64,000 bases of DNA from Candidatus Poribacteria bacterium (GTDB lineage Bacteria; Poribacteria; WGA-4E; GCA-2687025). A program made the position numbers and the translations under genes. The notes under the pieces are model-generated. The model saw only the letters and a program-made list of their open reading frames with translations. It searched no databases and was not told the DNA's origin. The stretch lies in the NCBI GenBank assembly GCA_018644665.1, contig JABGQA010000077.1:3263-67262 (forward strand), in the 5' to 3' direction. Positions 1 to 64,000 of the stretch are shown here, piece after piece; within the stretch, counting starts at the first letter, position 1; every line of letters starts with the position of its first letter.

Positions 1-1363
1 GCACGGCGTTGGACCGGTACGCCCGGTCGATGCTCCACATCTGCGTCAGGCCGATGAGCGACGTGTGCGACAGCCGCGCGCTCCCCAGCGCGTTCACGAG
101 GATCGTGCTCGGGCCGCCAAAGTGGAGGTCGTGCAGTGGCGTCCCGATCTCCGCGCGCATGCGGCCGATGGCGATCTGGATCACGTAGAACAGCCCGAAG
201 AACGCCGCTGCGACCCATGCGCCCATCCCGAGATACATCCCGAACAGCACAAGCCCGGCGAACCCGAGCGCCACCGCCGCGGCGGCCACGCGATACTCCG
301 CCGCCTCGGGCTCGCCCCTCGCGCTGAGCAACATCGTCCCGACACGCCGAAGATGCTTACGCGTCAGCCATAGAGCGATCACGCCGAGCGCCAGGTACCC
401 GCCGGACGACTGCTCGTACGAATACGGGAAGCCCGGCAGCGCGCGTATCCCCATCACCCGTCCCAGCACCATCTGCGACTTGAACGCCAGCAGGAAGAAC
501 CAGCACGAGAAGAGGATATCCAGCGGCACGAAGTAACCGATGCCGATGTAGTTCGGGATGATGTTGAACGGCAGCCACCCAACAGCGTTCCATGGGTTCT
601 CAGTGAAGAAGCTGCCGAAGTCGTGGCTGAGCGGAATCCGCGGGAACGATGGGGATATCCGGTTGACGTTGTTGACGGAGCGGAGGAGCGCCGTCGTCGC
701 GAATCCGGCCCATAGGACGGGGTCCGTCATGAACGCCCGAGTCGGCGACGCGAGATGCAGGGGCAGTTGGATCACCGGATAGCTTAGCCGGTCGACCTCG
801 GTCCACTGCTTCCGCACGAGCACGTTGATGCCCAGCGCCACGATCAGCAGCACGGCGATGAAGCCGGTCCAGTTCAGGACGGGCAGGAGCCACGCGCGCA
901 GGTGCTCGGCGTGGAGCAGCGATGACTCGCCCTGGAAGTACGGCGCGAGCGCGAGCCTGTCCGTGACTGTGGCGCCGTTGGGGAGGAAGGGAAGCAGCGT
1001 TTCCGCCCAGTCATTCTCCGGGGACGCATGCCACAGCGGATACGCGATGAGCGGCACGAGTATCTGGATGAGGTCGTGGCCCGCGACCGCGGCGGCGATG
1101 TTGAACATCGCGAAGATTGCAAGCAGTTCAGCGCGGCTCAGCGCCAAGGCTGGCCGCCAACGGCGCGCGAGACGCGACAGCAGAACGAGCGCCGTCATGT
1201 TGTACACGGACGTCCAGATGAGCGACGCGGTGCTGCCGCCCCCGCCTTTGTACACGATCGCTTCTATGCGTGAGATCCAGTAGGAGTGGATCGGCATAAG
1301 CAACGCGCCCAGAACGATGGCGCGCGCGCGAACGCGTTCAGGCGGTGTCCGCTTTCCCCGCAT
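1..1363 (-). CDS. DUF6785-type polytopic membrane protein (putative peptide transporter), 3' end outside window
   Basis: Not in the ORF track because it has no stop inside the window. Manual translation from ATG 1363 gives MRGKRTPPERVRARAIVLGALL...LSRAELLAIFAM...RKQWTEVDRLSYPVIQLP...IGIGYFVPLDILFSCWFF...RMRAEIG, with many TM helices; motifs recalled from this family. Confidence 0.75.
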   Translation of the reverse strand, partial: MRGKRTPPERVRARAIVLGALLMPIHSYWISRIEAIVYKGGGGSTASLIWTSVYNMTALVLLSRLARRWRPALALSRAELLAIFAMFNIAAAVAGHDLIQILVPLIAYPLWHASPENDWAETLLPFLPNGATVTDRLALAPYFQGESSLLHAEHLRAWLLPVLNWTGFIAVLLIVALGINVLVRKQWTEVDRLSYPVIQLPLHLASPTRAFMTDPVLWAGFATTALLRSVNNVNRISPSFPRIPLSHDFGSFFTENPWNAVGWLPFNIIPNYIGIGYFVPLDILFSCWFFLLAFKSQMVLGRVMGIRALPGFPYSYEQSSGGYLALGVIALWLTRKHLRRVGTMLLSARGEPEAAEYRVAAAAVALGFAGLVLFGMYLGMGAWVAAAFFGLFYVIQIAIGRMRAEIGTPLHDLHFGGPSTILVNALGSARLSHTSLIGLTQMWSIDRAYRSNAV

Positions 1364-1558
1364 TCGGCTCCACAGGAGAGAGGTCGGTCGGCTGATCGGA
1401 AACGTCACGACGCGTGCGCTTATCCTGACAACAACCCGTCGGGCGTGTCAATCGAGCGGGCCGTCGAGACCGTGGAGCTTGCCTGCGGACGTGAGGAGAG
1501 CCCCGCCAAGGCGAGGCCCTCTCAGGATCTGTGCGACTGCGGCGGACGATGCGAGAAG

Positions 1559-1807
1559 TCACTTCTTGCGGCCGACGTCCATTCTGTAGCCGACGACGAG
1601 ACCGATGATCTCCGTCACCACGAAGGCGGCGGCGAACGCGGGCCAGAAGTTCGGGTGAACGAACCGGTCCAGCATATTCGGCGCGCCGCCGATGGCGATC
1701 GAGCCGACGAGTATGCCCGCGGCAGATGCTGGAATGATGCTCAGCACGGCGGCGGTCACCAGGCTGGCCATCGGGGCGGATTTCTGGGTCTGGGGTCGTG
1801 TAGCCAT
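1559..1807 (-). CDS. small hypothetical membrane protein (2 TM)
   Basis: MATRPQTQKSAP... with an upstream AAGGAG RBS, two hydrophobic stretches and a basic C-terminus. Confidence 0.6.
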   Translation of the reverse strand: MATRPQTQKSAPMASLVTAAVLSIIPASAAGILVGSIAIGGAPNMLDRFVHPNFWPAFAAAFVVTEIIGLVVGYRMDVGRKK

Positions 1808-2193
1808 GCTGTGGCTCCTTCCAGATATCCGGCAATGTGTCATTTGCTCAAGTAATAGCCCGCTTTGCGTGCGTCGTAAGGCCGACACCTTGCGACGCAC
1901 GACTTGCGTGGCCGGGTGCGCACAGGACATGCCCTGTCGTGCTCACGCGGCACCGACATCCCAACATAAGACGGCATAAGGGGCGCTCTCTTCCGGCCAT
2001 AGACGTTCCCACACCGGCCGACGCCGGCATCTCCCGCGCCGCTCATGGAACCCATACTCATAGCAATTCAACGAGTACACGCCCGATTGGGTTTGCAGGC
2101 CCGTACCGACAAAGGGCCTAACCCGACGCGCCCGGTCGCGGTCCTTCCCCGAGTCGTCGCCGGCCGGTTCTCTCGATGGCCCTTGCGCACGGC

Positions 2194-2226
2194 ATATATA
2201 CAATCTATCCATTGAATACTATCGCA
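2194..2226 (+). promoter_or_regulatory. AT-rich putative promoter/operator of the cytochrome operon
   Basis: ATATATACAATCTATCCATTGAATACTATCG is an AT island in a GC-rich background, contains TACAAT/TACTAT -10-like hexamers and lies just upstream of the first cytochrome gene. Confidence 0.4.
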
Positions 2227-2234
2227 CTCCCTCG

Positions 2235-3194
2235 ATGGGCCGCTGCATGTCTTCCGATAGGCCGAACACCGTTCGACACGCGCGCCGCTGGCCGCACGTC
2301 ACGCGCGTCGTGGCCCTGTTCGCGCTTGTGGCCACGCCGCAGCTAATCGCCGCTCTGGAGCCCAACGCCGAATGCCTGCGTTGCCACGGCATGGCCACCC
2401 TGGGGTATCAGGACCCGGCAACCGGAGTGGTGGCATCGCTGCACGTCGATATCGGCGCGTACACGACGTCCAACCATGCGGAATTGGGTTGCGTAGCCTG
2501 CCACACGGCGGATTACAGCGACTTTCCGCACTCCGACACCGTCCGCGACGAGGACCTGCGATGCCTCGACTGCCATGACGACGACGAACGCCTGGAGCGA
2601 TTCCGGCTCGACGAAATCGGGGAGTCGTTCGCGCGTAGCGTCCACGCGAGTAGACACGCGGGCGCCTTCACGTGTTTCGACTGCCACGACCCGCACGCAT
2701 TCGACGTCGCGCGTGACCTTGGCGAGGTCGCGGATGTCGTTCGCGACTCGAACGCCATCTGCCTGAACTGCCACCAATCCGGGGCATCGGCTGGTCTCGC
2801 CGCGCTCGCGCCAACGGCGTTGGACGTGGCGCACGCGTGGCTACCGAACGCGGAACTGCATGGCGACCATGTCCGCTGCCTGGACTGCCATACCCCTGAT
2901 GACCCGGCGTCTTCTCACGAGATACTCGCGGCCGAGGACGCGCGGCGTTCCTGCGTGGACTGCCACACGGCGGGTTCCGTCCTCCTGACGAAGCTGTACC
3001 GGCATCGGGTTCGCGACGGCCGCACGCGCGCCGGTTTCATCAACGCCGCCGTCTTCAACGACGCGTACATCATCGGGATGACCAGGAACGTCGCGCTGGA
3101 CCGTGTGAGCGTGGGCGCCTTCGTCGCGGTCTTGGTCGCCATCGCCGCGCACGCTGTCGGGCGGTCGAGAGCAGCCGGGAAGGCGGGACGATGA
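2235..3194 (+). CDS. membrane-anchored heptaheme c-type cytochrome
   Basis: 7 CxxCH (CLRCH, CVACH, CLDCH, CFDCH, CLNCH, CLDCH, CVDCH), N-terminal signal peptide, C-terminal TM helix; start may be 2247. Confidence 0.9.
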   Translation: MGRCMSSDRPNTVRHARRWPHVTRVVALFALVATPQLIAALEPNAECLRCHGMATLGYQDPATGVVASLHVDIGAYTTSNHAELGCVACHTADYSDFPHSDTVRDEDLRCLDCHDDDERLERFRLDEIGESFARSVHASRHAGAFTCFDCHDPHAFDVARDLGEVADVVRDSNAICLNCHQSGASAGLAALAPTALDVAHAWLPNAELHGDHVRCLDCHTPDDPASSHEILAAEDARRSCVDCHTAGSVLLTKLYRHRVRDGRTRAGFINAAVFNDAYIIGMTRNVALDRVSVGAFVAVLVAIAAHAVGRSRAAGKAGR

Positions 3195-3823
3195 ACGAAC
3201 GCATGTACCTCTACCCAGTCTGGATCCGTGTGTGGCACTGGTCGAACGCGGCTCTGTTCCTGCTGCTCATCCTGTCGGGCGTCAGTTTGCACTACGCCGA
3301 TCCGTCGTTCCCCTGGATTCCGTTCCGCGTCGCGCGCTCGCTGCACAACGTGGCAGGCATCGTGCTGGCGGCTCTCTACGCCGCCTTCATCGTAGGGAAC
3401 GTCGTGACGGGCGGCTGGCGCCAGTACGCGCCGGACCTAGAGGGTCTTGCACGCCGAATGCGTCGGCAGGCGGCCTACTACCTCAGGGGCGTGTTTCGGG
3501 GCGAAGAGCATCCGTTCGATGTGACGCCAGCGCGGCGGTACAACCCGCTTCAGCAAGTCACGTACCTCGGCGTGATGTACGTCGCCGTCCCTCTTCTTGT
3601 CGTCACAGGACTGCTGCTTCTGTTCCCAGAGGTCGCGCCCGAGCGCGTGCTAGGCGCGGGCGGCGTGTGGCCTGTCGCCGTCGCGCACTCCGTCGTCGCC
3701 TTCCTCCTGACGCTCTTTTTTATCGGGCACGTGTATCTCGCGACCATGGGCGCGTCGGTCCTCTCCGGCGTGCGCAGCATGATCACCGGATGGCATGAGC
3801 CGCACGAAGGACACGAACAATGA
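3191..3823 (+). CDS. di-heme cytochrome b, HydC/FdnI/PhsC family
   Basis: RVWHWSNA, LHNVAG, RRYNPLQQVTY, AHSVVA and GHVYLA heme-b His motifs; 4 TM; ATGA overlaps at both ends. Confidence 0.9.
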   Translation: MNERMYLYPVWIRVWHWSNAALFLLLILSGVSLHYADPSFPWIPFRVARSLHNVAGIVLAALYAAFIVGNVVTGGWRQYAPDLEGLARRMRRQAAYYLRGVFRGEEHPFDVTPARRYNPLQQVTYLGVMYVAVPLLVVTGLLLLFPEVAPERVLGAGGVWPVAVAHSVVAFLLTLFFIGHVYLATMGASVLSGVRSMITGWHEPHEGHEQ

Positions 3824-6003
3824 GAGAACGTCTGCTCGGAGTGGCCAGAACCGTCCTCGGCAGACGGACGGCTAGGATAGGCATCGCTGTCGTCGCGGCC
3901 GTTGCGCTGGGCGCCGGCTTCTACACAGTCGGCTATCCGAAGTTCTTCGAGGCGTATACAGGCGTGAAGAACGCGCCACTCACCTACGATTCGAGCGTCA
4001 CCGTGAGTGAGGGGGAGTTCGAGGCCTTGGCGGATAGGCTCACGTACGACACGCGGTTGGCCGCGGCGAGCCGTGTCACGTCGGACGAACAGAGCGAGTT
4101 CACGCGCAAGGTGAAGACCGACATCCTGATGAAGACGCCCTCGTTCCGCCGCGCATCGGACCTCAGACACATCGGATACTTCCGTGACGCGGGCGTCCGC
4201 ACATACGAAGGGCCGGAAACCTGCCTGGAGTGCCACGCGACGATGACCGTCCACACCTACGAGGGTGAGACGAAGGAGGTGGATACGCTGGAGGACGTGC
4301 TGGGCACCGTCCACTACAAGTTCCAGCGAATGGAGCCCGGGTTCACGACCTACGGTTACGACGGCCGCGAGGTGAACGGCGAGGGCACGCGCCCGATACC
4401 CGTGGGCAAGATCGACCGCGCGTGCGGCATCCCTGGGAGCTTCTCGTGGACAGGATGGGCGGAACTCATCGAGACGAAGCCCGAGAGCGCGCACGGCGAG
4501 ACGGTCGTGCGTAGTGAGGGCTGCGGACAGTGCCACATAGGGGGTGGCTACCATCCCGCGACCGAGAAGATGATGCCGGTCGGGGACGTGCCGGCCGCAG
4601 CCAAGGACGGCGTCGACTGCCTGATATGCCATTCGCAGGCGTACGACATGAACTACCGATACGTGATAGAGGACGAGGTAGGGACGCGCTGGAATCAGGA
4701 CCGCTCAATGAAGGCCGCGATGGCGGTAACGCTGCCGGGCAACGACAACTGTCTCCTGTGCCATCAGCACAACATGGGCGGAGACGCCTACGAGCACAAC
4801 CAGGCATCCGAAGCGCTGGGGTTCGAGAACCAACGCCTTCTGCACGCGGGAGCGAAGCGCGCGAACCCGTTCAGCCCGGAGGCGGACGTGCATTCGGCCG
4901 CCGGCCTGCAATGCACGGACTGTCACACGCCCGTCGGCCACAAGATCCCACGCGGGACGAAGGGCACGGACCTCGTCGCAAACGACCTCCCAGGCGTCGA
5001 GGTGGCGTGCGAGAACTGCCACACCACGGCCCCGCACACCGAGGGACCGCAACGCGTGATGCTGAACGGCCACGTCGCCCGACTCGCGTGCGAGACGTGC
5101 CACATCAAGGAGTTGGAGCCGCTGAACGTCGTCCTAAGAGACTGGACCAAGCCGGTCTGGAATGCTGAGGAGGGCGTGTACACGCCCACGGATGTCCTGC
5201 GCAGTGGCGAAGTAGGCGAGGGCGTCGACTTCTTCTGGTTCAACGGCGCCGGCACGTTCCTCGCGAACGCGCTCGGCACGAACCCGGTGAACCCCGACGA
5301 ATACAATCCCCTGATGCGCCAGCTCGTTTCGCTAGACGCAGACGCCATGCGTGAGGCGCTCAAGCCCGCGTTGGACGAGATGGCGAAGAGCCACGAGTTC
5401 GATCCCGACGCGTATATCCGCGAACTGACGGACACGTTGAGCGCGCTGCAGTCGCACTTCGTCGAGAAGCGCGCGCGGGTCATCGAAGAGAAGCTGCGTC
5501 CTCTCATGACGATGGGCGAGAGCAAGATATACCCGTTCAAGCTGTTCAACGCGCGCATGTACGAACACATGGCCAACGAAGGCCCGTTCGGGGCAATGAT
5601 CCTCCCGTTCGACTACGCGACCTACTACGAGACGGGCATCCCAACGGATGCTGTCAAAGAGGCGGTGAAGAATCCCATCGTACGCCGTATGTACGAGTTG
5701 CCGTTCAAGGCGTACATGATGGACGAATTCATGGCGTACTTCGGCGTGGACGGATGGAAGACCGATTACCCGCTACAGGATGGCGAGTTGGTGGACGTCG
5801 AGCCGCACTGGATGCGTCAGACGGCCACGCTCATGGTCAACCACGGCATACAACGAGACGGTCGCCAATGCGCCGAGTGCCACGCGTCGGACGGTGTGAT
5901 GGACTTCGACGCGCTCGGTTATCCCCCAGCGCGCGTCGCGGATCTGGAGCATCTGCCCGAGCTTACCACTATGGTGGAGCAGGGCCTGGCATACCGGCCG
6001 TAG
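3820..6003 (+). CDS. octaheme c-type cytochrome, OTR (octaheme tetrathionate/nitrite reductase)-like
   Basis: 8 CxxCH (CLECH, CGQCH, CLICH, CLLCH, CTDCH, CENCH, CETCH, CAECH) with OTR-like spacing: DVH before heme 5, LNGHVARLAC before heme 7, long gap then NHGI before heme 8; N-terminal signal/TM. Confidence 0.8.
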   Translation: MRERLLGVARTVLGRRTARIGIAVVAAVALGAGFYTVGYPKFFEAYTGVKNAPLTYDSSVTVSEGEFEALADRLTYDTRLAAASRVTSDEQSEFTRKVKTDILMKTPSFRRASDLRHIGYFRDAGVRTYEGPETCLECHATMTVHTYEGETKEVDTLEDVLGTVHYKFQRMEPGFTTYGYDGREVNGEGTRPIPVGKIDRACGIPGSFSWTGWAELIETKPESAHGETVVRSEGCGQCHIGGGYHPATEKMMPVGDVPAAAKDGVDCLICHSQAYDMNYRYVIEDEVGTRWNQDRSMKAAMAVTLPGNDNCLLCHQHNMGGDAYEHNQASEALGFENQRLLHAGAKRANPFSPEADVHSAAGLQCTDCHTPVGHKIPRGTKGTDLVANDLPGVEVACENCHTTAPHTEGPQRVMLNGHVARLACETCHIKELEPLNVVLRDWTKPVWNAEEGVYTPTDVLRSGEVGEGVDFFWFNGAGTFLANALGTNPVNPDEYNPLMRQLVSLDADAMREALKPALDEMAKSHEFDPDAYIRELTDTLSALQSHFVEKRARVIEEKLRPLMTMGESKIYPFKLFNARMYEHMANEGPFGAMILPFDYATYYETGIPTDAVKEAVKNPIVRRMYELPFKAYMMDEFMAYFGVDGWKTDYPLQDGELVDVEPHWMRQTATLMVNHGIQRDGRQCAECHASDGVMDFDALGYPPARVADLEHLPELTTMVEQGLAYRP

Positions 6004-6782
6004 GCGTCCACCGCACGGGTGACGGCCCCAGGTCGAGTTCCGACCGGTAGGAGAATCGGGTACGCGATCTGGCGCCCCGCCACCGGCGAGACTGACACGC
6101 ATGCCGCAGCGGTGAACACGGACAGGGAGCGCGTGCGGAGCGAGGGGACGCGGCGCCGATGTGGGGAGATGACCAGTCCGTTCCTGCCGACGAGGTGGGT
6201 GACTGTTCGGACAGGGATCTCCGGCCGGTTGCGGCAGTTGCGTCTGGGGCAACGAAGCGAACATTTAGGCCCGGCGTACGCCTCGCCGCGCGCCGGTGCT
6301 GTCTGGCGCCGGGCCGAGATGTGGCAGCGACAGGGGCTGGTGGTGGGCTGGCGCGGCGCGTCTGTGCTGCCGGCATTCGTTCCACCAGACACCGGCTGGC
6401 AACACGCGGAGTGCAGCCATCGGGTCGATCGTCTGAGGTCCCAACATGCGCCCGGCATCATCACCCGCTTCTGCGGGACTCGGCGATGCGCCCTCTCGAC
6501 TTTTCCCGAGCCGATCGGCCGCGCTTCACATAGGCGTCGTAGTGGGCGTAGTCCGCGAAGCGTCTCAAGCACGCGGTTAGGCGGCGTTCCCCACGACAGA
6601 CGCCCTCAGCATTGACCGGTCGCGAGCGTACGACGTAATCTGCCGCGTACCGCTGTCGCCCCCTGCCGTCGGCACTGAAGGTCCCGGACGCCTCTGCCGG
6701 CCGTGATATCCATGCCGCGCCGTCTGAGCCACCGGCATCCGCGGCGAGTTCGCGCGGCGCCAGACGCCGGAGGAGTCAGGTT

Positions 6783-7826
6783 GTGCTTGATGTGGGCCAG
6801 GCTCACGAAGTGCTGGCAAGGCACTACGCGAAGAGATCGGTGGGGCGACGACAACCCACCGTCTCTGACGTAGCAGAGATCCCCGGCGGCCTCTCCAACG
6901 GCATGTACCCGTTCACCCTACAGCGTGCCGACGGCGCATCGGAGCGCCGTGAATCCCTCGTGCTCAGGGTGGGTCACGACAAACCACAACTGGCCCGCGA
7001 ATTCGATGCGCTCCGCCGGCTGCAACCCACGTCGGTACCCGTCCCGGTAGTCTACGACGTGGACGAAGACCTACACGGATGGAACTTCGGCATTATGGAA
7101 CGGGTGGACGGTGTCAACCTGTGGGAAGCGCTGGACGGGTTGGCCCATGCCGAGGCTACGGATCTCTTGAAGCAGTTCTTCGGCGTCCTGGCCGAAATCC
7201 ACACGAGCGACTGGCGGCGCATGGGTCTCGACTCGCTTGACGTGCCGGACGGCGTGCATGGTTACGTTGATAGGTTGCTGGCCGGCTATCGCCACGAGGC
7301 CGGATGGTTGGGCACGGATGCCCTCGACCCGGTTCTCGACTGGATGGAGGCGAACAGGCCGCCGTCGGACCACTACGTCCTTCTGCACGGCGACTACCAC
7401 GGCGGCAACGTGATAGCGGATGGCGGCGCGATCGTGGCCGTTGTCGACTGGGAGTGCGTTTCGATAGGCGATGCCGCGAACGACCTTTGTTGGATGCCGC
7501 TGCTCTGGCGCGCGTTCGGCGGCGCAGACGACGACCAGGCCGGCTTGTTGATGCAGCACTACCGGGAAGCCGTCGGCCGGGATGTGGGCAACCTCGAGTT
7601 CTATCTCGCAGCCCGCGCCGTCCGTCTCCTGCTCTACATGATGATGACCACGGCACACGGCGCGCGCGGCGGACCGCGCAGGCCGGGCGCCGAGATCATG
7701 CTCTTGAGTGAACCCCCGCTCCGGTGCGCCGAGGTGCTCCAACAGAAGACGGGAATCGACATTTCGTCGGCCGTGGCTGCCGCTCTAGACGGCATGCGGG
7801 AAGGCGATCCCAGCCCTGGAGGGTGA
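6783..7826 (+). CDS. APH/choline-kinase-like phosphotransferase
   Basis: GGLSN loop, LVLR, HGDYHGGN Brenner motif, VVDWE; GGAGGAG RBS upstream. Confidence 0.85.
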   Translation: MLDVGQAHEVLARHYAKRSVGRRQPTVSDVAEIPGGLSNGMYPFTLQRADGASERRESLVLRVGHDKPQLAREFDALRRLQPTSVPVPVVYDVDEDLHGWNFGIMERVDGVNLWEALDGLAHAEATDLLKQFFGVLAEIHTSDWRRMGLDSLDVPDGVHGYVDRLLAGYRHEAGWLGTDALDPVLDWMEANRPPSDHYVLLHGDYHGGNVIADGGAIVAVVDWECVSIGDAANDLCWMPLLWRAFGGADDDQAGLLMQHYREAVGRDVGNLEFYLAARAVRLLLYMMMTTAHGARGGPRRPGAEIMLLSEPPLRCAEVLQQKTGIDISSAVAAALDGMREGDPSPGG

Positions 7827-7950
7827 GACGACTCGACACAGGGCCCATCCGCCGCTTCGCCCGTTCCCGGCAGGGCGCCGCTCACTTGACCCCGTCCGAT
7901 CGCGCGTGATACTCCATCCCGCAGAGCATCCCTATCCTCGGGACACATCG

Positions 7951-8469
7951 GTGCTTGCCATACGCCTTTACGGCGACCCGATTCTACGGCAGAAGGCGGC
8001 CCCCGTGCACAGGGTCACCAACGAAGTGCGCGCGCTGGCGAGCGGCATGCTGGACGCGATGGCTATGGAGGATGGTGTTGGGCTCTCGGCGCCGCAGGTG
8101 GGCATCCTGAGCCGACTCATTGTCGTCACGCCCGAGCCGGATGACGAGGCCTCGGCCCCGTTGGTCATGGTGAATCCCGTCGTCGAGAAGGCGTCGGGTG
8201 AATGGGTGGAACAAGAGGGCTGCCTCAGCCTCCCTGACATCTACGCTGATGTTGCGCGGCCCGAAGCGATCGAGGCGCGCGGCACGGACCTCGACGGCGC
8301 AGACGTGTCGTTCACGGCGGATGGGTGGTTCGCTCGGGTGATTCTCCATGAGATAGACCACCTGAATGGTGTACTCTTTATTGACCACTTGGACCGTACG
8401 GAGCGGAGCCGTTTGCGCGGTCAGCTCAACCGGATCACGCGGCGCGCCCGCGAGGCCATGGAAGGCTAG
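7951..8469 (+). CDS. def: peptide deformylase
   Basis: GVGLSAPQVG, EGCLS and HEIDH motifs; GTG start at 7951 (LAIRLYGDPILR) preferred over 7906. Confidence 0.95.
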   Translation: MLAIRLYGDPILRQKAAPVHRVTNEVRALASGMLDAMAMEDGVGLSAPQVGILSRLIVVTPEPDDEASAPLVMVNPVVEKASGEWVEQEGCLSLPDIYADVARPEAIEARGTDLDGADVSFTADGWFARVILHEIDHLNGVLFIDHLDRTERSRLRGQLNRITRRAREAMEG

Positions 8470-8471
8470 GG

Positions 8472-9350
8472 ATGACCCTGTCGGCGGAACTCACGAAAAA
8501 GTACGCGGCGCTGAAGCAGCAGCTCGCGGAGTTGGGCGAGATGCTCGTGGCGTTCTCCGGCGGCGTGGACAGCGTGTTGCTAGCAAAAGTCGCGCACGAC
8601 GTCGTCGGCGACAAGGCGTTGGCGGTGACCGCCGTTTCGGAGTCGTATCCCGGGCGCGAGCTTCGTGACGCCAAGGAACTCGCCGCCGATATCGGCATCC
8701 CTCTGCGCATCGTGCGGGCCCATGAGCTGGAAGACGAGAACTACGCCAAGAACGCCCCGAACCGCTGCTACTTCTGCAAGACCGAGCTGTTCACGCAGTT
8801 GCGCGCCGTCTCCGAAGACACCGGTGTGCGCACGGTGGTCTATGGCGCCAACCTAGATGACACGGGCGACTACCGGCCCGGCATGCAGGCCGCCGACGAG
8901 TGGGGCGTCTACGCGCCGTTGCTCGACGCGCAGCTCACCAAGGAGGACATCCGGGTCCTCTCGCGCATGCTTGATCTGCGGACGTGGGACAAGCCCGCCT
9001 TCGCTTGTCTGTCGTCGCGCTTCCCCCATGGCACGCGCATCACGCCGGAGAAGCTCTCTCAGGTCGACGCGGCGGAGGACCTGCTGTACGACCTGGGATT
9101 TCGCCAGTTCCGTGTGCGGCACCACGAGGACGCGCAACAGAACTGGAGCGTCGCGCGGATCGAAGTCCCCGTCGAAGAGATGCAACGGTTCTTCGAGGGA
9201 GATACGCGAGACCGCGTGGTCGATGAGTTCCGCGGGTTGGGCTACGGCTTCGTGTCTCTCGACCTCCGCGGCTACAAGTCGGGCAGCCTCAACCCGAACC
9301 TGCTGACGATCGAATCGCTGGCGCCGCCGTCGCGCCCAAGCGTGGGCTAG
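8472..9350 (+). CDS. larE: ATP-dependent sulfur transferase LarE
   Basis: SGGVDS PP-loop, [37 protein letters not shown]. Confidence 0.9.
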
Positions 9351-9487
9351 CCCTCCTCCTCACGCAGAATCTGCCAGCTCGTATAAACCCGGCCGCCTTC
9401 CCGCGCGTTTCACACACAGGGCGCAGGATCGTTGCGCCCGCTCGTCGCCCGCTTCTGGGCAAGGCTCTGTCGGTTGGGAGGCCGCAT

Positions 9488-10459
9488 ATGGTCCGCAACA
9501 ATACCTCTACGCACGCCGGATTCGGCGACACGGAGGACCGACCCAGGGCCGCTTCACGTCCCGTGCCGCTCGTGCCACCCGCCGGTGACTCACCGGACGT
9601 GGCGGCCGACGCGTTACGCATGTGGATGCGCGACATCACGAAGACGCCGCTGCTGACACGCGAACAGGAAGTGGAGCTGTCCCAGGCCGTCGAGGCGGGC
9701 AGCGAAGCCGCGCGCGAACGGATGGTGCGCTCCAACCTGCGGCTAGTCGTGAGCGTGGCCTTGAAGTACCGGGGCCACAACGTCCCTCTGTCCGACCTGA
9801 TCCAAGAAGGCAACATCGGGCTCATGCGGGCGGTCGAGAAGTTCGACTACCGGCGTGGGTTCAAGTTCAGCACGTACGCGATCTGGTGGATCCGCCAGGC
9901 GGTGATGCGCGCCCTGGACAACTACGCGCGCGTCATTCGTCTCCCGAGCTACGTCGTGGCCAAGATCTCGAAGTTCGACGACACGGCGGGCCGACTCCGG
10001 CAGGAGCTGGAGCGCGATCCCACTGTGGAAGAGTTGGCCGAGGCGCTGGAGCTGTCGCCGGAACGCGTTCGGGACATCCTGGCGGTGTCCTCCGACCCTC
10101 TCTCGCTGGAGATGCCGGTGAGTGAGGAGCGCGAGTCCTCGGCGCTGCGCGACTTCATTGAGGACCCCGACGGCGAGTCACAGCACGAGATCCTCTCGAA
10201 CATCATCCTGGAGCAGGAGATCGAGGGCCTGCTCGACCGACTCACTCCCCGTGAGCACGAGATACTCCGTATGCGCTACGGGTTGGACGACGGTCAGGAG
10301 CGGACGCTCCGGGAAATTGGCGCGCGCTTCGATGTCACACGGGAGCGCATCCGACAGATCGAGGCGGAGGCGTTGCGCGCGTTGCGTGGACTGTCGCGCG
10401 AGGAAGTCCCCGTTCCTGAGGACGCGCCGGTCGACGAACTCGCTGACGGCGGGATGTAG
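9488..10459 (+). CDS. RNA polymerase sigma-70 factor, group 2 (RpoD/RpoS-like, no region 1.1)
   Basis: Region 1.2 [11 protein letters not shown], region 2 NLRLVVSVA...[18 protein letters not shown]...[12 protein letters not shown], region 4.2 TRERIRQIE. Confidence 0.9.
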
Positions 10460-10547
10460 ACGCCTACACGCCACGCCCGGGCACGACAACAGCGCCGTCG
10501 GCTTCGTGCGTCCGCCCGGCGCTGCCCTGTTCTCGCTCGCGTAATGT

Positions 10548-10817
10548 CTAGCCGGCTACGATCTCGCGATTGTAGAGGCGCATCAGTCGCGACTTGCGAC
10601 GGGACGCTGTCTGCTTCTTGATGACGCCCTTCTTCGCCGCCTTGTCCAGCTTGCTGATGGCCTTCCGCAGGCTGTCCTGCGCGTCGTCGTCCTTGGCCGC
10701 GATGCCGACGCGCGCGGCCTTGATGGCGGTGCGCATCGTTGATCGCGTGTGTCGGTTCCGCTCAGCCTTGCGCGCATCCGCGCGGATATGCTTCTTAGCG
10801 GACGGAAGATTCGGCAT
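10548..10817 (-). CDS. rpsT: 30S ribosomal protein S20
   Basis: MPNLPSAKKHIR...RN...S.MRTAIK...LDKAAKKGVI...ASRRKSRL. Confidence 0.97.
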   Translation of the reverse strand: MPNLPSAKKHIRADARKAERNRHTRSTMRTAIKAARVGIAAKDDDAQDSLRKAISKLDKAAKKGVIKKQTASRRKSRLMRLYNREIVAG

Positions 10818-11097
10818 TCGTGATCTCTCTCAGCTCAGGGTCACCTGTGGCGCACGTCGCGAGGCGTCCAGAGTATCGCGTTCGGGCGCTCGGCGGCCCG
10901 GTAGCGTGCAGTTAGCAAGTGTATCGCCCCACGGCCAGTCGGTCAAAGGAATCGCCTCCCGGCCGTGATCGCGTGGCCCGTCGTGCTGAGTGGCCGCAAA
11001 GGGTGCGGTGGCGTGTTGATCGAGCAGTTGGGCGCGAGCCCAAGCGCATGTGGGCTACCGTCTGCGGACCGCGCGGCGCCAAAGCGGGAGGCCGGCG

Positions 11098-12009
11098 ATG
11101 ATTCGAGCGATTCCTGCGCTGTGTCTGGCGACGTCGATGGCGGCACTGGCGGCGCAGCGGCTGCTGGGCCGCATCGCGTACCGCACAAGCGAGTGGTCCA
11201 GCAGTCGCGTCGTTGCGATGGATGCGGCTGGAGGCGATCATATCCAACTCGCGCGCGTGCCGGACAGTGGCTTCCCGCACTGGTCCCCGGATGGCACTCG
11301 CGTCGCCGTGGGTCACCAGACCATGGACCTGGACGGCCGTGGCCCCGACACCGTGTAGCCTGACCACGAGATCGTCGACTGGTCGCAGGATGGAGAGTGG
11401 TTCGCTGTCCTCGATAGGAAGGGCGGCGAGCGGGGTGGTCACGCCGTCGCGAGTATCCGCGCCGACGGATCCGGTTTCCAACGGCTCACGGACCCCGAAT
11501 TCACGCACATGTCGCCCGTCGAGTTGTCGCCGATCGGCTCGCGTCCGCTCGTGGCGGGCATGCGCGGCTCCGGCTGCGTGAGTTACCTGGTTGACGCCGG
11601 TGCAGGCACGCTGGGCCAGTTGATCCCGACCGGCGTCGGCGCGTATGGCGCGCACCGGTCAGCCGCCGGGGCCATCTACTACGTGCCCAACAGCACCGCG
11701 CTGGGCGGCCTACGGCGCGTCGATATCCGGGATAGGTCCATCACCCAACTCCAGGCGGGCTGGCGCATCCGCCGCTTGCGCGCGATGTCCCCTGACGGGC
11801 AGTGTCTGCTCCCAGAGGGGGAGCCGTTCGGGGCGAGGCGGCGTACCTATCGGCGTACGACCTTCAGGGCGCCTTGGTCGCGCCGACCCCGTCGAAGGCC
11901 CGGTGGCCTGGCAGCCGCCGGTTGGTTTATCCCGCGATCGCTGCTGGCGATGTCGCCGGCCGGGAAACGGGCGGTCACATGGGGCGCGCTTCGCTCGGGC
12001 GTCGACTGA
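11098..12009 (+). pseudogene. interrupted secreted TolB-like (PD40) beta-propeller protein with C-terminal sorting-like tail
   Basis: Signal peptide, GRIAY, PHWSPDGTRVA; in-frame TAG at 11356-11358 followed in the same frame by DWSQDGEWF...DGSGFQRLT; probable compensating frameshifts near 11820-11920; ends AMSPAGKRAVTWGALR. Confidence 0.7.
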
Positions 12010-12085
12010 ACGCCACTGAGCTGCCTGTTGTGTGGACGCGCTCGCCCGCTCTCGGGTCGCGGAATACCGCTCGTCCCGACGCCGC

Positions 12086-12493
12086 CTACGGACCGTCGTA
12101 GCCCGCCGCCTGCCACTCTCCCAGAACGCGGAACGTCTTGACGACTCGGTTCTCGGCGGGCGGATGCTTCGCGAGGAACGCCTCAAGCGCGTCTGCGTCG
12201 GCGAAGCGGTAGACGCCGCCGAACTCGTTCCTATCGAAGTTACCGACGAACGTCTTCGCCTGAAAGCCTTCGATCGCGTCACGCGTGTAGTCCTCGCTGA
12301 GCTTGCGCACTCCGGCCGCGGCGTACTCCTCGGTCCACGCTGACTCCGGCTGGAACGACGTGACCATGACGTAGCGGACCACCGCTGGGTCGTCCGGCGG
12401 CCCGGCTCCGTCCGCGATGGCGCTACCGCCCACCGCAACGCCTACCCCGAGCAATGCGCCCAGCAACGCCGCGAACAGAGTACGACCGGACAT
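12086..12493 (-). CDS. secreted YdhR-like dimeric alpha/beta-barrel protein
   Basis: Signal peptide ending AIA; GFQAKTF...EFGGVYRFADADALEAFL resembles the YdhR/monooxygenase core. Confidence 0.6.
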   Translation of the reverse strand: MSGRTLFAALLGALLGVGVAVGGSAIADGAGPPDDPAVVRYVMVTSFQPESAWTEEYAAAGVRKLSEDYTRDAIEGFQAKTFVGNFDRNEFGGVYRFADADALEAFLAKHPPAENRVVKTFRVLGEWQAAGYDGP

Positions 12494-12566
12494 AGACTCT
12501 TTCCCCTAGTCATAGAGCGACACGAGGCGAACCGGGGTAGAGCCACCCGCCGGCGGCATCCGTCGC

Positions 12567-14174
12567 CTAGGGCGCCTCGCGCGACGCCTGCCACGTAGAC
12601 CAGTTCCCCGTGACGAACCGGAGTCGCGTGGACCCCTCCTCGAACACGAGCAAGCGCGTCGCCACCTTATCCACGAAGAAGCGATCGTGGCTAACGACGA
12701 TCACCCCACCGGGGTAGTGGGCCAGAGCGCGTTCCATCACCTGCGAACTCGTGAGGTCGAGGTGATTCGTGGGCTCGTCGAGGATGATGAGGGGCGCGCC
12801 GGAGAGCAGGCACAGAGCCAAAGCCACGCGCGCCTGCTCCCCGCCCGAGAGAGTGCCGATCTGCTGTCGCAGGTCCATCTCGGAGAACCGCATAAGCGAT
12901 AGGAACCGGTTGACCTGCTTTCGTGGCGCGCGATCGCCGAGACCTGACGTGTTCACCACGTGGGTCACTGTGTCGTTCAGGTTGAGGTCGTCGCGGATGG
13001 CGTTGAAATAGGCGTAGGGAATGTCCCCGCGGCCCCATCGCACGTCGCCCGTGTCTGGCAGTTCGGCATCCGTGAGCACGTTCAGTAGCGTGCTTTTCCC
13101 GCAGCCGTTTGGGCCGACTACCGCCAGCCGCTCGCGTCGATGCACCTCGAAGCCGACTTCCGAGAACAACTCCTGGCCGTCGTACCCTTTGGACAGGTTC
13201 TCGACGCGGCACAGTATCTCCGGCGCGCTCAGCCCTCGGTATATGCCGGTGAGTATCCGGTCGACGGGGCGAGGCTCGACGGAGCGCTTGATGTTCGCCA
13301 GCTTGCGCTTCATGTGGTCGCTGGGGTTCTTGCGCGCTTCCTCGCGGTCGCGGATCGCCTCCGCCTCGAAGGCGAGCAACTCCTGCTCGTACTGGAACTG
13401 TCGCTCCATGCGTTTCAGCCGTATGGGCTTCTCACGGACGTACTGTGTGTACCCTCCGGCGTATTCGTGGAGGTGGAAGTTCTCTATCTCGACGACCCGC
13501 GTCACCACGGAATCCAGAAAGTGGCGATCGTGCGACACGACGATGAGAGCGCCGTTCAGCTTAACGAGCCACTGCTCGAGCCATGCGAGGCCCTCTATGT
13601 CGAGGAAGTTCGTGGGCTCGTCCAGCAGCAGTAGGTCGGGGTCTTGGAGCAGGATCTTCGCGAGCGCCGCTCGGTTCTGCCACCCTCCCGACAACTGCTC
13701 CACGGGACGATCCGCGTGGACCTCGCTGAATCCCAGCTTCGTCAGGACCGTCTCGATCTGGCTCTGGTAGGTCCACCCGTCGATGCGCTCCATCTGTTCG
13801 AGCAGCGCGGACTGACGCGTGATGAGCTTGTCGATGTCGTCGGCCTCGGCCATCGCGGCCTCGACCTCACGGAGTTCCTTGTCCAGGGCGTGCACCTCTG
13901 GGAACAGCCCGTCCAGGATTTCGCGGATGGACATGCCGCCGCTGAGCGTCGAGAACTGCGAGAAGTAGCCCACGCTGGCATCCGCCGTTACGTCGACGGC
14001 GCCGGAGTCCGGTTCCTCCTGGCCGAGAATCATGCGGAATATGGTCGTCTTGCCCGAGCCGTTCTTCCCGATGAGCCCGACGCGTTCGCCCGCCTGGAGG
14101 CGGAAGGAGACGTCCCGCAGGACGCGGTTCGCATCGTAGCTCTTCGAGACGCTATGCAGACGTATCAGGCTCAT
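12567..14174 (-). CDS. ABC-F family ribosome-associated ATPase
   Basis: Two ABC domains (GKNGSGKT / GPNGCGKS, LSGGW / LSGGE, LLDEPTN twice, SHDR twice), no TM; start MSLIRLHSVSKSY. Confidence 0.93.
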   Translation of the reverse strand: MSLIRLHSVSKSYDANRVLRDVSFRLQAGERVGLIGKNGSGKTTIFRMILGQEEPDSGAVDVTADASVGYFSQFSTLSGGMSIREILDGLFPEVHALDKELREVEAAMAEADDIDKLITRQSALLEQMERIDGWTYQSQIETVLTKLGFSEVHADRPVEQLSGGWQNRAALAKILLQDPDLLLLDEPTNFLDIEGLAWLEQWLVKLNGALIVVSHDRHFLDSVVTRVVEIENFHLHEYAGGYTQYVREKPIRLKRMERQFQYEQELLAFEAEAIRDREEARKNPSDHMKRKLANIKRSVEPRPVDRILTGIYRGLSAPEILCRVENLSKGYDGQELFSEVGFEVHRRERLAVVGPNGCGKSTLLNVLTDAELPDTGDVRWGRGDIPYAYFNAIRDDLNLNDTVTHVVNTSGLGDRAPRKQVNRFLSLMRFSEMDLRQQIGTLSGGEQARVALALCLLSGAPLIILDEPTNHLDLTSSQVMERALAHYPGGVIVVSHDRFFVDKVATRLLVFEEGSTRLRFVTGNWSTWQASREAP

Positions 14175-14441
14175 GCCCGGAGACTCATGGACGTGGGTGT
14201 GCGCGGCGGGCACATAGAACAACGCCGCGCGCGTACCGTCAAGCCACGTGCACGCTGCTCGGCCGAGACGCGTCACGGACGTGGCCGTCTCGGCCGGACC
14301 TCGCGCCAACTTCGCACATCGCTCGTCGGCGGATGCGGTTGTGGCAGGGCGCCGCTATCTTTGTGCACGAGGTAGCGCAGACACCCGAACGGGCCCGCCC
14401 TCGGTCGCGTATGGGTTCCGTTCTTGCTGGAGTGTTCCGGC

Positions 14442-16523
14442 ATGTCCATAGACGCATCCCGTAGGATCGTGCGACGGCGCCGCGCACACGTGCTTCTCGC
14501 CGCGGCCCTCATGGTCGGCGCCACCTCGGTTGTCCACGGTGTGGGAGGCGGGAATCTGCTCGCGAACAGCGGGTTAGAGAGCGGCGCCCCGGGGCCGTGG
14601 ACCCTATACGGCGACGCGACGATGCGTGTCGTCAACACGCAGACGCCGGAAGGGGATCACGCGCTCGAAGTGACGGTGACTGACCGAGGAGCGAACCCAT
14701 GGGACTCGGGGCTCTCCTACCCGAATCTCGCTTTCGAGGCGGGCAAGCTATACAGGCTGACAGCTCTGCTCAGATCGCCGGACGGCATGCGCATCACGTT
14801 CAAGCCATCGAGCGTAGGACCGCTCTGGACGGCGTACGGAGACAGGACATTCACGCTGACAGACGCGTGGCAGCGATACACCATCGTGACGCCCGTCATC
14901 ACCTCGGACGTCATTCCGGCCGAACTCCAGTTCCACATCGCCTTCGATGTCGGTACGTTGCTGATGGACGACGTCGACTTCAGCGCCCTAGCGACGCCAC
15001 CGAGTCACCCGGGCTCGAATGTGTTCGATGACGCGCGACCCCGGCAGAAGGGCATCGCGTACAGCAGTTGGATGTCCGGCGGGTATTCCACGCCCGCCGC
15101 GGACAGAGCGCTGGCAGAGCTAGAGTCGACCGGGGCTACGTGGATCAGCCTTCTTGTGGTGGGCTTTCAGGACACGATCTCCTCCACGGACATCTCCGCG
15201 CGCGACGACCTGACGACGACTGATGAGGATTTGGCGCACGCGATCGGTGACGCCCATCGGTTGGGGTTGCGTGTCATGCTGAAGCCGCACGTCGAGCTGG
15301 TCGAGCTCACCGAGCATTGGCGTGGGCAGATCGGCGAAGAGTTCGTGACCGAATCGACATGGCTCGATTGGTTCGGTGCCTACCGGGAGTTCATCTTCCA
15401 CTACGCTGAGCTGGCCGCGACGCACAGCGTCGATCAGTTCTGCGTCGGCACTGAACTGCCCGGTACAACGCACCGAGCCGATGAGTGGCGAGAGCTGATC
15501 GACGGCGTGCGCGAGCGCTTCTCGGGCCCGCTTACCTATGCGGCCAATCCGGGCGAGGAACTCGCCATCGATTGGTGGGACGCGCTCGACCTCATCGGCG
15601 TCGACGCGTACTACCCAGTCAGCGACACGGACGAGACGACCCCGGAGGGTCTGACGAGTGGTTGGCAGGCCCACCTGCCCGTGCTGTCCGCGTTGGCATA
15701 CCGATGGGCCAAACCGATCGTTCTGACTGAGATCGGCTATCGGAGCCTGGATGGGGCGAGCCGCCACCCGGGCGATCACGCCGTCATGGGCGTCGTCGAT
15801 CCGCAGGAACAAGCGGACTGCTACCAAGCCGCGTTCGAGGGCCTGTACGATCAGCGTTGGCTCGCGGGGATGTATTGGTGGGAGTGGCATGCCAACCCCT
15901 TCACCGGCGGGCCTTGCGACACGGACTACACGCCACATCACAAGCCAGCCGAGAACGTGCTGCGTTCCTGGTATGGCGCGCCGCCGCTCTCGATGCCGCT
16001 GTCGTCGTCCGATCACCGGTCGACGCCCGACTACAGCAACGTGGTCGACATCTACACTGATGCCTTGGGAGAGGGGTGGGAGGGCCGGTCCTGGGCCTAT
16101 CATCAAGACCTGTCCGCGTCAGACCGGGTGTACGCTGGCGTCCATGCGTTGTCTGCTTCCCTGCAGCCCTTTGAGGGCCTGCGCTTCTCCCGGCGAGCGT
16201 TGGACACAGCGCCCTATGACTGGCTGGACCTCCACGTGCGCTCGGAGAGTGACGACCTGCTGCCACTATGGGTGTTCTTCCATGACGAGCACGGGCAGAT
16301 CCAGAGAACGTGTGAGCTAACCGCGAATCCTGAGCACGTCGTTGCGGAGCCGGGCCGATGGCGGGATGTGCTGCTTCCCTTGGCCGCACTGCTTCCCGCG
16401 GGTCGCACGGTGAACTCTCTGACCTTCCAGAACTTCGATACACGCCCGCTGCGTGTATGGATCGACGAAGTTAGGCTGGTCGCGGGGGCTCAGCCAGAAC
16501 GACCCGCTCCTCTACGCGAGTGA
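14442..16523 (+). CDS. secreted GH113-like glycoside hydrolase with N-terminal CBM4/9-like and C-terminal carbohydrate-binding-like domains
   Basis: VMLKPHV, WRGQI, VGTEL, LTYAAN, WWDALDLIGVDAYYP, VLTEIGY, GMYWWEW; NLLANSGLE start typical of CBM4/9. Confidence 0.85.
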   Translation: MSIDASRRIVRRRRAHVLLAAALMVGATSVVHGVGGGNLLANSGLESGAPGPWTLYGDATMRVVNTQTPEGDHALEVTVTDRGANPWDSGLSYPNLAFEAGKLYRLTALLRSPDGMRITFKPSSVGPLWTAYGDRTFTLTDAWQRYTIVTPVITSDVIPAELQFHIAFDVGTLLMDDVDFSALATPPSHPGSNVFDDARPRQKGIAYSSWMSGGYSTPAADRALAELESTGATWISLLVVGFQDTISSTDISARDDLTTTDEDLAHAIGDAHRLGLRVMLKPHVELVELTEHWRGQIGEEFVTESTWLDWFGAYREFIFHYAELAATHSVDQFCVGTELPGTTHRADEWRELIDGVRERFSGPLTYAANPGEELAIDWWDALDLIGVDAYYPVSDTDETTPEGLTSGWQAHLPVLSALAYRWAKPIVLTEIGYRSLDGASRHPGDHAVMGVVDPQEQADCYQAAFEGLYDQRWLAGMYWWEWHANPFTGGPCDTDYTPHHKPAENVLRSWYGAPPLSMPLSSSDHRSTPDYSNVVDIYTDALGEGWEGRSWAYHQDLSASDRVYAGVHALSASLQPFEGLRFSRRALDTAPYDWLDLHVRSESDDLLPLWVFFHDEHGQIQRTCELTANPEHVVAEPGRWRDVLLPLAALLPAGRTVNSLTFQNFDTRPLRVWIDEVRLVAGAQPERPAPLRE

Positions 16524-16677
16524 CGCTCCCGGACACGGCCGGGCGGACGGTGGGGTCCAATGCGCCGATCTCTCGGGCCGCCTCAACATCGTGCAGTCGT
16601 GCGTACATGGTAACGGTTGGCCGCTGCGGCACGTACACTGTCTCTCGGTCGGCGGCCGCCACCGAGAGGAACAGCGC

Positions 16678-17606
16678 ATGGCGGACGATGGCACCATCGT
16701 CGACACGCCTGCGCGAGCGCTTCACCACGTCCGCTGCGCTTTCCCCGAGCTCAACGCGAGCGACGCGCGAGCCCTCGACGACGGGTGGGCCAGCTATCCG
16801 TACATGGTCGACGACACGTGGGTCTTCCGCTTCCCCCGCGCGTTTCAGGTCGAGCGCCAATACCGCAAGGAGAGGCGGTTCCTTCCTCGTCTCGCCCCTC
16901 GGGTCACGATCGCGGTTCCGAGCATCGAATGCGTCGGCGTCCTACCGGACGGACGCGCGTTCATGGGGCATCGGGCGATCCATGGGGAGCCGCTGACGCG
17001 ACGTGGCATCGACGCGATGTCGACCGCGGCCCGCGACGCGGTGATCGCCCAGATTGTGGGCTATCTTCGCGCCCTGCACGGGTTCCCCTCGACGAAGCGC
17101 GGGAGATCGGCCTCCACGAAGGCCGCATGCGCGACCGGTACGAGGAGCTTGGCGAGGGCGCTCGTGAGCACGTGCTCCCCTCTCTGGGCGCGGCTGCCCG
17201 CGCCGACTGTGCCACACTGTTCGAGCAGTTCCTCGGCGACGCTGGGAACTTCGCGTACCGCGCCGTGGTGATCCACAGCGACCTCGGGGGCAGGCACGTG
17301 TTGATGGATGGAACGCCGCGGGCGGTGGGCATCATCGACTATGGCTCCGCGTGCATCGGCGATCCCGCCGGGGATTTCCGCCCGGCGCTGTTCGATTTCG
17401 GCGAGGAGTTCACACGCGAGCTGCTCGCCGATTACGGACACGATGATCCCGACCGGGCAGTGCGCAACGCCTACTTCTGCCGCGTCGCCGGCGCAATCGG
17501 TGGGTGGCTGGAGGGCGTCCGGGAAGGCGCCGAGTGGAAGATCGACAATAAGCGCGACGCCCTGCGCCACGCGCTGACAGCCTACACGGAGCGGCCAGGC
17601 GCGTGA
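16678..17606 (+). pseudogene. APH-family phosphotransferase split by a frameshift
   Basis: N-half (DGW..., WVFRFPR, LRALHGFP) and C-half (LDEAREIG..., IHSDLGGRHVL, GIIDYG, GDPAGD) are in different frames and join if one C is added in the CCCC run at 17085-17088. Confidence 0.8.
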
Positions 17607-17625
17607 TCGCCCAGCGCTATCGGGG

Positions 17626-19032
17626 TCAACGCAGGCGGTTGATGCCGTCGAACGCGGCGGTTTTGTAGCACTCGGCGAGCGTCGGGTAGTTGAAGACCGT
17701 GTCCACGAAGTAGTCGATCGTCCCGCCGAAAGCGAGCACCGCCTGACCAATGTGGATGAGTTCGCTCGCGCCCTCGCCGATGATGTGGACGCCCAGTAAC
17801 TCCCGGGTCTCCAGGTGGAACAGGAGCTTGAGCAGCCCGGTGGTGTCGCCCAGAATCTCGCCGCGCGCGATCTCCCGGTACTGCGCCTTCCCGACCTCGT
17901 ATGCAACGCCGTCGTCGGTGAGTTCCTCCTCCGTGCGTCCCACCATTGCGATCTCCGGGATGGCGAAGACGCCGTAGGGGAACAACTCGGGCATGCTCTT
18001 GCACTTCTCGCCGAAGGCGTGACAGGCAGCGAGGCGTCCTTGCTCCATCGACGTCGACGCGAGGCTCGGGAAGCCCACGACGTCCCCGACCGCGTATATG
18101 TTCGGGACATCCGTGCGGTAGTCGCCATCGACCTTGATGCGCCCTCGCGCGTCGGCGGACAGGCCCGCCGCGGGCAGGTCGAGTCGCCCCGTGGCGCCAG
18201 TGCGGCCGATGCTGTAGAGGGCTTTCTCCGCGTTGATCTGCTTGCCGCTGGCCAGATGGATGCGCACCCGCTCGCCGAGCGTGGGGTCGTCGTACCGCTC
18301 GACGTCGCTCACCTCTTCGCCAAGACGGAAGCTGCATCGGCCCTGGCGCAGGTGGTAGACGAGGCTGTCGATGATCTCGTGATCGACGAAATCCAGGAGT
18401 CGAGGCCGCTTGTCGATGACCGTGACGCGAACGCCCAGCGTGGTGAACATGCTCGCGTATTCGAGCCCAATGACGCCGCCACCAACGACGGCGAGCGTGT
18501 GCGGCAGCCTGTCTAGCGTCAGGACATCGTCACTGGTGAAGATGTGCGAGCCGTCGAAGGGTATGTGGTCGTCGCGCGTCACTGAAGTGCCAACGGCGAT
18601 GACGACCTTGTCAGTGGTGACGTCACGCCATCCCGCGCGGCCGACGAAGCCGAGTCGCACCGTGTGGTCGTCCACGAACGACGCTTCCGCCTCGAGTACT
18701 TCGACGTCGTTTCGCATGAGTTGATGGCGCATCACGTCCGCCTCGTGACGGATCACGTGGTCGGCCCGGAACAGCAGATCCTCCATCGTGATGTGCTCTT
18801 TGACCGCGTACGAGGCGCCGTATACCTCGTGCTCGCGGTACCCGGACAGGCGCATCACCGCCTCGCGGAGGGTCTTGCTCGGGATAGTGCCGGTGTTCAC
18901 GCACACGCCACCGACGACGGCCTTCCGCTCGACGAGGCCGACACGTTTCCCCAGCTTGGATGCCTGGATCGAGGCGCGATGTCCCGCCGGTCCCGACCCA
19001 ATGACGATCATGTCGTAATCGAACTCAGGCAT
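17626..19032 (-). CDS. sthA: soluble pyridine nucleotide transhydrogenase
   Basis: GSGPAG, GGVCVNTGTIPSKTLRE (single Cys), GFPSLASTSMEQGR, FNYPTLAECYK. Confidence 0.93.
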   Translation of the reverse strand: MPEFDYDMIVIGSGPAGHRASIQASKLGKRVGLVERKAVVGGVCVNTGTIPSKTLREAVMRLSGYREHEVYGASYAVKEHITMEDLLFRADHVIRHEADVMRHQLMRNDVEVLEAEASFVDDHTVRLGFVGRAGWRDVTTDKVVIAVGTSVTRDDHIPFDGSHIFTSDDVLTLDRLPHTLAVVGGGVIGLEYASMFTTLGVRVTVIDKRPRLLDFVDHEIIDSLVYHLRQGRCSFRLGEEVSDVERYDDPTLGERVRIHLASGKQINAEKALYSIGRTGATGRLDLPAAGLSADARGRIKVDGDYRTDVPNIYAVGDVVGFPSLASTSMEQGRLAACHAFGEKCKSMPELFPYGVFAIPEIAMVGRTEEELTDDGVAYEVGKAQYREIARGEILGDTTGLLKLLFHLETRELLGVHIIGEGASELIHIGQAVLAFGGTIDYFVDTVFNYPTLAECYKTAAFDGINRLR

Positions 19033-19126
19033 ATATTCCCCGCTGCAGTTGGGTCTCAGGCGGATCTGCACGCAAAGTCTACCGCATGGGCATGCGGCGG
19101 GTATCGGCTCGACGGCGGGACGCCGG

Positions 19127-21217
19127 TCAGGCGCCGTTCCGACCACGCGCGCGGTCTGCCAGTCCGCCTAACGCGCGTCGCAACTCCTTGCTCTCCGCAG
19201 CCGAGATGGCGCCGACCTGTCGGGAGATGGTGTACGCGCCGGTGTCCAGCGTCCCGCTCTCGAGCTCCTCGATGCCAGTTCGTATAGCGGCACGCGCCTC
19301 GTCGCGCTGTCCAAGCGCGATGCGCGCCTCGGCCAGTCCGAGGTACATCGCGAGGCGGGATGCGTCGAGGGACAGGTAGGAGAGCAACGCATCTTCCAGC
19401 AGCCGGGCCGCCTCGCCCGGCCGTTCCAGTTCCCGAAGGAGGGACGCCAACTCGCAGTGCGCCTCGGCGAAGTGGGGTTCACAGCGGATCGCATCCGTGT
19501 AGAGCGTCTCGGCCTCGGCGGCGCGGCCGAGTTCCGATGCCGTGCGGGCGAGGTAGGCTGACAGGTAGCCGTCGTCGGCGAGCGTGTGGGCCGCGCGTGA
19601 CAGCGCCTTCTGCGCGTCGGCGTACTTACGGTCCTCGTACAGCGTGATGCCCCGGTTCTTGTACAGCTGCGCCAGGAGCAGGCTATGCAGGCGCTCACGG
19701 AGTTGGGCGCCGTGCTCGCGCTCCAGATATGCGTCCGTGATGTAGGCTCGGAGTCTGGCGTCGCTGAAGGCCATGAGACCTTCTATCTCGTCGGCCTCTA
19801 GTGCGCGTGGATTCACGCGGGTGAAACACCCGATCGCGCCCTGTATCGCCGCCAGGACGCCCTTCGCGCCGATCGACGCGCGCGATGCGAAGACGCGGTC
19901 GGCGTAGTTATAGATCGTCAGCAGGTGTCGCGGCTTCGCCCGCAGCACGGCCTCGACGTCGGCGGCGTAGTTGGGCGAGCCGCAGGTCGCATACATGCAA
20001 CGCACGTACGGATCGTCCTCCCATCCGCGTATGCGTTCGAGTTCCATGCGCGCCTGGTCGCGCTGGCCGCTACAGCCGGCGAAGTACCATGCTCGGTCTA
20101 TCTGCTGCCGGCGTGCGTCGACAGCGAAGCGCCGCAGACGGTCGCTTCGCCGGGCGCGGAAATCGGCGTCGATGGTGTACACATGCGTGTCCAGGAATGC
20201 CTGCACTTGGGTCGTCCACGGCGCCTCCACGCTCACGTAGCGGTGGCCCGCTTCCGCGATCCGCATCCGTTCAGCGTCGTGGTCGAGGTAGTAGTGGATG
20301 GCGTCGGCGGCCTCGTCAAACTCGTCGTAGTAGACGATGTGTTCGCCCTCGACCAGCGGGCGGACAAGGCCACCCACGCGGTTGGGGCGCTTGGCAATCA
20401 CCATTGCCCCGGCCGCCATAGCCTCGCCCACGCGGTACGTCAGGTTCGGTGGGCCCTGGCCGGAGTGCTGGAAGCCCATCTTGGAGCGCGCGTATAGGCG
20501 CATCATGTCGCGCATGAACCGGCCCTGAAGGGCGCACACGGTCACGCCGTCACCGGTCAGCCGCCTCAGCTTCTCCAGCTCGAGACATCGGAGCCGCGTT
20601 AGCGTCGGCACCGAGTGCCCCACGAAGGAGATGTCGATCTCCCGGTCGGCGAACCTGACCGGCTCCTCCGGCGTCAGCCAACTTGCTGTGAAGTAGTTGA
20701 AGCAGACCCAGTTGTCGTGTCCGGCTTGCCGGAAGCTGTCCTCGATCTCGGAGTATGCCGTGCCAACGAGGTCGAAGTAGTAGGACAGGTGATGGTACGC
20801 GTCTACGTTCTTGAACTCATCCTCTAGCCAGGCGACCGTCGGGACAGGACACTCCGCGAGACCGCGGGGGAGGAATCCCGTGCTCGGTCGCAGGTAGAAG
20901 ACCCAATCGGGCCGGCCGCCGATCAACTGGAAGATGTCGTCCAGTTCCGCGTCGAGCGCGACGGTTCGGTAGGAGCACCCGGGGTCGACGTCACGCCAGA
21001 CCTCCGCGGAGCCGTAATCGCCATGTGGCCCGACGCACACGACGTCGTGCCCCAGCTCGCGGAGCCCCCGTTCGAACGTGTGAAGACAGGGCACGGGGGG
21101 ATATGAATGCAGAACGAGGACCCGGTCGCCGGGCTTCGGTGCGCGGTAGTCGCCGTCGCGTTCGGTCTCAACGAGTGGCGTCGCTGAGGCCGGTCGCTGG
21201 TCTTCTGACACCATCAT
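19127..21217 (-). CDS. CgeB-like glycosyltransferase fused to TPR repeats
   Basis: REIDISFVG, YARSKMGF, YRVGEAMAAGA, EHIVYY, ERMRIAEAGH; C-terminal TPR-like helices (AIRCEPHFAEAHCELA). Confidence 0.75.
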   Translation of the reverse strand: MMVSEDQRPASATPLVETERDGDYRAPKPGDRVLVLHSYPPVPCLHTFERGLRELGHDVVCVGPHGDYGSAEVWRDVDPGCSYRTVALDAELDDIFQLIGGRPDWVFYLRPSTGFLPRGLAECPVPTVAWLEDEFKNVDAYHHLSYYFDLVGTAYSEIEDSFRQAGHDNWVCFNYFTASWLTPEEPVRFADREIDISFVGHSVPTLTRLRCLELEKLRRLTGDGVTVCALQGRFMRDMMRLYARSKMGFQHSGQGPPNLTYRVGEAMAAGAMVIAKRPNRVGGLVRPLVEGEHIVYYDEFDEAADAIHYYLDHDAERMRIAEAGHRYVSVEAPWTTQVQAFLDTHVYTIDADFRARRSDRLRRFAVDARRQQIDRAWYFAGCSGQRDQARMELERIRGWEDDPYVRCMYATCGSPNYAADVEAVLRAKPRHLLTIYNYADRVFASRASIGAKGVLAAIQGAIGCFTRVNPRALEADEIEGLMAFSDARLRAYITDAYLEREHGAQLRERLHSLLLAQLYKNRGITLYEDRKYADAQKALSRAAHTLADDGYLSAYLARTASELGRAAEAETLYTDAIRCEPHFAEAHCELASLLRELERPGEAARLLEDALLSYLSLDASRLAMYLGLAEARIALGQRDEARAAIRTGIEELESGTLDTGAYTISRQVGAISAAESKELRRALGGLADRARGRNGA

Positions 21218-21639
21218 CACCCCGAGTTGGCCGTCCGACGGACACGGTGCCGGCCGCGCTACGCCCATGCTCCTACGTGCGTGACCCACTATCGCCGCGC
21301 GGCGCGTGGCTGACAAGCGCTTCGGGCGCCTGCGGCGTCGGAGGCGTGCGTTGGCGGGAGCCCGGCGGCAAGGCCTTCGGCCGTGCCCAGCGGGCCGCCG
21401 CTCCCGGAGGACCAACACCGCATGGCCACACGCCCTGCATCGTGGCGGCTTGACCGGTACGCCCGATTCATGTAATTAGCTTCTGTCAGCTTGGGTAAGG
21501 GGGAGGCCGCGCCAGGAGACCGGACGCGCTGGCGTGCGTCGGATCGTGGAGTGCTCCGCACACCTGTCGTCTGCGCTAACGACGCGTTCTCGCGTCGCGA
21601 CCCGCCAACTACGCCTTCTCGTCTCTTTGGAGGATTTGC

Positions 21640-22941
21640 ATGCTTAGCAAGGCGCGACGGACGTTGTGCGTCCGCGTGAGCGCGGTGCTGCTGTTAGCTT
21701 TGGCGGCCCCTTACGCGTTCGCTCAAGACGGCTTGGACAGCGGCGACACGGCCTGGATGATCGTATCGTCCGCGCTTGTCATGCTGATGGTGCCAGGCCT
21801 CGCTCTGTTCTACGCGGGCATGGTACGCCGCAAGAACGTGTTGAGCTCGATGATGCACTCCTTTATCGCGCTCGGGGTCATCACCGTGCAATGGGTGGTC
21901 GTGGGCTACTCCATCGCGTTCGGCGAGGACATCGGCGGCCTCCTCGGGAACCCCGCGACGAAATTCCTCCTGCTGGGCATCACGCCGGAAACGCTGAGTG
22001 GGAGCGTGCCGGAGCTCGTGTTCGCGATGTTCCAGGGGATGTTCGCGATCATTACCCCGGCGCTCATCGCCGGCGCCATCGCGGAGCGCGTGAAGTTCAG
22101 CACGTACATCGTATTCATCTTGCTATGGGCGACGCTCGTGTACGACCCGTTGGCCCACTGGGTCTGGGGCCCGGGCGGTTGGTTGCTGGAGCGAGGCGCG
22201 CTCGACTTCGCCGGAGGCACAGTGGTCCACCTGTCGTCGGGTGTATCGGCTCTTGTGATCGTGATAATGATCGGTAAGCGTCGCGGCTTCCCGAGCGGCG
22301 ACATGATGCCCCACAACCTGACGATGACGTTGCTCGGAGCCGGGTTGCTGTGGTTCGGGTGGTTTGGGTTCAACGCGGGAAGCGCGGTGGCCGCCAACGC
22401 GTCCGCCGGTTTGGCGTTCACAGTGACGCACATCGCCGCTGGTAGCGGGGCTCTCGGCTGGTTGTTGGTGGAGCGGTGGCATCGAGGTCACGCGTCTGCT
22501 CTCGGCGCGGCGTCTGGGCTGGTCGCAGGGCTCGTAGGCATCACGCCGGCCGCGGGCTTCGTCGCTCCGTGGGCGGCGATCCTGATCGGGTTCGGCGCCG
22601 GCTGTATCTGCTACGGCGCGATCGTGATGAAAGGTCGCCTCGGGTACGACGACTCCCTCGATGTGGTGGGCGTCCACGGCGTCGGCGGGACCTGGGGAGC
22701 GCTAGCCACGGGCGTGTTCGCGATGGCCGCCTTCGGTGGCGCGAGCGGACTGCTCGAAGGCAACGTCTCCCAGTTCATCACGCAGGTCGTCGGCGTCTTG
22801 GCCGCGGGTCTGTACGCGGCAGTCGTGACGGCGATCATCGTGTTCGCTCTGGATAAGACGATGGGCTTCCGCGTGGACGACGAGGAAGAACAGATCGGTC
22901 TCGACCAGGTCGAGCATGGCGAAGTCGGGTACAACTTCTAG
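21640..22941 (+). CDS. amtB: ammonium transporter
   Basis: PGLALFYAG, FQGMFAIIT, DFAGGTVVH, LLWFGWFGFNAGS, DDSLDVVGVHG, GLDQVEHGE. Confidence 0.96.
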   Translation: MLSKARRTLCVRVSAVLLLALAAPYAFAQDGLDSGDTAWMIVSSALVMLMVPGLALFYAGMVRRKNVLSSMMHSFIALGVITVQWVVVGYSIAFGEDIGGLLGNPATKFLLLGITPETLSGSVPELVFAMFQGMFAIITPALIAGAIAERVKFSTYIVFILLWATLVYDPLAHWVWGPGGWLLERGALDFAGGTVVHLSSGVSALVIVIMIGKRRGFPSGDMMPHNLTMTLLGAGLLWFGWFGFNAGSAVAANASAGLAFTVTHIAAGSGALGWLLVERWHRGHASALGAASGLVAGLVGITPAAGFVAPWAAILIGFGAGCICYGAIVMKGRLGYDDSLDVVGVHGVGGTWGALATGVFAMAAFGGASGLLEGNVSQFITQVVGVLAAGLYAAVVTAIIVFALDKTMGFRVDDEEEQIGLDQVEHGEVGYNF

Positions 22942-22958
22942 ACCCGAAGGGATTCGCT

Positions 22959-23879
22959 ATGCTGATCGCCACCGATACCCATGTCTACGCCCACTCCCCG
23001 GACGGCGCCGCGCCTAAGGCGCTGTACGGGGACGGCTCCATCGAACGGATCGCCCGGCACGGAGACGCAGCCATCATCGCCCTGGCAGACGGTGATCTGG
23101 TCGTGATCGACGCGGGCGGAAGGCGGAAGATAACCACGGGCGTGCCAGAGGAGGTGGCGGCGCTGCTCGCACTGTCGACCGACCCGCTAAACGTCCTGAT
23201 AGGTACGGACGATAGCGCGCTGGTCTATCGCCTGCGGGGCGACGGGCCGGCGGAGCGCGTCGAGTCGTTCGACGCGCTCGAATGCCGATCGGACTGGTAC
23301 ACGCCGTGGGGAGGCCCGCCTGCCGTGCGGGCCTTCGCGGTGTCCACGGATGGGTGGGTCTACGCCGATATCCACGTCGGGAGCATCATGCGGTCGCCCG
23401 ATGGAGGCGAGACGTGGGAGCCCGTCACGCCGGACCTCCACGTCGATGTCCACGAGGTCGCGACGTCCCCTGTCGATCCGGATCGGCTGTATGCCAACAC
23501 CGCGAACGCGGTATTCATCAGCGACGACCGCGGCATGACGTGGACCCATCGGCCTGACGGACTCTCCGCGCGTTACGGCCGCGCGATCGCGACGCATCCG
23601 GCCGATCGCGACGTCGTGTTAGCCACCGTCAGCAACGGCCCTGGCGGCGGCGACGCGAGGCTCTACCGCACAGAAGATGCGGGCGTGACGTGGGCGCACG
23701 TGGCTGACGGCTTCCCGGCGTCGTGCGAGAAGAACATCGACACGTTCCAGGTCGCATTCACCTCAGACGGGACGGCGTGGGCCGCCGTGGGGTCGACGCT
23801 CTACTCGGGTCGGAGCGGCGGCGCCGAGTGGGCCACGGCCTGGGAGGCCCCGGACGCGATTCAGATGCTGGCAGCGTAG
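22959..23879 (+). CDS. BNR/Asp-box beta-propeller protein
   Basis: Asp-boxes SPDGGETW, SDDRGMTW, TEDAGVTW, GRSGGAEW; WYTPWGGPP and DVH motifs. Confidence 0.8.
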   Translation: MLIATDTHVYAHSPDGAAPKALYGDGSIERIARHGDAAIIALADGDLVVIDAGGRRKITTGVPEEVAALLALSTDPLNVLIGTDDSALVYRLRGDGPAERVESFDALECRSDWYTPWGGPPAVRAFAVSTDGWVYADIHVGSIMRSPDGGETWEPVTPDLHVDVHEVATSPVDPDRLYANTANAVFISDDRGMTWTHRPDGLSARYGRAIATHPADRDVVLATVSNGPGGGDARLYRTEDAGVTWAHVADGFPASCEKNIDTFQVAFTSDGTAWAAVGSTLYSGRSGGAEWATAWEAPDAIQMLAA

Positions 23880-24266
23880 ACGCGCCTACCAAGACAGGCC
23901 GCGTCAGCGGCCGCCGCGCCGTCAGATTGCGCGCGATAGCCTCAAGCTCGCGGTGACGGCATCCATGTCAGAAGCGCCGACGACCGTCGTGGGCCTGCGC
24001 GAAGCCCACGAGTCCCTTTCCAAGGACGTGGCTCGCGGCTTCGGCGTGGTACCGCGCCGGGGGAGTACCGGTGCTGTGCCCCAACCGCTCGGATCGCCGA
24101 GACCCCACCGGAATGAGGCGCCATTGCGTTTCGTCGGTCTAGGGTTGGGAGTATGATTGCGGATGCGCCGACGTGGGCGGGCCGGAGTCCCGCCGAACGT
24201 CGGTCGACGAACCGGGACGCATGCGGCCGTCAGGCCGAGAGACACGTTGCACGTCGGGAGTGAAGC

Positions 24267-24908
24267 GTGAAGAAGCCAAAGTACACGCCGGACGTATTCG
24301 ACATTCGCAACCTGGCTGAGGCGAAGTCCGTCATCCTGACCCCCGAGGAGAAGACAACGACCGACGAGCGGTGGGAACGAGAGACACCGTTCGTCGTCGG
24401 CGAGATCGTCCGACTCATGGAGCCTACTGCCGACAGTGTTATCCTGGACTATGGGTGCGGCATTGGACGTATCGCGCGAGAGCTGATCCGCCACTCAGGC
24501 TGCATCGTCATCGGGGTTGATATCAGCGTCCGCATGCGGTCCTTCGCGCGGGCGTATGTCCGGTCCGAGAGATTCGTGGCCTGCTCCACATCGGAGCTGG
24601 ATCGAATGATGCAGGACGGTTGCCGCGTCGATCACGCATACACCGTGTGGGTGCTCCAGCATTGTGCCGATCCCTCCAGCGACGTCGCCCGTATGGCGTG
24701 TGCCGTGGGCGCCGGCGGCCGCCTGTACGTGGTCAACATGCATGACCGACGCGTCCCAACCGATGTGGGATGGGTCGACGATGAGCAGGACGTGAACGCA
24801 GTGATATCCAACCAGTTCGAGCCCCTCTGGACCGCGCCATTGCCGGAGGACGTCGTATCGAACGAACTGCGGGATGCTGCAGCCTGCAGCCTGTGGCGTC
24901 GCCCCTGA
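24267..24908 (+). CDS. class I SAM-dependent methyltransferase
   Basis: ILDYGCGIGR, GVDIS, WVLQH. Confidence 0.85.
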   Translation: MKKPKYTPDVFDIRNLAEAKSVILTPEEKTTTDERWERETPFVVGEIVRLMEPTADSVILDYGCGIGRIARELIRHSGCIVIGVDISVRMRSFARAYVRSERFVACSTSELDRMMQDGCRVDHAYTVWVLQHCADPSSDVARMACAVGAGGRLYVVNMHDRRVPTDVGWVDDEQDVNAVISNQFEPLWTAPLPEDVVSNELRDAAACSLWRRP

Positions 24909-25300
24909 TCGCCGCGACGACAGGGCGCCATAGGGAAGGCCGCGGGATCGCCGGACAAGGCGAGAGATACCGGGTTCCCCATGGCTGTGGCCCGTGCAAC
25001 TCCGCACATGAGGTCCCAGGCGGCATCGACGCGATCTCGGGACCGTGCCATTGGGCGGCCAGCCAGGCGGACTGCCCGATGACCCGCTGAGTCAGTGCCG
25101 CATGGACCGATCGTGCCACGCGGTTGACCGCCAATCACATCTCTCGCCACCGAAGCGCCGTCGGCACGCCGGTATTCCGCTCACGCGTCGACGCGTAGGC
25201 AGACGTCTGCCGTCACGCCCGCGGCCACGACGCCGGCCGGTCGGCTATTGTCGTCTCGGGATGGCCTGCGGATCGGAATCGCGTCACGTTGGAGGCGGGC

Positions 25301-27163
25301 ATGCGGGAACGTACTCGCGATCGCGTGGAGCGCTGCACGCATGAGTTCGACGTGTGCGTGGTCGGCGGTGGCATGGCGGGGATGTGCGCGGCGATCGCGT
25401 CCGCGCGGCGGGGAGCGCGTACGGCGATCGTACACGATCGGCCGGTCTATGGCGGCAACGCGTCGTCTGAGATTCGCATGTGGATCTGCGGCGCCCACGG
25501 CCGCAACAACAAGGAAACCGGCATCCTCGAAGAGATCCTGCTCGCGAACGCCCGGCGCAACCCGGCCGGGAACTACTCCATCTGGGATAGCGTCCTCTAC
25601 GAGAAGATCCACTTCCAGCCTGGCCTAACCGCCTTTCTCAACAACTCGTGCATGGGCGCCGAGACGGAGCGCGACGGCGACCGCACGCACATCACGGCGA
25701 TCGACGCGTGGCAGACCACGACGCAGGTGCTCCACACCATCAGGGCGTCCCTGTTCATCGACTGCTCCGGCGACAGCATTCTGGCGGCCGATAGCGGCGC
25801 GCGCTTCCGCATGGGGCGCGAAGCTCGGGATGAATTCGACGAGGACATCGAACCGGAAGTCGGCGACAGCAAGACCATGGGCAGCTCGCTGCTCATACAG
25901 ATGCGGAAGACGTCGGAACCACAGCCCTTCACGCCGCCGCGCTGGGCGTACACCTTCGAGGGCCCAGAGGATCTACCGCACCGCATACGCGGCGTGCACG
26001 GCGCCAACTTCTGGTGGCTGGAGTTGGGCGGACTACAGGACACGATCCGCGATGCGGAGTCCATCCGCCACGAACTCCTTAAGGTGGGCTATGGCGTCTG
26101 GGACTACATCAAGAACCGCGCACCAGAGCGCGATGAGGCCGCCGACTGGGGACTGGAGTGGCTCGGTTCGCTGCCCGGCAAGCGCGAGAGCCGCCGCTAT
26201 GTCGGCGACCACATCCTCTCGCAGAACGACATTCGTGATGGAGGCCAGTTCGACGACATCGTGGCCTACGGTGGATGGACGATGGACGACCATCACCCGG
26301 CCGGACTCCTGTATCCCGGCAAGCCGACGATCTTCCACCCGGCTCCGTCGCCGTATGGCATCCCGTATCGCTGCATCTACTCCGCGAACGTCGACAACCT
26401 GCTGTTCGCGGGCCGCAACATCTCCGTGACGCATGCGGCGCTATCGTCGACGCGCGTCATGGCGACGTGTGCGGTGGTAGGGCAGGCCGCGGGGACGGCG
26501 GCAGCCTTGTGTGTTCGGCACGGGGTTGCGCCCGTGGCGTTGCCGCGCGAGCGTACAGGCGAGCTCCAAGCCGCGCTGATGCACGACGACGCCTGGTTGC
26601 CCGGCCGGACGCGTCAAATCGATGACCTCTCCCGCAGCGGAACGCTATCCGGCGACGGGGACGGACTCCCGCTGCTGCTCGACGGGCACGACCGCGACCT
26701 TGGAGAGACGGCCCACGGTTGGGGCGGCCCTCTGGGAGGCGAGCTGACCTATCGATGGGAACGTCCGGTGATAGTGGGGGGCGTCCGCTTCGTTTTCGAC
26801 AGCGACCTGACGGACACAAAGCGCATGCCGTGTAGCTTCCCACAGCAAAGCGACCGGTCGGCGATGCCGGGCTCGCTCGTGCGCGCGTTCCGGGTCGACG
26901 CATGGCGCGGCGATGGCTGGCAGACGCTGTTCCGCGAAGACGACAACGCCCTGCGCGTGGTGTACGCCCCAATCAAAGTCGAGACGACTCGCTTGCGCTT
27001 CGTGCCCGAAGCCACTTGGGGCGCCGACGCGGTGTCGCTGTTCGGCTTCGAAGCGCTCCGCGAAGGACGCGACGGCGCCCCGCGCCCACCCGCGGGCGGG
27101 CGCTTCCGCGATGTCGTTGCGGCCACGCCGGAGGCGGACCTTGCCCCGCCGAACGGGACGTGA
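25301..27163 (+). CDS. FAD-dependent oxidoreductase (FAD_oxidored family) with C-terminal discoidin-like domain
   Basis: VVGGGMAG, GGNASSE, IDCSGD, GKRESRR, GGWTMDDH, YGIPYR, NLLFAGR, STRVMATC; GGAGG RBS. Confidence 0.88.
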   Translation: MRERTRDRVERCTHEFDVCVVGGGMAGMCAAIASARRGARTAIVHDRPVYGGNASSEIRMWICGAHGRNNKETGILEEILLANARRNPAGNYSIWDSVLYEKIHFQPGLTAFLNNSCMGAETERDGDRTHITAIDAWQTTTQVLHTIRASLFIDCSGDSILAADSGARFRMGREARDEFDEDIEPEVGDSKTMGSSLLIQMRKTSEPQPFTPPRWAYTFEGPEDLPHRIRGVHGANFWWLELGGLQDTIRDAESIRHELLKVGYGVWDYIKNRAPERDEAADWGLEWLGSLPGKRESRRYVGDHILSQNDIRDGGQFDDIVAYGGWTMDDHHPAGLLYPGKPTIFHPAPSPYGIPYRCIYSANVDNLLFAGRNISVTHAALSSTRVMATCAVVGQAAGTAAALCVRHGVAPVALPRERTGELQAALMHDDAWLPGRTRQIDDLSRSGTLSGDGDGLPLLLDGHDRDLGETAHGWGGPLGGELTYRWERPVIVGGVRFVFDSDLTDTKRMPCSFPQQSDRSAMPGSLVRAFRVDAWRGDGWQTLFREDDNALRVVYAPIKVETTRLRFVPEATWGADAVSLFGFEALREGRDGAPRPPAGGRFRDVVAATPEADLAPPNGT

Positions 27164-27323
27164 GGACTACCGCGCTCTACGGGCCATCAGCCGCCGACAG
27201 CACGGACGGCCGCGTCTCGCGACGCGTGGCTACGCCCATTTAGCCTGAAGATCATCGTCGTGCGCTCGCCCCGGTGCGCGCCATCCGGCCCGCGCGCCGT
27301 ACAACAGGTTGGAGGACCACAGC

Positions 27324-28167
27324 ATGTCAGATGAGCGCCTGCTCCTGCTCGGACTGGATGCAATGGCGAGATCCCATGAACTGGACTATTTCGCCGACGG
27401 GCATCGTGGCAGCACATTTTCTGTGTGTGGACAACGGCCTGGACGAGCGCGCGTCCTCGCGAATCGCGGAACTTGTCGACCTCAACTGGGCGTCCTCGCC
27501 TCTCTGCGAGCCGTTCCCGGACGCGTCGCCTCAACCGGGGCGGATCGACGAAATCGGCGCCGCGCTCGTCGAAGGCGCGGACGCGCTACGGCAAGTCGGC
27601 CACAACGCGATCTTCGCGATGCTGGCGGTCAAGGCGTTGCGCATGATGCCCGACGCAGCCACGGTCCCGCGCATCGACGGCGTATGCGCGATGATCCGCT
27701 CGTTCACACCTTGGCGCGACGTGGAGCCCGACCCGGATGTCGATCCACCCCCGTTCGCCGACGCAGCGGCGGCATCCCGGTTCATCCTGCGCGAAGCGAG
27801 CGCGGCGGTCGATCGGTTCGTCGGACTTGGGCAGGGATACGCCGGACACATGCTGACGTTTGGCCAGGCGCTCGTCGAGCTTGCGGCGATGGGAGATTTC
27901 GGATGGGCCGAAAGCTGCCGCACAGCGTTCCGCAAGTACGTGACCGTCACGCGGCGCGGACCCGAGCCGGAGTCCGTCCCCCGTCCTGATCACGAACCGA
28001 GCGACTTGCGGCCAACCGACTCGGCTTACTGGGAGAGACGAGGCGACAATGCCGTGGACATCGGGCACGCATTCAAGTACCCGTACAGCTACTACGACCT
28101 CCTGCGGCGCGCCGGCGATCCTGACCTGACAGGCGCCTGGGATGAGAAGGCGTACCACCTGTTCTGA
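27324..28167 (+). pseudogene. frameshifted hypothetical helical protein with four GH motifs
   Basis: GGAGG RBS and ATG 27324 give MSDERLLLLGLDAMARSHELDYFADGHRG; protein-like sequence continues in another frame from about 27410 (AHFLCVDNG...GHNAIF...GHMLTF...GHAFKY). Confidence 0.65.
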
Positions 28168-28367
28168 TCGCCCCGACATCGCCCGGTTCACACGCGCGCC
28201 GGGCCCGATTCGCCAGCGGAGTCAGGCTCTTCGGGGTGCTGCTACAGTCGTATCGGCGGCAAGGGCTGGCTTCGTATGCGGGCGGGCGGCGTGCGGATCG
28301 TCCACGGAACCGGCGACCGTAGGGGGATACCGGCGATCCAGATCGCGAAGCGGGAGCGACCGGGTAT

Positions 28368-29363
28368 CTATTCCTCGAGCCGAGTGGTCATCATCGCGGA
28401 CATCAGCTCGTAGTCGATGCGGTCGTAGAAACCTACCGCGTCCTTGTTCGACTGGGACACTCTCAACTGAACGCGCGGCGCATCGTGGTCGGCGGCCCAC
28501 CGCTCGATTGCGGTCATCAGCGCTCTTCCGACGCCTTTGCCCCGGTGTTCTTCGGGCACATGCACGTGCGACGTCATCGCCACAGAGCCGCCGACGTACG
28601 CTGCCGAGGGCATGATCCTCGTTCGCGCCACGCCGATCACGCCGTCTACGTCGGCGACGAAACAGCCCTGGTTGTCGTCAGCCACGATCGCATCGTACGC
28701 GTCGCGCGCGATGCCAGGTGGCTTCGGCGTAGTGTATTCGCCTGGGGCGACTTCCGCGTGATAGACGAGCGTGTCGAAGAGCAGATCCGACACCGCGGCA
28801 TAGTCGCTGGCGCCCGCGTCCCGGATCGACGGACTGACGGCTGGCGGGTTGTCACCGACGACGTGGCTTCGCACCTGCGTGATCTCACGATACCCGTGAC
28901 CCACGAAGAAGTTGAACGCGCCGTCATCTGCCCTAAGCGCCTCCGCGTCGACTCGTGTGACTTCGCGTTCGAGTATCCAGCGATGGGCACGGGTGAGGAG
29001 GGATGAGCCGACCCCCAGACGGCGGAGGGGCTCGATCACGAACAGATACGCGACCTGGCCAACACCCGTGGGTGGCAGCGACGGGCCGGAGAAGGCGGCG
29101 GCGCGTATCATGCCCACGAGTTGCCCGGCGGCCTCGGCAACGAGCAACGTCGAGCCGTCCGTCGAGATCGCCTTCTGCAGATACTCCAGGGTGCGTACCG
29201 GACGCTCCGGGTACTTGTAGATGTGCGGCAGAAGCTTGTTGTTCCTGCGCTCTGCGAGTTCAAACAGGAGGTGGACTTCGTCGTAGTCGCTTTCGCGGGC
29301 GACCCGTATCGCGAACTTCGCGGCTCCTGCCGAGCCTCGACCTCGTGCTGCTCGTCTGTTCAT
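28368..29363 (-). CDS. tandem GNAT N-acetyltransferase
   Basis: Two acetyl-CoA motifs (RRLGVGSSL, RGKGVGRAL) and two C-terminal FF/FY..GY-type motifs. Confidence 0.88.
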   Translation of the reverse strand: MNRRAARGRGSAGAAKFAIRVARESDYDEVHLLFELAERRNNKLLPHIYKYPERPVRTLEYLQKAISTDGSTLLVAEAAGQLVGMIRAAAFSGPSLPPTGVGQVAYLFVIEPLRRLGVGSSLLTRAHRWILEREVTRVDAEALRADDGAFNFFVGHGYREITQVRSHVVGDNPPAVSPSIRDAGASDYAAVSDLLFDTLVYHAEVAPGEYTTPKPPGIARDAYDAIVADDNQGCFVADVDGVIGVARTRIMPSAAYVGGSVAMTSHVHVPEEHRGKGVGRALMTAIERWAADHDAPRVQLRVSQSNKDAVGFYDRIDYELMSAMMTTRLEE

Positions 29364-29819
29364 GCGCCCTCGCCCGCCATCGGCACGCCATGCGTTGGAA
29401 CCCACAGCCACCGGTCAAAACACGGCCGGCGCGTGGCTCGCGTGAAGGGTGAGATTGCGGAGGAGGAACCCTCCGCCGGCCGCGATTTCCTCTGTCGGTC
29501 CGAGCGCTGCGCCGTGGTCATCCAGTTCATCCGAGGGAGGGAGGTGTGCTCTCAGTAGGAGGCATTCTGGCAGATGCGGCGGTTTTCGGCAAGGTGAACC
29601 AGCCACGCCCGGTGTGCGGAGAGTTTGTGGGCGCTGAGCCGGCGCAAGTCTGCGACATACGACCTGCTGTCGGAAGTCCCGACGGATCCTGACCCTGATC
29701 CTCGGCGTTGCTGAATCAGCGCCACACGCAGATCAGTTATTCTGCAGGCGCCATGCAGCGACCAGTCGCGTTCAGACGACGCATCCTGCCGCCCTTCCGC
29801 AGCAATCGCCCCATGTGCC

Positions 29820-31112
29820 TCATCCCGGAGATGCGTCGCCGGGAACGATGGCGCCGTGTTCACGAAGCAGCTTGCGGATCTCGGCGAGCGGCACGCTCAA
29901 AGGCGTGGTCTCATGCTGCGCAGCCAGGGATGCCGTGGCGCCAGCGGCCTGGCCCATCGCCATACAAGATGCCTGGACGCGCAGTCCAGAATTGGCCAGC
30001 CGGTCACTTGAGACGCAGCGTCCGGCGACGATGATATTCCGGCCATCTTTGGGGATCAGGGCCCGCAAAGGAATCGTCGGCACCGTGCCAGGCTTGAGCG
30101 GCTTGGGCCGTACACCAGTCTTCGAGTGAAGGTCGACCGGATAGAACGCGTTGCAGATCGCATCGTCGTATGTCCTGCCGGATGTGTAGTCGTTCACGGT
30201 AATCATCGTCTCGCCGACAATACGGTAGCTTTCCCGAAAGCCAGGTTCCGACTGCAAGTGCATCAGACGTTGTTTCTCCTCGCGCACCTTCGCGAGCACG
30301 GCCTTGCGACCGGTCATGCTGGCTTTGGTGACCGTGCGCGAGTTTGATGAGTCGGCGCCGTGCACATACAACGCGTGCAGCTGGCCGCGTCCGGGGTCAT
30401 TGGCGCTGCCGATCTGGAATAGCATGGCGCCCGGTTGGGTTTCCTCCTCGCGCAGCCGCGGCAGCCTGAGCATGCCGACCACCTCGGCTCCACCCGTGCA
30501 GTCGACAATCTGTTTGCAGAGCACGCGGCGTCGTGTCCCGAATCCGGCGCAATCGACCTGCCAGCCGTCGGCGGTTTCCGTGATCGCCTGGGGAAACTCG
30601 TAGTACGCGATCTGGACTCCAGCTTGCGTGCACTTTTCCTCGGCCATGATTGCGTAGAGGAACATATTGACCGGGACCTGATTTTCCCAATGTCGCTGAG
30701 GTACTTTGGAGAAGTCCGGGAGCGTGCCGCCATCCAACTCGACGCTCTCGCGAACCAACTCCCAACCGATGCCGGCAATGATCTGGTTCCCCCAGGCGTC
30801 GAACAGGCCAGGAAACGCAACGCCACCCGTCGTCGTCGTGCCCCCAAGCTGGCTGTGCCGCTCGACGAGCAGCGTCTTCGCCCCAGCGCGTCCCGCCTGA
30901 ATCGCTGCGATCGTCCCTGCTGTGCCGCCTCCGACGACCAGCACGTCGACATCGCAGCTGACGTCGCCATCGGCCATCGCGACCTGATCTTCCTCCACCT
31001 CGGCGCCCACGACGGCATTTGCTGTCGACGTGCTCGCCAGTCCCGCGCCAGCGGAACCCAAACGGGAGTGCTGGAGGACGTCTCGCCGGCCCGTCTGTTC
31101 CTCGTTCCTCAC
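29820..31112 (-). CDS. FAD-dependent oxidoreductase (FAD_oxidored family), possible Tat substrate
   Basis: VVGGGTAG, LGGTTT, VDCTGGA, RESYRIVG, IPLRALIP, VAGRCVSSD, RVQASCMAMGQAAG; N-terminal GRRDVLQ. Confidence 0.88.
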   Translation of the reverse strand: MRNEEQTGRRDVLQHSRLGSAGAGLASTSTANAVVGAEVEEDQVAMADGDVSCDVDVLVVGGGTAGTIAAIQAGRAGAKTLLVERHSQLGGTTTTGGVAFPGLFDAWGNQIIAGIGWELVRESVELDGGTLPDFSKVPQRHWENQVPVNMFLYAIMAEEKCTQAGVQIAYYEFPQAITETADGWQVDCAGFGTRRRVLCKQIVDCTGGAEVVGMLRLPRLREEETQPGAMLFQIGSANDPGRGQLHALYVHGADSSNSRTVTKASMTGRKAVLAKVREEKQRLMHLQSEPGFRESYRIVGETMITVNDYTSGRTYDDAICNAFYPVDLHSKTGVRPKPLKPGTVPTIPLRALIPKDGRNIIVAGRCVSSDRLANSGLRVQASCMAMGQAAGATASLAAQHETTPLSVPLAEIRKLLREHGAIVPGDASPG

Positions 31113-31684
31113 GATGAGGTTCCTGTTCTTCTATCGCGGCACGTCACGGCGGGAGGGTGGAGTCTCAGTCGTGCAATGAACGGTGCGTGAGGCGGCCCGG
31201 GTCCTTGGACGCCAGCCTGTGCCAATCGGCGCGGCCGAAGGGTTGCCACTGGCCTCGTGGTGAACTGTGCCCGCTGCCGCGTATGACCAACGCTCCCGGT
31301 CCTCGTCACTCTGTCCCGCTTTTATGCCCGGTCAGCCGGACGACCTACGATATGTTGCGGCCGGGCCCGTGCATCGGCAGACATCTAGGCCAAGGCAGTC
31401 GCTGTCTCGGGACCGCTCGCGAACCAGGATGTAGCGGGTGGCTGTCGTCCGTCGGCCGCAACCGTGTGGGCTCCCGAGGCGGTATCCGCGCCCTGCCGCG
31501 ACATCCCAGCATGCAGATGCTCTGTGGCCGGTACGGCTCTCGGAAGCCGGAAGGACGAGGTTCGAACGCGACCGACTCCGCCGTGGTCGCGCAGAGGCAG
31601 TCGCGCGTGGACGCATTCAGGCTCCCTACACGACCACCCCGCCCAACTGCGGGCGATGTGCGAGACGCCAGTTGACGCGGCCGC

Positions 31685-32473
31685 CTACACGTCCCCGGCG
31701 AAGATCTTGTCCATCTCCGCGCTGAGCGCGAAGCAGCCGTCGCGCGGGTTGTCGCGGTCTTGCGGCATTTCGGCAGTGACCCAACCGTCGTAACCGATGT
31801 CGCTTAGGGCGTCCATCGACGCGCCCCAGTCGAGGTTCCCGCCGAGCAGCGTTGGTGTGAACTGTCGCGTGGACGTGTCGAAGCCCTTCACGTGCACCTT
31901 GCTAATCCGCGCCCCGAGCGTCCGAATCCACTGATGGGGGAAGCCGTACAGCGCGATGTTCCCGACATCGAAATACGCCGTCACGTACTCCGAGTTGAAC
32001 TGGTCCACGTACTGAGCGAACTCCGTCGGGCTCAGCAGGAACTTATTCCACACGTTTTCGAGGCCGATGTCGATCTTCTTCTTTTTGGCGACTTCGAGCA
32101 TGCCGAGGATCTCGAACTGCGAGCGAATCCAGGCTTCTTCGTAGTTCACGGTGTCGTTCACCACCGCCGGGACGAGCAGCACGGTGCCCGCATCGGCCGC
32201 TTCCGCGCTCGCGAACGACGCCATCATCCCGTCCACGGACTCCTGACGCACGGCCGGGTCCGGGTCTGAGAGCGGCTTCGCCCAGTGCGCGGAGTTCATG
32301 ATGCTGGGGATCTCGACGCCGTGCTTCTTCGCCAACGCCGCGGCCTTCCGGCGCGTCTCGTCGTCGTTGAGGGTGCCGAGTTCTACGCCGACAAAGCCCG
32401 CCTCTACGGCGAGCGCGAAGCCTTCTTCGCTGATGGCGCCGGGTAGCGTGCCTATGCAGATGCCCTTTTTCAC
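31685..32473 (-). CDS. sugar-phosphate isomerase/epimerase (AP endonuclease 2 TIM barrel)
   Basis: LENVWNKFLLSP, YFDVGN, VHVKGF, GYDGWVTAE. Confidence 0.88.
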   Translation of the reverse strand: MKKGICIGTLPGAISEEGFALAVEAGFVGVELGTLNDDETRRKAAALAKKHGVEIPSIMNSAHWAKPLSDPDPAVRQESVDGMMASFASAEAADAGTVLLVPAVVNDTVNYEEAWIRSQFEILGMLEVAKKKKIDIGLENVWNKFLLSPTEFAQYVDQFNSEYVTAYFDVGNIALYGFPHQWIRTLGARISKVHVKGFDTSTRQFTPTLLGGNLDWGASMDALSDIGYDGWVTAEMPQDRDNPRDGCFALSAEMDKIFAGDV

Positions 32474-32645
32474 GTTCTTCTCCTGGTAGATTCCTGTCGG
32501 GGTCCGTGTTCGCGCCGATTCTACGGGAAAACCGACGCGTGGTCACGGGTCGCCGTAGTCGGGCGGCGCCGCCTTCCATCCGCGCGGTGTAACGGGTTAC
32601 TCTGCGTCATTCCCGCGCCGCGCTCCGACAGGATGAGGTTGCACT

Positions 32646-33545
32646 ATGGATAGCCCGGACACGTTCACTTCGCACGGCGTCGAATTCAGCCGAGACGCGG
32701 AGAAGTTCGGCTGGCTCACCGAATCGAGCGACATACGCGAAGATGGCGGTGCTCTGCGCGCCCGCATGGCCAAGGACGGCTACCTGTTCATCCGCGACTG
32801 CCTCGACAAGGACGTCGTCACGGGCGCGCGTCGCGAGATTCTGGAGCGCCTCGCCTCGGTGGACGAGATCGACACGTCGCATCCGCTGATGGACGCCGTC
32901 GCGTCCGGCACGTCGACGCGCGGCAAACTCCCCGACACGCGCGCCTTCGGTAACGACCTGCGGAACGGCCCCGCGCTGACGCGGTTGGTGCACGAGGGCA
33001 ATGTCATCTCCTTCTATGAGACGTTCCTCGGCGGCGAGGTGCGCCCGTTCGACCACATATGGCTGCGCAACGTGCGCGTCGGCGGGGCGACGGGCTGTCA
33101 CTACGACGTCGTCTACATGGGACGCGGCACGCACAACCTTTACACGAGCTGGATACCCATCGGCGACGTGCCGTATTGCGACGGCGCGCTCATGATCCTC
33201 GAAGACTCGCACACGCATCAGGACTTGCGCGAGGGCTACGGCGCCGTCGACGTAGACAGCGGCAAGCCGAACCCATGGGGCGGCGGATGGTTCAGCCGCA
33301 ACCCGGTGGAAGTTCAGGATCAATTCGGCGGGCGCTGGCTTACTGCGGACGACGGAGGCTTCCGTCTCGGCGATCTGCTGGTGTTCAGCATGTTCACGAT
33401 GCACTGCTCGCTCGATAATGTCTCGCCCGTGAATCGCATCCGCATTACGTCGGACACGCGGTACCAACTCGCGTCGGAGCCGGCAGACGAGCGGTGGGTT
33501 GGCGACGACCCTGTCGGGCACGACATCAACAAGCGGTCTGCGTAA
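32646..33545 (+). CDS. phytanoyl-CoA dioxygenase (PhyH) family Fe/2OG oxygenase
   Basis: DGYLFIR, HYD, WIPIGD, SH, GDLLVF...MHCS, RITSDTRYQ. Confidence 0.9.
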   Translation: MDSPDTFTSHGVEFSRDAEKFGWLTESSDIREDGGALRARMAKDGYLFIRDCLDKDVVTGARREILERLASVDEIDTSHPLMDAVASGTSTRGKLPDTRAFGNDLRNGPALTRLVHEGNVISFYETFLGGEVRPFDHIWLRNVRVGGATGCHYDVVYMGRGTHNLYTSWIPIGDVPYCDGALMILEDSHTHQDLREGYGAVDVDSGKPNPWGGGWFSRNPVEVQDQFGGRWLTADDGGFRLGDLLVFSMFTMHCSLDNVSPVNRIRITSDTRYQLASEPADERWVGDDPVGHDINKRSA

Positions 33546-33556
33546 GGGGACGAGAC

Positions 33557-34327
33557 ATGCTCAAGGTCCGGTACGAGGAGATGCTCCCGCACGAGATCCG
33601 AACGGCCCGCGAAGAGCGCGCGTTGGCGTATCTGCCCCTCGGCACGCTGGAGTGGCATGGACCGCAGAACGCCGTCGGCCTCGACGGCCTGAAGGCGCAC
33701 GCGCTCTGCTGCGAATTCGCCGCAGAACATGGTGGCCTCGTGATGCCCACGATATTCTGGGGAGACAACCGCGCGGACATCCTCGAGATCGTCTACCATC
33801 CGAGCAAGTTCAACTCGCTCACGCGCGACCATCGACCGGAAGTCGCGGACGCCTACGGCATCCCCTTCGAGAAGCTTGAGCGTAACGCGAAGCGCGCGGA
33901 GGAGAGCGGTGGATGGAGCTTCTTCGAGGAACTTGTCACGCGCGCGTTCCATCAGATCGAGTCGCTTGGGTTCGAGGAGGTCGTCTGTATCACGGGGCAC
34001 TACCCCGAGAGCGGCCCGGCGAAGGCCGCGCGAGAGCGCTACCTTGAGGACGACGGTGAGTGCGCGGTCCACGTGTTCATCGGCTATGACCTCGTGTCCG
34101 ACGAGGGCTACCGTGGAGATCATGCCGCGCGCTGGGAGACGTCCCTGCTGTGGGCGCTCAGACCCGAATGCGTCGACGCCAGCCTCACCGAGACGGACGC
34201 GGAGGAGCCCACCGGCATCGCGGGGCCGCACCCTCGGGACGCGTCACCCGGCTTCGGTCGGGAGGCGGTCGCCCGGATGGTCGCGCGACTCGGCGACCAC
34301 TTGACGTCGTCGCGCGGCGGAGAATGA
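33557..34327 (+). CDS. creatininase-family amidohydrolase
   Basis: PLGTLEWHGPQ...GLD, TGHY, DHAARWETS. Confidence 0.88.
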   Translation: MLKVRYEEMLPHEIRTAREERALAYLPLGTLEWHGPQNAVGLDGLKAHALCCEFAAEHGGLVMPTIFWGDNRADILEIVYHPSKFNSLTRDHRPEVADAYGIPFEKLERNAKRAEESGGWSFFEELVTRAFHQIESLGFEEVVCITGHYPESGPAKAARERYLEDDGECAVHVFIGYDLVSDEGYRGDHAARWETSLLWALRPECVDASLTETDAEEPTGIAGPHPRDASPGFGREAVARMVARLGDHLTSSRGGE

Positions 34328-34356
34328 CTCGACGGTATCGTGGTGGGGAGAGCTAC

Positions 34357-34806
34357 ATGAACACTATCGCTACGGTGGCGACCCATGTGTGGGGCGCGGC
34401 CCCAGCCGGCGACCTCGTACGGATCGTGCCGATACTCCCCGTGCCTGACGTGGCCGCTGCCGTGGCGTACTACCGTGATCGGTTGGGATTCGAGGTGCTG
34501 TTCATGCACTCGCCCGAGGGCGTGGGCGACTACGCCGGGGTCAGCCGGGACGGCTGCGACATCCACTTCAACCAGGGCGCCGCGCCGGAGCTTCCGAACA
34601 CGGGTACCGCTCTGTACTTGCAGGTGCGGGACGTAGATCGGTTCTACGCGGAGATCCGAGAGCGCGGGGCGTTCGCTCCGGGCTTCCCACGTGTCTTCCC
34701 CGCGATCCGCGAGCACCCCCCGGAAGACAAGGAGTACGGTCTGCGCGACACGATATTCGTAGATCCCCACGGCTACATCGTGGTCGCCGGGACGCCATAC
34801 GAGTAG
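34357..34806 (+). CDS. VOC/bleomycin-resistance family protein
   Basis: PILPVPDVAAAVAYYRDRLGF, YLQVRDVD, EYGLRDTIFVDPHG. Confidence 0.85.
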   Translation: MNTIATVATHVWGAAPAGDLVRIVPILPVPDVAAAVAYYRDRLGFEVLFMHSPEGVGDYAGVSRDGCDIHFNQGAAPELPNTGTALYLQVRDVDRFYAEIRERGAFAPGFPRVFPAIREHPPEDKEYGLRDTIFVDPHGYIVVAGTPYE

Positions 34807-34828
34807 GTCAGGGCGGGCCGAAGCGGCC

Positions 34829-35272
34829 TCAGTACTCCAGCAGCGACGTTAGCACGTAGGGAAAGTCGGAGGCGATCTGCGAGTTCGGCGCGACCATGTC
34901 CGCGCCCAATTCCTTCGCTCGCTTGAACGCCGCAGTATCCACGTGGCTGCCGAACGCCAGCACGGGCAACTCGCGCGTCTCCGGAGTGGATCGGACGTGG
35001 GCCAGGAGGCCTTCCCAGTCGAACCCGTCCTTGTTAAAGGAGAGCAACACCGCGAGGAACTGCTCCTCCGCGAGCTTCTTGCGTGCGATGTCGATGTTAC
35101 CCGCGCCGGTCGCCTCGTAGCCCAGAGATATCGCCCCTTCGCGGAGCTTCGCGAAGAGGAACAGGTCCGCGACAATGAGCAGCTTGCCCTTGCCCTTGCC
35201 GTTCGCGGCGGTCTCGGGCGTGCCGGTGGATGCTTCGGTCACGTGTCTTTCCCCTCCGCGCGTGGATTCCAT
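34829..35272 (-). CDS. stand-alone atypical receiver-domain protein
   Basis: CheY-like pattern (ADLFL...VLLSFN...LPVLAFGSHVD...AKELGAD) lacking the phospho-Asp and Lys; start may be GTG 35242. Confidence 0.7.
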   Translation of the reverse strand: MESTRGGERHVTEASTGTPETAANGKGKGKLLIVADLFLFAKLREGAISLGYEATGAGNIDIARKKLAEEQFLAVLLSFNKDGFDWEGLLAHVRSTPETRELPVLAFGSHVDTAAFKRAKELGADMVAPNSQIASDFPYVLTSLLEY

Positions 35273-35820
35273 TCCGCCTCACCGACGTCTGCCCGCGCGT
35301 TGACGGTCCTCGCCAGGACGAACAGCAGGTCCGAGAGTCGATTCAGGTAGACGAACACGTGCTCGTTCACCGCTTCCTCAGCCGCCAGCTCCGCGACCCG
35401 CCGCTCCGCGCGACGACACACACCACGCGCGACGTGAAGCGCCGTCGCCGCAGGCATACCCGATGGCAGGATGAACGCCCTCAACGTCGGGAGCTCCGCC
35501 TCGCAGGCGTCGATGGCGTCTTCGACTTCGCGCGGCTGCTCGGCGGACAGCCTCGCGATTGCCGACGGCGTGGAGCCATCTTCGGCCGCGGGCGTCGCGA
35601 GGTCCGCGCCCACCTCGAACAGCCGTCGCTGCGCCGTCTCCAGAACGGTCGCGATGTCCTCGTCGCAGGGGCGATCCAGCGCAGCCACGACGACACCGAG
35701 ATGTGCGTTCAGTTCGTCCACGGAGCCGTACGCCTCGATGCGGGGGCTGTATTTCGGCAGGCGAGCCCCGCCGAACAGCTCCGTGTCGCCGTCGTCTCCA
35801 CGCTTGGTGTAAATCTTCAT
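35239..35820 (-). CDS. pduO: PduO-type ATP:cob(I)alamin adenosyltransferase
   Basis: MKIYTKRGDDGDT, AYGSVDELN, FILP, RRAER, YLNRLSDLLFVLAR. Confidence 0.93.
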   Translation of the reverse strand: MKIYTKRGDDGDTELFGGARLPKYSPRIEAYGSVDELNAHLGVVVAALDRPCDEDIATVLETAQRRLFEVGADLATPAAEDGSTPSAIARLSAEQPREVEDAIDACEAELPTLRAFILPSGMPAATALHVARGVCRRAERRVAELAAEEAVNEHVFVYLNRLSDLLFVLARTVNARADVGEAEWNPRAEGKDT

Positions 35821-35920
35821 GCGGAATAAGGCCCATGGTTCATCGCGAGTTCGCGCGCTCTGGATTGATGGTACGCCGAGGCGCCGTCTTGAGAGACGTG
35901 AAGTTGGCGCCAGACCACGT

Positions 35921-36760
35921 CTACACGCCTGGGAGGGCTCGCTCCGCCGTGGCGTGCCGCTGCCCGAGCGCCATTGACAGCAGGACCAGCAGCGTCGAGT
36001 TCGCCAACAGTAGCGCCGAGATCGCGTTCACCTCGGGCGTCACGCCGAAGCGCAACGTCGAGAAGATCTTGAGGGATAGCGTCGTCGCCCCCGGGCCGGC
36101 GGTGAAGTAGGTCACCACGAAGTCGTCGATGGAATTCGTGAACGCAAGCAGCGCGCCGCTAAGAATGCCCGGCGCCAGTAGAGGGAACTGCACCCGCCAG
36201 AACGCCTGCCACCGCGTCGCCCCTAGGTCGAGCGCCGCCTCTTCCAGGAACTCAGGGATGCCCCGGAAGCGCGCCCGCACGACCACGGCGACGAACGAGA
36301 TGTTGAATGCGACATGTGCGAAGATCACCGTAGCCTTGCCCAGCGATAGGCGGATGCCCAGCACCGACCACGCCGCCCGCGCCACCGCGCTATAGAAGAC
36401 CGCCAGCGCGATGCCCATGATGAGGTCTGGCACGACGATCGGCAGGTAGAGCGTCATCACCGCCATGTGCTTCGCGCGGAAGCGCGTGCGCTCCAAGGCC
36501 ATTGCCGCCATCGTGCCGAGGGTCGTCGCGAGCGCCGTGGATACTCCCGCGATCACGAGGCTGTTCCACCCCGTGCGGAACCAGTCGCGGTTCCCGAGCA
36601 GCGACCCGTACCAGCGCAACGTGGCGCCCTCCCACTGCGCGGTGAACTGCGAGTCGTTGAACGAGAAGACCACGAGCACCACTATCGGCGCGTACAGGAA
36701 CAGATAGACCGCGCCCATGGGCACGGAGATCCAGTCGAAGCGGCGCCTAGACGGCGACAC
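35921..36760 (-). CDS. potC: polyamine ABC transporter permease, PotC-like
   Basis: FLYAPIVVLVVFSFN, LRWY, EAA loop LEEAALDLGA, SIDDFVVT, GVTPEVNA. Confidence 0.85.
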   Translation of the reverse strand: MSPSRRRFDWISVPMGAVYLFLYAPIVVLVVFSFNDSQFTAQWEGATLRWYGSLLGNRDWFRTGWNSLVIAGVSTALATTLGTMAAMALERTRFRAKHMAVMTLYLPIVVPDLIMGIALAVFYSAVARAAWSVLGIRLSLGKATVIFAHVAFNISFVAVVVRARFRGIPEFLEEAALDLGATRWQAFWRVQFPLLAPGILSGALLAFTNSIDDFVVTYFTAGPGATTLSLKIFSTLRFGVTPEVNAISALLLANSTLLVLLSMALGQRHATAERALPGV

Positions 36761-36780
36761 GCGTGCGATCCAGGCTGGCG

Positions 36781-36966
36781 CTACGGCCGGAACTGCTCAA
36801 GGACTTCCATCTGCTGCAACAGGGAGTACAACACCACGGCGGCGATTACCAGGATGACGAAGTAGAACGCCCAGACGACCAGCCGGCAACCGACGCGCAG
36901 GATACGCCCCAGCACCAGTAAGAGCAGGACCGCGACAACCGCGGCTATCAACGCCGTGGATAACAT
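36781..36966 (-). CDS. small two-TM membrane protein
   Basis: Very hydrophobic 61 aa ORF with an AGAGGA RBS, co-oriented with potC. Confidence 0.65.
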   Translation of the reverse strand: MLSTALIAAVVAVLLLLVLGRILRVGCRLVVWAFYFVILVIAAVVLYSLLQQMEVLEQFRP

Positions 36967-37432
36967 GCGTCGTCCTCTGTCGCGTGGATGGGGCCGGTCG
37001 CGTGCAACGATGTTACCTCAGACGCTCGGGCGGGCACAGCGGCCGACCCGATCGTCTCTCTGTCCATGGCCGTCTGTGGGTCCGTAGACCCGGTTACGTC
37101 CGCGCCGAGGGCCCCGCCGGCGCCAGTGAGTCACGCCTGCGACAACAGGTCATGTACGCCGCGCCCAAGGCCGGGCGCGCAACCGCGCCGAGCTAGCGCC
37201 GATGGGCCGCGCGCGCGTGGGTTCGGCCCCGGCACCCGGTATGTCGTCCGGCGGGGCGGCCGGGCATCATGGCGGGCCCAGTGCGATTGGGAAGCGGCGA
37301 TATCGCCCCGTCCCGATTCGATCACGGTGGGGGCTGCCGGCCGTCCGACGTGGCGACGTAGACGAGGGCGGAGTCCGCGAGCGAACACGTCGGCCGTCCG
37401 CTTGCCCGGTCTCTATCGGCGGAGGGGCTGGC

Positions 37433-38065
37433 CTACCGTCGCGTGTGCGCGGGCCGCCATCCCGCGGCGGCTCGTGGCAGCGCGCCTCCGAGCATCGACC
37501 GCACCGGCGACAGCATTCCGCCCGTCAGCAGGTAGCCTGTTGTGCCCACTACGACCGTTGGTTCGCCGGACGCAGGATCCACATACAGACCGCGAACTCG
37601 CACGGCTATGATGTGCGTGACGTCGTTTATCCACACGTGCGTGAGGTGGACGCCACGCCGCAAGGGAACGGTGGCGACGTTCACGTATCCACCTTCGCGG
37701 TGGACGAGAGCGGCGAGATGATGGGTCACGCCGTCTGGCCCCATGTCGTCGATCAGGACTGCTGCAGCGTCTCGGCCATCGTCGCCTCCGAGATCACCCA
37801 GGGCGACCACACTATGGAGGGCCACGACACGAGTCGGCGCTCCGTCGACGTCGGCGGCAGATGCGGACTCGTCGGCCGCAATCGCTCGGTACTCTCCGCC
37901 CGTGAGTTGGACCGTCGACCCGTCTATCTGGTACGTGCCGTTCAGCAGCGCGTCCGGTGTCAGACCCACGTCAGCGCAGCCAGAGGCCGCGACAGGCCCG
38001 AGCAGAAGCACCCACTTCCGCGCTCCGGGGTGGACGGCGGCTCGCCAGAGATCACTCGCCGACAT
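37433..38065 (-). CDS. putative lipoprotein / secreted hypothetical protein
   Basis: Lipobox-like ASGC; LLNGTY...VQLTGGEY...GDLGGDDGRDAAAVL (Ca-loop-like); start overlaps the end of the regulator gene. Confidence 0.6.
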   Translation of the reverse strand: MSASDLWRAAVHPGARKWVLLLGPVAASGCADVGLTPDALLNGTYQIDGSTVQLTGGEYRAIAADESASAADVDGAPTRVVALHSVVALGDLGGDDGRDAAAVLIDDMGPDGVTHHLAALVHREGGYVNVATVPLRRGVHLTHVWINDVTHIIAVRVRGLYVDPASGEPTVVVGTTGYLLTGGMLSPVRSMLGGALPRAAAGWRPAHTRR

Positions 38066-38708
38066 GCACGATTCCTTCGCGCATCGCATAGCGGAATAGC
38101 TCTGCGCGGGACCGCAAGTGCAGCTTCTCCATGACGCGTCGGCGGTGGTTCTCGGCAGTCTTGACCCGCACGCCAAGATGCGAGGCTACCTCGCGGTTCG
38201 TGTGCCCCGTTGCCACCAGCTCCGCGACCTTGCGTTGCCGTGTCGTCAGATCGGTGGATTTGGGCGTCGGCCGCAGACGGCCGCGCGCGACGAGGTCGGC
38301 GGCATCCTCTCGAGCCAGGAATCTTCCGCAGAGGTACGTCTCTCCTGCGTACGCCTGCCGCACCGCTGCGCTCAGCTCCTCCACCGAACAGTCCTTAACG
38401 ACATAGCACGTGGCGCCGAGGCGTATGGCCTCAATCGCATCCCAGGCGTCGTCCGCAAGACCGAGCACGACGATGCCGGACCGAGGGTGCGCTCTACGAA
38501 GGGCGGCGACGGCGTGGCGGTCGCCGCCGTCCAGGTATCCCGCGCCGAGGACAACGACGTCCGGGGCCAGGCCAGGCCCCTGGAGAGCGACCTGATCCGT
38601 GCCGTCTGCCTCACCGACCACGACCATGTCCGGCAGCGAGTCTAGGAGAACACGCGCCGACGCGCGGTAGAGGTGGTACGGCTCCACAAGGAGGATTCGG
38701 ATGGGCAT
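38052..38708 (-). CDS. NarL/LuxR-family response regulator with degenerate receiver
   Basis: IRILLV...VVGEA...PDVVVL...YVVKD receiver plus intact LuxR HTH (LTTRQRKV...TNREVA...KTAENHRRRVMEKL). Confidence 0.88.
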   Translation of the reverse strand: MPIRILLVEPYHLYRASARVLLDSLPDMVVVGEADGTDQVALQGPGLAPDVVVLGAGYLDGGDRHAVAALRRAHPRSGIVVLGLADDAWDAIEAIRLGATCYVVKDCSVEELSAAVRQAYAGETYLCGRFLAREDAADLVARGRLRPTPKSTDLTTRQRKVAELVATGHTNREVASHLGVRVKTAENHRRRVMEKLHLRSRAELFRYAMREGIVHVGE

Positions 38709-38814
38709 GCGATCGTCCCTGACCCTGTCCATGGCGATGGTGTCCGTAGCGTCCGCGTACACAGCGTGCCGAGCCAGCGCCCCGATCACCCACAGTGACG
38801 TCGGGGTGGCGGAG

Positions 38815-39669
38815 CTAGCCAGTCGCCTGGATTCCTACGGCAGTCGGCAACTCGATGAAGACCACGGTACCGCTCCCAGGCGCCGACTCGAACCACATGT
38901 GCCCCCCGGCGGCAGCGAGCTGTTCCCGCGCGAGGAGGAGGCCAGACAAGGGGTCGGCCGACCGCGCTAGTACCGTGTCCACATCGAACCCGACGCCGTC
39001 GTCCTCGACGACTATGGCAAGCTCGCGCGCACAGCGTCGCACCGAAACGCTGACCTCACGCGCGCCTGCGTGATGCGCGATGTTGTCCAGTGTTGCTTGC
39101 ACCGCACGGTAGACGGCGATCTCCTCGTATGGCGCCAGGGCCCCGGGCGGCAACTCGTCAGCGTGGAAGTCCACCTTGGCGCCGGCCTGGGTTGCCAGGC
39201 TCCGCGCGTCCTGTTCCAGGGCCCCCGTGAGGCCCAGGTGGTCCAACGACCATGGCCGGATGTCGGTGGCAAGCGACCGGACCACATCCAGCGCATCGCT
39301 CACCATGGCGCGCAAATTCTCGATCCGGTCGTGGGCCGGGCCTGAGGGCACATCGCCACGCACGACCTTCAGCTCTAGCAGGAGGGACGCCAACAACTGG
39401 CCGGTCCGCTCCCGAAGCTCCTGCGCGATGTGGGCGTACTCGCGCTCCTGCGTCGACAGCAGCCACCTCAGCAACTCGGTGCGAGCTTGCGCCGCCCGAC
39501 GTACTGCGGATTCAGTGCGGCATTGCTCCGCGAGTTCTCGTTCGAGCCGCCCGACGGTTCGTTCCAATTCCGCCACGCGCTCCACGGCGCACCGCCCCGC
39601 GCCAGCGCCATCGGCCACGCGTGGCTCAGCGTCCTCATGCGGGCGTTCGTTCTCGATCAACTCTGGCAT
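38815..39669 (-). CDS. cytoplasmic HisKA_3-type histidine kinase-like protein lacking the phospho-His
   Basis: Coiled coil, IAQELRERTGQ H-box region, IRPWSLDHLGL, YRAVQATLDNIAHHA N-box, EDDGVGFD, ESAPGSGT. Confidence 0.85.
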   Translation of the reverse strand: MPELIENERPHEDAEPRVADGAGAGRCAVERVAELERTVGRLERELAEQCRTESAVRRAAQARTELLRWLLSTQEREYAHIAQELRERTGQLLASLLLELKVVRGDVPSGPAHDRIENLRAMVSDALDVVRSLATDIRPWSLDHLGLTGALEQDARSLATQAGAKVDFHADELPPGALAPYEEIAVYRAVQATLDNIAHHAGAREVSVSVRRCARELAIVVEDDGVGFDVDTVLARSADPLSGLLLAREQLAAAGGHMWFESAPGSGTVVFIELPTAVGIQATG

Positions 39670-40462
39670 CCTCGCTACCCTATCATCCGCTCTCGGCGGC
39701 CACGCGTCCCTGCGCCCGGATCCGCCGTTGCGACCCGAACCCAGCGCCGACCATGACCTGTTTCGCAACACTTCTTCGCGCGCGTTCCGCGTGTGTGTGT
39801 TGCGATCCGCATCACGACAGGTCGGCCGGCGGTGTGACCGCCCTACGTGGGGGACGCGTCGCCTACCGCACGCGCGGGCGGTGACGCGACTGTATGCGCC
39901 ATTCCCGTAGGCGTGTCTGCGCACGTACCGTGCCAGCGGGGCCGCACGCGCCATCCGGCCCCGGCGCCGGACGACCACACGAGGCCTGTCGAGGGAGCCA
40001 CGCAAGACCATGTGGTGGCGCTCAGCGGCCGCTACATGCCCACCTGGCTCCGCTCCGGCCGCGCGGCTCGGCGGGTTCAGGCTGGGTCCGCGATCTCTTT
40101 ACCGGCGTGCCAGCCGAGGCCCGGACGACACGTCTGCGGAAGAGCGCATGCCCGGCCTTGTGGGTCGCTGCTGTTCGGGCGCGCCGGCGCGGCCAGGGCA
40201 GCGTGCCCGCAGTGGTTCGCCGCAGGTCCTGTGCGGGGCCGCTGACCGGAGCCCTACGCCATGCTCGCTGGTTGTCGGGCGCACTGGGAGAGGGAGGGGA
40301 ATCGGCGGCGCCGTGGCGCGCAAAGCCGCGCGTGGTCCACACCTCAACGGCGCACACGCGGGGTCTTTCTTCGATCCGGCCGCGTCGGGCGCCGCGAGAT
40401 GCGCTGTCCGGCCCTCACGCCCGGGACTACTATTTCGGAGAACCCCAACAGGCGCATTCCTC

Positions 40463-41398
40463 ATGCCGATGAAGTCCAACGAGAAGCCCGACAGCCGCCT
40501 GATGATGCGCATCGTGAGCGGCATCGGCGTCGTGTTCGGGATCGTCGTGGTGATCTTCTTCGTGCGGTCCGCGCCGGATCGCTCGCCGGACTTCTGCGTG
40601 GTCGCCGGTGGCGCGGCTCCATCGTCGCAACACTGTTTCGCCTGTCACGAAAACCCGCACCTCAACGGCACGGGATACCAGATACGACGCGTGGACGCCC
40701 TCACCGGGGTCATCGAGACCTTCGAGCGCAACGCTTCGCTGAGATCCAACGGCATCGTCACCGACGCCGAGGGGACGCGATACGGCGCGAACCCGTTGGA
40801 GCATGTCGCGTGGAAGCAGCGTTCTACGGACGAGGGCCCGTCCATACTCGCGGGTGTGATCGCTCGGGGCCGCGCGGTCAGCGGGTTCAGCGGCGACGGC
40901 AAAGCAGCCACCACAGCGCGGCTGAATCGCCCGTCGGCGGTAGCCGTGGACGACGAACTGCGCGTCTACATCGCGGACACGATGAACCACCGTATCCGCC
41001 GCGTGGACACCGACGGCACCATCGAGACGCTTGCCGGGGTCGGCCGACCCGGAGCCGACGGCGACGGCGGCCCGGCGTTGGACGCCGAGTTGGGCCATGC
41101 GCTGTCGCTCGCGTTCGACGCGTCCGGGAAGCTGCTTGTCGCGCACGGGAACGGTCGACAGGGGCGCGTGCGGAGCATCGACCTCGCAACGGGCGCGATC
41201 GACACTCTGGCCGGTAGCGCGGCGCGACCGGCGCACAAGGGCGACGGCGGCCCCGCGCGTGAGGCCGTCCTGAAGCGGCCCGTCGAGATCACGGTCGACG
41301 ACGCCACCGGCGACCTCTACATCGCCGAGAGCCGCCCCGTGCTGCGACACTGGAACATCCGGAACTGCGCCCGCTGCCACGGCCTCCCGCCCGACTGA
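40463..41398 (+). CDS. membrane-anchored NHL-repeat protein with two CxxCH heme-c motifs
   Basis: N-terminal TM, CFACH, teneurin-type NHL repeats (GFSGDG...LNRPSAVAVD...YIADTMNHRIRRVD), C-terminal CARCH. Confidence 0.8.
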   Translation: MPMKSNEKPDSRLMMRIVSGIGVVFGIVVVIFFVRSAPDRSPDFCVVAGGAAPSSQHCFACHENPHLNGTGYQIRRVDALTGVIETFERNASLRSNGIVTDAEGTRYGANPLEHVAWKQRSTDEGPSILAGVIARGRAVSGFSGDGKAATTARLNRPSAVAVDDELRVYIADTMNHRIRRVDTDGTIETLAGVGRPGADGDGGPALDAELGHALSLAFDASGKLLVAHGNGRQGRVRSIDLATGAIDTLAGSAARPAHKGDGGPAREAVLKRPVEITVDDATGDLYIAESRPVLRHWNIRNCARCHGLPPD

Positions 41399-41503
41399 CG
41401 ACCCCTACAGCCCCTTGACGGATCATGCGCCGCGCGGCATCGTCCTGCGTGGGACCGCGCCCGGGCTGCGGGGCTCGCGGTACGCCGGATAAGGGAGGGC
41501 CTG

Positions 41504-42319
41504 ATGCACAATCGAATCTCTGTCGTATGCGTTGTCGCTATGACGCTGGGCCTCGCGAATCTCGGCGTCGCAGTCTTGGCCGACGGTCTCGTGGCGTACT
41601 GGGCCCTCGACGCGGGGGCCGGAAACGTCGCCCGTGATGGAACCGGCGGCGGCGCCGACGGCTCACTCGTGAACGGGCTCGCGTGGGCGCCGGCCGCGGA
41701 AGCTAGGGTCGGCGCGAGCGCCCTCAGCTTCGATGGCGAAGACGACCTGCTCTCCATCGGCACGCTGGATGTCGAGGGCGATGGCGCGACGTTCGCGTGT
41801 TGGTTCTTCGCGACCAACCTCGACACGCCCGGCAACGACCCGCGCATGATCTCCAAGGCGATTGGTGGGGACAGCGACCAACACTGGTGGATGATCAGTT
41901 CGGGTCGGCAAGGCGCCGTGAAGGTCCTTCGCTTCCGGCTGAAGACCGACGGCGTCACCGGGGAGCTGAAGGCGAACGTGGCAACGGGCGGCATCGAGCC
42001 GGGTGTGTGGACCCACGCCACGGCAACCTGGGACGGCTCCAAGATGCGGCTGTACAAGGACGGCGTAGAAGTAGGCATCCTCCCCAAGGCGGGGGAACTC
42101 GACACGGACAGCACAGTGGCCGCGGCCATCGGCAATCAGCCCGACGGGGCCGAGAACAGGCCGTTCGAAGGCGTCATCGACGAGGTCGGCATCTGGAGCC
42201 GCGCGCTCACGCCCGACGAGATCGCCGAAGCGATGGGCGGAGAGTTCCTCGCCGTCGACGCTGCGGGGAAATCGGCGACGACATGGGCGAACATACGGCG
42301 TCGCTCGATCGGCCGCTAG
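41504..42319 (+). CDS. secreted LamG/concanavalin-A-like protein with C-terminal tail
   Basis: Signal peptide, GLVAYWALD, ALSFDG, WTHATATWDG...LYKDG, FEGVIDEVGIWSRAL; ends AVDAAGKSATTWANIR. Confidence 0.9.
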   Translation: MHNRISVVCVVAMTLGLANLGVAVLADGLVAYWALDAGAGNVARDGTGGGADGSLVNGLAWAPAAEARVGASALSFDGEDDLLSIGTLDVEGDGATFACWFFATNLDTPGNDPRMISKAIGGDSDQHWWMISSGRQGAVKVLRFRLKTDGVTGELKANVATGGIEPGVWTHATATWDGSKMRLYKDGVEVGILPKAGELDTDSTVAAAIGNQPDGAENRPFEGVIDEVGIWSRALTPDEIAEAMGGEFLAVDAAGKSATTWANIRRRSIGR

Positions 42320-42402
42320 CCCTTGGGCGGCGTCGCGGGACGACGTATGTCGAGACGGCGGGCCGTCGCCAAGGCCACCACGGACGCGTGACGGAGACAG
42401 AC

Positions 42403-43425
42403 ATGCTTCGGATCGCCGTCATCGGCGCCGGCTGGGCCGGGTGCAGGCAGGTGGAGGCCGTCCGGGAACTGGCATCCGACGTCTCGGTCGTCGCCCTCGT
42501 GGATACCGATCTGGACCACGTGGAGGCGAAGGCCGGCGAATACGACATCGGCAGGGCCGTTCTGGACTATCGGGATGTCCTCGACGCCGCCGACGTCGAC
42601 GCAGTCTCCATCTGCACTCCCCACGCCACACACCATCCGATCGCCATCGACGCGGCAGAGGCGGGCAAGCACGTCCTCGTCGAGAAACCGATGGCGCTCA
42701 ACGTCGACCAGGCGACGGAGATGATCGACGCCGCGGAGGCGAACGACGTCAAGCTCTACGTCGCGGCGTCTGTCACCTATTCCGCCGAGTCGAAGTTCCT
42801 TCGCGAGGCGGTACGCTCGGGCGATCTGATAGGCGACGTGACCGGCGCATCCCTGTCGCGTGGCTTCCGCGCTCCCGAATTCGGATACCCAGGACGCCGC
42901 GCGTGGCTCACGCGACCCGAAGACGGCGGGACCGGCACGTGGATGCTCCACGGCATCCACAACATCGCACAGCTACGCTACATCTTCGGAGAGGTCCGAA
43001 CGGTGTACATGCGCGAACACGCGACCGCCTCGTTTCGGCGACCGGACATCGAGGCGACCATGGCTGGTCTCCTCACGATGCGCACCGGCGTCAACATCTC
43101 CGTGCATCAGACATGCGAGACGCGACTGCCTCGCGCGATGGACGGCTACTGTATCTACGGGGAGCATGGTGTGCTCCGCGCGTCGTCCGCAGGCTGCGAG
43201 TTCATACCCGAGGACGGAGCGCCGCAACCGGTTGAGTACGAGCCGGAGCCGCTTTCGGAGTTCGCCCAGGAGATCCAGGCCTTCGGTGACTACGTAGCCG
43301 GTGCCTCGGTCGGCCCTACGACCGGGTACAGCGAACGGCGCACTCTTGCGATCGTGCAGGCCGGCTACGAATCGGCCCGGACAGGCGCGCCCGTGGAGCT
43401 GGACGAGCGGTTCGGCCCCATCTAG
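42403..43425 (+). CDS. Gfo/Idh/MocA family oxidoreductase
   Basis: IAVIGAG, ICTPHATH, GKHVLVEKP, GGTGTWMLHGIH. Confidence 0.9.
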   Translation: MLRIAVIGAGWAGCRQVEAVRELASDVSVVALVDTDLDHVEAKAGEYDIGRAVLDYRDVLDAADVDAVSICTPHATHHPIAIDAAEAGKHVLVEKPMALNVDQATEMIDAAEANDVKLYVAASVTYSAESKFLREAVRSGDLIGDVTGASLSRGFRAPEFGYPGRRAWLTRPEDGGTGTWMLHGIHNIAQLRYIFGEVRTVYMREHATASFRRPDIEATMAGLLTMRTGVNISVHQTCETRLPRAMDGYCIYGEHGVLRASSAGCEFIPEDGAPQPVEYEPEPLSEFAQEIQAFGDYVAGASVGPTTGYSERRTLAIVQAGYESARTGAPVELDERFGPI

Positions 43426-43443
43426 CGCCCTGACCACCGCGGG

Positions 43444-44379
43444 TCAGGTGACGCGGCACGTCTTGTCGTCGACCACGTGTTCCAGGCCACGCAGCAGCTT
43501 CGCCACCGCGTCGTTGTACGGAGCCGCGAGGCCCAGTCGGCGGCTCTCCGTGGCGACGTACCCGTTGAGCGAGTCCACTTCCGTACGGCGGCCGCGCGCG
43601 AGATGCTGCACCATCGATACCCGGTGCGACTTCTCGCGGCAGTAGCGCAGGATCGTGTCGACGGGGTCCGGGTCATCGAGGACGATGCCGCGCGCTCCTG
43701 CAAGCTGTATGGCTTCCGCGGCAACAGCCGCCTGCAACTCCTCAACGTCTGCGGCTTCCTGCAATCTCGCCGGCCGCACTCCCGTCAGCGCACACACCGC
43801 GTTTATCGCGCAGTTATGCACGAACTTCGACCAGATGGTACGCATGATGTCTGGCTCGATCTGGGGCCCAAGATCGGCGCGACGCAGAGCCTCGGCGAGC
43901 GCATCCACTCGCTCGGACCCGCCGCCGTTCAGCTCCCCGAGATACGTTGGCCCGCGGTTGGTGTGCGTCACGCGTCCGGGGCCGATGCAGTCGGCGCTGT
44001 GAAACGTCAACCCGCCCACGACGCGCTCGCGACCCAGCGCGCCCTCCAGCAGCTCGATGTTTCCCAAGCCGTTCTGCAGCGTCACGGCGTAGCCGTCGTC
44101 CCGTAGAAGGCTAGCGGCGCTCCTGGAGGCGTCTGCCGTGCTGTACCCGTTGACGGCGATGATGGCGACATCGGCCGGGGGGGCGCTGTCGACGTCGGTG
44201 GTCGCGTGCGGCCTGGCGACGAATTCGCCGTTGAGCCCCTCCATGCGCAGCCCGTGCTCCTGGATGGTGCGGACGTGATCTTCCCACGCGTCCCCCAGCC
44301 AGACTTCGTACCCGACGCGCGCCAGATTCGCTCCGTAAAGGCTGCCCATGTTCCCGGCGCCGACGATGGCAAAGCGCAT
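43444..44379 (-). CDS. panE: 2-dehydropantoate 2-reductase family
   Basis: GAGNMGSLYG, TLQNGLG, WSKFVHNCAIN, SMVQH, RTEVDSLNG; the usual AVK appears as AVN, so the substrate may differ. Confidence 0.8.
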   Translation of the reverse strand: MRFAIVGAGNMGSLYGANLARVGYEVWLGDAWEDHVRTIQEHGLRMEGLNGEFVARPHATTDVDSAPPADVAIIAVNGYSTADASRSAASLLRDDGYAVTLQNGLGNIELLEGALGRERVVGGLTFHSADCIGPGRVTHTNRGPTYLGELNGGGSERVDALAEALRRADLGPQIEPDIMRTIWSKFVHNCAINAVCALTGVRPARLQEAADVEELQAAVAAEAIQLAGARGIVLDDPDPVDTILRYCREKSHRVSMVQHLARGRRTEVDSLNGYVATESRRLGLAAPYNDAVAKLLRGLEHVVDDKTCRVT

Positions 44380-44580
44380 GCTGTCCTCCCAAGTCCACTG
44401 CGTCTCCGGCCAAACTGCAACGTCATGGCCGTTCGGACAAGACCGCGCGCACTGTCCTCGGCCGGGCAGCAGACCTGTCCGGCAGCGGCGAGCGCCGGGA
44501 CGCTTCCTTCCGCAGTTCGGCGGCGATCCGCTATACTCCCCTCGGTTCAGCGAACTCGCCACGGCGCAGGAGGCCCGCGC

Positions 44581-46371
44581 GTGACCGTCCCGACCCTCTT
44601 TGAGTCCACCGAAGCCGTCGTCCCGCCGCGATGGGCGCGCGCGCAGCGCCAGCTCATCGACCTGATGAACGACGTCGCGCCGAAGTTCGTGCGGCGTTAC
44701 ACGCGCGACGATGGCACGCTCGTATGGCGCGACGAATGGCCCGGCATGGATGGCTCCGACGACGCCTACGAGAGCTTCTGGTCGTTCCCGCTCTTCTACG
44801 CGCTCGGGGGAAGCGAAGAGGCGCACGATCTCTCGCGTCGCGAGTGGAACGCCATCACATGGCAATTCACGCAGTACGGCCAGGTGCACAACGAATACGA
44901 CGCCTACTACGATTGGATGCACCACGGCGAAAGCTCGACGTACATCTACTACTACGGCCTGGCGAACCCCTACGTGCATCAGGACCGAGAGCGCGCGCTC
45001 CGCTTCGCGGGCATGTATATCGGCGAGGACGAAGAGGCGCAGAACTGGGATCCCGTCCACAAGATGATCCGCTCGCCCATCAACGGCAGTAGGGGCCCCC
45101 AGTTCGAGATGTCCGCCGAGGACTGGGTGACGCATCGGGAGGTGCTCGCTGGCTACTTGTCGCCCTACGAGGACGTGCCGGGCCTCGACCCGAACGACCC
45201 GAAAGCCATCGCCGATTGGAACGACGACGAGGCGTTCGGCGAAGTCCTGAAGCGCATGAACGCGCGCATGGTTCCCGGCGACGTTCCCCTGAACCTAAAC
45301 GCCACCAGCCTCGTGACAAGCGCGTACATGTACACCGGCGACGAGAAGTACCGACGCTGGGTGCTCGACTACGTGGAAGCCTGGGCTGAGCGCGCGAAGC
45401 GGAACGGCGGCATCATCCCGGACAACGTCGGCCCGAACGACGAAATCGGCGAACGGATGGACGGCAAGTGGTGGGGCGGGTACTACGGCTGGCGATGGCC
45501 GCATGGGTCGATGAACATCCTCGAGTCGACCCTCATCGGTGGCTCCAACGCGCTGTTGCTCACGGGCGACGACTCGTACCTCGACCTGCACAGGTCTCAG
45601 TGGGACGCCCTCTGGGCGCTGGGTGAGGAACGAGACGGGGCGTTCCAGACGCCCAACCGTCACGGCGATGTCGGGTGGTTTGACTACCGAGCGCCGAACG
45701 TCCGTTACCCGCTGCACCTGTATTGCCTGACTCGCAAGCCGGCGGATCGTGCGCGGATGGAGCGTTGCGGGCCGCTGTCGACGCGCGGCGGGTTCAGCAA
45801 GGGTGGCCAGTACACGCCGTTCGCCTGGTTCGACCTCGTCGACGGCGGGAACGCGGGCGCGGCGGACGAGATGCTCGACGCGACATATCAGGAGATGTGC
45901 CGCCGCCTCGCTCTGATACGCGATGACGACGGCGACCCCGCCGAGTGGGACGTGCACCACTGGCAGAACCTGAACCCCGTCGTCTGCGAACCGCTGGCGC
46001 AGTTGACGACCGGCTCTCCAGGAGCCATCTACCACGGTGGACTGCTACACGCCGCCGTGCGGTACTTCGACCCGGAGGCGCAACGCCCTGGCCTCCCCGA
46101 GGGGGTGTCCGCACTGGTTGGCCGCGTGTCGGACGACGCGATCACGGTGCACCTCGCGAACACGAACCTGCTCGAAGCGCGAGAAGTGCTGTTGCAGGCG
46201 GGGGCGTTCGGCGAGCACGCCTTCGTGGACGCCACGGTCGGGGACTCCGTCGTGGAAGTCGGCGGGCGGCATTTCTCCGTCCGCATGGACGCGGCGACGG
46301 AACTCCGTATCGACCTGACGATGGAGCGCCACGCGAACGCGCCGACGTACGACTTCCCGTGGCCCGTGTAG
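44581..46371 (+). CDS. conserved hypothetical protein, probable (alpha/alpha)-toroid enzyme
   Basis: Long Trp/Tyr/Asp-rich ORF (DGSDDAYE, YDWMHHGE, GDVPLNL, IPDNVG, WWGGYYGW, RPGLP); GTG start with AGGAGG RBS and an upstream TATACT. Confidence 0.75.
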   Translation: MTVPTLFESTEAVVPPRWARAQRQLIDLMNDVAPKFVRRYTRDDGTLVWRDEWPGMDGSDDAYESFWSFPLFYALGGSEEAHDLSRREWNAITWQFTQYGQVHNEYDAYYDWMHHGESSTYIYYYGLANPYVHQDRERALRFAGMYIGEDEEAQNWDPVHKMIRSPINGSRGPQFEMSAEDWVTHREVLAGYLSPYEDVPGLDPNDPKAIADWNDDEAFGEVLKRMNARMVPGDVPLNLNATSLVTSAYMYTGDEKYRRWVLDYVEAWAERAKRNGGIIPDNVGPNDEIGERMDGKWWGGYYGWRWPHGSMNILESTLIGGSNALLLTGDDSYLDLHRSQWDALWALGEERDGAFQTPNRHGDVGWFDYRAPNVRYPLHLYCLTRKPADRARMERCGPLSTRGGFSKGGQYTPFAWFDLVDGGNAGAADEMLDATYQEMCRRLALIRDDDGDPAEWDVHHWQNLNPVVCEPLAQLTTGSPGAIYHGGLLHAAVRYFDPEAQRPGLPEGVSALVGRVSDDAITVHLANTNLLEAREVLLQAGAFGEHAFVDATVGDSVVEVGGRHFSVRMDAATELRIDLTMERHANAPTYDFPWPV

Positions 46372-46386
46372 CCCGGAGCCGACACG

Positions 46387-47301
46387 ATGGTTCCCCCGAA
46401 TGACCTGCTGAAACGCATGGAGGCGTTGAACCGCCGACCGCTCAAGGACCGCGCGCCGGAGCGCAAGGACGCCGACCCGCCGCCGGAAGACCGTGAGCGG
46501 CCACGTAGGAGCGCCCGCCCGCCGCAGGCGCCCGTCATGCCGACGGCTACGCTGGGCGACATGCCGACGGGCGTCGAAGTGCAATCCGACGCCGGCCCCG
46601 CGTTGCTCGTCACGACGGACGTCGACACTTACGACGCCGACTGCGCCGGCCTCTCCGCGAAGTTCCGCGAACAGGTCGACGACCGAGAGTCGCCTTTCCA
46701 CAGGAACGTCGCGCGCCGCGGGGAACTCAACATCCGGGGTGTCGAGGATGTGCTGTTCGTCGACCTCGAAACCACCGGGCTCTCGAACACGCCCGTGTTC
46801 CTGATAGGCGCGATGGTCTGGGACGGGTCTGCCCTGTCGGTCCGTCAGTACTTCGCGCGAAGCTTGGACGAGGAGCGGGCGATCCTGTCGCTATTCGCGG
46901 AGCTGCTCTCGCCGGCAACGTGGCTGGTGACGTTTAACGGCAAGAGCTTCGACTGGCCGTTCGTGCAGAACCGCGCCTACCGTCACGGCGTGGACGTCCC
47001 GTTTCACGGCACACACGTGGACCTGCTGCACGTCGGTCGACGCGTCTGGGGCGACAACCTGCCGAACTGTCGGCTGCAGACGCTGGAGCGGTTCATCTGC
47101 GACCGCACGCGCGTCGGTGACATCCCGAGCAGCGAGATCCCCGCCGCCTATCGTCGCTTCACGCGGACAGGCGACGCTTCCGAGATGGCGTCGGTCCTGG
47201 AACACAACGCGTTGGATCTCATCACTCTGGCCGACCTGATTACCCGGTTGCCCGCGGACGTCGCCCGCGCCGCCCCACGGCGTCGACGCGCGCGCCGTTA
47301 G
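46387..47301 (+). CDS. YprB-like RNase H-fold (DEDD) exonuclease
   Basis: FVDLETTGL, TFNGKSFD, HVDLL, LQTLE, HNALD. Confidence 0.85.
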   Translation: MVPPNDLLKRMEALNRRPLKDRAPERKDADPPPEDRERPRRSARPPQAPVMPTATLGDMPTGVEVQSDAGPALLVTTDVDTYDADCAGLSAKFREQVDDRESPFHRNVARRGELNIRGVEDVLFVDLETTGLSNTPVFLIGAMVWDGSALSVRQYFARSLDEERAILSLFAELLSPATWLVTFNGKSFDWPFVQNRAYRHGVDVPFHGTHVDLLHVGRRVWGDNLPNCRLQTLERFICDRTRVGDIPSSEIPAAYRRFTRTGDASEMASVLEHNALDLITLADLITRLPADVARAAPRRRRARR

Positions 47302-47489
47302 CTCACGCGCTCGCTGCGGTTTGTGGGACGCTCTAGGTTCGTGGCAACTTTCCGGCTGGCCGCGACGAGCTGGCCGCCGACCACGACGTAGCGGGCGCCC
47401 AGGCCGACGACCTGCACGTAACTGCCTAAGCCTACACGCCGCAGCACAAGATGGACGCCGCCGAGGTCCACGAAGCACGGAGGATGAGG

Positions 47490-48302
47490 ATGAGCTACGA
47501 CGACCACCCAATCGACGCTGCCATACCGATGACCGACGAACAGAAGTTCGTGTTCGACCTCAAGGGGTGGCTGCTGCTACCCGGGCTTCTAGGTGAGGAT
47601 GACGTGTGCGCCATCCGCGACCATATCCAGGCGCTGCGGCACGACCGCGACAGCCTCGACCCGAACGATCGGTATTCGCTCAGCGGCCCCGCGCAGATCC
47701 TGGTTGACCATCCGGCGATCGTCAGCGTGCTCCGCGGCGTCCTCGGTGGCGATCGCAACGACGACTGCTATGGCTTCCGCTGCGAGAACAGCTTCTCGAT
47801 GATCCGCAGCGAAGGAGAGGTCGGGCTCGAGCCACACGGAGGCGGGCTAGGCGTCGGGGTGCATGCGTACTCGTGCCAGAACGGAAGCATCTACAGCGGC
47901 TTGACTCGCGTGGCGTGGGAACTGAACCCGGTGCGGCACGGCGAGGGCGGCACGCTCGTCATGTCGGGCAGCCACAAGATGAACTTCCCGATACCCGAGA
48001 CCCATCGAGGGTTCGACTCGCCCCTGTTCGAGACGTACGAGTGCCCGCCGGGCTCCGCGATCATCTTCTCCGAGAGCGTGAACCACGCCGGTCCCCTTTG
48101 GAAGACGAAGGAGCATCCGCGCATGGCGATATTCAACTGCTACAGCAACGCGGACGCCCAGTATCACAAGCTGTGCCTGCCCCAGGAAGTCATTGAGGCG
48201 ATGCCGCCGAAGCGACGCACGCTGTTCCGCGGCGTGTGGCATCACGACTTCTACCGCGGCGTCCCGAACGACTACTTCAGCGAGGAGAACGTCGCGCTGT
48301 AG
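47490..48302 (+). CDS. PhyH-family Fe/2OG oxygenase (HxG variant)
   Basis: FDLKGWL, LVDHP, EPHGGG, GSHK, GSAIIFSESVNHA, R.AIF. Confidence 0.82.
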   Translation: MSYDDHPIDAAIPMTDEQKFVFDLKGWLLLPGLLGEDDVCAIRDHIQALRHDRDSLDPNDRYSLSGPAQILVDHPAIVSVLRGVLGGDRNDDCYGFRCENSFSMIRSEGEVGLEPHGGGLGVGVHAYSCQNGSIYSGLTRVAWELNPVRHGEGGTLVMSGSHKMNFPIPETHRGFDSPLFETYECPPGSAIIFSESVNHAGPLWKTKEHPRMAIFNCYSNADAQYHKLCLPQEVIEAMPPKRRTLFRGVWHHDFYRGVPNDYFSEENVAL

Positions 48303-48317
48303 AGCTGGGAAGCGCGG

Positions 48318-49049
48318 TCAGTCCGGTGGGCCGGCGACATCGCTGAACCCGAGGCGATCCTCGCCGCTCACCACGATAGCGTTGTGACCGGGGAACAGCC
48401 GACGGCTGTCCACTCGCACGATCGGCGTCGTCACGCGGACGGCGAGACCCAGGCGCCTGTGAGCCGAGAGATTGGGCTCGGATCGATGGACAGTGCGCTC
48501 GTTGAAGAGGAAGAACTCGCCCGCGCGCAGTTGCATCGCGACGGCCGTCGTCGCGTCGACAAACTCCATGTCCGCCATCTCGGGGAACAGCATCCCTTCC
48601 GGCGACCGCACGTGGGGGACGACCGTCGCGTGCGACCCCGGGATCACATGGACGCAGGCGTTCTCGACTGTCGCGTCGTCGATGGCGACCCACGCCGAGA
48701 TGTTCAGCGGCGGCTCGAGGGGCCAGTAGTTCGTGTCCTGGTGCCACGGCACCTCCAGTGCTCCGGTCTCCTTGAGGAAGAAGTGAGAACGCCACAGCAG
48801 TAGGTCGGGGCCGTAGATGCTCGCCATGCGCGAGATGATCGCCGGATGGGCGCACAGGTCGTACACGAGCCTGCTGTCGAGATGGCGGGATTGGTGGATG
48901 CCCTGCCGGGGTGGCTCCGCCGCGAACACGTCCGCATCCAGCCGCTCGGCGATGCCGGCCATTTCCTCTGGCGAGCATAGCGTGAACGGCCCGAGGTAGC
49001 CGTCCCGTCTGAACTGCTCCACCTGGTCGGGCGTCAGGGCATCGGCCAT
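48318..49049 (-). CDS. PhyH-family Fe/2OG dioxygenase
   Basis: FRRDGY, VPWHQD, WVAIDDATVENA, IPGSH, AGEFFLF...VHRS.PN...RR; extended -10 TGCTATGAT upstream. Confidence 0.92.
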   Translation of the reverse strand: MADALTPDQVEQFRRDGYLGPFTLCSPEEMAGIAERLDADVFAAEPPRQGIHQSRHLDSRLVYDLCAHPAIISRMASIYGPDLLLWRSHFFLKETGALEVPWHQDTNYWPLEPPLNISAWVAIDDATVENACVHVIPGSHATVVPHVRSPEGMLFPEMADMEFVDATTAVAMQLRAGEFFLFNERTVHRSEPNLSAHRRLGLAVRVTTPIVRVDSRRLFPGHNAIVVSGEDRLGFSDVAGPPD

Positions 49050-49148
49050 GGATTCCTCTCTCCCGTGATCGCTCGGTGCGCCGCCGCGCGGCGATCATAG
49101 CAGGCGCGCGGCGGCGTCACACCACGGGACGAGGGCGGCCCAGGCCGT

Positions 49149-50594
49149 CTACGCCGCCTTCTCTCGCGGCGTGCGGCCCGTGAACAGAGCGATGAACGTC
49201 GCCGCAACACAGAGGATAGCAGCGAACGTGAACGCCGCGGCGTACGAGTTCGTCAGATCGTACACGCGTGCGCCGACTATGGGACCGACTATCCCGGCGA
49301 CTCCGTAGCCGGTGAACACAATCCCGTAGTTCGTGCCAAGGCCACGTGTGCCGAAGGTGTCAGCCGTGGCCGACGGGAGCAGCGCGAAGATCCCGCCGAA
49401 GTTGAAGCCAACCCAACCCGCGGCGACGAAGAAGAGGGTCGGACCGGTGAGGGCGTTTATGCCGAACATCATCACCGCCTGAAGGGCGAACATGGCGGCC
49501 ATGCTTCTGCTGCGACCGATGCGGTCGGACGCGGCGCCCCACAGTGTTCTGCCTGCGGCATTGCAGGCGGCAAGGACGGCGATCGCCGCGGCGCCCTGCG
49601 CGGCCGTGAGTCCCTGTAAGGTCGCGAACGGCTTGAGCTGCGTGATCGTCATCAGACCGGCAGTGGCGCCGAAGATGAACAGCACCCACAGGCGCCAGAA
49701 CTTCCAAGTGCGCAGCATGTCCTTCCAGTGCGTTTCCTCGCCGGCTTCCTTTGCCGCATGCCGGACGGCTCCCAGGTGGGCTTTCTCGTCATCGGACGGG
49801 TTCCGGAGAAGCAGGGCCCCGAGCGTCAAACCAACCGCGCAGACGATGCCGTGAACGAGGAAAAAGCTCGACCATCCGACGGCGTCGATCGCCCAGCGGG
49901 CCGAGGGCGCGAATATCATGGAGCCTGCGCCGAAACCCGCGACAGCGATGCCCGTGATGAGTCCACGATGCCTCGGGAACCACTTAACGCACGCTGTCAC
50001 CGGGGCGACGTAGCCGAAGCCGATACCGGCGCCTCCAAGGAATCCATAGGTGAGATAGAACATCCACAGCGAGTCGGACGCCGTCCCCTTGATCATCGTC
50101 TGAGCGACTAGGAGGGACGTCACGCCCACGCCGATCATGACGCCTATCTTAAGACCGTCGGCTAGGGGAGATCGCTTGCCGCCGGTAACGGCATGTATGA
50201 GTAGATAAAGGGCGATCGCTACGCCCGTGGTGACTATGCCGTGGACGACGTACATGCCCGCCAGCGACTGCATCTGGCTGACAGCGAGGAACGCCGCGGT
50301 GAGGAACCCGGCTCCTATCAGGCCCGTGAATCGAGGGCCGCGGCGGTCCAAGACGCCCCCAGCGAGGACCATCGTACCGGCGAACACTCCGAGGGATATG
50401 CTAGCAGTGGCGGTTATCTGCGTTCGCGACCACCCGAACGCGCTCTCGAACGGTTCTACGAGGACACTAAAAGCGTATACTGTGCCCAGAATCATCTGGA
50501 TGAGCAGCGCCCCACCAACCACCCCCCAACGGCCGAGGGACAGGACGCCCGCGCCTGAGACATCTCGCGTATCTACTGCTAATGTACGGGACAT
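49149..50594 (-). CDS. MFS transporter, oxalate/formate antiporter (OFA) family
   Basis: GTVYAFS, DRRGPR, GIGFGY...KWFPRHRGLITG, NAAGRTLWGAASDRIGR, FGTRGLGTNYG. Confidence 0.9.
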   Translation of the reverse strand: MSRTLAVDTRDVSGAGVLSLGRWGVVGGALLIQMILGTVYAFSVLVEPFESAFGWSRTQITATASISLGVFAGTMVLAGGVLDRRGPRFTGLIGAGFLTAAFLAVSQMQSLAGMYVVHGIVTTGVAIALYLLIHAVTGGKRSPLADGLKIGVMIGVGVTSLLVAQTMIKGTASDSLWMFYLTYGFLGGAGIGFGYVAPVTACVKWFPRHRGLITGIAVAGFGAGSMIFAPSARWAIDAVGWSSFFLVHGIVCAVGLTLGALLLRNPSDDEKAHLGAVRHAAKEAGEETHWKDMLRTWKFWRLWVLFIFGATAGLMTITQLKPFATLQGLTAAQGAAAIAVLAACNAAGRTLWGAASDRIGRSRSMAAMFALQAVMMFGINALTGPTLFFVAAGWVGFNFGGIFALLPSATADTFGTRGLGTNYGIVFTGYGVAGIVGPIVGARVYDLTNSYAAAFTFAAILCVAATFIALFTGRTPREKAA

Positions 50595-50644
50595 TATATA
50601 TATTCCGGCCCAGAAAGGCCCTCCGCGAGGGAGGGCCGGTTAGA

Positions 50645-50965
50645 TCATGCGGTCTGTGCATCGATCAACCCCGAGGGCAGGTCACTGGCCTCGGGCCACG
50701 GGTCGTATTCCTCGGACAGGCTACAGGTGACCGCCAGTCCACAGAGGTCCATGCCGATGACGTGTTCGCGTAACTCCTCCTCGATGACCCTGCGCATCGC
50801 GAGGTATGTGCCGGGCGCGCGCGCGTCAACCGGCAACTGGGGGGCTAGACCCCTCCACACCTTGTTGGTCAGATGACGGACGAACACGAGCAGGTCGGGA
50901 TCGTCCAGCTTCAAGTGATACTGCCGATTCGGCGATGTTTCGCCGGGTGCCTCCAATTCTTCCAT
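50645..50965 (-). CDS. hypothetical protein
   Basis: 106 aa ORF with a GGAGG RBS and a downstream hairpin near 50605-50640. Confidence 0.6.
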   Translation of the reverse strand: MEELEAPGETSPNRQYHLKLDDPDLLVFVRHLTNKVWRGLAPQLPVDARAPGTYLAMRRVIEEELREHVIGMDLCGLAVTCSLSEEYDPWPEASDLPSGLIDAQTA

Positions 50966-50988
50966 GATCCCATGGTCCTCCGAATCGC

Positions 50989-51171
50989 TCAGCTAGGCTT
51001 CTCGACGCGCACCTGCGACCGGTCCGGCGAGACCCACGCCGCCACCTGGTCAGGGTGCGTCGCGAGCCACCAGAGCGCGACTCCCAGGAGGAGGAGCACC
51101 CCTATCATCGCCCCCAGCACCCAGTTCTTCTCAATGAGACCCTTTTCAGTCCGTTCCTCTGACTCGGCCAT
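50989..51171 (-). CDS. small single-TM protein
   Basis: AAGGAG RBS; MAESEERTEKGLIEKNWVLGAMIGVLLLLGVALWWLA... Confidence 0.65.
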   Translation of the reverse strand: MAESEERTEKGLIEKNWVLGAMIGVLLLLGVALWWLATHPDQVAAWVSPDRSQVRVEKPS

Positions 51172-51582
51172 TGCCGGCTCCTTCGTCTCGCGCGCCCGAC
51201 CCGACGGGTCGGGCCTCTGCCCAATGAATAGCCGACCGGTCGTTGGCGTCCAAGTGCTGACGACGACACCTACGGCGCCTTCTCGCGACCTTCCCGACCG
51301 GCTCCCGATTTTCTCCGGCGAGGGTCTTGCACGGTCCGAAACCGGGGCTATTGTAGAGGTGAAGCGGCAATGAACGGGACAGAAACACGAGAGCCGTTCA
51401 CGATACGTAAGCGGGAACAGCAATGAACGGGCAGGGGCGGGACGCCTAGCTCTGGTGGCGAAAGCGTTTCCCCTTGTCCGTGTTTTGCTACCGGCCTCTG
51501 TGCCAATGGACGGCCGCTCCCGGCGCATGCCGCTGAGCCGACTGCCGTAACGAACTGTGGAGGGGACGCCTATGGTGTGTTA

Positions 51583-51756
51583 CTCGCCCCGGGTTCGTCG
51601 CTACGGCGCACAGAGAGACCGCTGAGCGGATATCGTCGCCGGAACCCTCCGGCGTAAGGGCCGACGCCCACTGCAACGGTGGGGCCTCGCTCATGGTCGA
51701 GGAATGTCGGCGCCATCGGAGAAACGCGCGGGCGATGACCGGGGCCTGCGGACGAG
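51583..51756 (+). ncRNA. candidate structured ncRNA, 6S-RNA-like
   Basis: Nested helices 51586-92/51739-45, 51595-602/51731-38, 51605-09/51710-14 and 51617-29/51687-98 around an internal bubble, plus two apical hairpins; TATGGT just upstream and a terminator downstream. Confidence 0.4.
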
Positions 51757-51779
51757 ATCAATGACGGAACGACGAGCAG

Positions 51780-51813
51780 GAAGGGGAGCGCTCAGCCTTG
51801 GGCGTTCCCCTTC
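51780..51813. terminator. strong hairpin, probably a bidirectional terminator
   Basis: 15-bp stem GAAGGGGAGCGCTCA / TGGGCGTTCCCCTTC, just downstream of the minus-strand epimerase. Confidence 0.7.
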
Positions 51814-51837
51814 TAGTGCTCATGCGCTGGCAGGCGG

Positions 51838-52680
51838 CTAAGACCCGTGCAGGAATGACGCGATATCCGCAGCGTACTCCCGCTCGGAGTCGTCTTCCGG
51901 CGTGTAGTCAATGACTGCGCGCGCGTTCACGATGCTCCAGAACCCTCGGGCGTTGTCGGACACCCCGTAGAATATCTGGAACGGGACACCATGTTCGTCC
52001 CGGATGTCGGGTGTGTCGATAGACTTCTCGAACAGTTGCCGCATGTCGCGAGGCGATATCCACGCACCAAGATCCCGCTTGTACCGCGCCGGATCGCCGC
52101 CCACGAATCTCTCCAGTAGGATCGGCCGAGGCGCCCCGATGCGGACCATCACCACCTCTAGCGTCGAGCCGAGCTTGCCTGTAGCGTAGACGAACCCGAG
52201 GTGTTCGTAGACGGCCTTCGCCCAGCCGTACAGGTTGTCCGAGAGAGGGAACGTGTCCGGGGCGACGACATCCATTCCCCCGGAGTGCAGCAGCGGCTCG
52301 TACCAGTCGGCGGCATGGTTGGAGGACGCGACCACGACGCGGCTCACCCCTTCCATCTGCGCCAATTCGAAGACGTTCCGCGCCATGCGGACGTTGTCCA
52401 TCTCCGCGTCGAATTTCCCGTCGTCTCCGTACGACGCGGACGCGCTACCGCGGAAGCCGCAGTGCACGATGGCGTCGGCGCCCCGGAACAGCTCGCGGTG
52501 TGACTCCAGGTCGGTGTCTAGCAGGTCGGCGATGTGCAGTCCGGGTACGGTGTCGCCTGCGCGGGTTCCGTCCGTGATGTCCACCGTCACGAGGTCATAC
52601 TTGTCCCTGAACTGCGGGACCAACTGCGACGCGATGTACCCCGCCGCGCCGACCACGACTACGCGCTTCTTCGTTGCCAA
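51838..52680 (-). CDS. NAD-dependent epimerase/dehydrogenase (uronate dehydrogenase-like)
   Basis: VVGAAGYIA, VVASSNHA, YGWAK, VRIG, W.SPRD, YGVSDN; TTG start after an AGAGGAG RBS. Confidence 0.85.
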   Translation of the reverse strand: MATKKRVVVVGAAGYIASQLVPQFRDKYDLVTVDITDGTRAGDTVPGLHIADLLDTDLESHRELFRGADAIVHCGFRGSASASYGDDGKFDAEMDNVRMARNVFELAQMEGVSRVVVASSNHAADWYEPLLHSGGMDVVAPDTFPLSDNLYGWAKAVYEHLGFVYATGKLGSTLEVVMVRIGAPRPILLERFVGGDPARYKRDLGAWISPRDMRQLFEKSIDTPDIRDEHGVPFQIFYGVSDNARGFWSIVNARAVIDYTPEDDSEREYAADIASFLHGS

Positions 52681-52786
52681 CGGATGTCTCCTCTGAGGCG
52701 CCGCGAGCCCGGCCATGTCGTGACCCGACTGCTGGCCTACGCTATGATTCCTATGTTCCGACCCGACACATCAAGAGAGACCCCGC

Positions 52787-54013
52787 TTGTCCCTGCCTGG
52801 ACCACCGCCCGCCGACTCCGGGCCAATCGAGTCGGTGTGGCGATCTCGCGACTTCCGTGTGTGCTGGGGTTTGACCGCGCTGTTCAACGTGGCGTGGGGC
52901 GTAGTGTTTCCACTGCGCAATCTGTATTTCCGCGAGCCGTGGATCGGCCTGAGTTTCCAGCAAATCGGCTGGCTGGGCTTCGTGCGCTCGGCGACGATGG
53001 CGTCGGTCCCGCTGCTCTTCGGCATTCTCTCCGACCGCTCAGGCCGCCGCAAGCCGTGGATCATGGGCGGATTCCTGCTGTCGAGCGCCGCGACGGCCCT
53101 GTACCTGGTCAGCCACACGTACTGGCAACTCGTGGGCGTGACGTTCCTCACGGCGGTGGCGTTCATCGCCTACAACCTGAACGTCAACGCGCTCGTGACC
53201 ACGACACTGCACGACAAGGCCCGCGGTCGCCAGTATGGCCAGTACCGCGTCTCTGGCAGCATAGGCTACGCTCTCGCCACCTTCGCCCTCATCCCGCTCG
53301 TAGCGCTGGACAAGACGTACTCCGCGACCTTCCTCAGCGGCGCGGGAATCTACCTCGCCTGCCTCATCGTGGCATTCCTGGGCATCAAGGAGACCCCGGC
53401 GACCGGCGAGGCCGCATCTCAATGGGGCGCGTGGCGCGAGGTACTGCGCGAACGCAACCTGGTCATTCTGTACGCCTGCCTCGCGGTCAGCTCGATCGGC
53501 ACTTCGATGGGGTTCCAGTTCCTCTCGAACCACCTCGACGAGACGTTCCACCTTTCGAAGACATCGATCGGTCGCATCGTCGGGCTGGCCTCGATTCTGG
53601 AGATCCCCGCGCTCATCGGTCTCGGCTGGGCGTCCGGCCGCTGGGGGCGCAAGCCGATCCTCGCGCTGGCGTTCATCATGGGTGGCGTGCGGTGGAGCCT
53701 CATCGGACTGGCGCCGTCGCTGGGCTGGGTCGTCGTCGCTCAGTTCCTGTGGGGCATGGGATTCGCTGGCTACACAGTGGGTGTCGCGCTGATTACGGAT
53801 CTCGTGCGGCCGGCCGCCCGGGGCAGCGCGATGGGCATGCTGCAACTGTCGTGGGCGTTCGGGAGCATCCTCGGCCCGCCACTCGGGGGCTATCTGGCCG
53901 AGCACATCGGTCTGCCGATCGTGTTCCGGGTCGGCGGCGCCTTCGCGATTGCCGGCGGAGTCGGCCTGCTAGCGTTCCTGCGCCCACCGGATGCCGTGGA
54001 CGCGACGGCGTGA
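52787..54013 (+). CDS. MFS transporter (paralog 1 of 3)
   Basis: About 12 TM, GILSDRSGRRKP motif A, YGQYRVSGSIG, RGSAMG; TTG start. Confidence 0.9.
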   Translation: MSLPGPPPADSGPIESVWRSRDFRVCWGLTALFNVAWGVVFPLRNLYFREPWIGLSFQQIGWLGFVRSATMASVPLLFGILSDRSGRRKPWIMGGFLLSSAATALYLVSHTYWQLVGVTFLTAVAFIAYNLNVNALVTTTLHDKARGRQYGQYRVSGSIGYALATFALIPLVALDKTYSATFLSGAGIYLACLIVAFLGIKETPATGEAASQWGAWREVLRERNLVILYACLAVSSIGTSMGFQFLSNHLDETFHLSKTSIGRIVGLASILEIPALIGLGWASGRWGRKPILALAFIMGGVRWSLIGLAPSLGWVVVAQFLWGMGFAGYTVGVALITDLVRPAARGSAMGMLQLSWAFGSILGPPLGGYLAEHIGLPIVFRVGGAFAIAGGVGLLAFLRPPDAVDATA

Positions 54014-54072
54014 GGGAGCGTGCGGTCTCCATGCGAGCCACGACGGCTCAGCCGCGTTAGGAGAGCATCGGG

Positions 54073-55314
54073 TTGTCGCTGTTTGCATCTCAGCCCACAG
54101 ACCACGGCCCACCGGGATCGGTGTGGCGGTCGCGCGATTTCCGCACGTGCTGGATGCTGTCGGCCACGTTCGGAATCGCGTGGGGTCTCGTGTGGCCGCT
54201 TCGCAACCTGTATTTCCGCGATCCGGCGGTCGGGCTGAGCCTACAGCAGATCGGGTGGCTGGGGTTCGTCCGGTCAGCGACGATGGCGTCGCTACCGCTT
54301 GTCATAGGGATCCTGTCCGACGGCTCAGGTCGACGCAAGCCGTGGATTGTGTGGGGCTTCGCTCTGTCGAGCGTCAGCGCCGCGTTGTACTTGTCGGCGC
54401 ATGGCTTCTGGTCGCTCGCGGTGGTGACGTTTGTGAATGCGCTCGCGTTCGTCGCATACAACGTCAACGTCAACGCCCTTGTCACCACGACACTGCACGA
54501 CCACGCTAGAGGGCGGCAATTCGGCCTATACCGGGTGTCGGGCAGCATCGGGTACGCCGTCGCGAACTTCCTCGTGATCCCGTTCGCCGCGCTCGACCCG
54601 ACATACGCCGCCACGTTCCTCACGGGCGCGTTGATCTACCTGACGTGCATGGTCATCGCGCTCGTGCGCGTGCACGAGCCGCCGGCCAAGGAGGGCGCGC
54701 CGTCTCAGTGGGGCGCGTGGCGCGAGGTGCTGGCCGAGCGTAACCTTGTCGTGCTCTATGTGTTCATGGCGGTCAGCGCGATCGGGACGTCGATGGGGAT
54801 GCAGTTCATGGCGAACCACCTCGACGAGACGTTCCACCTGTCGAAGGCTTGGATCGGCCGTGTGATCGGGTTGGCCGCGGTGATCGAGATTCCGGCGCTC
54901 ATCCTGTTGGGGCGCGCTTCCGACCGCTGGGGTCGGAAGCCGATACTCGTGTTCGCATTCATCGTGGGAGGCGTGCGGTGGGTGTTGGTCGGCATGGCGC
55001 CGAACGTGGGATGGGTCGCCGTCGCCCAGGTGATGTGGGGGCTCGGCTTCGCGGGGTATACCGTGAGCGTGGCGCTCATCACGGACCTTGTGAAACCCGC
55101 GGCGCGTGGCAGCGCCATGGGTATGCTGCAGCTCTCATGGGCGTTCGGGAGCGTCATCGGCCCGCCGATCGGCGGCTACATCGCGCAGAACATCGGCTTG
55201 CCGGTCGTGTTCCGTGTGGGTGGTGGCTTTGCGATCCTGGGCGGGCTCGGGCTGCTATTCATGCTGCGCGCGCCGGGCTCGGCGCCGGGCGCTGCGCACG
55301 AAGCGACCCGATGA
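54073..55314 (+). CDS. MFS transporter (paralog 2 of 3)
   Basis: Same motifs as, and strong similarity to, both neighbours; TTG start after AGGAG. Confidence 0.9.
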   Translation: MSLFASQPTDHGPPGSVWRSRDFRTCWMLSATFGIAWGLVWPLRNLYFRDPAVGLSLQQIGWLGFVRSATMASLPLVIGILSDGSGRRKPWIVWGFALSSVSAALYLSAHGFWSLAVVTFVNALAFVAYNVNVNALVTTTLHDHARGRQFGLYRVSGSIGYAVANFLVIPFAALDPTYAATFLTGALIYLTCMVIALVRVHEPPAKEGAPSQWGAWREVLAERNLVVLYVFMAVSAIGTSMGMQFMANHLDETFHLSKAWIGRVIGLAAVIEIPALILLGRASDRWGRKPILVFAFIVGGVRWVLVGMAPNVGWVAVAQVMWGLGFAGYTVSVALITDLVKPAARGSAMGMLQLSWAFGSVIGPPIGGYIAQNIGLPVVFRVGGGFAILGGLGLLFMLRAPGSAPGAAHEATR

Positions 55315-55367
55315 GCGACCAATCGCGCCGTGCCATACAGCCACCACCGCACTAGGAGGGCATCGGC

Positions 55368-56603
55368 TTGGCCGCGTCCGAAGCGCCTCCCACGGCGCAG
55401 GAACCGCAGGGATCCGGGTGGCAGTCGCGCGACTTCCGCACATGTTGGTTTCTAACCGTCGCGCTAGGAACGGCGGCGGGGATCGTCTGGCCGCTACGAA
55501 GCCTGTACTTTCGCGCGCCGTGGATCGGCCTCAGCCTCCAGCAGATAGGCTGGCTTGGATTCGTCCGCTCCGCGACGACGACCGCGCTCCCGCTCCTCGT
55601 CGGGGTGATGTCGGATCGGTCGGGCCGGCGCAAGCCATGGATCGTGGGCGGGCTCGGACTCGCGAGCGTCGCCTCTGCGCTGTACCTCGTGTCCCACAGC
55701 TTCTGGCCGCTCGCGTTCGTGACGTTCTGTTCGTCGGCTGCGATGGTGGCGTACGGCCTCAACCTGAGCGCCCTCGTGACCAACACGCTGCACGACGGCG
55801 CGCGGGGAAGGCAGTACGGCTTGTACCGGGTCTCCGGCAGCATCGGGTTCGCCGTTACCAGCCTCGGGCTCCTTCCTATCGTGGCACTCGATACAACGTA
55901 CGCGGCCGCCTTCCTATCGGGGGCGGTCATATACCTCGTGTGCTGCGCGGTGAGCGGCGTGAAACTCCTCGACACGGCCGCGCCGGTCGCGGACTCACTG
56001 CGGTGGGGCGCATGGCGTGAAGTGTTGGCCGAGCGCAATCTCGTCGTGCTCTACGTCTGGATGGCGGTGAGCGCCGTCGGCGGGTCCATGGGCATGCAGT
56101 TCATGGCGAACCACCTCGACGAGACGTTCCACCTGTCGAAGGCGTGGGTAGGTCGCATGATGGGACTGGCCGCGGTGATCGAAATCCCAGCCATCCTGTT
56201 TCTGGGGCGCCTATCCGATCGGTGGGGCCGCAAGCCTATCCTCGTCTTCGCGTTCATCGCGGGCGGCGTGCGTTGGGGGCTCGTCGGTGTCGCGCCGAAC
56301 CTTGCGTGGATCGCCGTGGCTCAGGCGATGTGGGGCCTCGGCCTGGCCGGCGCCATCGTCAGCGTGGCGCTCATCACCGACCTCGTGAAGCCCGAGGCGC
56401 GGGGCACGGCGATGGGGATGCTGCAGCTTTCCTCAGCGTTCGGCAGCATCATCGGCCCGCCGATAGGAGGATACATCGCCCAGAACGTCGGCCTCCCGGT
56501 CGTCTTCCGCGTCAGCGGCGGCTTCTCGATTGTCGCCGGGATAGGCCTGCTGCTGATGCTGCGTCCGCCCGGCGGGGAACGTCAACCCGAGTCGCCGGCC
56601 TGA
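55368..56603 (+). CDS. MFS transporter (paralog 3 of 3)
   Basis: Same motifs; TTG start after AGGAGG. Confidence 0.9.
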   Translation: MAASEAPPTAQEPQGSGWQSRDFRTCWFLTVALGTAAGIVWPLRSLYFRAPWIGLSLQQIGWLGFVRSATTTALPLLVGVMSDRSGRRKPWIVGGLGLASVASALYLVSHSFWPLAFVTFCSSAAMVAYGLNLSALVTNTLHDGARGRQYGLYRVSGSIGFAVTSLGLLPIVALDTTYAAAFLSGAVIYLVCCAVSGVKLLDTAAPVADSLRWGAWREVLAERNLVVLYVWMAVSAVGGSMGMQFMANHLDETFHLSKAWVGRMMGLAAVIEIPAILFLGRLSDRWGRKPILVFAFIAGGVRWGLVGVAPNLAWIAVAQAMWGLGLAGAIVSVALITDLVKPEARGTAMGMLQLSSAFGSIIGPPIGGYIAQNVGLPVVFRVSGGFSIVAGIGLLLMLRPPGGERQPESPA

Positions 56604-57550
56604 CCCGAACCGCGAGGAGCCGGCATCGGCCCGGCGAAGGCTGTCGATGGCGTAAAGCCGGAACTCTCGTCGGCGACGACGTGATTCCGCAGCCGGCCAA
56701 TCCCCTCGATATCCACTTCCGTGACATCGCCGGGAACGAGGTAAACCGGCGGGTCCATGAAGTGCCCGACGCCGCCGGGGGTGCCGGTCATGATGACCGT
56801 GCCGGGGAGCAGCGTCATGTTGTGGGACAGGTAGGAGATGAGCGTCGGCACGTCGAAGATCAGGTGGCGCGTGTTCGACGACTGCATCGCCTCGCCGTTG
56901 AGGATCAGTCGGATGTCCAGGCCCGACGGGTCGAGACCGGTGGCGGCGTACGGCCCGAGCGGGCAGAACGTGTCGAACGACTTGCCGCGCACCCACTGGC
57001 CGTTCGGGGCCTCCAGTTGGGCGTCGCGCGCGCTGACGTCGTGACCGCACGTGTAGAAGCCCACGTACTCGAGCGCGTTCGCTGGCGTCACGTCACGCGC
57101 TTCATGACCGATGACGACCGCGAATTCTGCCTCGTAGTCCACCTGAGCCGGGGCCATGCGCGGGATGACGATCGTGTCTTCGTGACCGACGACCGACGCC
57201 GGGAACTTCACGAAAACCGTCGGCTCGGTAGGCTGTGGGCTGAGCGGCGCGCCAGAGGCGGCATTCGCGACGTTCAGTTCGTCCAGATGATCCTGGTAGT
57301 TCAGCCCGATCGCTAGGACGAGCGGGGGTCGACCAACGGGCGAGACGATCATCCCCGGCTCGGCCTGGAACGGCTCACCGCCGTCCGGGTCGCCGAACGC
57401 GGCCATCAGTGCGGGGTAATAGGCGGGATCGTGCTCTGGCGGTAGTTGGGCAAGCAGCGTGCCGGACGCGCGGCCGTCGTCGTCCGACCGTTCGACCGTA
57501 CCCCACGTCGGAACGCCATCGTCGCCCAGGAATCGAACGAACGTGCCCAT
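56582..57550 (-). CDS. fumarylacetoacetate hydrolase family protein
   Basis: IGLNYQDH, EPTVFVK, VDYEAE, HDVSARD, GKSFDTFCPLGP, TGTPGGVG. Confidence 0.92.
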   Translation of the reverse strand: MGTFVRFLGDDGVPTWGTVERSDDDGRASGTLLAQLPPEHDPAYYPALMAAFGDPDGGEPFQAEPGMIVSPVGRPPLVLAIGLNYQDHLDELNVANAASGAPLSPQPTEPTVFVKFPASVVGHEDTIVIPRMAPAQVDYEAEFAVVIGHEARDVTPANALEYVGFYTCGHDVSARDAQLEAPNGQWVRGKSFDTFCPLGPYAATGLDPSGLDIRLILNGEAMQSSNTRHLIFDVPTLISYLSHNMTLLPGTVIMTGTPGGVGHFMDPPVYLVPGDVTEVDIEGIGRLRNHVVADESSGFTPSTAFAGPMPAPRGSGQAGDSG

Positions 57551-57597
57551 CGTCTGTTACCTGCCTCGTTTGGTCTGGTCCGGTCGGCCGGACGGTG

Positions 57598-57626
57598 AGT
57601 ATAGGCGCCGTGTTAAGGGCTGTCAA
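57598..57626 (-). promoter_or_regulatory. consensus sigma-70 promoter for the FAH gene
   Basis: TTGACA (57626-57621), 17 bp spacer, TATACT (57603-57598) on the minus strand. Confidence 0.75.
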
Positions 57627-57653
57627 CGCCCATCGCAGGCGGCACGCGAGGAC

Positions 57654-57690
57654 TTGACGTCGGCGCGCCGTATCCGTACCGTGCTACCAT
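57654..57690 (+). promoter_or_regulatory. sigma-70 promoter for secreted paralog 1
   Basis: TTGACG-17bp-TACCGT with an overlapping extended -10 TGCTACCAT. Confidence 0.55.
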
Positions 57691-57763
57691 GGAACGTCCG
57701 CTCGGCGGCAGCGGACAGGCTTGTGTCGTACGCTCGTTCGCGCACATCAAGGGGGAATCCCAT

Positions 57764-58519
57764 ATGCCGAAGCGCATGATTCTGGGTATCGCATTGGCGG
57801 CTGGCCTCGCGGCCGCGCCGGCGTTCGCGGTCGACTTCCAGCACACGGGTGACGACGGCTGGATTGAGGGGTGGCTATCGATGGAAGTCGTCATGAATAA
57901 CGGCGGCTTCGCGGCCTCCGGCGCGATCGACTTCCTGTCCGATGGCACAGACGGGGACATCACCCACGAAAGCGTCTCGACGGCAAAGGGGCTCCGGAAG
58001 CTGGCCACTGCCGAGGTGAAACTGGACAAGGCGCACTCCGGCTTCGGGATGGGTGAAGACGGTGTCTGGGACTGGGAACCCATCACGATCGACACGAACA
58101 ACGGCGACAACATGGCGACGTCGTGGGGTCTAGCCGCGGGATCCGACAACATCGAATGGCACGGCATTCTCGTGATGAAGTCGTCCAAGAACCGCACGGC
58201 GACGATGCATCCGGCCCACGACGACTACGCCCAGATATGGATAAACGGCGAGCAGGTATACGACAACGACCAGTGGACCGGCGCCGTTCGCCAGGTGACG
58301 CGGCCGACAGACGTCGAGTTGGTGGCGGGAGACAACGTCCTGCTGTTCAAGTGCGGCGAATCTGGCGGGTCCGCCTACGTGAACCTGCGCTTCGAAGACA
58401 GCGAAAGCGACATCGACATCGTCCCGACCGTGGATGGCGAGTTCTGGAACTTCGCAGGGCTGGCCGTCGAGGCGCAGGACAAGGCCGCAACTACGTGGGC
58501 CGGTCTGAAGTCGCGCTAG
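57764..58519 (+). CDS. secreted PA14/jelly-roll-like protein with C-terminal tail (paralog 1)
   Basis: Signal peptide ending AFA, NNGGFAASG, HPAHDDYAQIWING, GDNVLLFKCGE, tail AVEAQDKAATTWAGLK. Confidence 0.85.
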   Translation: MPKRMILGIALAAGLAAAPAFAVDFQHTGDDGWIEGWLSMEVVMNNGGFAASGAIDFLSDGTDGDITHESVSTAKGLRKLATAEVKLDKAHSGFGMGEDGVWDWEPITIDTNNGDNMATSWGLAAGSDNIEWHGILVMKSSKNRTATMHPAHDDYAQIWINGEQVYDNDQWTGAVRQVTRPTDVELVAGDNVLLFKCGESGGSAYVNLRFEDSESDIDIVPTVDGEFWNFAGLAVEAQDKAATTWAGLKSR

Positions 58520-58554
58520 TCTACTCCGCTGACAGACGGCGTCGTGCGGTCGTC

Positions 58555-58583
58555 TTGCGGCACACACGACGCCGTGCTACGGT
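58555..58583 (+). promoter_or_regulatory. sigma-70 promoter for paralog 2
   Basis: TTGCGG-17bp-TACGGT with TG extension. Confidence 0.55.
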
Positions 58584-58677
58584 CCCGGTTCGCCAGCTCG
58601 CGCTGGCAGGATAGGGAGCATCCGCCGCCCTGGCGGATGCCAACGCATGCACACACATGCGCACATAGGGGGTTTCC

Positions 58678-59430
58678 ATGCGCAAACGCATGACATTCAG
58701 TCTCGCACTGGCGGCGACCGTCGCCATCTCGCCCGCGTTCGCGGCCACGTTCCAGCACACCGCGTCCGATGTATGGATCGCGAAGTGGTTCGCGATGGAA
58801 AACGTCATGAACAACGGGGGCTTTGCGGTCTCCGGTGGGATCGACTACTTCGCCGAGGGCACGGGCGGCGACCTCACGTACGAGTTCGTGTCCACCACTA
58901 AGGGCCTCGGCGACCTGAGCCGCGCGGAGATCTCCTTGGACGACGCGCACGCAGGTCTCGGCATGGGCGAGGACGGCGTCTGGGACTGGGAAGTCGTCGA
59001 GATCGACACCGACGACTCCAACAACATGTCCACCGGCTGGGGCATGGTCGCATCGGACAACTTCACCTGGCACGGCATCATCGTCATGAAGGCGCCGTCC
59101 GCGCGCTCTACGACGATGCACCCCGCCCACGACGACTACGCGCAGATATGGATCAACGGCGAACTTGTCTATGACAACGACCAATGGACCGGCGGCGTCA
59201 AGACTGTCACGCAGCCAATGGACGTTGATCTCGTGCAAGGGGACAACGTCGTCCTGTTCAAGTGCGGGGAGTCCGGCGGCGACGACTACATCAACCTCCA
59301 CTTCGAGGACAGCGACAGCGACATCGACATCGTCCCGACCGAAGAGGGTGATTTCTGGATCTACGCCGGCCTCGCGGTCGAAGCGCGGGACAAGGCCTCA
59401 ACAACGTGGGGCGAGCTGAAGGCGCGATAG
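58678..59430 (+). CDS. secreted PA14/jelly-roll-like protein with C-terminal tail (paralog 2)
   Basis: Same motifs; tail AVEARDKASTTWGELK. Confidence 0.85.
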   Translation: MRKRMTFSLALAATVAISPAFAATFQHTASDVWIAKWFAMENVMNNGGFAVSGGIDYFAEGTGGDLTYEFVSTTKGLGDLSRAEISLDDAHAGLGMGEDGVWDWEVVEIDTDDSNNMSTGWGMVASDNFTWHGIIVMKAPSARSTTMHPAHDDYAQIWINGELVYDNDQWTGGVKTVTQPMDVDLVQGDNVVLFKCGESGGDDYINLHFEDSDSDIDIVPTEEGDFWIYAGLAVEARDKASTTWGELKAR

Positions 59431-59467
59431 CGCGTCCCTGCGACGACGACCCGTTCCGTGGGGCGCC

Positions 59468-59496
59468 TTGCGGCCTCGGTCGCGCGGTGCTACTAT
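59468..59496 (+). promoter_or_regulatory. sigma-70 promoter for paralog 3
   Basis: TTGCGG-17bp-TACTAT with TG extension. Confidence 0.6.
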
Positions 59497-59599
59497 CAAT
59501 ACCTCGTCGGCTCCGGCCGGCAGTGTGAGGGGGTGGCGACCGGCCGCGTTGCGGCTCCTGGTTCGGTCACCCAGATTCTCAGTAGGAGACATGCACGAT

Positions 59600-60331
59600 A
59601 TGAAGAGCAAATGGCTCATTGTCAGCGCGTTGGCGCTGAGTTTGGTCGTGAGTGGCGCGGTCGCTCAGGACTGGCAGACGACCGGCGCCGACGCCTGGAT
59701 TGAGGGCTGGCTGGGTCTCGAGATCATCGAGAATAACGGTGGCTTCGCGGCCTCCGGTCTGATCGACTTTATCAGTGAAGGCACCGGCGGCTCGCACACG
59801 CACGAGACCGTGTCCACGCAGAGCGGCGTGCGCGCGACGCAGTCCATGGTTGTGTCGCTTGCCGACTACGGCGGTGACCACACGTGGATGCCGATCACGA
59901 TCGACACCACGGACGGCGACAACATGAACACGTCGTGGGGTCTGGACCCAGGCGCGGACAACACCGAGTGGCACGGCATCATCATCGCGGCTTCGCCCAC
60001 GGCGCAGACCGTGACGATGCACCCGGCCCATGACGACTACCTGCAGGTGTGGCTCAACGGCGCCCAGGTCTACGACAACGACCAGTGGACCGGCGACGTG
60101 CGCGGCGTTACGACCCCGACCGACATCGACCTGAACCAGGGCGGCAACGTCCTGCTCTTCAAGTGCGGTGAGTCCGGCGGCTCGGCTTACGTGAACGTCT
60201 GGTTCGAAGCCGACAACCTCCAGGTCGCACCGACTGTCGACGGTCAGTTCTTCGAGGTCCTCGACCTCGTCGCCGTCGAAGCCAAGGGCAAGGCCAGCGT
60301 GCGTTGGGCAGACCTCAAGGTCGTCCGCTAA
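59600..60331 (+). CDS. secreted PA14/jelly-roll-like protein with C-terminal tail (paralog 3)
   Basis: Signal peptide ending AVA, HPAHDDYLQVWLNG, GGNVLLFKCGE, tail AVEAKGKASVRWADLK. Confidence 0.85.
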   Translation: MKSKWLIVSALALSLVVSGAVAQDWQTTGADAWIEGWLGLEIIENNGGFAASGLIDFISEGTGGSHTHETVSTQSGVRATQSMVVSLADYGGDHTWMPITIDTTDGDNMNTSWGLDPGADNTEWHGIIIAASPTAQTVTMHPAHDDYLQVWLNGAQVYDNDQWTGDVRGVTTPTDIDLNQGGNVLLFKCGESGGSAYVNVWFEADNLQVAPTVDGQFFEVLDLVAVEAKGKASVRWADLKVVR

Positions 60332-60352
60332 GCATCGCTGTACGACTGTTCG

Positions 60353-60386
60353 GAAGAGGGTCCCGTCATTGGACGGGGCCCTCTTC
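60353..60386. terminator. hairpin between convergent genes, probably a bidirectional terminator
   Basis: 15-bp stem GAAGAGGGTCCCGTC / GACGGGGCCCTCTTC with a 4-nt loop. Confidence 0.75.
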
Positions 60387-60417
60387 ACGTACCGACGTGG
60401 GCGGTCGCTAGCGGCCG

Positions 60418-62280
60418 CTACGGCTCCGTGACAACGACGGTGCCGTTGGCGGGTACCTCCACCAGCGCGCTCGTCCGGCCGGACGGCCAGGTCACGTCGA
60501 TCCTCTCGGCTCGCGTGGCCTCCCCGAGACCGAACAGCAGTCGCTGATCGCTCGCCGAGCAGTAGCTCGACCCGCTCTGCACCTCGGCGATTCTGGTCAC
60601 GCCGTTCGCTGTGACATGCACGCGCGCCCCGATGCCGTCACGGTTACTCACCGACCCTTCGACGACCACCCGGAGCCATCCGCTCTCCGACCCGCCGTCG
60701 TTCCGTAGCAGGACGGCCGGCTGGTTCGAATTCGACACCAGCACATCCACGTCCCCGTCGTCGTCGTAGTCCCCGAACGCCGCGCCACGGCCAACATGCC
60801 GCTCATCGAAGTAGGTCCCTGAGGAGTTCGACACGTCCTCGAACACTCCGCCGCCCACGCCGCGGAACAGTTGATCGCGCTGCGGGTACGTGTAGGCGTC
60901 GTTGAGCATCGCGATCACGTCCTGGACGTGGCCGTTGACGACGAACAGGTCGAGGACGCCGTCGTTGTCGAAGTCGGCGAAGTCGGTGCCGAAGGCGGTC
61001 ATTGGGAGCGTGGACGCGCCGACGCTCGCCGCGGCGGTGGCGTCCATGAAGAAGCCCTGCAGGTTGCGATAGAGCGTGTTCGTCTCGGTTGTCGAGTGTA
61101 CAGAGATGAGGTCCAGCCACCCGTCGTCGTCGACGTCGCCGAAGTCGACGCCCATGCCGCCCTCGGGGAGTCCCATGCCGTTGTACCCGCAGCCGGCCAA
61201 CAGGCTGACGTCGGTGAACGTGCCGTCGCCATCGTTCTCGTACAGGAAGTTGCGGGTCGTGTCGTTGGCGACGTAGATGTCCGGTCGGCCGTCGTTGTTG
61301 TAATCGGCGATCGCCACGCCCAAGCCCCGCCCTTCCAGCGGATTCACGACTCCTGCCGCTTCCGACACGTCGGCGAACGTGCCGTCGCCATTGTTGCGAT
61401 AGAGCACATCGCCAACGCCTTCGTAGAGTCGTGGGTGGCAGTACTCGAGCAGGTCGGGGTTGTCCGCGTTCCGGCATGGCGTCATGTCGAGCGGGGCGAC
61501 CAGGTAGTTGACGACGAACAGATCGAGCAGACCGTCGCTATCGTAGTCCAGGAAGGCAGCGCTCGCGCCCCACCGATCGTCGCCGACCCCTGCGGCCTCC
61601 GTGATGTCCGTGAACGACCCGTCGCCGTCGTTCCGGTAGAAGACGTTGGGTCCGTAGTTCGTGATGTATATGTCTTGGTCGCCGTCGTTGTCGTAGTCGG
61701 CTACGGCGATGCCCATGCCGTAGCCGAGGTCGTTGGCGACGCCCGCGGCTTCGGTGACGTCCGTGAATTCGCCATCACCTATGTTCTCGTACAGAGATCC
61801 GCCTGGGTTGTCGGGTGGCCGTTCGTCGGGAAGAAAGCCACTCTGGACGAGGTAGGCGTCGAGGTCGCCGTCGCCGTCGTAGTCGAGGAAGGCGGCGCCG
61901 GAGCCCATCGTCTCGGCGATGTGCTTGCGCCCCGTCATGCCAGCGACGTGCCGGAAGGCGATCCCGGACGACTCGGTCACGTCCGTGAAGCTCAGCGGGC
62001 CGCGCGTGCCGGCCCAGGTCCGTGCCGCAAGTCCTACCAGCACGAACACAACGCAAGCGCGTCCTGCCCACGAGAGCGTGGTCGATCCTTGGAGCCAGTG
62101 CGCGTCTTCCCCTGGCAGGGGAAGATTGAGATGGGGTCCGTCCGCGGTCGGCCGCGCCACAGCGCTCCTACTCAGGTAAGACGCCAGGAAGCGCCGTGTC
62201 GACCACGTGAGTCCGCATGTGGGGCGGGCGCCGCCCACCGTGGTGGACGCAAAAGCGCGTACAGGAACCGGTCGGCGCAT
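60418..62280 (-). CDS. CRTAC1-like ASPIC/UnbV protein with FG-GAP repeats (true start uncertain, probably about 62050-62110)
   Basis: Repeated DYDxDGDxD / FTDVT motifs; NRDGIGARV, SYCSASD.RLLFGLG and VTWPSG of the ASPIC/UnbV domain. Confidence 0.9.
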   Translation of the reverse strand: MRRPVPVRAFASTTVGGARPTCGLTWSTRRFLASYLSRSAVARPTADGPHLNLPLPGEDAHWLQGSTTLSWAGRACVVFVLVGLAARTWAGTRGPLSFTDVTESSGIAFRHVAGMTGRKHIAETMGSGAAFLDYDGDGDLDAYLVQSGFLPDERPPDNPGGSLYENIGDGEFTDVTEAAGVANDLGYGMGIAVADYDNDGDQDIYITNYGPNVFYRNDGDGSFTDITEAAGVGDDRWGASAAFLDYDSDGLLDLFVVNYLVAPLDMTPCRNADNPDLLEYCHPRLYEGVGDVLYRNNGDGTFADVSEAAGVVNPLEGRGLGVAIADYNNDGRPDIYVANDTTRNFLYENDGDGTFTDVSLLAGCGYNGMGLPEGGMGVDFGDVDDDGWLDLISVHSTTETNTLYRNLQGFFMDATAAASVGASTLPMTAFGTDFADFDNDGVLDLFVVNGHVQDVIAMLNDAYTYPQRDQLFRGVGGGVFEDVSNSSGTYFDERHVGRGAAFGDYDDDGDVDVLVSNSNQPAVLLRNDGGSESGWLRVVVEGSVSNRDGIGARVHVTANGVTRIAEVQSGSSYCSASDQRLLFGLGEATRAERIDVTWPSGRTSALVEVPANGTVVVTEP

Positions 62281-62294
62281 GACGGGCGTCGGCC

Positions 62295-62612
62295 CTACCC
62301 GAACAGCCCGGGGATCTTCATACCGCCGGTGACCTTCTCCATCTCTCCCGCGGCCACTTCCTGCGACTTGCGCCGCGCTTCGTTGACGGCGGCCAGGATG
62401 AGGTCTTCCAGCATCTCCACGTCGTCTGGGTCGACGACCTCTGGCGCGATCGTGATCGAGATCACTTCCTGATGCCCGTTGGCCACGACGGTCACCATGC
62501 CCCCGCCGACCTTGACCTCCACGGTACGATGCGCAAGCTCTTCCTGGACCTCGAGCATCCGCTTCTGCATCTTTTGGGCCTGCTTCATGAGGCCGCCCAT
62601 GCCCTGATTCAC
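62295..62612 (-). CDS. ybaB: YbaB/EbfC nucleoid-associated protein
   Basis: [34 protein letters not shown]; GTG start after AAGGAG; follows dnaX. Confidence 0.95.
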
Positions 62613-62622
62613 GCGCATCTCC

Positions 62623-64000
62623 TTATTCGCTGGCGTCCTCGATGTCACCCGTGAACACCGCCAGAACGAGCTGTTCCTGCTCTTCGTGTTCGTCGTCGGT
62701 CATCTGTTCGTGGGCGCGTTCCGCCCGGCCCGTCTGCGCGTCCTGGCCGATTGTGAAGACCACCGGGTGGGAGCCACCCAGGATCTCCGCGAGGATGTCG
62801 TCGATGACGCCCGACTTCGCCTTCGCCCGGTTCAGGTTGATCATGCTACGGAACGTGAGGACGACACTGTCGCCGCGCACGCCTGGCGTCGCTTCGTGAA
62901 GCGGCCCGGCCAGCGGCCCGTCACGTTGCGCTACGGTCTCCAGGACGACCTTCCAGATGGTCTCCAGACCCTCTTCCGTCAGCGGCTCCCGATTCGGCTC
63001 GGGCGTGGACGCTGGGACTTCCTCGGGAGCCGCCTCGGGTGCGTCGGGTGTCGGCTCGCCCTCCGATACCAGGCCGGGCGCTTCCTCGACCGGGCGAGGC
63101 TCCACAACCGGCGTGGGCCGGGCGGTTTCGACGATCGGTGGAGGAGCAGCCTGCGCGGCGGCCACTTGGCGGATTCCGACCCCCTCGCTCGCTACGCGGG
63201 CCTCGAGTTCCTGGAGCTGATCGACGACCATCTCCAGCGGGATCGGATCCTCGGCGTGACAGATGTCGAGTAGGGCGAGTTCGAAGTTATACGCGTCGTA
63301 TCCAAGCGTCTTGATGTCGCGCTCAGCGTGCATGAGTGTCTTGATAGCCCATTGCACGCGTCCGCGATCCAGCCGCTCCGCCTGCTCCCGCATCTGCTCG
63401 ATCAGCGATTCGGAGCCCTGCACGGTAGCGGCCAAGTCCGCGTGGATCTTCAGACGCATTAGGCCCTGGAAGTGTCCCACCAGGTAGCGCAGGCACTGCG
63501 TCACATCGGCGCCCTGCCCGACCAGCTCCTGAACGCAGCGCACCGTCGCGGGGGCATCCCGAGAGATAATCGCTTCTATGAGCTGACCGACGACGTACGC
63601 GGAGCCGAACCCGAGGATGCGACTGACGTCGTCGGCCGTCGCGGAGCCGTCGCTATAGACGATGATCTGCTCGAGGATGCTCTGGGCATCCCGCAGACAG
63701 CCTTCGGATTGCTGCGCGATCAGCCCGAGGGCGTCCGCGTCGACTTCGACCTCCTCGGAGGCGAGTAGTTCTTCCAGGCGCGCCGTGATCTCGGCGTGCG
63801 CCATGCGGTGGAACTCGAATTGCTGGCAGCGCGAGAGGATCGTCGGTGGGAACCGATCCTTCTCAGTGCTGGCGAAGACGAAGATGACGTGCGGCGGCGG
63901 CTCCTCCAAAGTCTTGAGGAACGCGTTCCACGCCGGCGTGCTCAGCATGTGGGCTTCGTCGATGATGTAGACGCGGTACTGCGACGACACCGTCCCCAAT
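62623..64000 (-). CDS. dnaX: DNA polymerase III subunit gamma/tau (5' end outside window)
   Basis: [35 protein letters not shown]; Pro/Glu-rich linker and C-terminal tau-like domain. Confidence 0.96.

What the first reader, a model, noticed from the sequence alone, without database searches (positions are those of the whole stretch)
11941..60331. Shared C-terminal tail on five secreted proteins of three unrelated folds: candidate protein-sorting/surface-display system
Seen in sequence: the TolB-like gene ends LAMSPAGKRAVTWGALR (about 11944-11994), the LamG protein LAVDAAGKSATTWANIR (about 42248-42298), and the three PA14-like paralogs LAVEAQDKAATTWAGLK, LAVEARDKASTTWGELK and VAVEAKGKASVRWADLK. 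The consensus [LV]-A-[VM]-x-[AP]-x-[GD]-K-x-x-[TV]-[TR]-W-[GA]-x-[LI]-[KR] lies 2-7 residues from the stop, with invariant Lys and Trp. All five have N-terminal signal peptides; no cytoplasmic protein here has the tail, nor do the secreted GH113 and ASPIC proteins. It has no TM helix, unlike LPXTG, PEP-CTERM or GlyGly-CTERM, and is far shorter than a T9SS CTD. Inference: a lineage-specific export, anchoring or docking signal read by machinery not encoded in this window. I recall such tails being common on Poribacteria proteins but know of no characterised mechanism.
Basis: partly seen in the sequence, partly recalled or inferred. Interest (0 to 1): 0.8.

Follow-up and report, generated by a model that had tools for sequence, protein, structure and literature searches.

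The report
Poribacterial C-terminal protein sorting tag
A conserved tail of about 20 residues ends a hundred or more exported proteins in every Poribacteria genome searched, and it looks like a new protein-sorting or anchoring tag whose reader is still unknown.

Summary
All five tails are at the stated coordinates. In the window's 7.47-Mb genome a tail HMM finds 179 copies within 15 residues of a stop codon and only 9 internal ones. Six of those 9 lie directly in front of a T9SS type-A C-terminal domain. By a crude test, 166 of 179 carriers have a Sec-type signal peptide, against 1305 of 4721 background ORFs.

The carriers fall into 50 sequence clusters. These include ConA-like/LamG, CBM4_9, CBM9, NPCBM, PD40 propeller, alpha/beta-hydrolase, thioredoxin-like and cohesin+PKD proteins. 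Related LamG and redoxin proteins from other lineages lack the tail. AlphaFold2 leaves it unstructured. Codon third positions vary freely.

The genome is a poribacterium. All 81 Poribacteria genomes sampled carry 12 to at least 102 copies, against 0 of 60 further genomes in a control phylum. No Pfam or NCBIfam model matched it in the 24 and 7 carriers scanned, and no searched paper describes it.

Best reading: a portable, phylum-specific C-terminal linear tag, read in trans in the cell envelope for retention or sorting.

The parts
11020..12009 (+). TolB/PD40-like tail-bearing gene. It has a signal peptide, an in-frame TAG at 11356-11358 and the tail at 11944-11994. Probably a broken copy.
41504..42319 (+). 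Signal peptide + LamG (Laminin_G_3) protein of 271 aa. The tail is at 42248-42298, followed by 6 residues and the stop.
   Evidence: AF2 gives the domain pLDDT about 97 and tail residues 252-271 below 50.
57689..58519 (+). PA14-like paralog 1 (likely start at 57764). The tail is at 58460-58510.
   Evidence: Contigs from RNA libraries begin at 57701-57712.
58678..59430 (+). PA14-like paralog 2, 250 aa. The tail is at 59371-59421.
59468..60331 (+). PA14-like paralog 3 (likely start at 59591 or 59600). The tail is at 60269-60319.
   Evidence: Contigs from RNA libraries of three studies end at 60346-60348.

Best explanation
The tail is a portable short linear tag specific to Poribacteria. Its consensus is [LT]-A-V-[DE]-[PA]-x-G-K-[LA]-[AT]-T-T-W-[GA]-x-[LIVM]-[KR], followed by 1-6 mostly basic residues and the stop.

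Carriers are exported by Sec through ordinary cleavable signal peptides. The tail stays flexible, is not part of the folded domain, and is read in trans in the cell envelope. I think its most likely role is to retain or dock the protein on an envelope component. The carriers are mostly small, single-domain glycan-binding modules and a few enzymes.

In a minority of large T9SS cargo proteins the same motif sits immediately before the CTD. There, removal of the CTD would leave the tail as the mature C-terminus, the same end state as in the small proteins.

Shown: the existence, position, portability, phylum range, selection at protein level, signal-peptide association and lack of intramolecular structure.
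Inferred: that it is a sorting or anchoring signal, that the CTD is cleaved, that recognition is by strand or hairpin addition, and the compartment where it acts.
For: Position: 179 C-terminal against 9 internal HMM hits at >=10 bits in the own genome, 6 of the 9 directly upstream of a T9SS CTD. In other Poribacteria, 188 of 192 are C-terminal and 4 of 192 are pre-CTD.

Export: 166/179 have a signal-peptide-like N-terminus against 1305/4721 background ORFs. The peptides look like classical AxA type I signals.

Portability: there are 50 BLAST clusters. Of 19 short-tail representatives, 10 match Pfam families of different folds: Laminin_G_3, DUF1349, CBM_4_9, 3keto-disac_hyd (two), PD40, alpha/beta-hydrolase, CBM9, AhpC/TSA redoxin and NPCBM. 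One further carrier is a cohesin+PKD protein.

Add-on nature: among 77 LamG hits, the query's own record included, 29 end with the tail. The two named Poribacteria are among those 29, and none of the six named Planctomycetota or Phycisphaerales has it. Among 120 redoxin homologues only the 3 closest have it.

Structure: AF2 gives pLDDT<50 for the tail next to confident domains, in both contexts.

Selection: third codon positions carry 1.2-1.8 bits of entropy where the first two are conserved.

Range: 21/21 relatives and 81/81 phylum genomes have it, against 0/60 further genomes of a control phylum. Of 80 listed hits of a genome-wide pattern scan, 77 are named Poribacteria.

Functional logic (inference): proteins that are only a CBM or lectin module are useful only if tethered, and the one cohesin-bearing carrier resembles an anchoring scaffoldin.

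Presence in RNA libraries: the three window paralogs lie in contigs from RNA libraries of 4 studies, with contig ends at the cluster borders.
Against: No reader, receptor or processing enzyme was identified. Gene neighbourhoods gave no enriched partner: DUF6785 lies within two genes of a tail gene 8 times, against about 6 expected by chance.

Nothing shows where the carriers end up (periplasm, outer membrane or surface). Nothing shows whether the tail is kept, cut or modified.

The link between domain and tail is short, about 8-10 residues in the LamG protein. This fits a targeting signal or a tight dock better than a long surface stalk.

Some carriers, such as the DsbE/TlpA-like redoxin and PD40 proteins, belong to families that work in the periplasm (general knowledge). 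That argues against a purely cell-surface role.

Only 6 strong and about 5 weak cases among 94 CTD proteins have the motif, so the link to T9SS could be a relic of domain shuffling.

The signal-peptide test is a home-made heuristic, not SignalP.
Confidence: 0.5

Rival explanations
1. Sortase-type signal. The tail is recognised and cut by a dedicated peptidase or transpeptidase, and the protein is then covalently attached to an envelope glycolipid or polymer. The candidates are the extra PorU-like Peptidase_C25 paralogs. The 1-6 residues after the motif, or the whole CTD in dual-tag proteins, would be the leaving group.
For: All well-studied short C-terminal tags that occur on many unrelated exported proteins in one lineage are read by a dedicated processing enzyme (established knowledge: LPXTG/sortase, PEP-CTERM/exosortase, GlyGly-CTERM/rhombosortase, CTD/PorU). 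This genome has two giant C25 proteins, each with a full catalytic domain (277 and 259 bits) plus its own CTD. All 41 Poribacteria genomes sampled have 1-4 such genes, mostly 2-3. The motif sits 2-13 residues before the CTD start, where PorU would be expected to cut.
Against: PorU acts on the outer face of the outer membrane (established knowledge). The small Sec-only carriers have no known way to get there. The number of C25 copies does not follow the number of tails: G008 has 12-22 tails and 2 copies, and G000 has 179 tails and 2 copies. No cleavage is shown. No conserved small-residue cut site follows the motif.
Confidence: 0.2
2. Outer-membrane translocation signal. The tail targets small folded periplasmic proteins to an export route across the outer membrane, either a T9SS variant or another pore, and so acts as a secretion signal and not as an anchor.
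For: Tail and CTD split the exported proteome by size. Stop-to-stop ORF medians are 276 aa for tail proteins and 1091 aa for CTD proteins. T9SS-like parts are present: a SprA-like gene, PorV/PorQ family genes and C25 genes. The short domain-tail link fits a targeting signal.
Against: Dual-tag proteins would then carry two export signals. There is no sequence similarity to the CTD. At 20 residues and unstructured, the tail is unlike any known T9SS signal.
Confidence: 0.15
3. Structural or self-association element with no sorting role. For example, a beta-hairpin that mediates oligomerisation of the carriers or caps their fold.
For: The pattern [DE]-P-x-G flanked by beta-branched and hydrophobic residues looks like a turn between two short strands (my reading of the logo; inference).
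Against: It occurs on unrelated folds and is absent from close homologues elsewhere. AF2 does not pack it on the domain. The strict C-terminal or pre-CTD position and the signal-peptide link would be unexplained.
Confidence: 0.08
4. Turnover tag. The tail is a C-terminal degron or quality-control handle read by a periplasmic tail-specific protease.
For: C-terminal peptide tags are read by PDZ-domain proteases in other bacteria (established knowledge).
Against: The conserved part is 1-6 residues away from the free end, at variable distance, and about 100 residues away from it in dual-tag proteins. It is hard to see why 100-180 proteins per genome would carry a degron across a whole phylum.
Confidence: 0.05
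5. Not a protein feature. The conservation would reflect a DNA or RNA element at gene ends, or an assembly or annotation artefact.
For: Tail genes use TAG stops more often than background ORFs do, 122/179 against 2149/4721.
Against: Third codon positions vary while the first and second are fixed. No conserved base follows the stop. The motif is found in 81/81 independent genomes, many of them closed.
Confidence: 0.01

Closest known systems
T9SS type-A C-terminal sorting domain (TIGR04183 / FlgD_ig-like CTD)
   Same: It sits at the C-terminus of signal-peptide proteins of many families. It occurs in the same genomes: 92 TIGR04183 matches in G000. The tail's only non-terminal position is directly upstream of this CTD.
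   Different: The CTD is a folded domain of about 90 aa, with pLDDT 85-95. The tail is about 20 aa and unstructured. TIGR04183 does not hit short-tail proteins, and profile-profile probability is 0.1%. The CTD marks large proteins and the tail marks small ones.
Tripartite C-terminal sorting signals read by membrane transpeptidases (LPXTG/sortase, PEP-CTERM/exosortase, GlyGly-CTERM/rhombosortase, PGF-CTERM/archaeosortase)
   Same: These too are a short signature motif at the very C-terminus of dozens to hundreds of otherwise unrelated exported proteins. They are restricted to a lineage, and basic residues end the protein.
   Different: There is no hydrophobic transmembrane segment: only 4 of 179 tails reach a 15-residue hydropathy mean of 1.6. 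No NCBIfam model of these signals matched. No dedicated enzyme was found.
Dockerin-cohesin and SLH-type anchoring of surface glycan-degrading complexes
   Same: A C-terminal module is shared by many carbohydrate-binding or enzymatic proteins and would tether them. Canonical cohesins (19 matches) and dockerins (37 matches) exist in this genome.
   Different: A dockerin is a folded Ca-binding domain of about 60-70 aa (established knowledge). No Pfam Dockerin match was found on the 24 tail carriers scanned. Here the canonical dockerins mostly sit on ORFs that also match the T9SS CTD model.
Encapsulin / microcompartment cargo-loading peptides
   Same: A C-terminal linear peptide of 10-20 residues, disordered until bound, grafted onto unrelated cargo (established knowledge).
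   Different: Those cargos are cytoplasmic. Here 166/179 carriers have signal peptides.
Outer-membrane-protein beta-signal
   Same: A short C-terminal strand-like motif read in the envelope.
   Different: The beta-signal ends in an aromatic residue on beta-barrel proteins (established knowledge). The tail ends in Arg in 82 of 111 cases and sits on soluble domains.

Membership tests
T9SS type-A CTD (TIGR04183) | Match to the TIGR04183 model above its cut-off of 23 bits | tested here: not met
   none of the 7 short-tail proteins scanned hit TIGR04183 at E<=1. The dual-tag protein L020 hit it with 28.9 bits, downstream of the motif.
T9SS type-A CTD (TIGR04183) | Folded Ig-like beta-sandwich of about 70-100 residues | tested here: not met
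   The tail is about 20 residues. AF2 gives pLDDT<50 for it and 85-95 for the real CTD. hhalign probability is 0.1%.
T9SS type-A CTD (TIGR04183) | C-terminal position on Sec-exported proteins | tested here: met
Sortase/exosortase/rhombosortase-type tripartite signals | Hydrophobic transmembrane helix after the signature motif | tested here: not met
   4 of 179 have a 15-residue window with mean hydropathy >=1.6 in the last 40 residues. The median longest uncharged run is 8 residues.
Sortase/exosortase/rhombosortase-type tripartite signals | Match to a curated NCBIfam signal model | tested here: not met
   no model matched the tail in 7 carriers at E<=1.
Sortase/exosortase/rhombosortase-type tripartite signals | Many unrelated carriers per genome, restricted to a lineage | tested here: met
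   179 carriers in 50 clusters. 81/81 Poribacteria genomes against 0/60 further control genomes.
Sortase/exosortase/rhombosortase-type tripartite signals | A dedicated processing enzyme that co-occurs with the signal | tested here: inconclusive
   C25/PorU-like paralogs are present in 41/41 genomes. They also serve, or could serve, the CTD. No link to the tail is shown.
Dockerin (PF00404) | Match to the Dockerin_1 model (duplicated Ca-binding loop-helix) | tested here: not met
   No Dockerin hit in the 24 tail carriers scanned with Pfam. Dockerins in this genome lie elsewhere.
Outer-membrane beta-signal | Terminal aromatic residue on a beta-barrel protein | tested here: not met
   The last residue is Arg in 82/111. 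The carriers are soluble-domain families.
Cytoplasmic cargo-loading peptides (encapsulin/BMC) | Carrier lacks a signal peptide | tested here: not met
   166/179 have a signal-peptide-like N-terminus.

The most novel reading that the evidence does not exclude
Poribacteria run a second protein-sorting pathway, so far undescribed, that works without a transmembrane segment. In it, a 20-residue tag is read by one of the extra PorU-like C25 transpeptidase paralogs or by an unknown envelope receptor. Selected T9SS cargo would reach the same end state after CTD removal. This would amount to a phylum-specific display system for glycan capture in sponge and marine habitats.
Probability: 0.2. Interest if true: 0.9.

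Novelty: new variant of a known kind. Interest (0 to 1): 0.78.

Why it matters
Lineage-specific C-terminal sorting tags have repeatedly led to new envelope machinery: sortases, exosortases, rhombosortase and the T9SS. This tag marks roughly 3% of the ORFs in a crude gene call for this genome (179 of about 6,067). It is present in every Poribacteria genome sampled. It has an architecture that no known system reads: no transmembrane helix and no folded domain.

Poribacteria are uncultured, abundant sponge symbionts whose cell envelope and compartments have long been debated. A conserved tag gives three practical handles. It is a single epitope with which to localise over a hundred proteins at once. 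It is also a simple rule for predicting the tethered or secreted glycan-binding proteome. Finally, it would improve annotation, because these proteins are now called 'hypothetical' or 'LamG domain-containing'.

Tried and rejected
1. Neighbourhood search for a reader. The recurring neighbours were ASPIC/FG-GAP-like (13), PD40 (11), CTD fragments (9), an oxidoreductase-like family, by eye, no family search (8), TPR (8) and DUF6785 membrane proteins (8). The DUF6785 pairing looked interesting until one search showed 54 copies in the genome. Eight neighbours is about the chance number (roughly 6). Rejected.

2. 'Mini-CTD' idea, that the tail mimics the end of the T9SS CTD. hhalign probability was 0.1%. 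Not supported.

3. Complex prediction with a PorV/PorQ-family barrel (C20, residues 30-314, alignment A7) and a 40-residue tail alignment (A8). The verdict was 'no answer', score 0.00 in both runs, and the controls were not run. This is no evidence either way.

4. The search of protein representatives was my mistake. Alignment A5 mixed 36-residue tails with full-length LamG rows. The profile therefore became 264 positions and found LamG-repeat giants (340,408 hits at E<=0.001). A global count of tail-bearing protein clusters is therefore missing.

I replaced it with a degenerate DNA pattern scan.

6. Literature. Seven searches were run:
- Poribacteria + 'sorting signal': 0 papers.
- Poribacteria + C-terminal + signal peptide: 15 papers.
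- Poribacteria + type IX secretion: 3 papers.
- Poribacteria + LamG: 1 paper.
- Poribacteria + cohesin + dockerin: 1 paper.
- Poribacteria + metaproteom: 42 papers.
- Six motif strings: 0 papers.
None of the listings or abstracts seen mentions the tail. Of PMC3909097 I read six passages. It reports TIGR04183 on WD40 genes and says Por structural genes were not found. Its Tables S8 and S9 could not be seen because supplements are closed. Of PMC12599313 I read eight passages, none relevant. Subscription journals were not searchable, so 'not in print' holds only for these searches.

7. The three non-Poribacteria names were checked. L049 lies in G091, whose match coordinates equal those of G018; it is a poribacterium under another label, with 95 matches. 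The 'Pseudomonadota' MAG G092 (1.9 Mb) has 4 matches. The 'Planctomycetota' MAG G093 has 2 weak ones on contigs of 2-3 kb. I read these as probable mis-binned contigs and did not test that.

9. The RNA-library contigs show presence. The tool warns that this alone does not prove transcription. Flanks without cover inside the laid stretch are only a weak control.

Full report
**The observation**

A strict regex run over all six frames of the window returns five matches and no others. All are on the + strand, at 11944-11994, 42248-42298, 58460-58510, 59371-59421 and 60269-60319. Each lies 2-6 residues before a stop codon.

- The LamG carrier (41504-42319) matches Laminin_G_3 with 90.6 bits.
- The three tandem paralogs (57689-60331) match PA14 only below threshold, or not at all. 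A language-model look-up places them with poribacterial hypothetical proteins.
- The 'TolB-like' carrier (11020-12009) is interrupted by an in-frame TAG at 11356-11358. It shows only weak similarity to tail-bearing PD40 paralogs, so it is probably a decaying copy.

**Scale within the genome**

The window lies in a 7.47-Mb, 66% G+C genome of 175 contigs.

- The core regex hits 118 times in 72,544 six-frame ORFs. It hits once in reversed sequences and 1-4 times in shuffled ones. Of the 118 hits, 111 are within 15 residues of a stop.
- I built a 20-column HMM from those 111 and searched it without regard to position. At 10 bits or more it finds 179 C-terminal copies and 9 internal ones.
- Three of the 9 internal hits lie in short ORFs of 63-102 residues. 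The other six lie in WD40 proteins of 786-908 residues, directly in front of a T9SS type-A C-terminal domain.
- One of those CTDs matches TIGR04183 at 28.9 bits, above the cut-off of 23.
- By eye, five more of the 94 CTD-bearing ORFs have a degenerate copy in the same place.

**Who carries it**

- By a crude home-made test (start codon, basic n-region, 10-residue hydrophobic core), 166 of 179 carriers have a signal peptide, against 1305 of 4721 background ORFs. The peptides look like ordinary type I Sec signals.
- Carriers are small. Measured from the predicted start, the median is 255 residues and the 5th-95th percentiles are 198-330. Measured stop to stop, the median is 276 residues, against 1091 for CTD proteins.
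- With the tail removed, they fall into 50 BLAST clusters. The largest has 68 members.
- I scanned one representative for each of 19 clusters, covering 143 of the 179 carriers, with Pfam. The matches were:
  - Laminin_G_3;
  - DUF1349 (below cut-off);
  - CBM_4_9;
  - 3keto-disac_hyd, twice (one below cut-off);
  - PD40;
  - alpha/beta-hydrolase families;
  - CBM9_1;
  - AhpC-TSA/Redoxin;
  - NPCBM.
- Nine of the 19 representatives had no family.
- One singleton is a cohesin+PKD protein.

The tag therefore sits on at least six clearly different folds. The fold assignments behind that count rest on general knowledge of these Pfam families.

**It is an add-on, not part of the domains**

- Of 77 hits in the search with the window's LamG protein, its own record included, 29 end with the tail. 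These include the closest ones and both that NCBI names Poribacteria.
- The six named Planctomycetota or Phycisphaerales share 39-59% identity over the domain but have no tail. Some of these records are partial.
- Of 120 listed homologues of the redoxin carrier, only the three closest (100, 76 and 60% identity) have the tail.
- AlphaFold2 with a 48-row alignment models the LamG domain at pLDDT about 97. It leaves residues 252-271, the tail, below 50.
- In a dual-tag C-terminus the CTD reaches 85-95, and the motif region is again below 50.
- Third codon positions vary freely where the first and second are fixed. No conserved base follows the stop. Selection therefore acts on the peptide.

**Range**

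- With a 24-row tail alignment, 21 of 21 relatives had 22 to 150 matches; these span 8 families of one class. At most 150 candidates per genome were scored.
- 81 of 81 genomes sampled across the phylum had 12 to 102 matches at E<=0.001, with at most 102 scored. Three of them belong to another class.
- A degenerate DNA pattern scan was run over one genome per species for 185,579 species. Of the 80 listed, 77 are named Poribacteria. The three exceptions are a mislabelled poribacterium and two MAGs with 4 and 2 matches.
- In the phylum of the 'Planctomycetota' MAG, none of 60 further genomes had a match.
- In the 119 loci fetched from other Poribacteria, 188 of 192 HMM hits at 12 bits or more are within 15 residues of a stop. 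The other 4 are followed by the CTD start, and none is internal elsewhere. These loci were chosen because each holds one pattern match, so only the additional hits are independent.

**Comparison with what is known**

- No NCBIfam model touched the tail in 7 carriers at E<=1.
- No Pfam model did either.
- There is no transmembrane stretch.
- There is no profile similarity to the CTD.
- Seven literature searches found no description.
- In the passages I read, Kamke et al. 2014 (PMC3909097) noted TIGR04183 on poribacterial WD40 genes and reported that Por structural genes were not found.

On that last point this genome differs. It encodes two giant Peptidase_C25/PorU-like proteins, PorV/PorQ-family barrels and a weak SprA-like gene. 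C25 genes are present in 41 of 41 phylum genomes sampled.

**Mechanism**

The following are established:
- a flexible linear peptide;
- grafted onto exported proteins of many folds;
- kept at protein level across a phylum;
- tolerated in only two places, the very C-terminus or the residues just before a removable CTD.

My inference is that it is read in trans in the envelope, and that in both contexts the working form is a protein ending in this tail.

I favour a retention or docking role (0.5) for two reasons. Most carriers are bare glycan-binding modules, which are only useful when tethered. One carrier is a cohesin protein, which resembles an anchoring scaffoldin.

The main rivals are:
- a sortase-type cut-and-attach mechanism using the extra C25 paralogs (0.2);
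- a signal for translocation across the outer membrane (0.15).

The remaining rivals carry 0.08, 0.05 and 0.01.

Periplasm-type carriers (redoxin, PD40) and the short domain-tail link are points against a simple surface-stalk picture. I found no reader. Neighbourhood analysis gave only chance-level partners. One co-folding attempt with a PorV/PorQ barrel gave no answer.

**Expression**

The three window paralogs are held, at 99-100% identity, in contigs assembled from RNA libraries of four studies. One contig spans 57701-60346. Contigs of three studies end at 60346-60348, about 15 bases after the last stop. Little or no cover lies beyond. This is a hint of transcription, not proof.

**Limits**

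- The signal-peptide test is crude.
- The phylum census is a sample with capped counts.
- The only outgroup sample is one phylum.
- My one search of the large protein library was mis-specified and is void.
- Function, location and processing are all untested.

**Verdict**

This is a real, strongly non-random, phylum-wide C-terminal tag with an architecture unlike the known sorting signals. I rate it a new variant of a known kind, with interest 0.78.

Noticed in passing
window 11356-11358 (within 11020-12009, +): There is an in-frame TAG inside the TolB/PD40-like tail gene, followed later by an Arg-rich stretch that looks out of character. It is probably a pseudogene or a sequencing error. Read-through was not tested.
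   Followed up: partly
G000 C131:10359-17597, C142:183711-189713, C20:28473-29417, C82:18354-19550, C25:33954-34958, C171:54707-58532: T9SS-like parts exist in this poribacterium: two Peptidase_C25/PorU-like proteins of 2000-2400 aa with their own CTD, PorV/PorQ-family barrels, and a weak SprA-like gene. C25 genes are in 41/41 phylum genomes sampled, usually 2-3 copies. A 2014 single-cell study (PMC3909097, passages read) reported that Por structural genes were not found.
   Followed up: partly
window 2-1408 (-), and 54 places in G000: The DUF6785/DUF6784 family of polytopic membrane proteins is expanded to 54 copies in this genome. One copy runs off the start of the window. Its function is unknown.
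   Followed up: partly
G000; C11:41725-43140 (L163): Canonical cohesin (19 matches) and dockerin (37 matches) domains are present, mostly on ORFs that also match the T9SS CTD model. One cohesin+PKD protein ends with the short tail instead.
   Followed up: partly
all 179 tail genes of G000: Tail genes end in TAG in 122/179 cases, against 2149/4721 background ORFs. The last residue is Arg in 82 of 111. In lower-GC Poribacteria the last residue is more often K, Q, Y or N. Unexplained.
   Followed up: no
window 57701-60346: One contig from an RNA library spans all three PA14-like paralogs. Contigs of three studies stop about 15 bases after the third stop codon. This would fit one transcription unit with a 3' end near 60346. 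The runs are labelled seawater or marine metagenome.
   Followed up: partly
G000 C46, about 95-130 kb: There is a tandem array of about 12 paralogous genes of about 1100 aa, each ending in a T9SS CTD.
   Followed up: no
G008, G072, G089: Some Poribacteria genomes carry far fewer tails than the usual 80 to over 100. G008 has 12 at E<=0.001 and 22 at E<=1; G089 and G072 have 29 and 30. This was not related to genome size or C25 copy number.
   Followed up: no
G092 and G093 (L050, L075): MAGs labelled Pseudomonadota (1.9 Mb, 4 matches) and Planctomycetota (6.7 Mb, 2 weak matches on contigs of 2-3 kb) hold a few tails. These are probably mis-binned poribacterial contigs.
   Followed up: no
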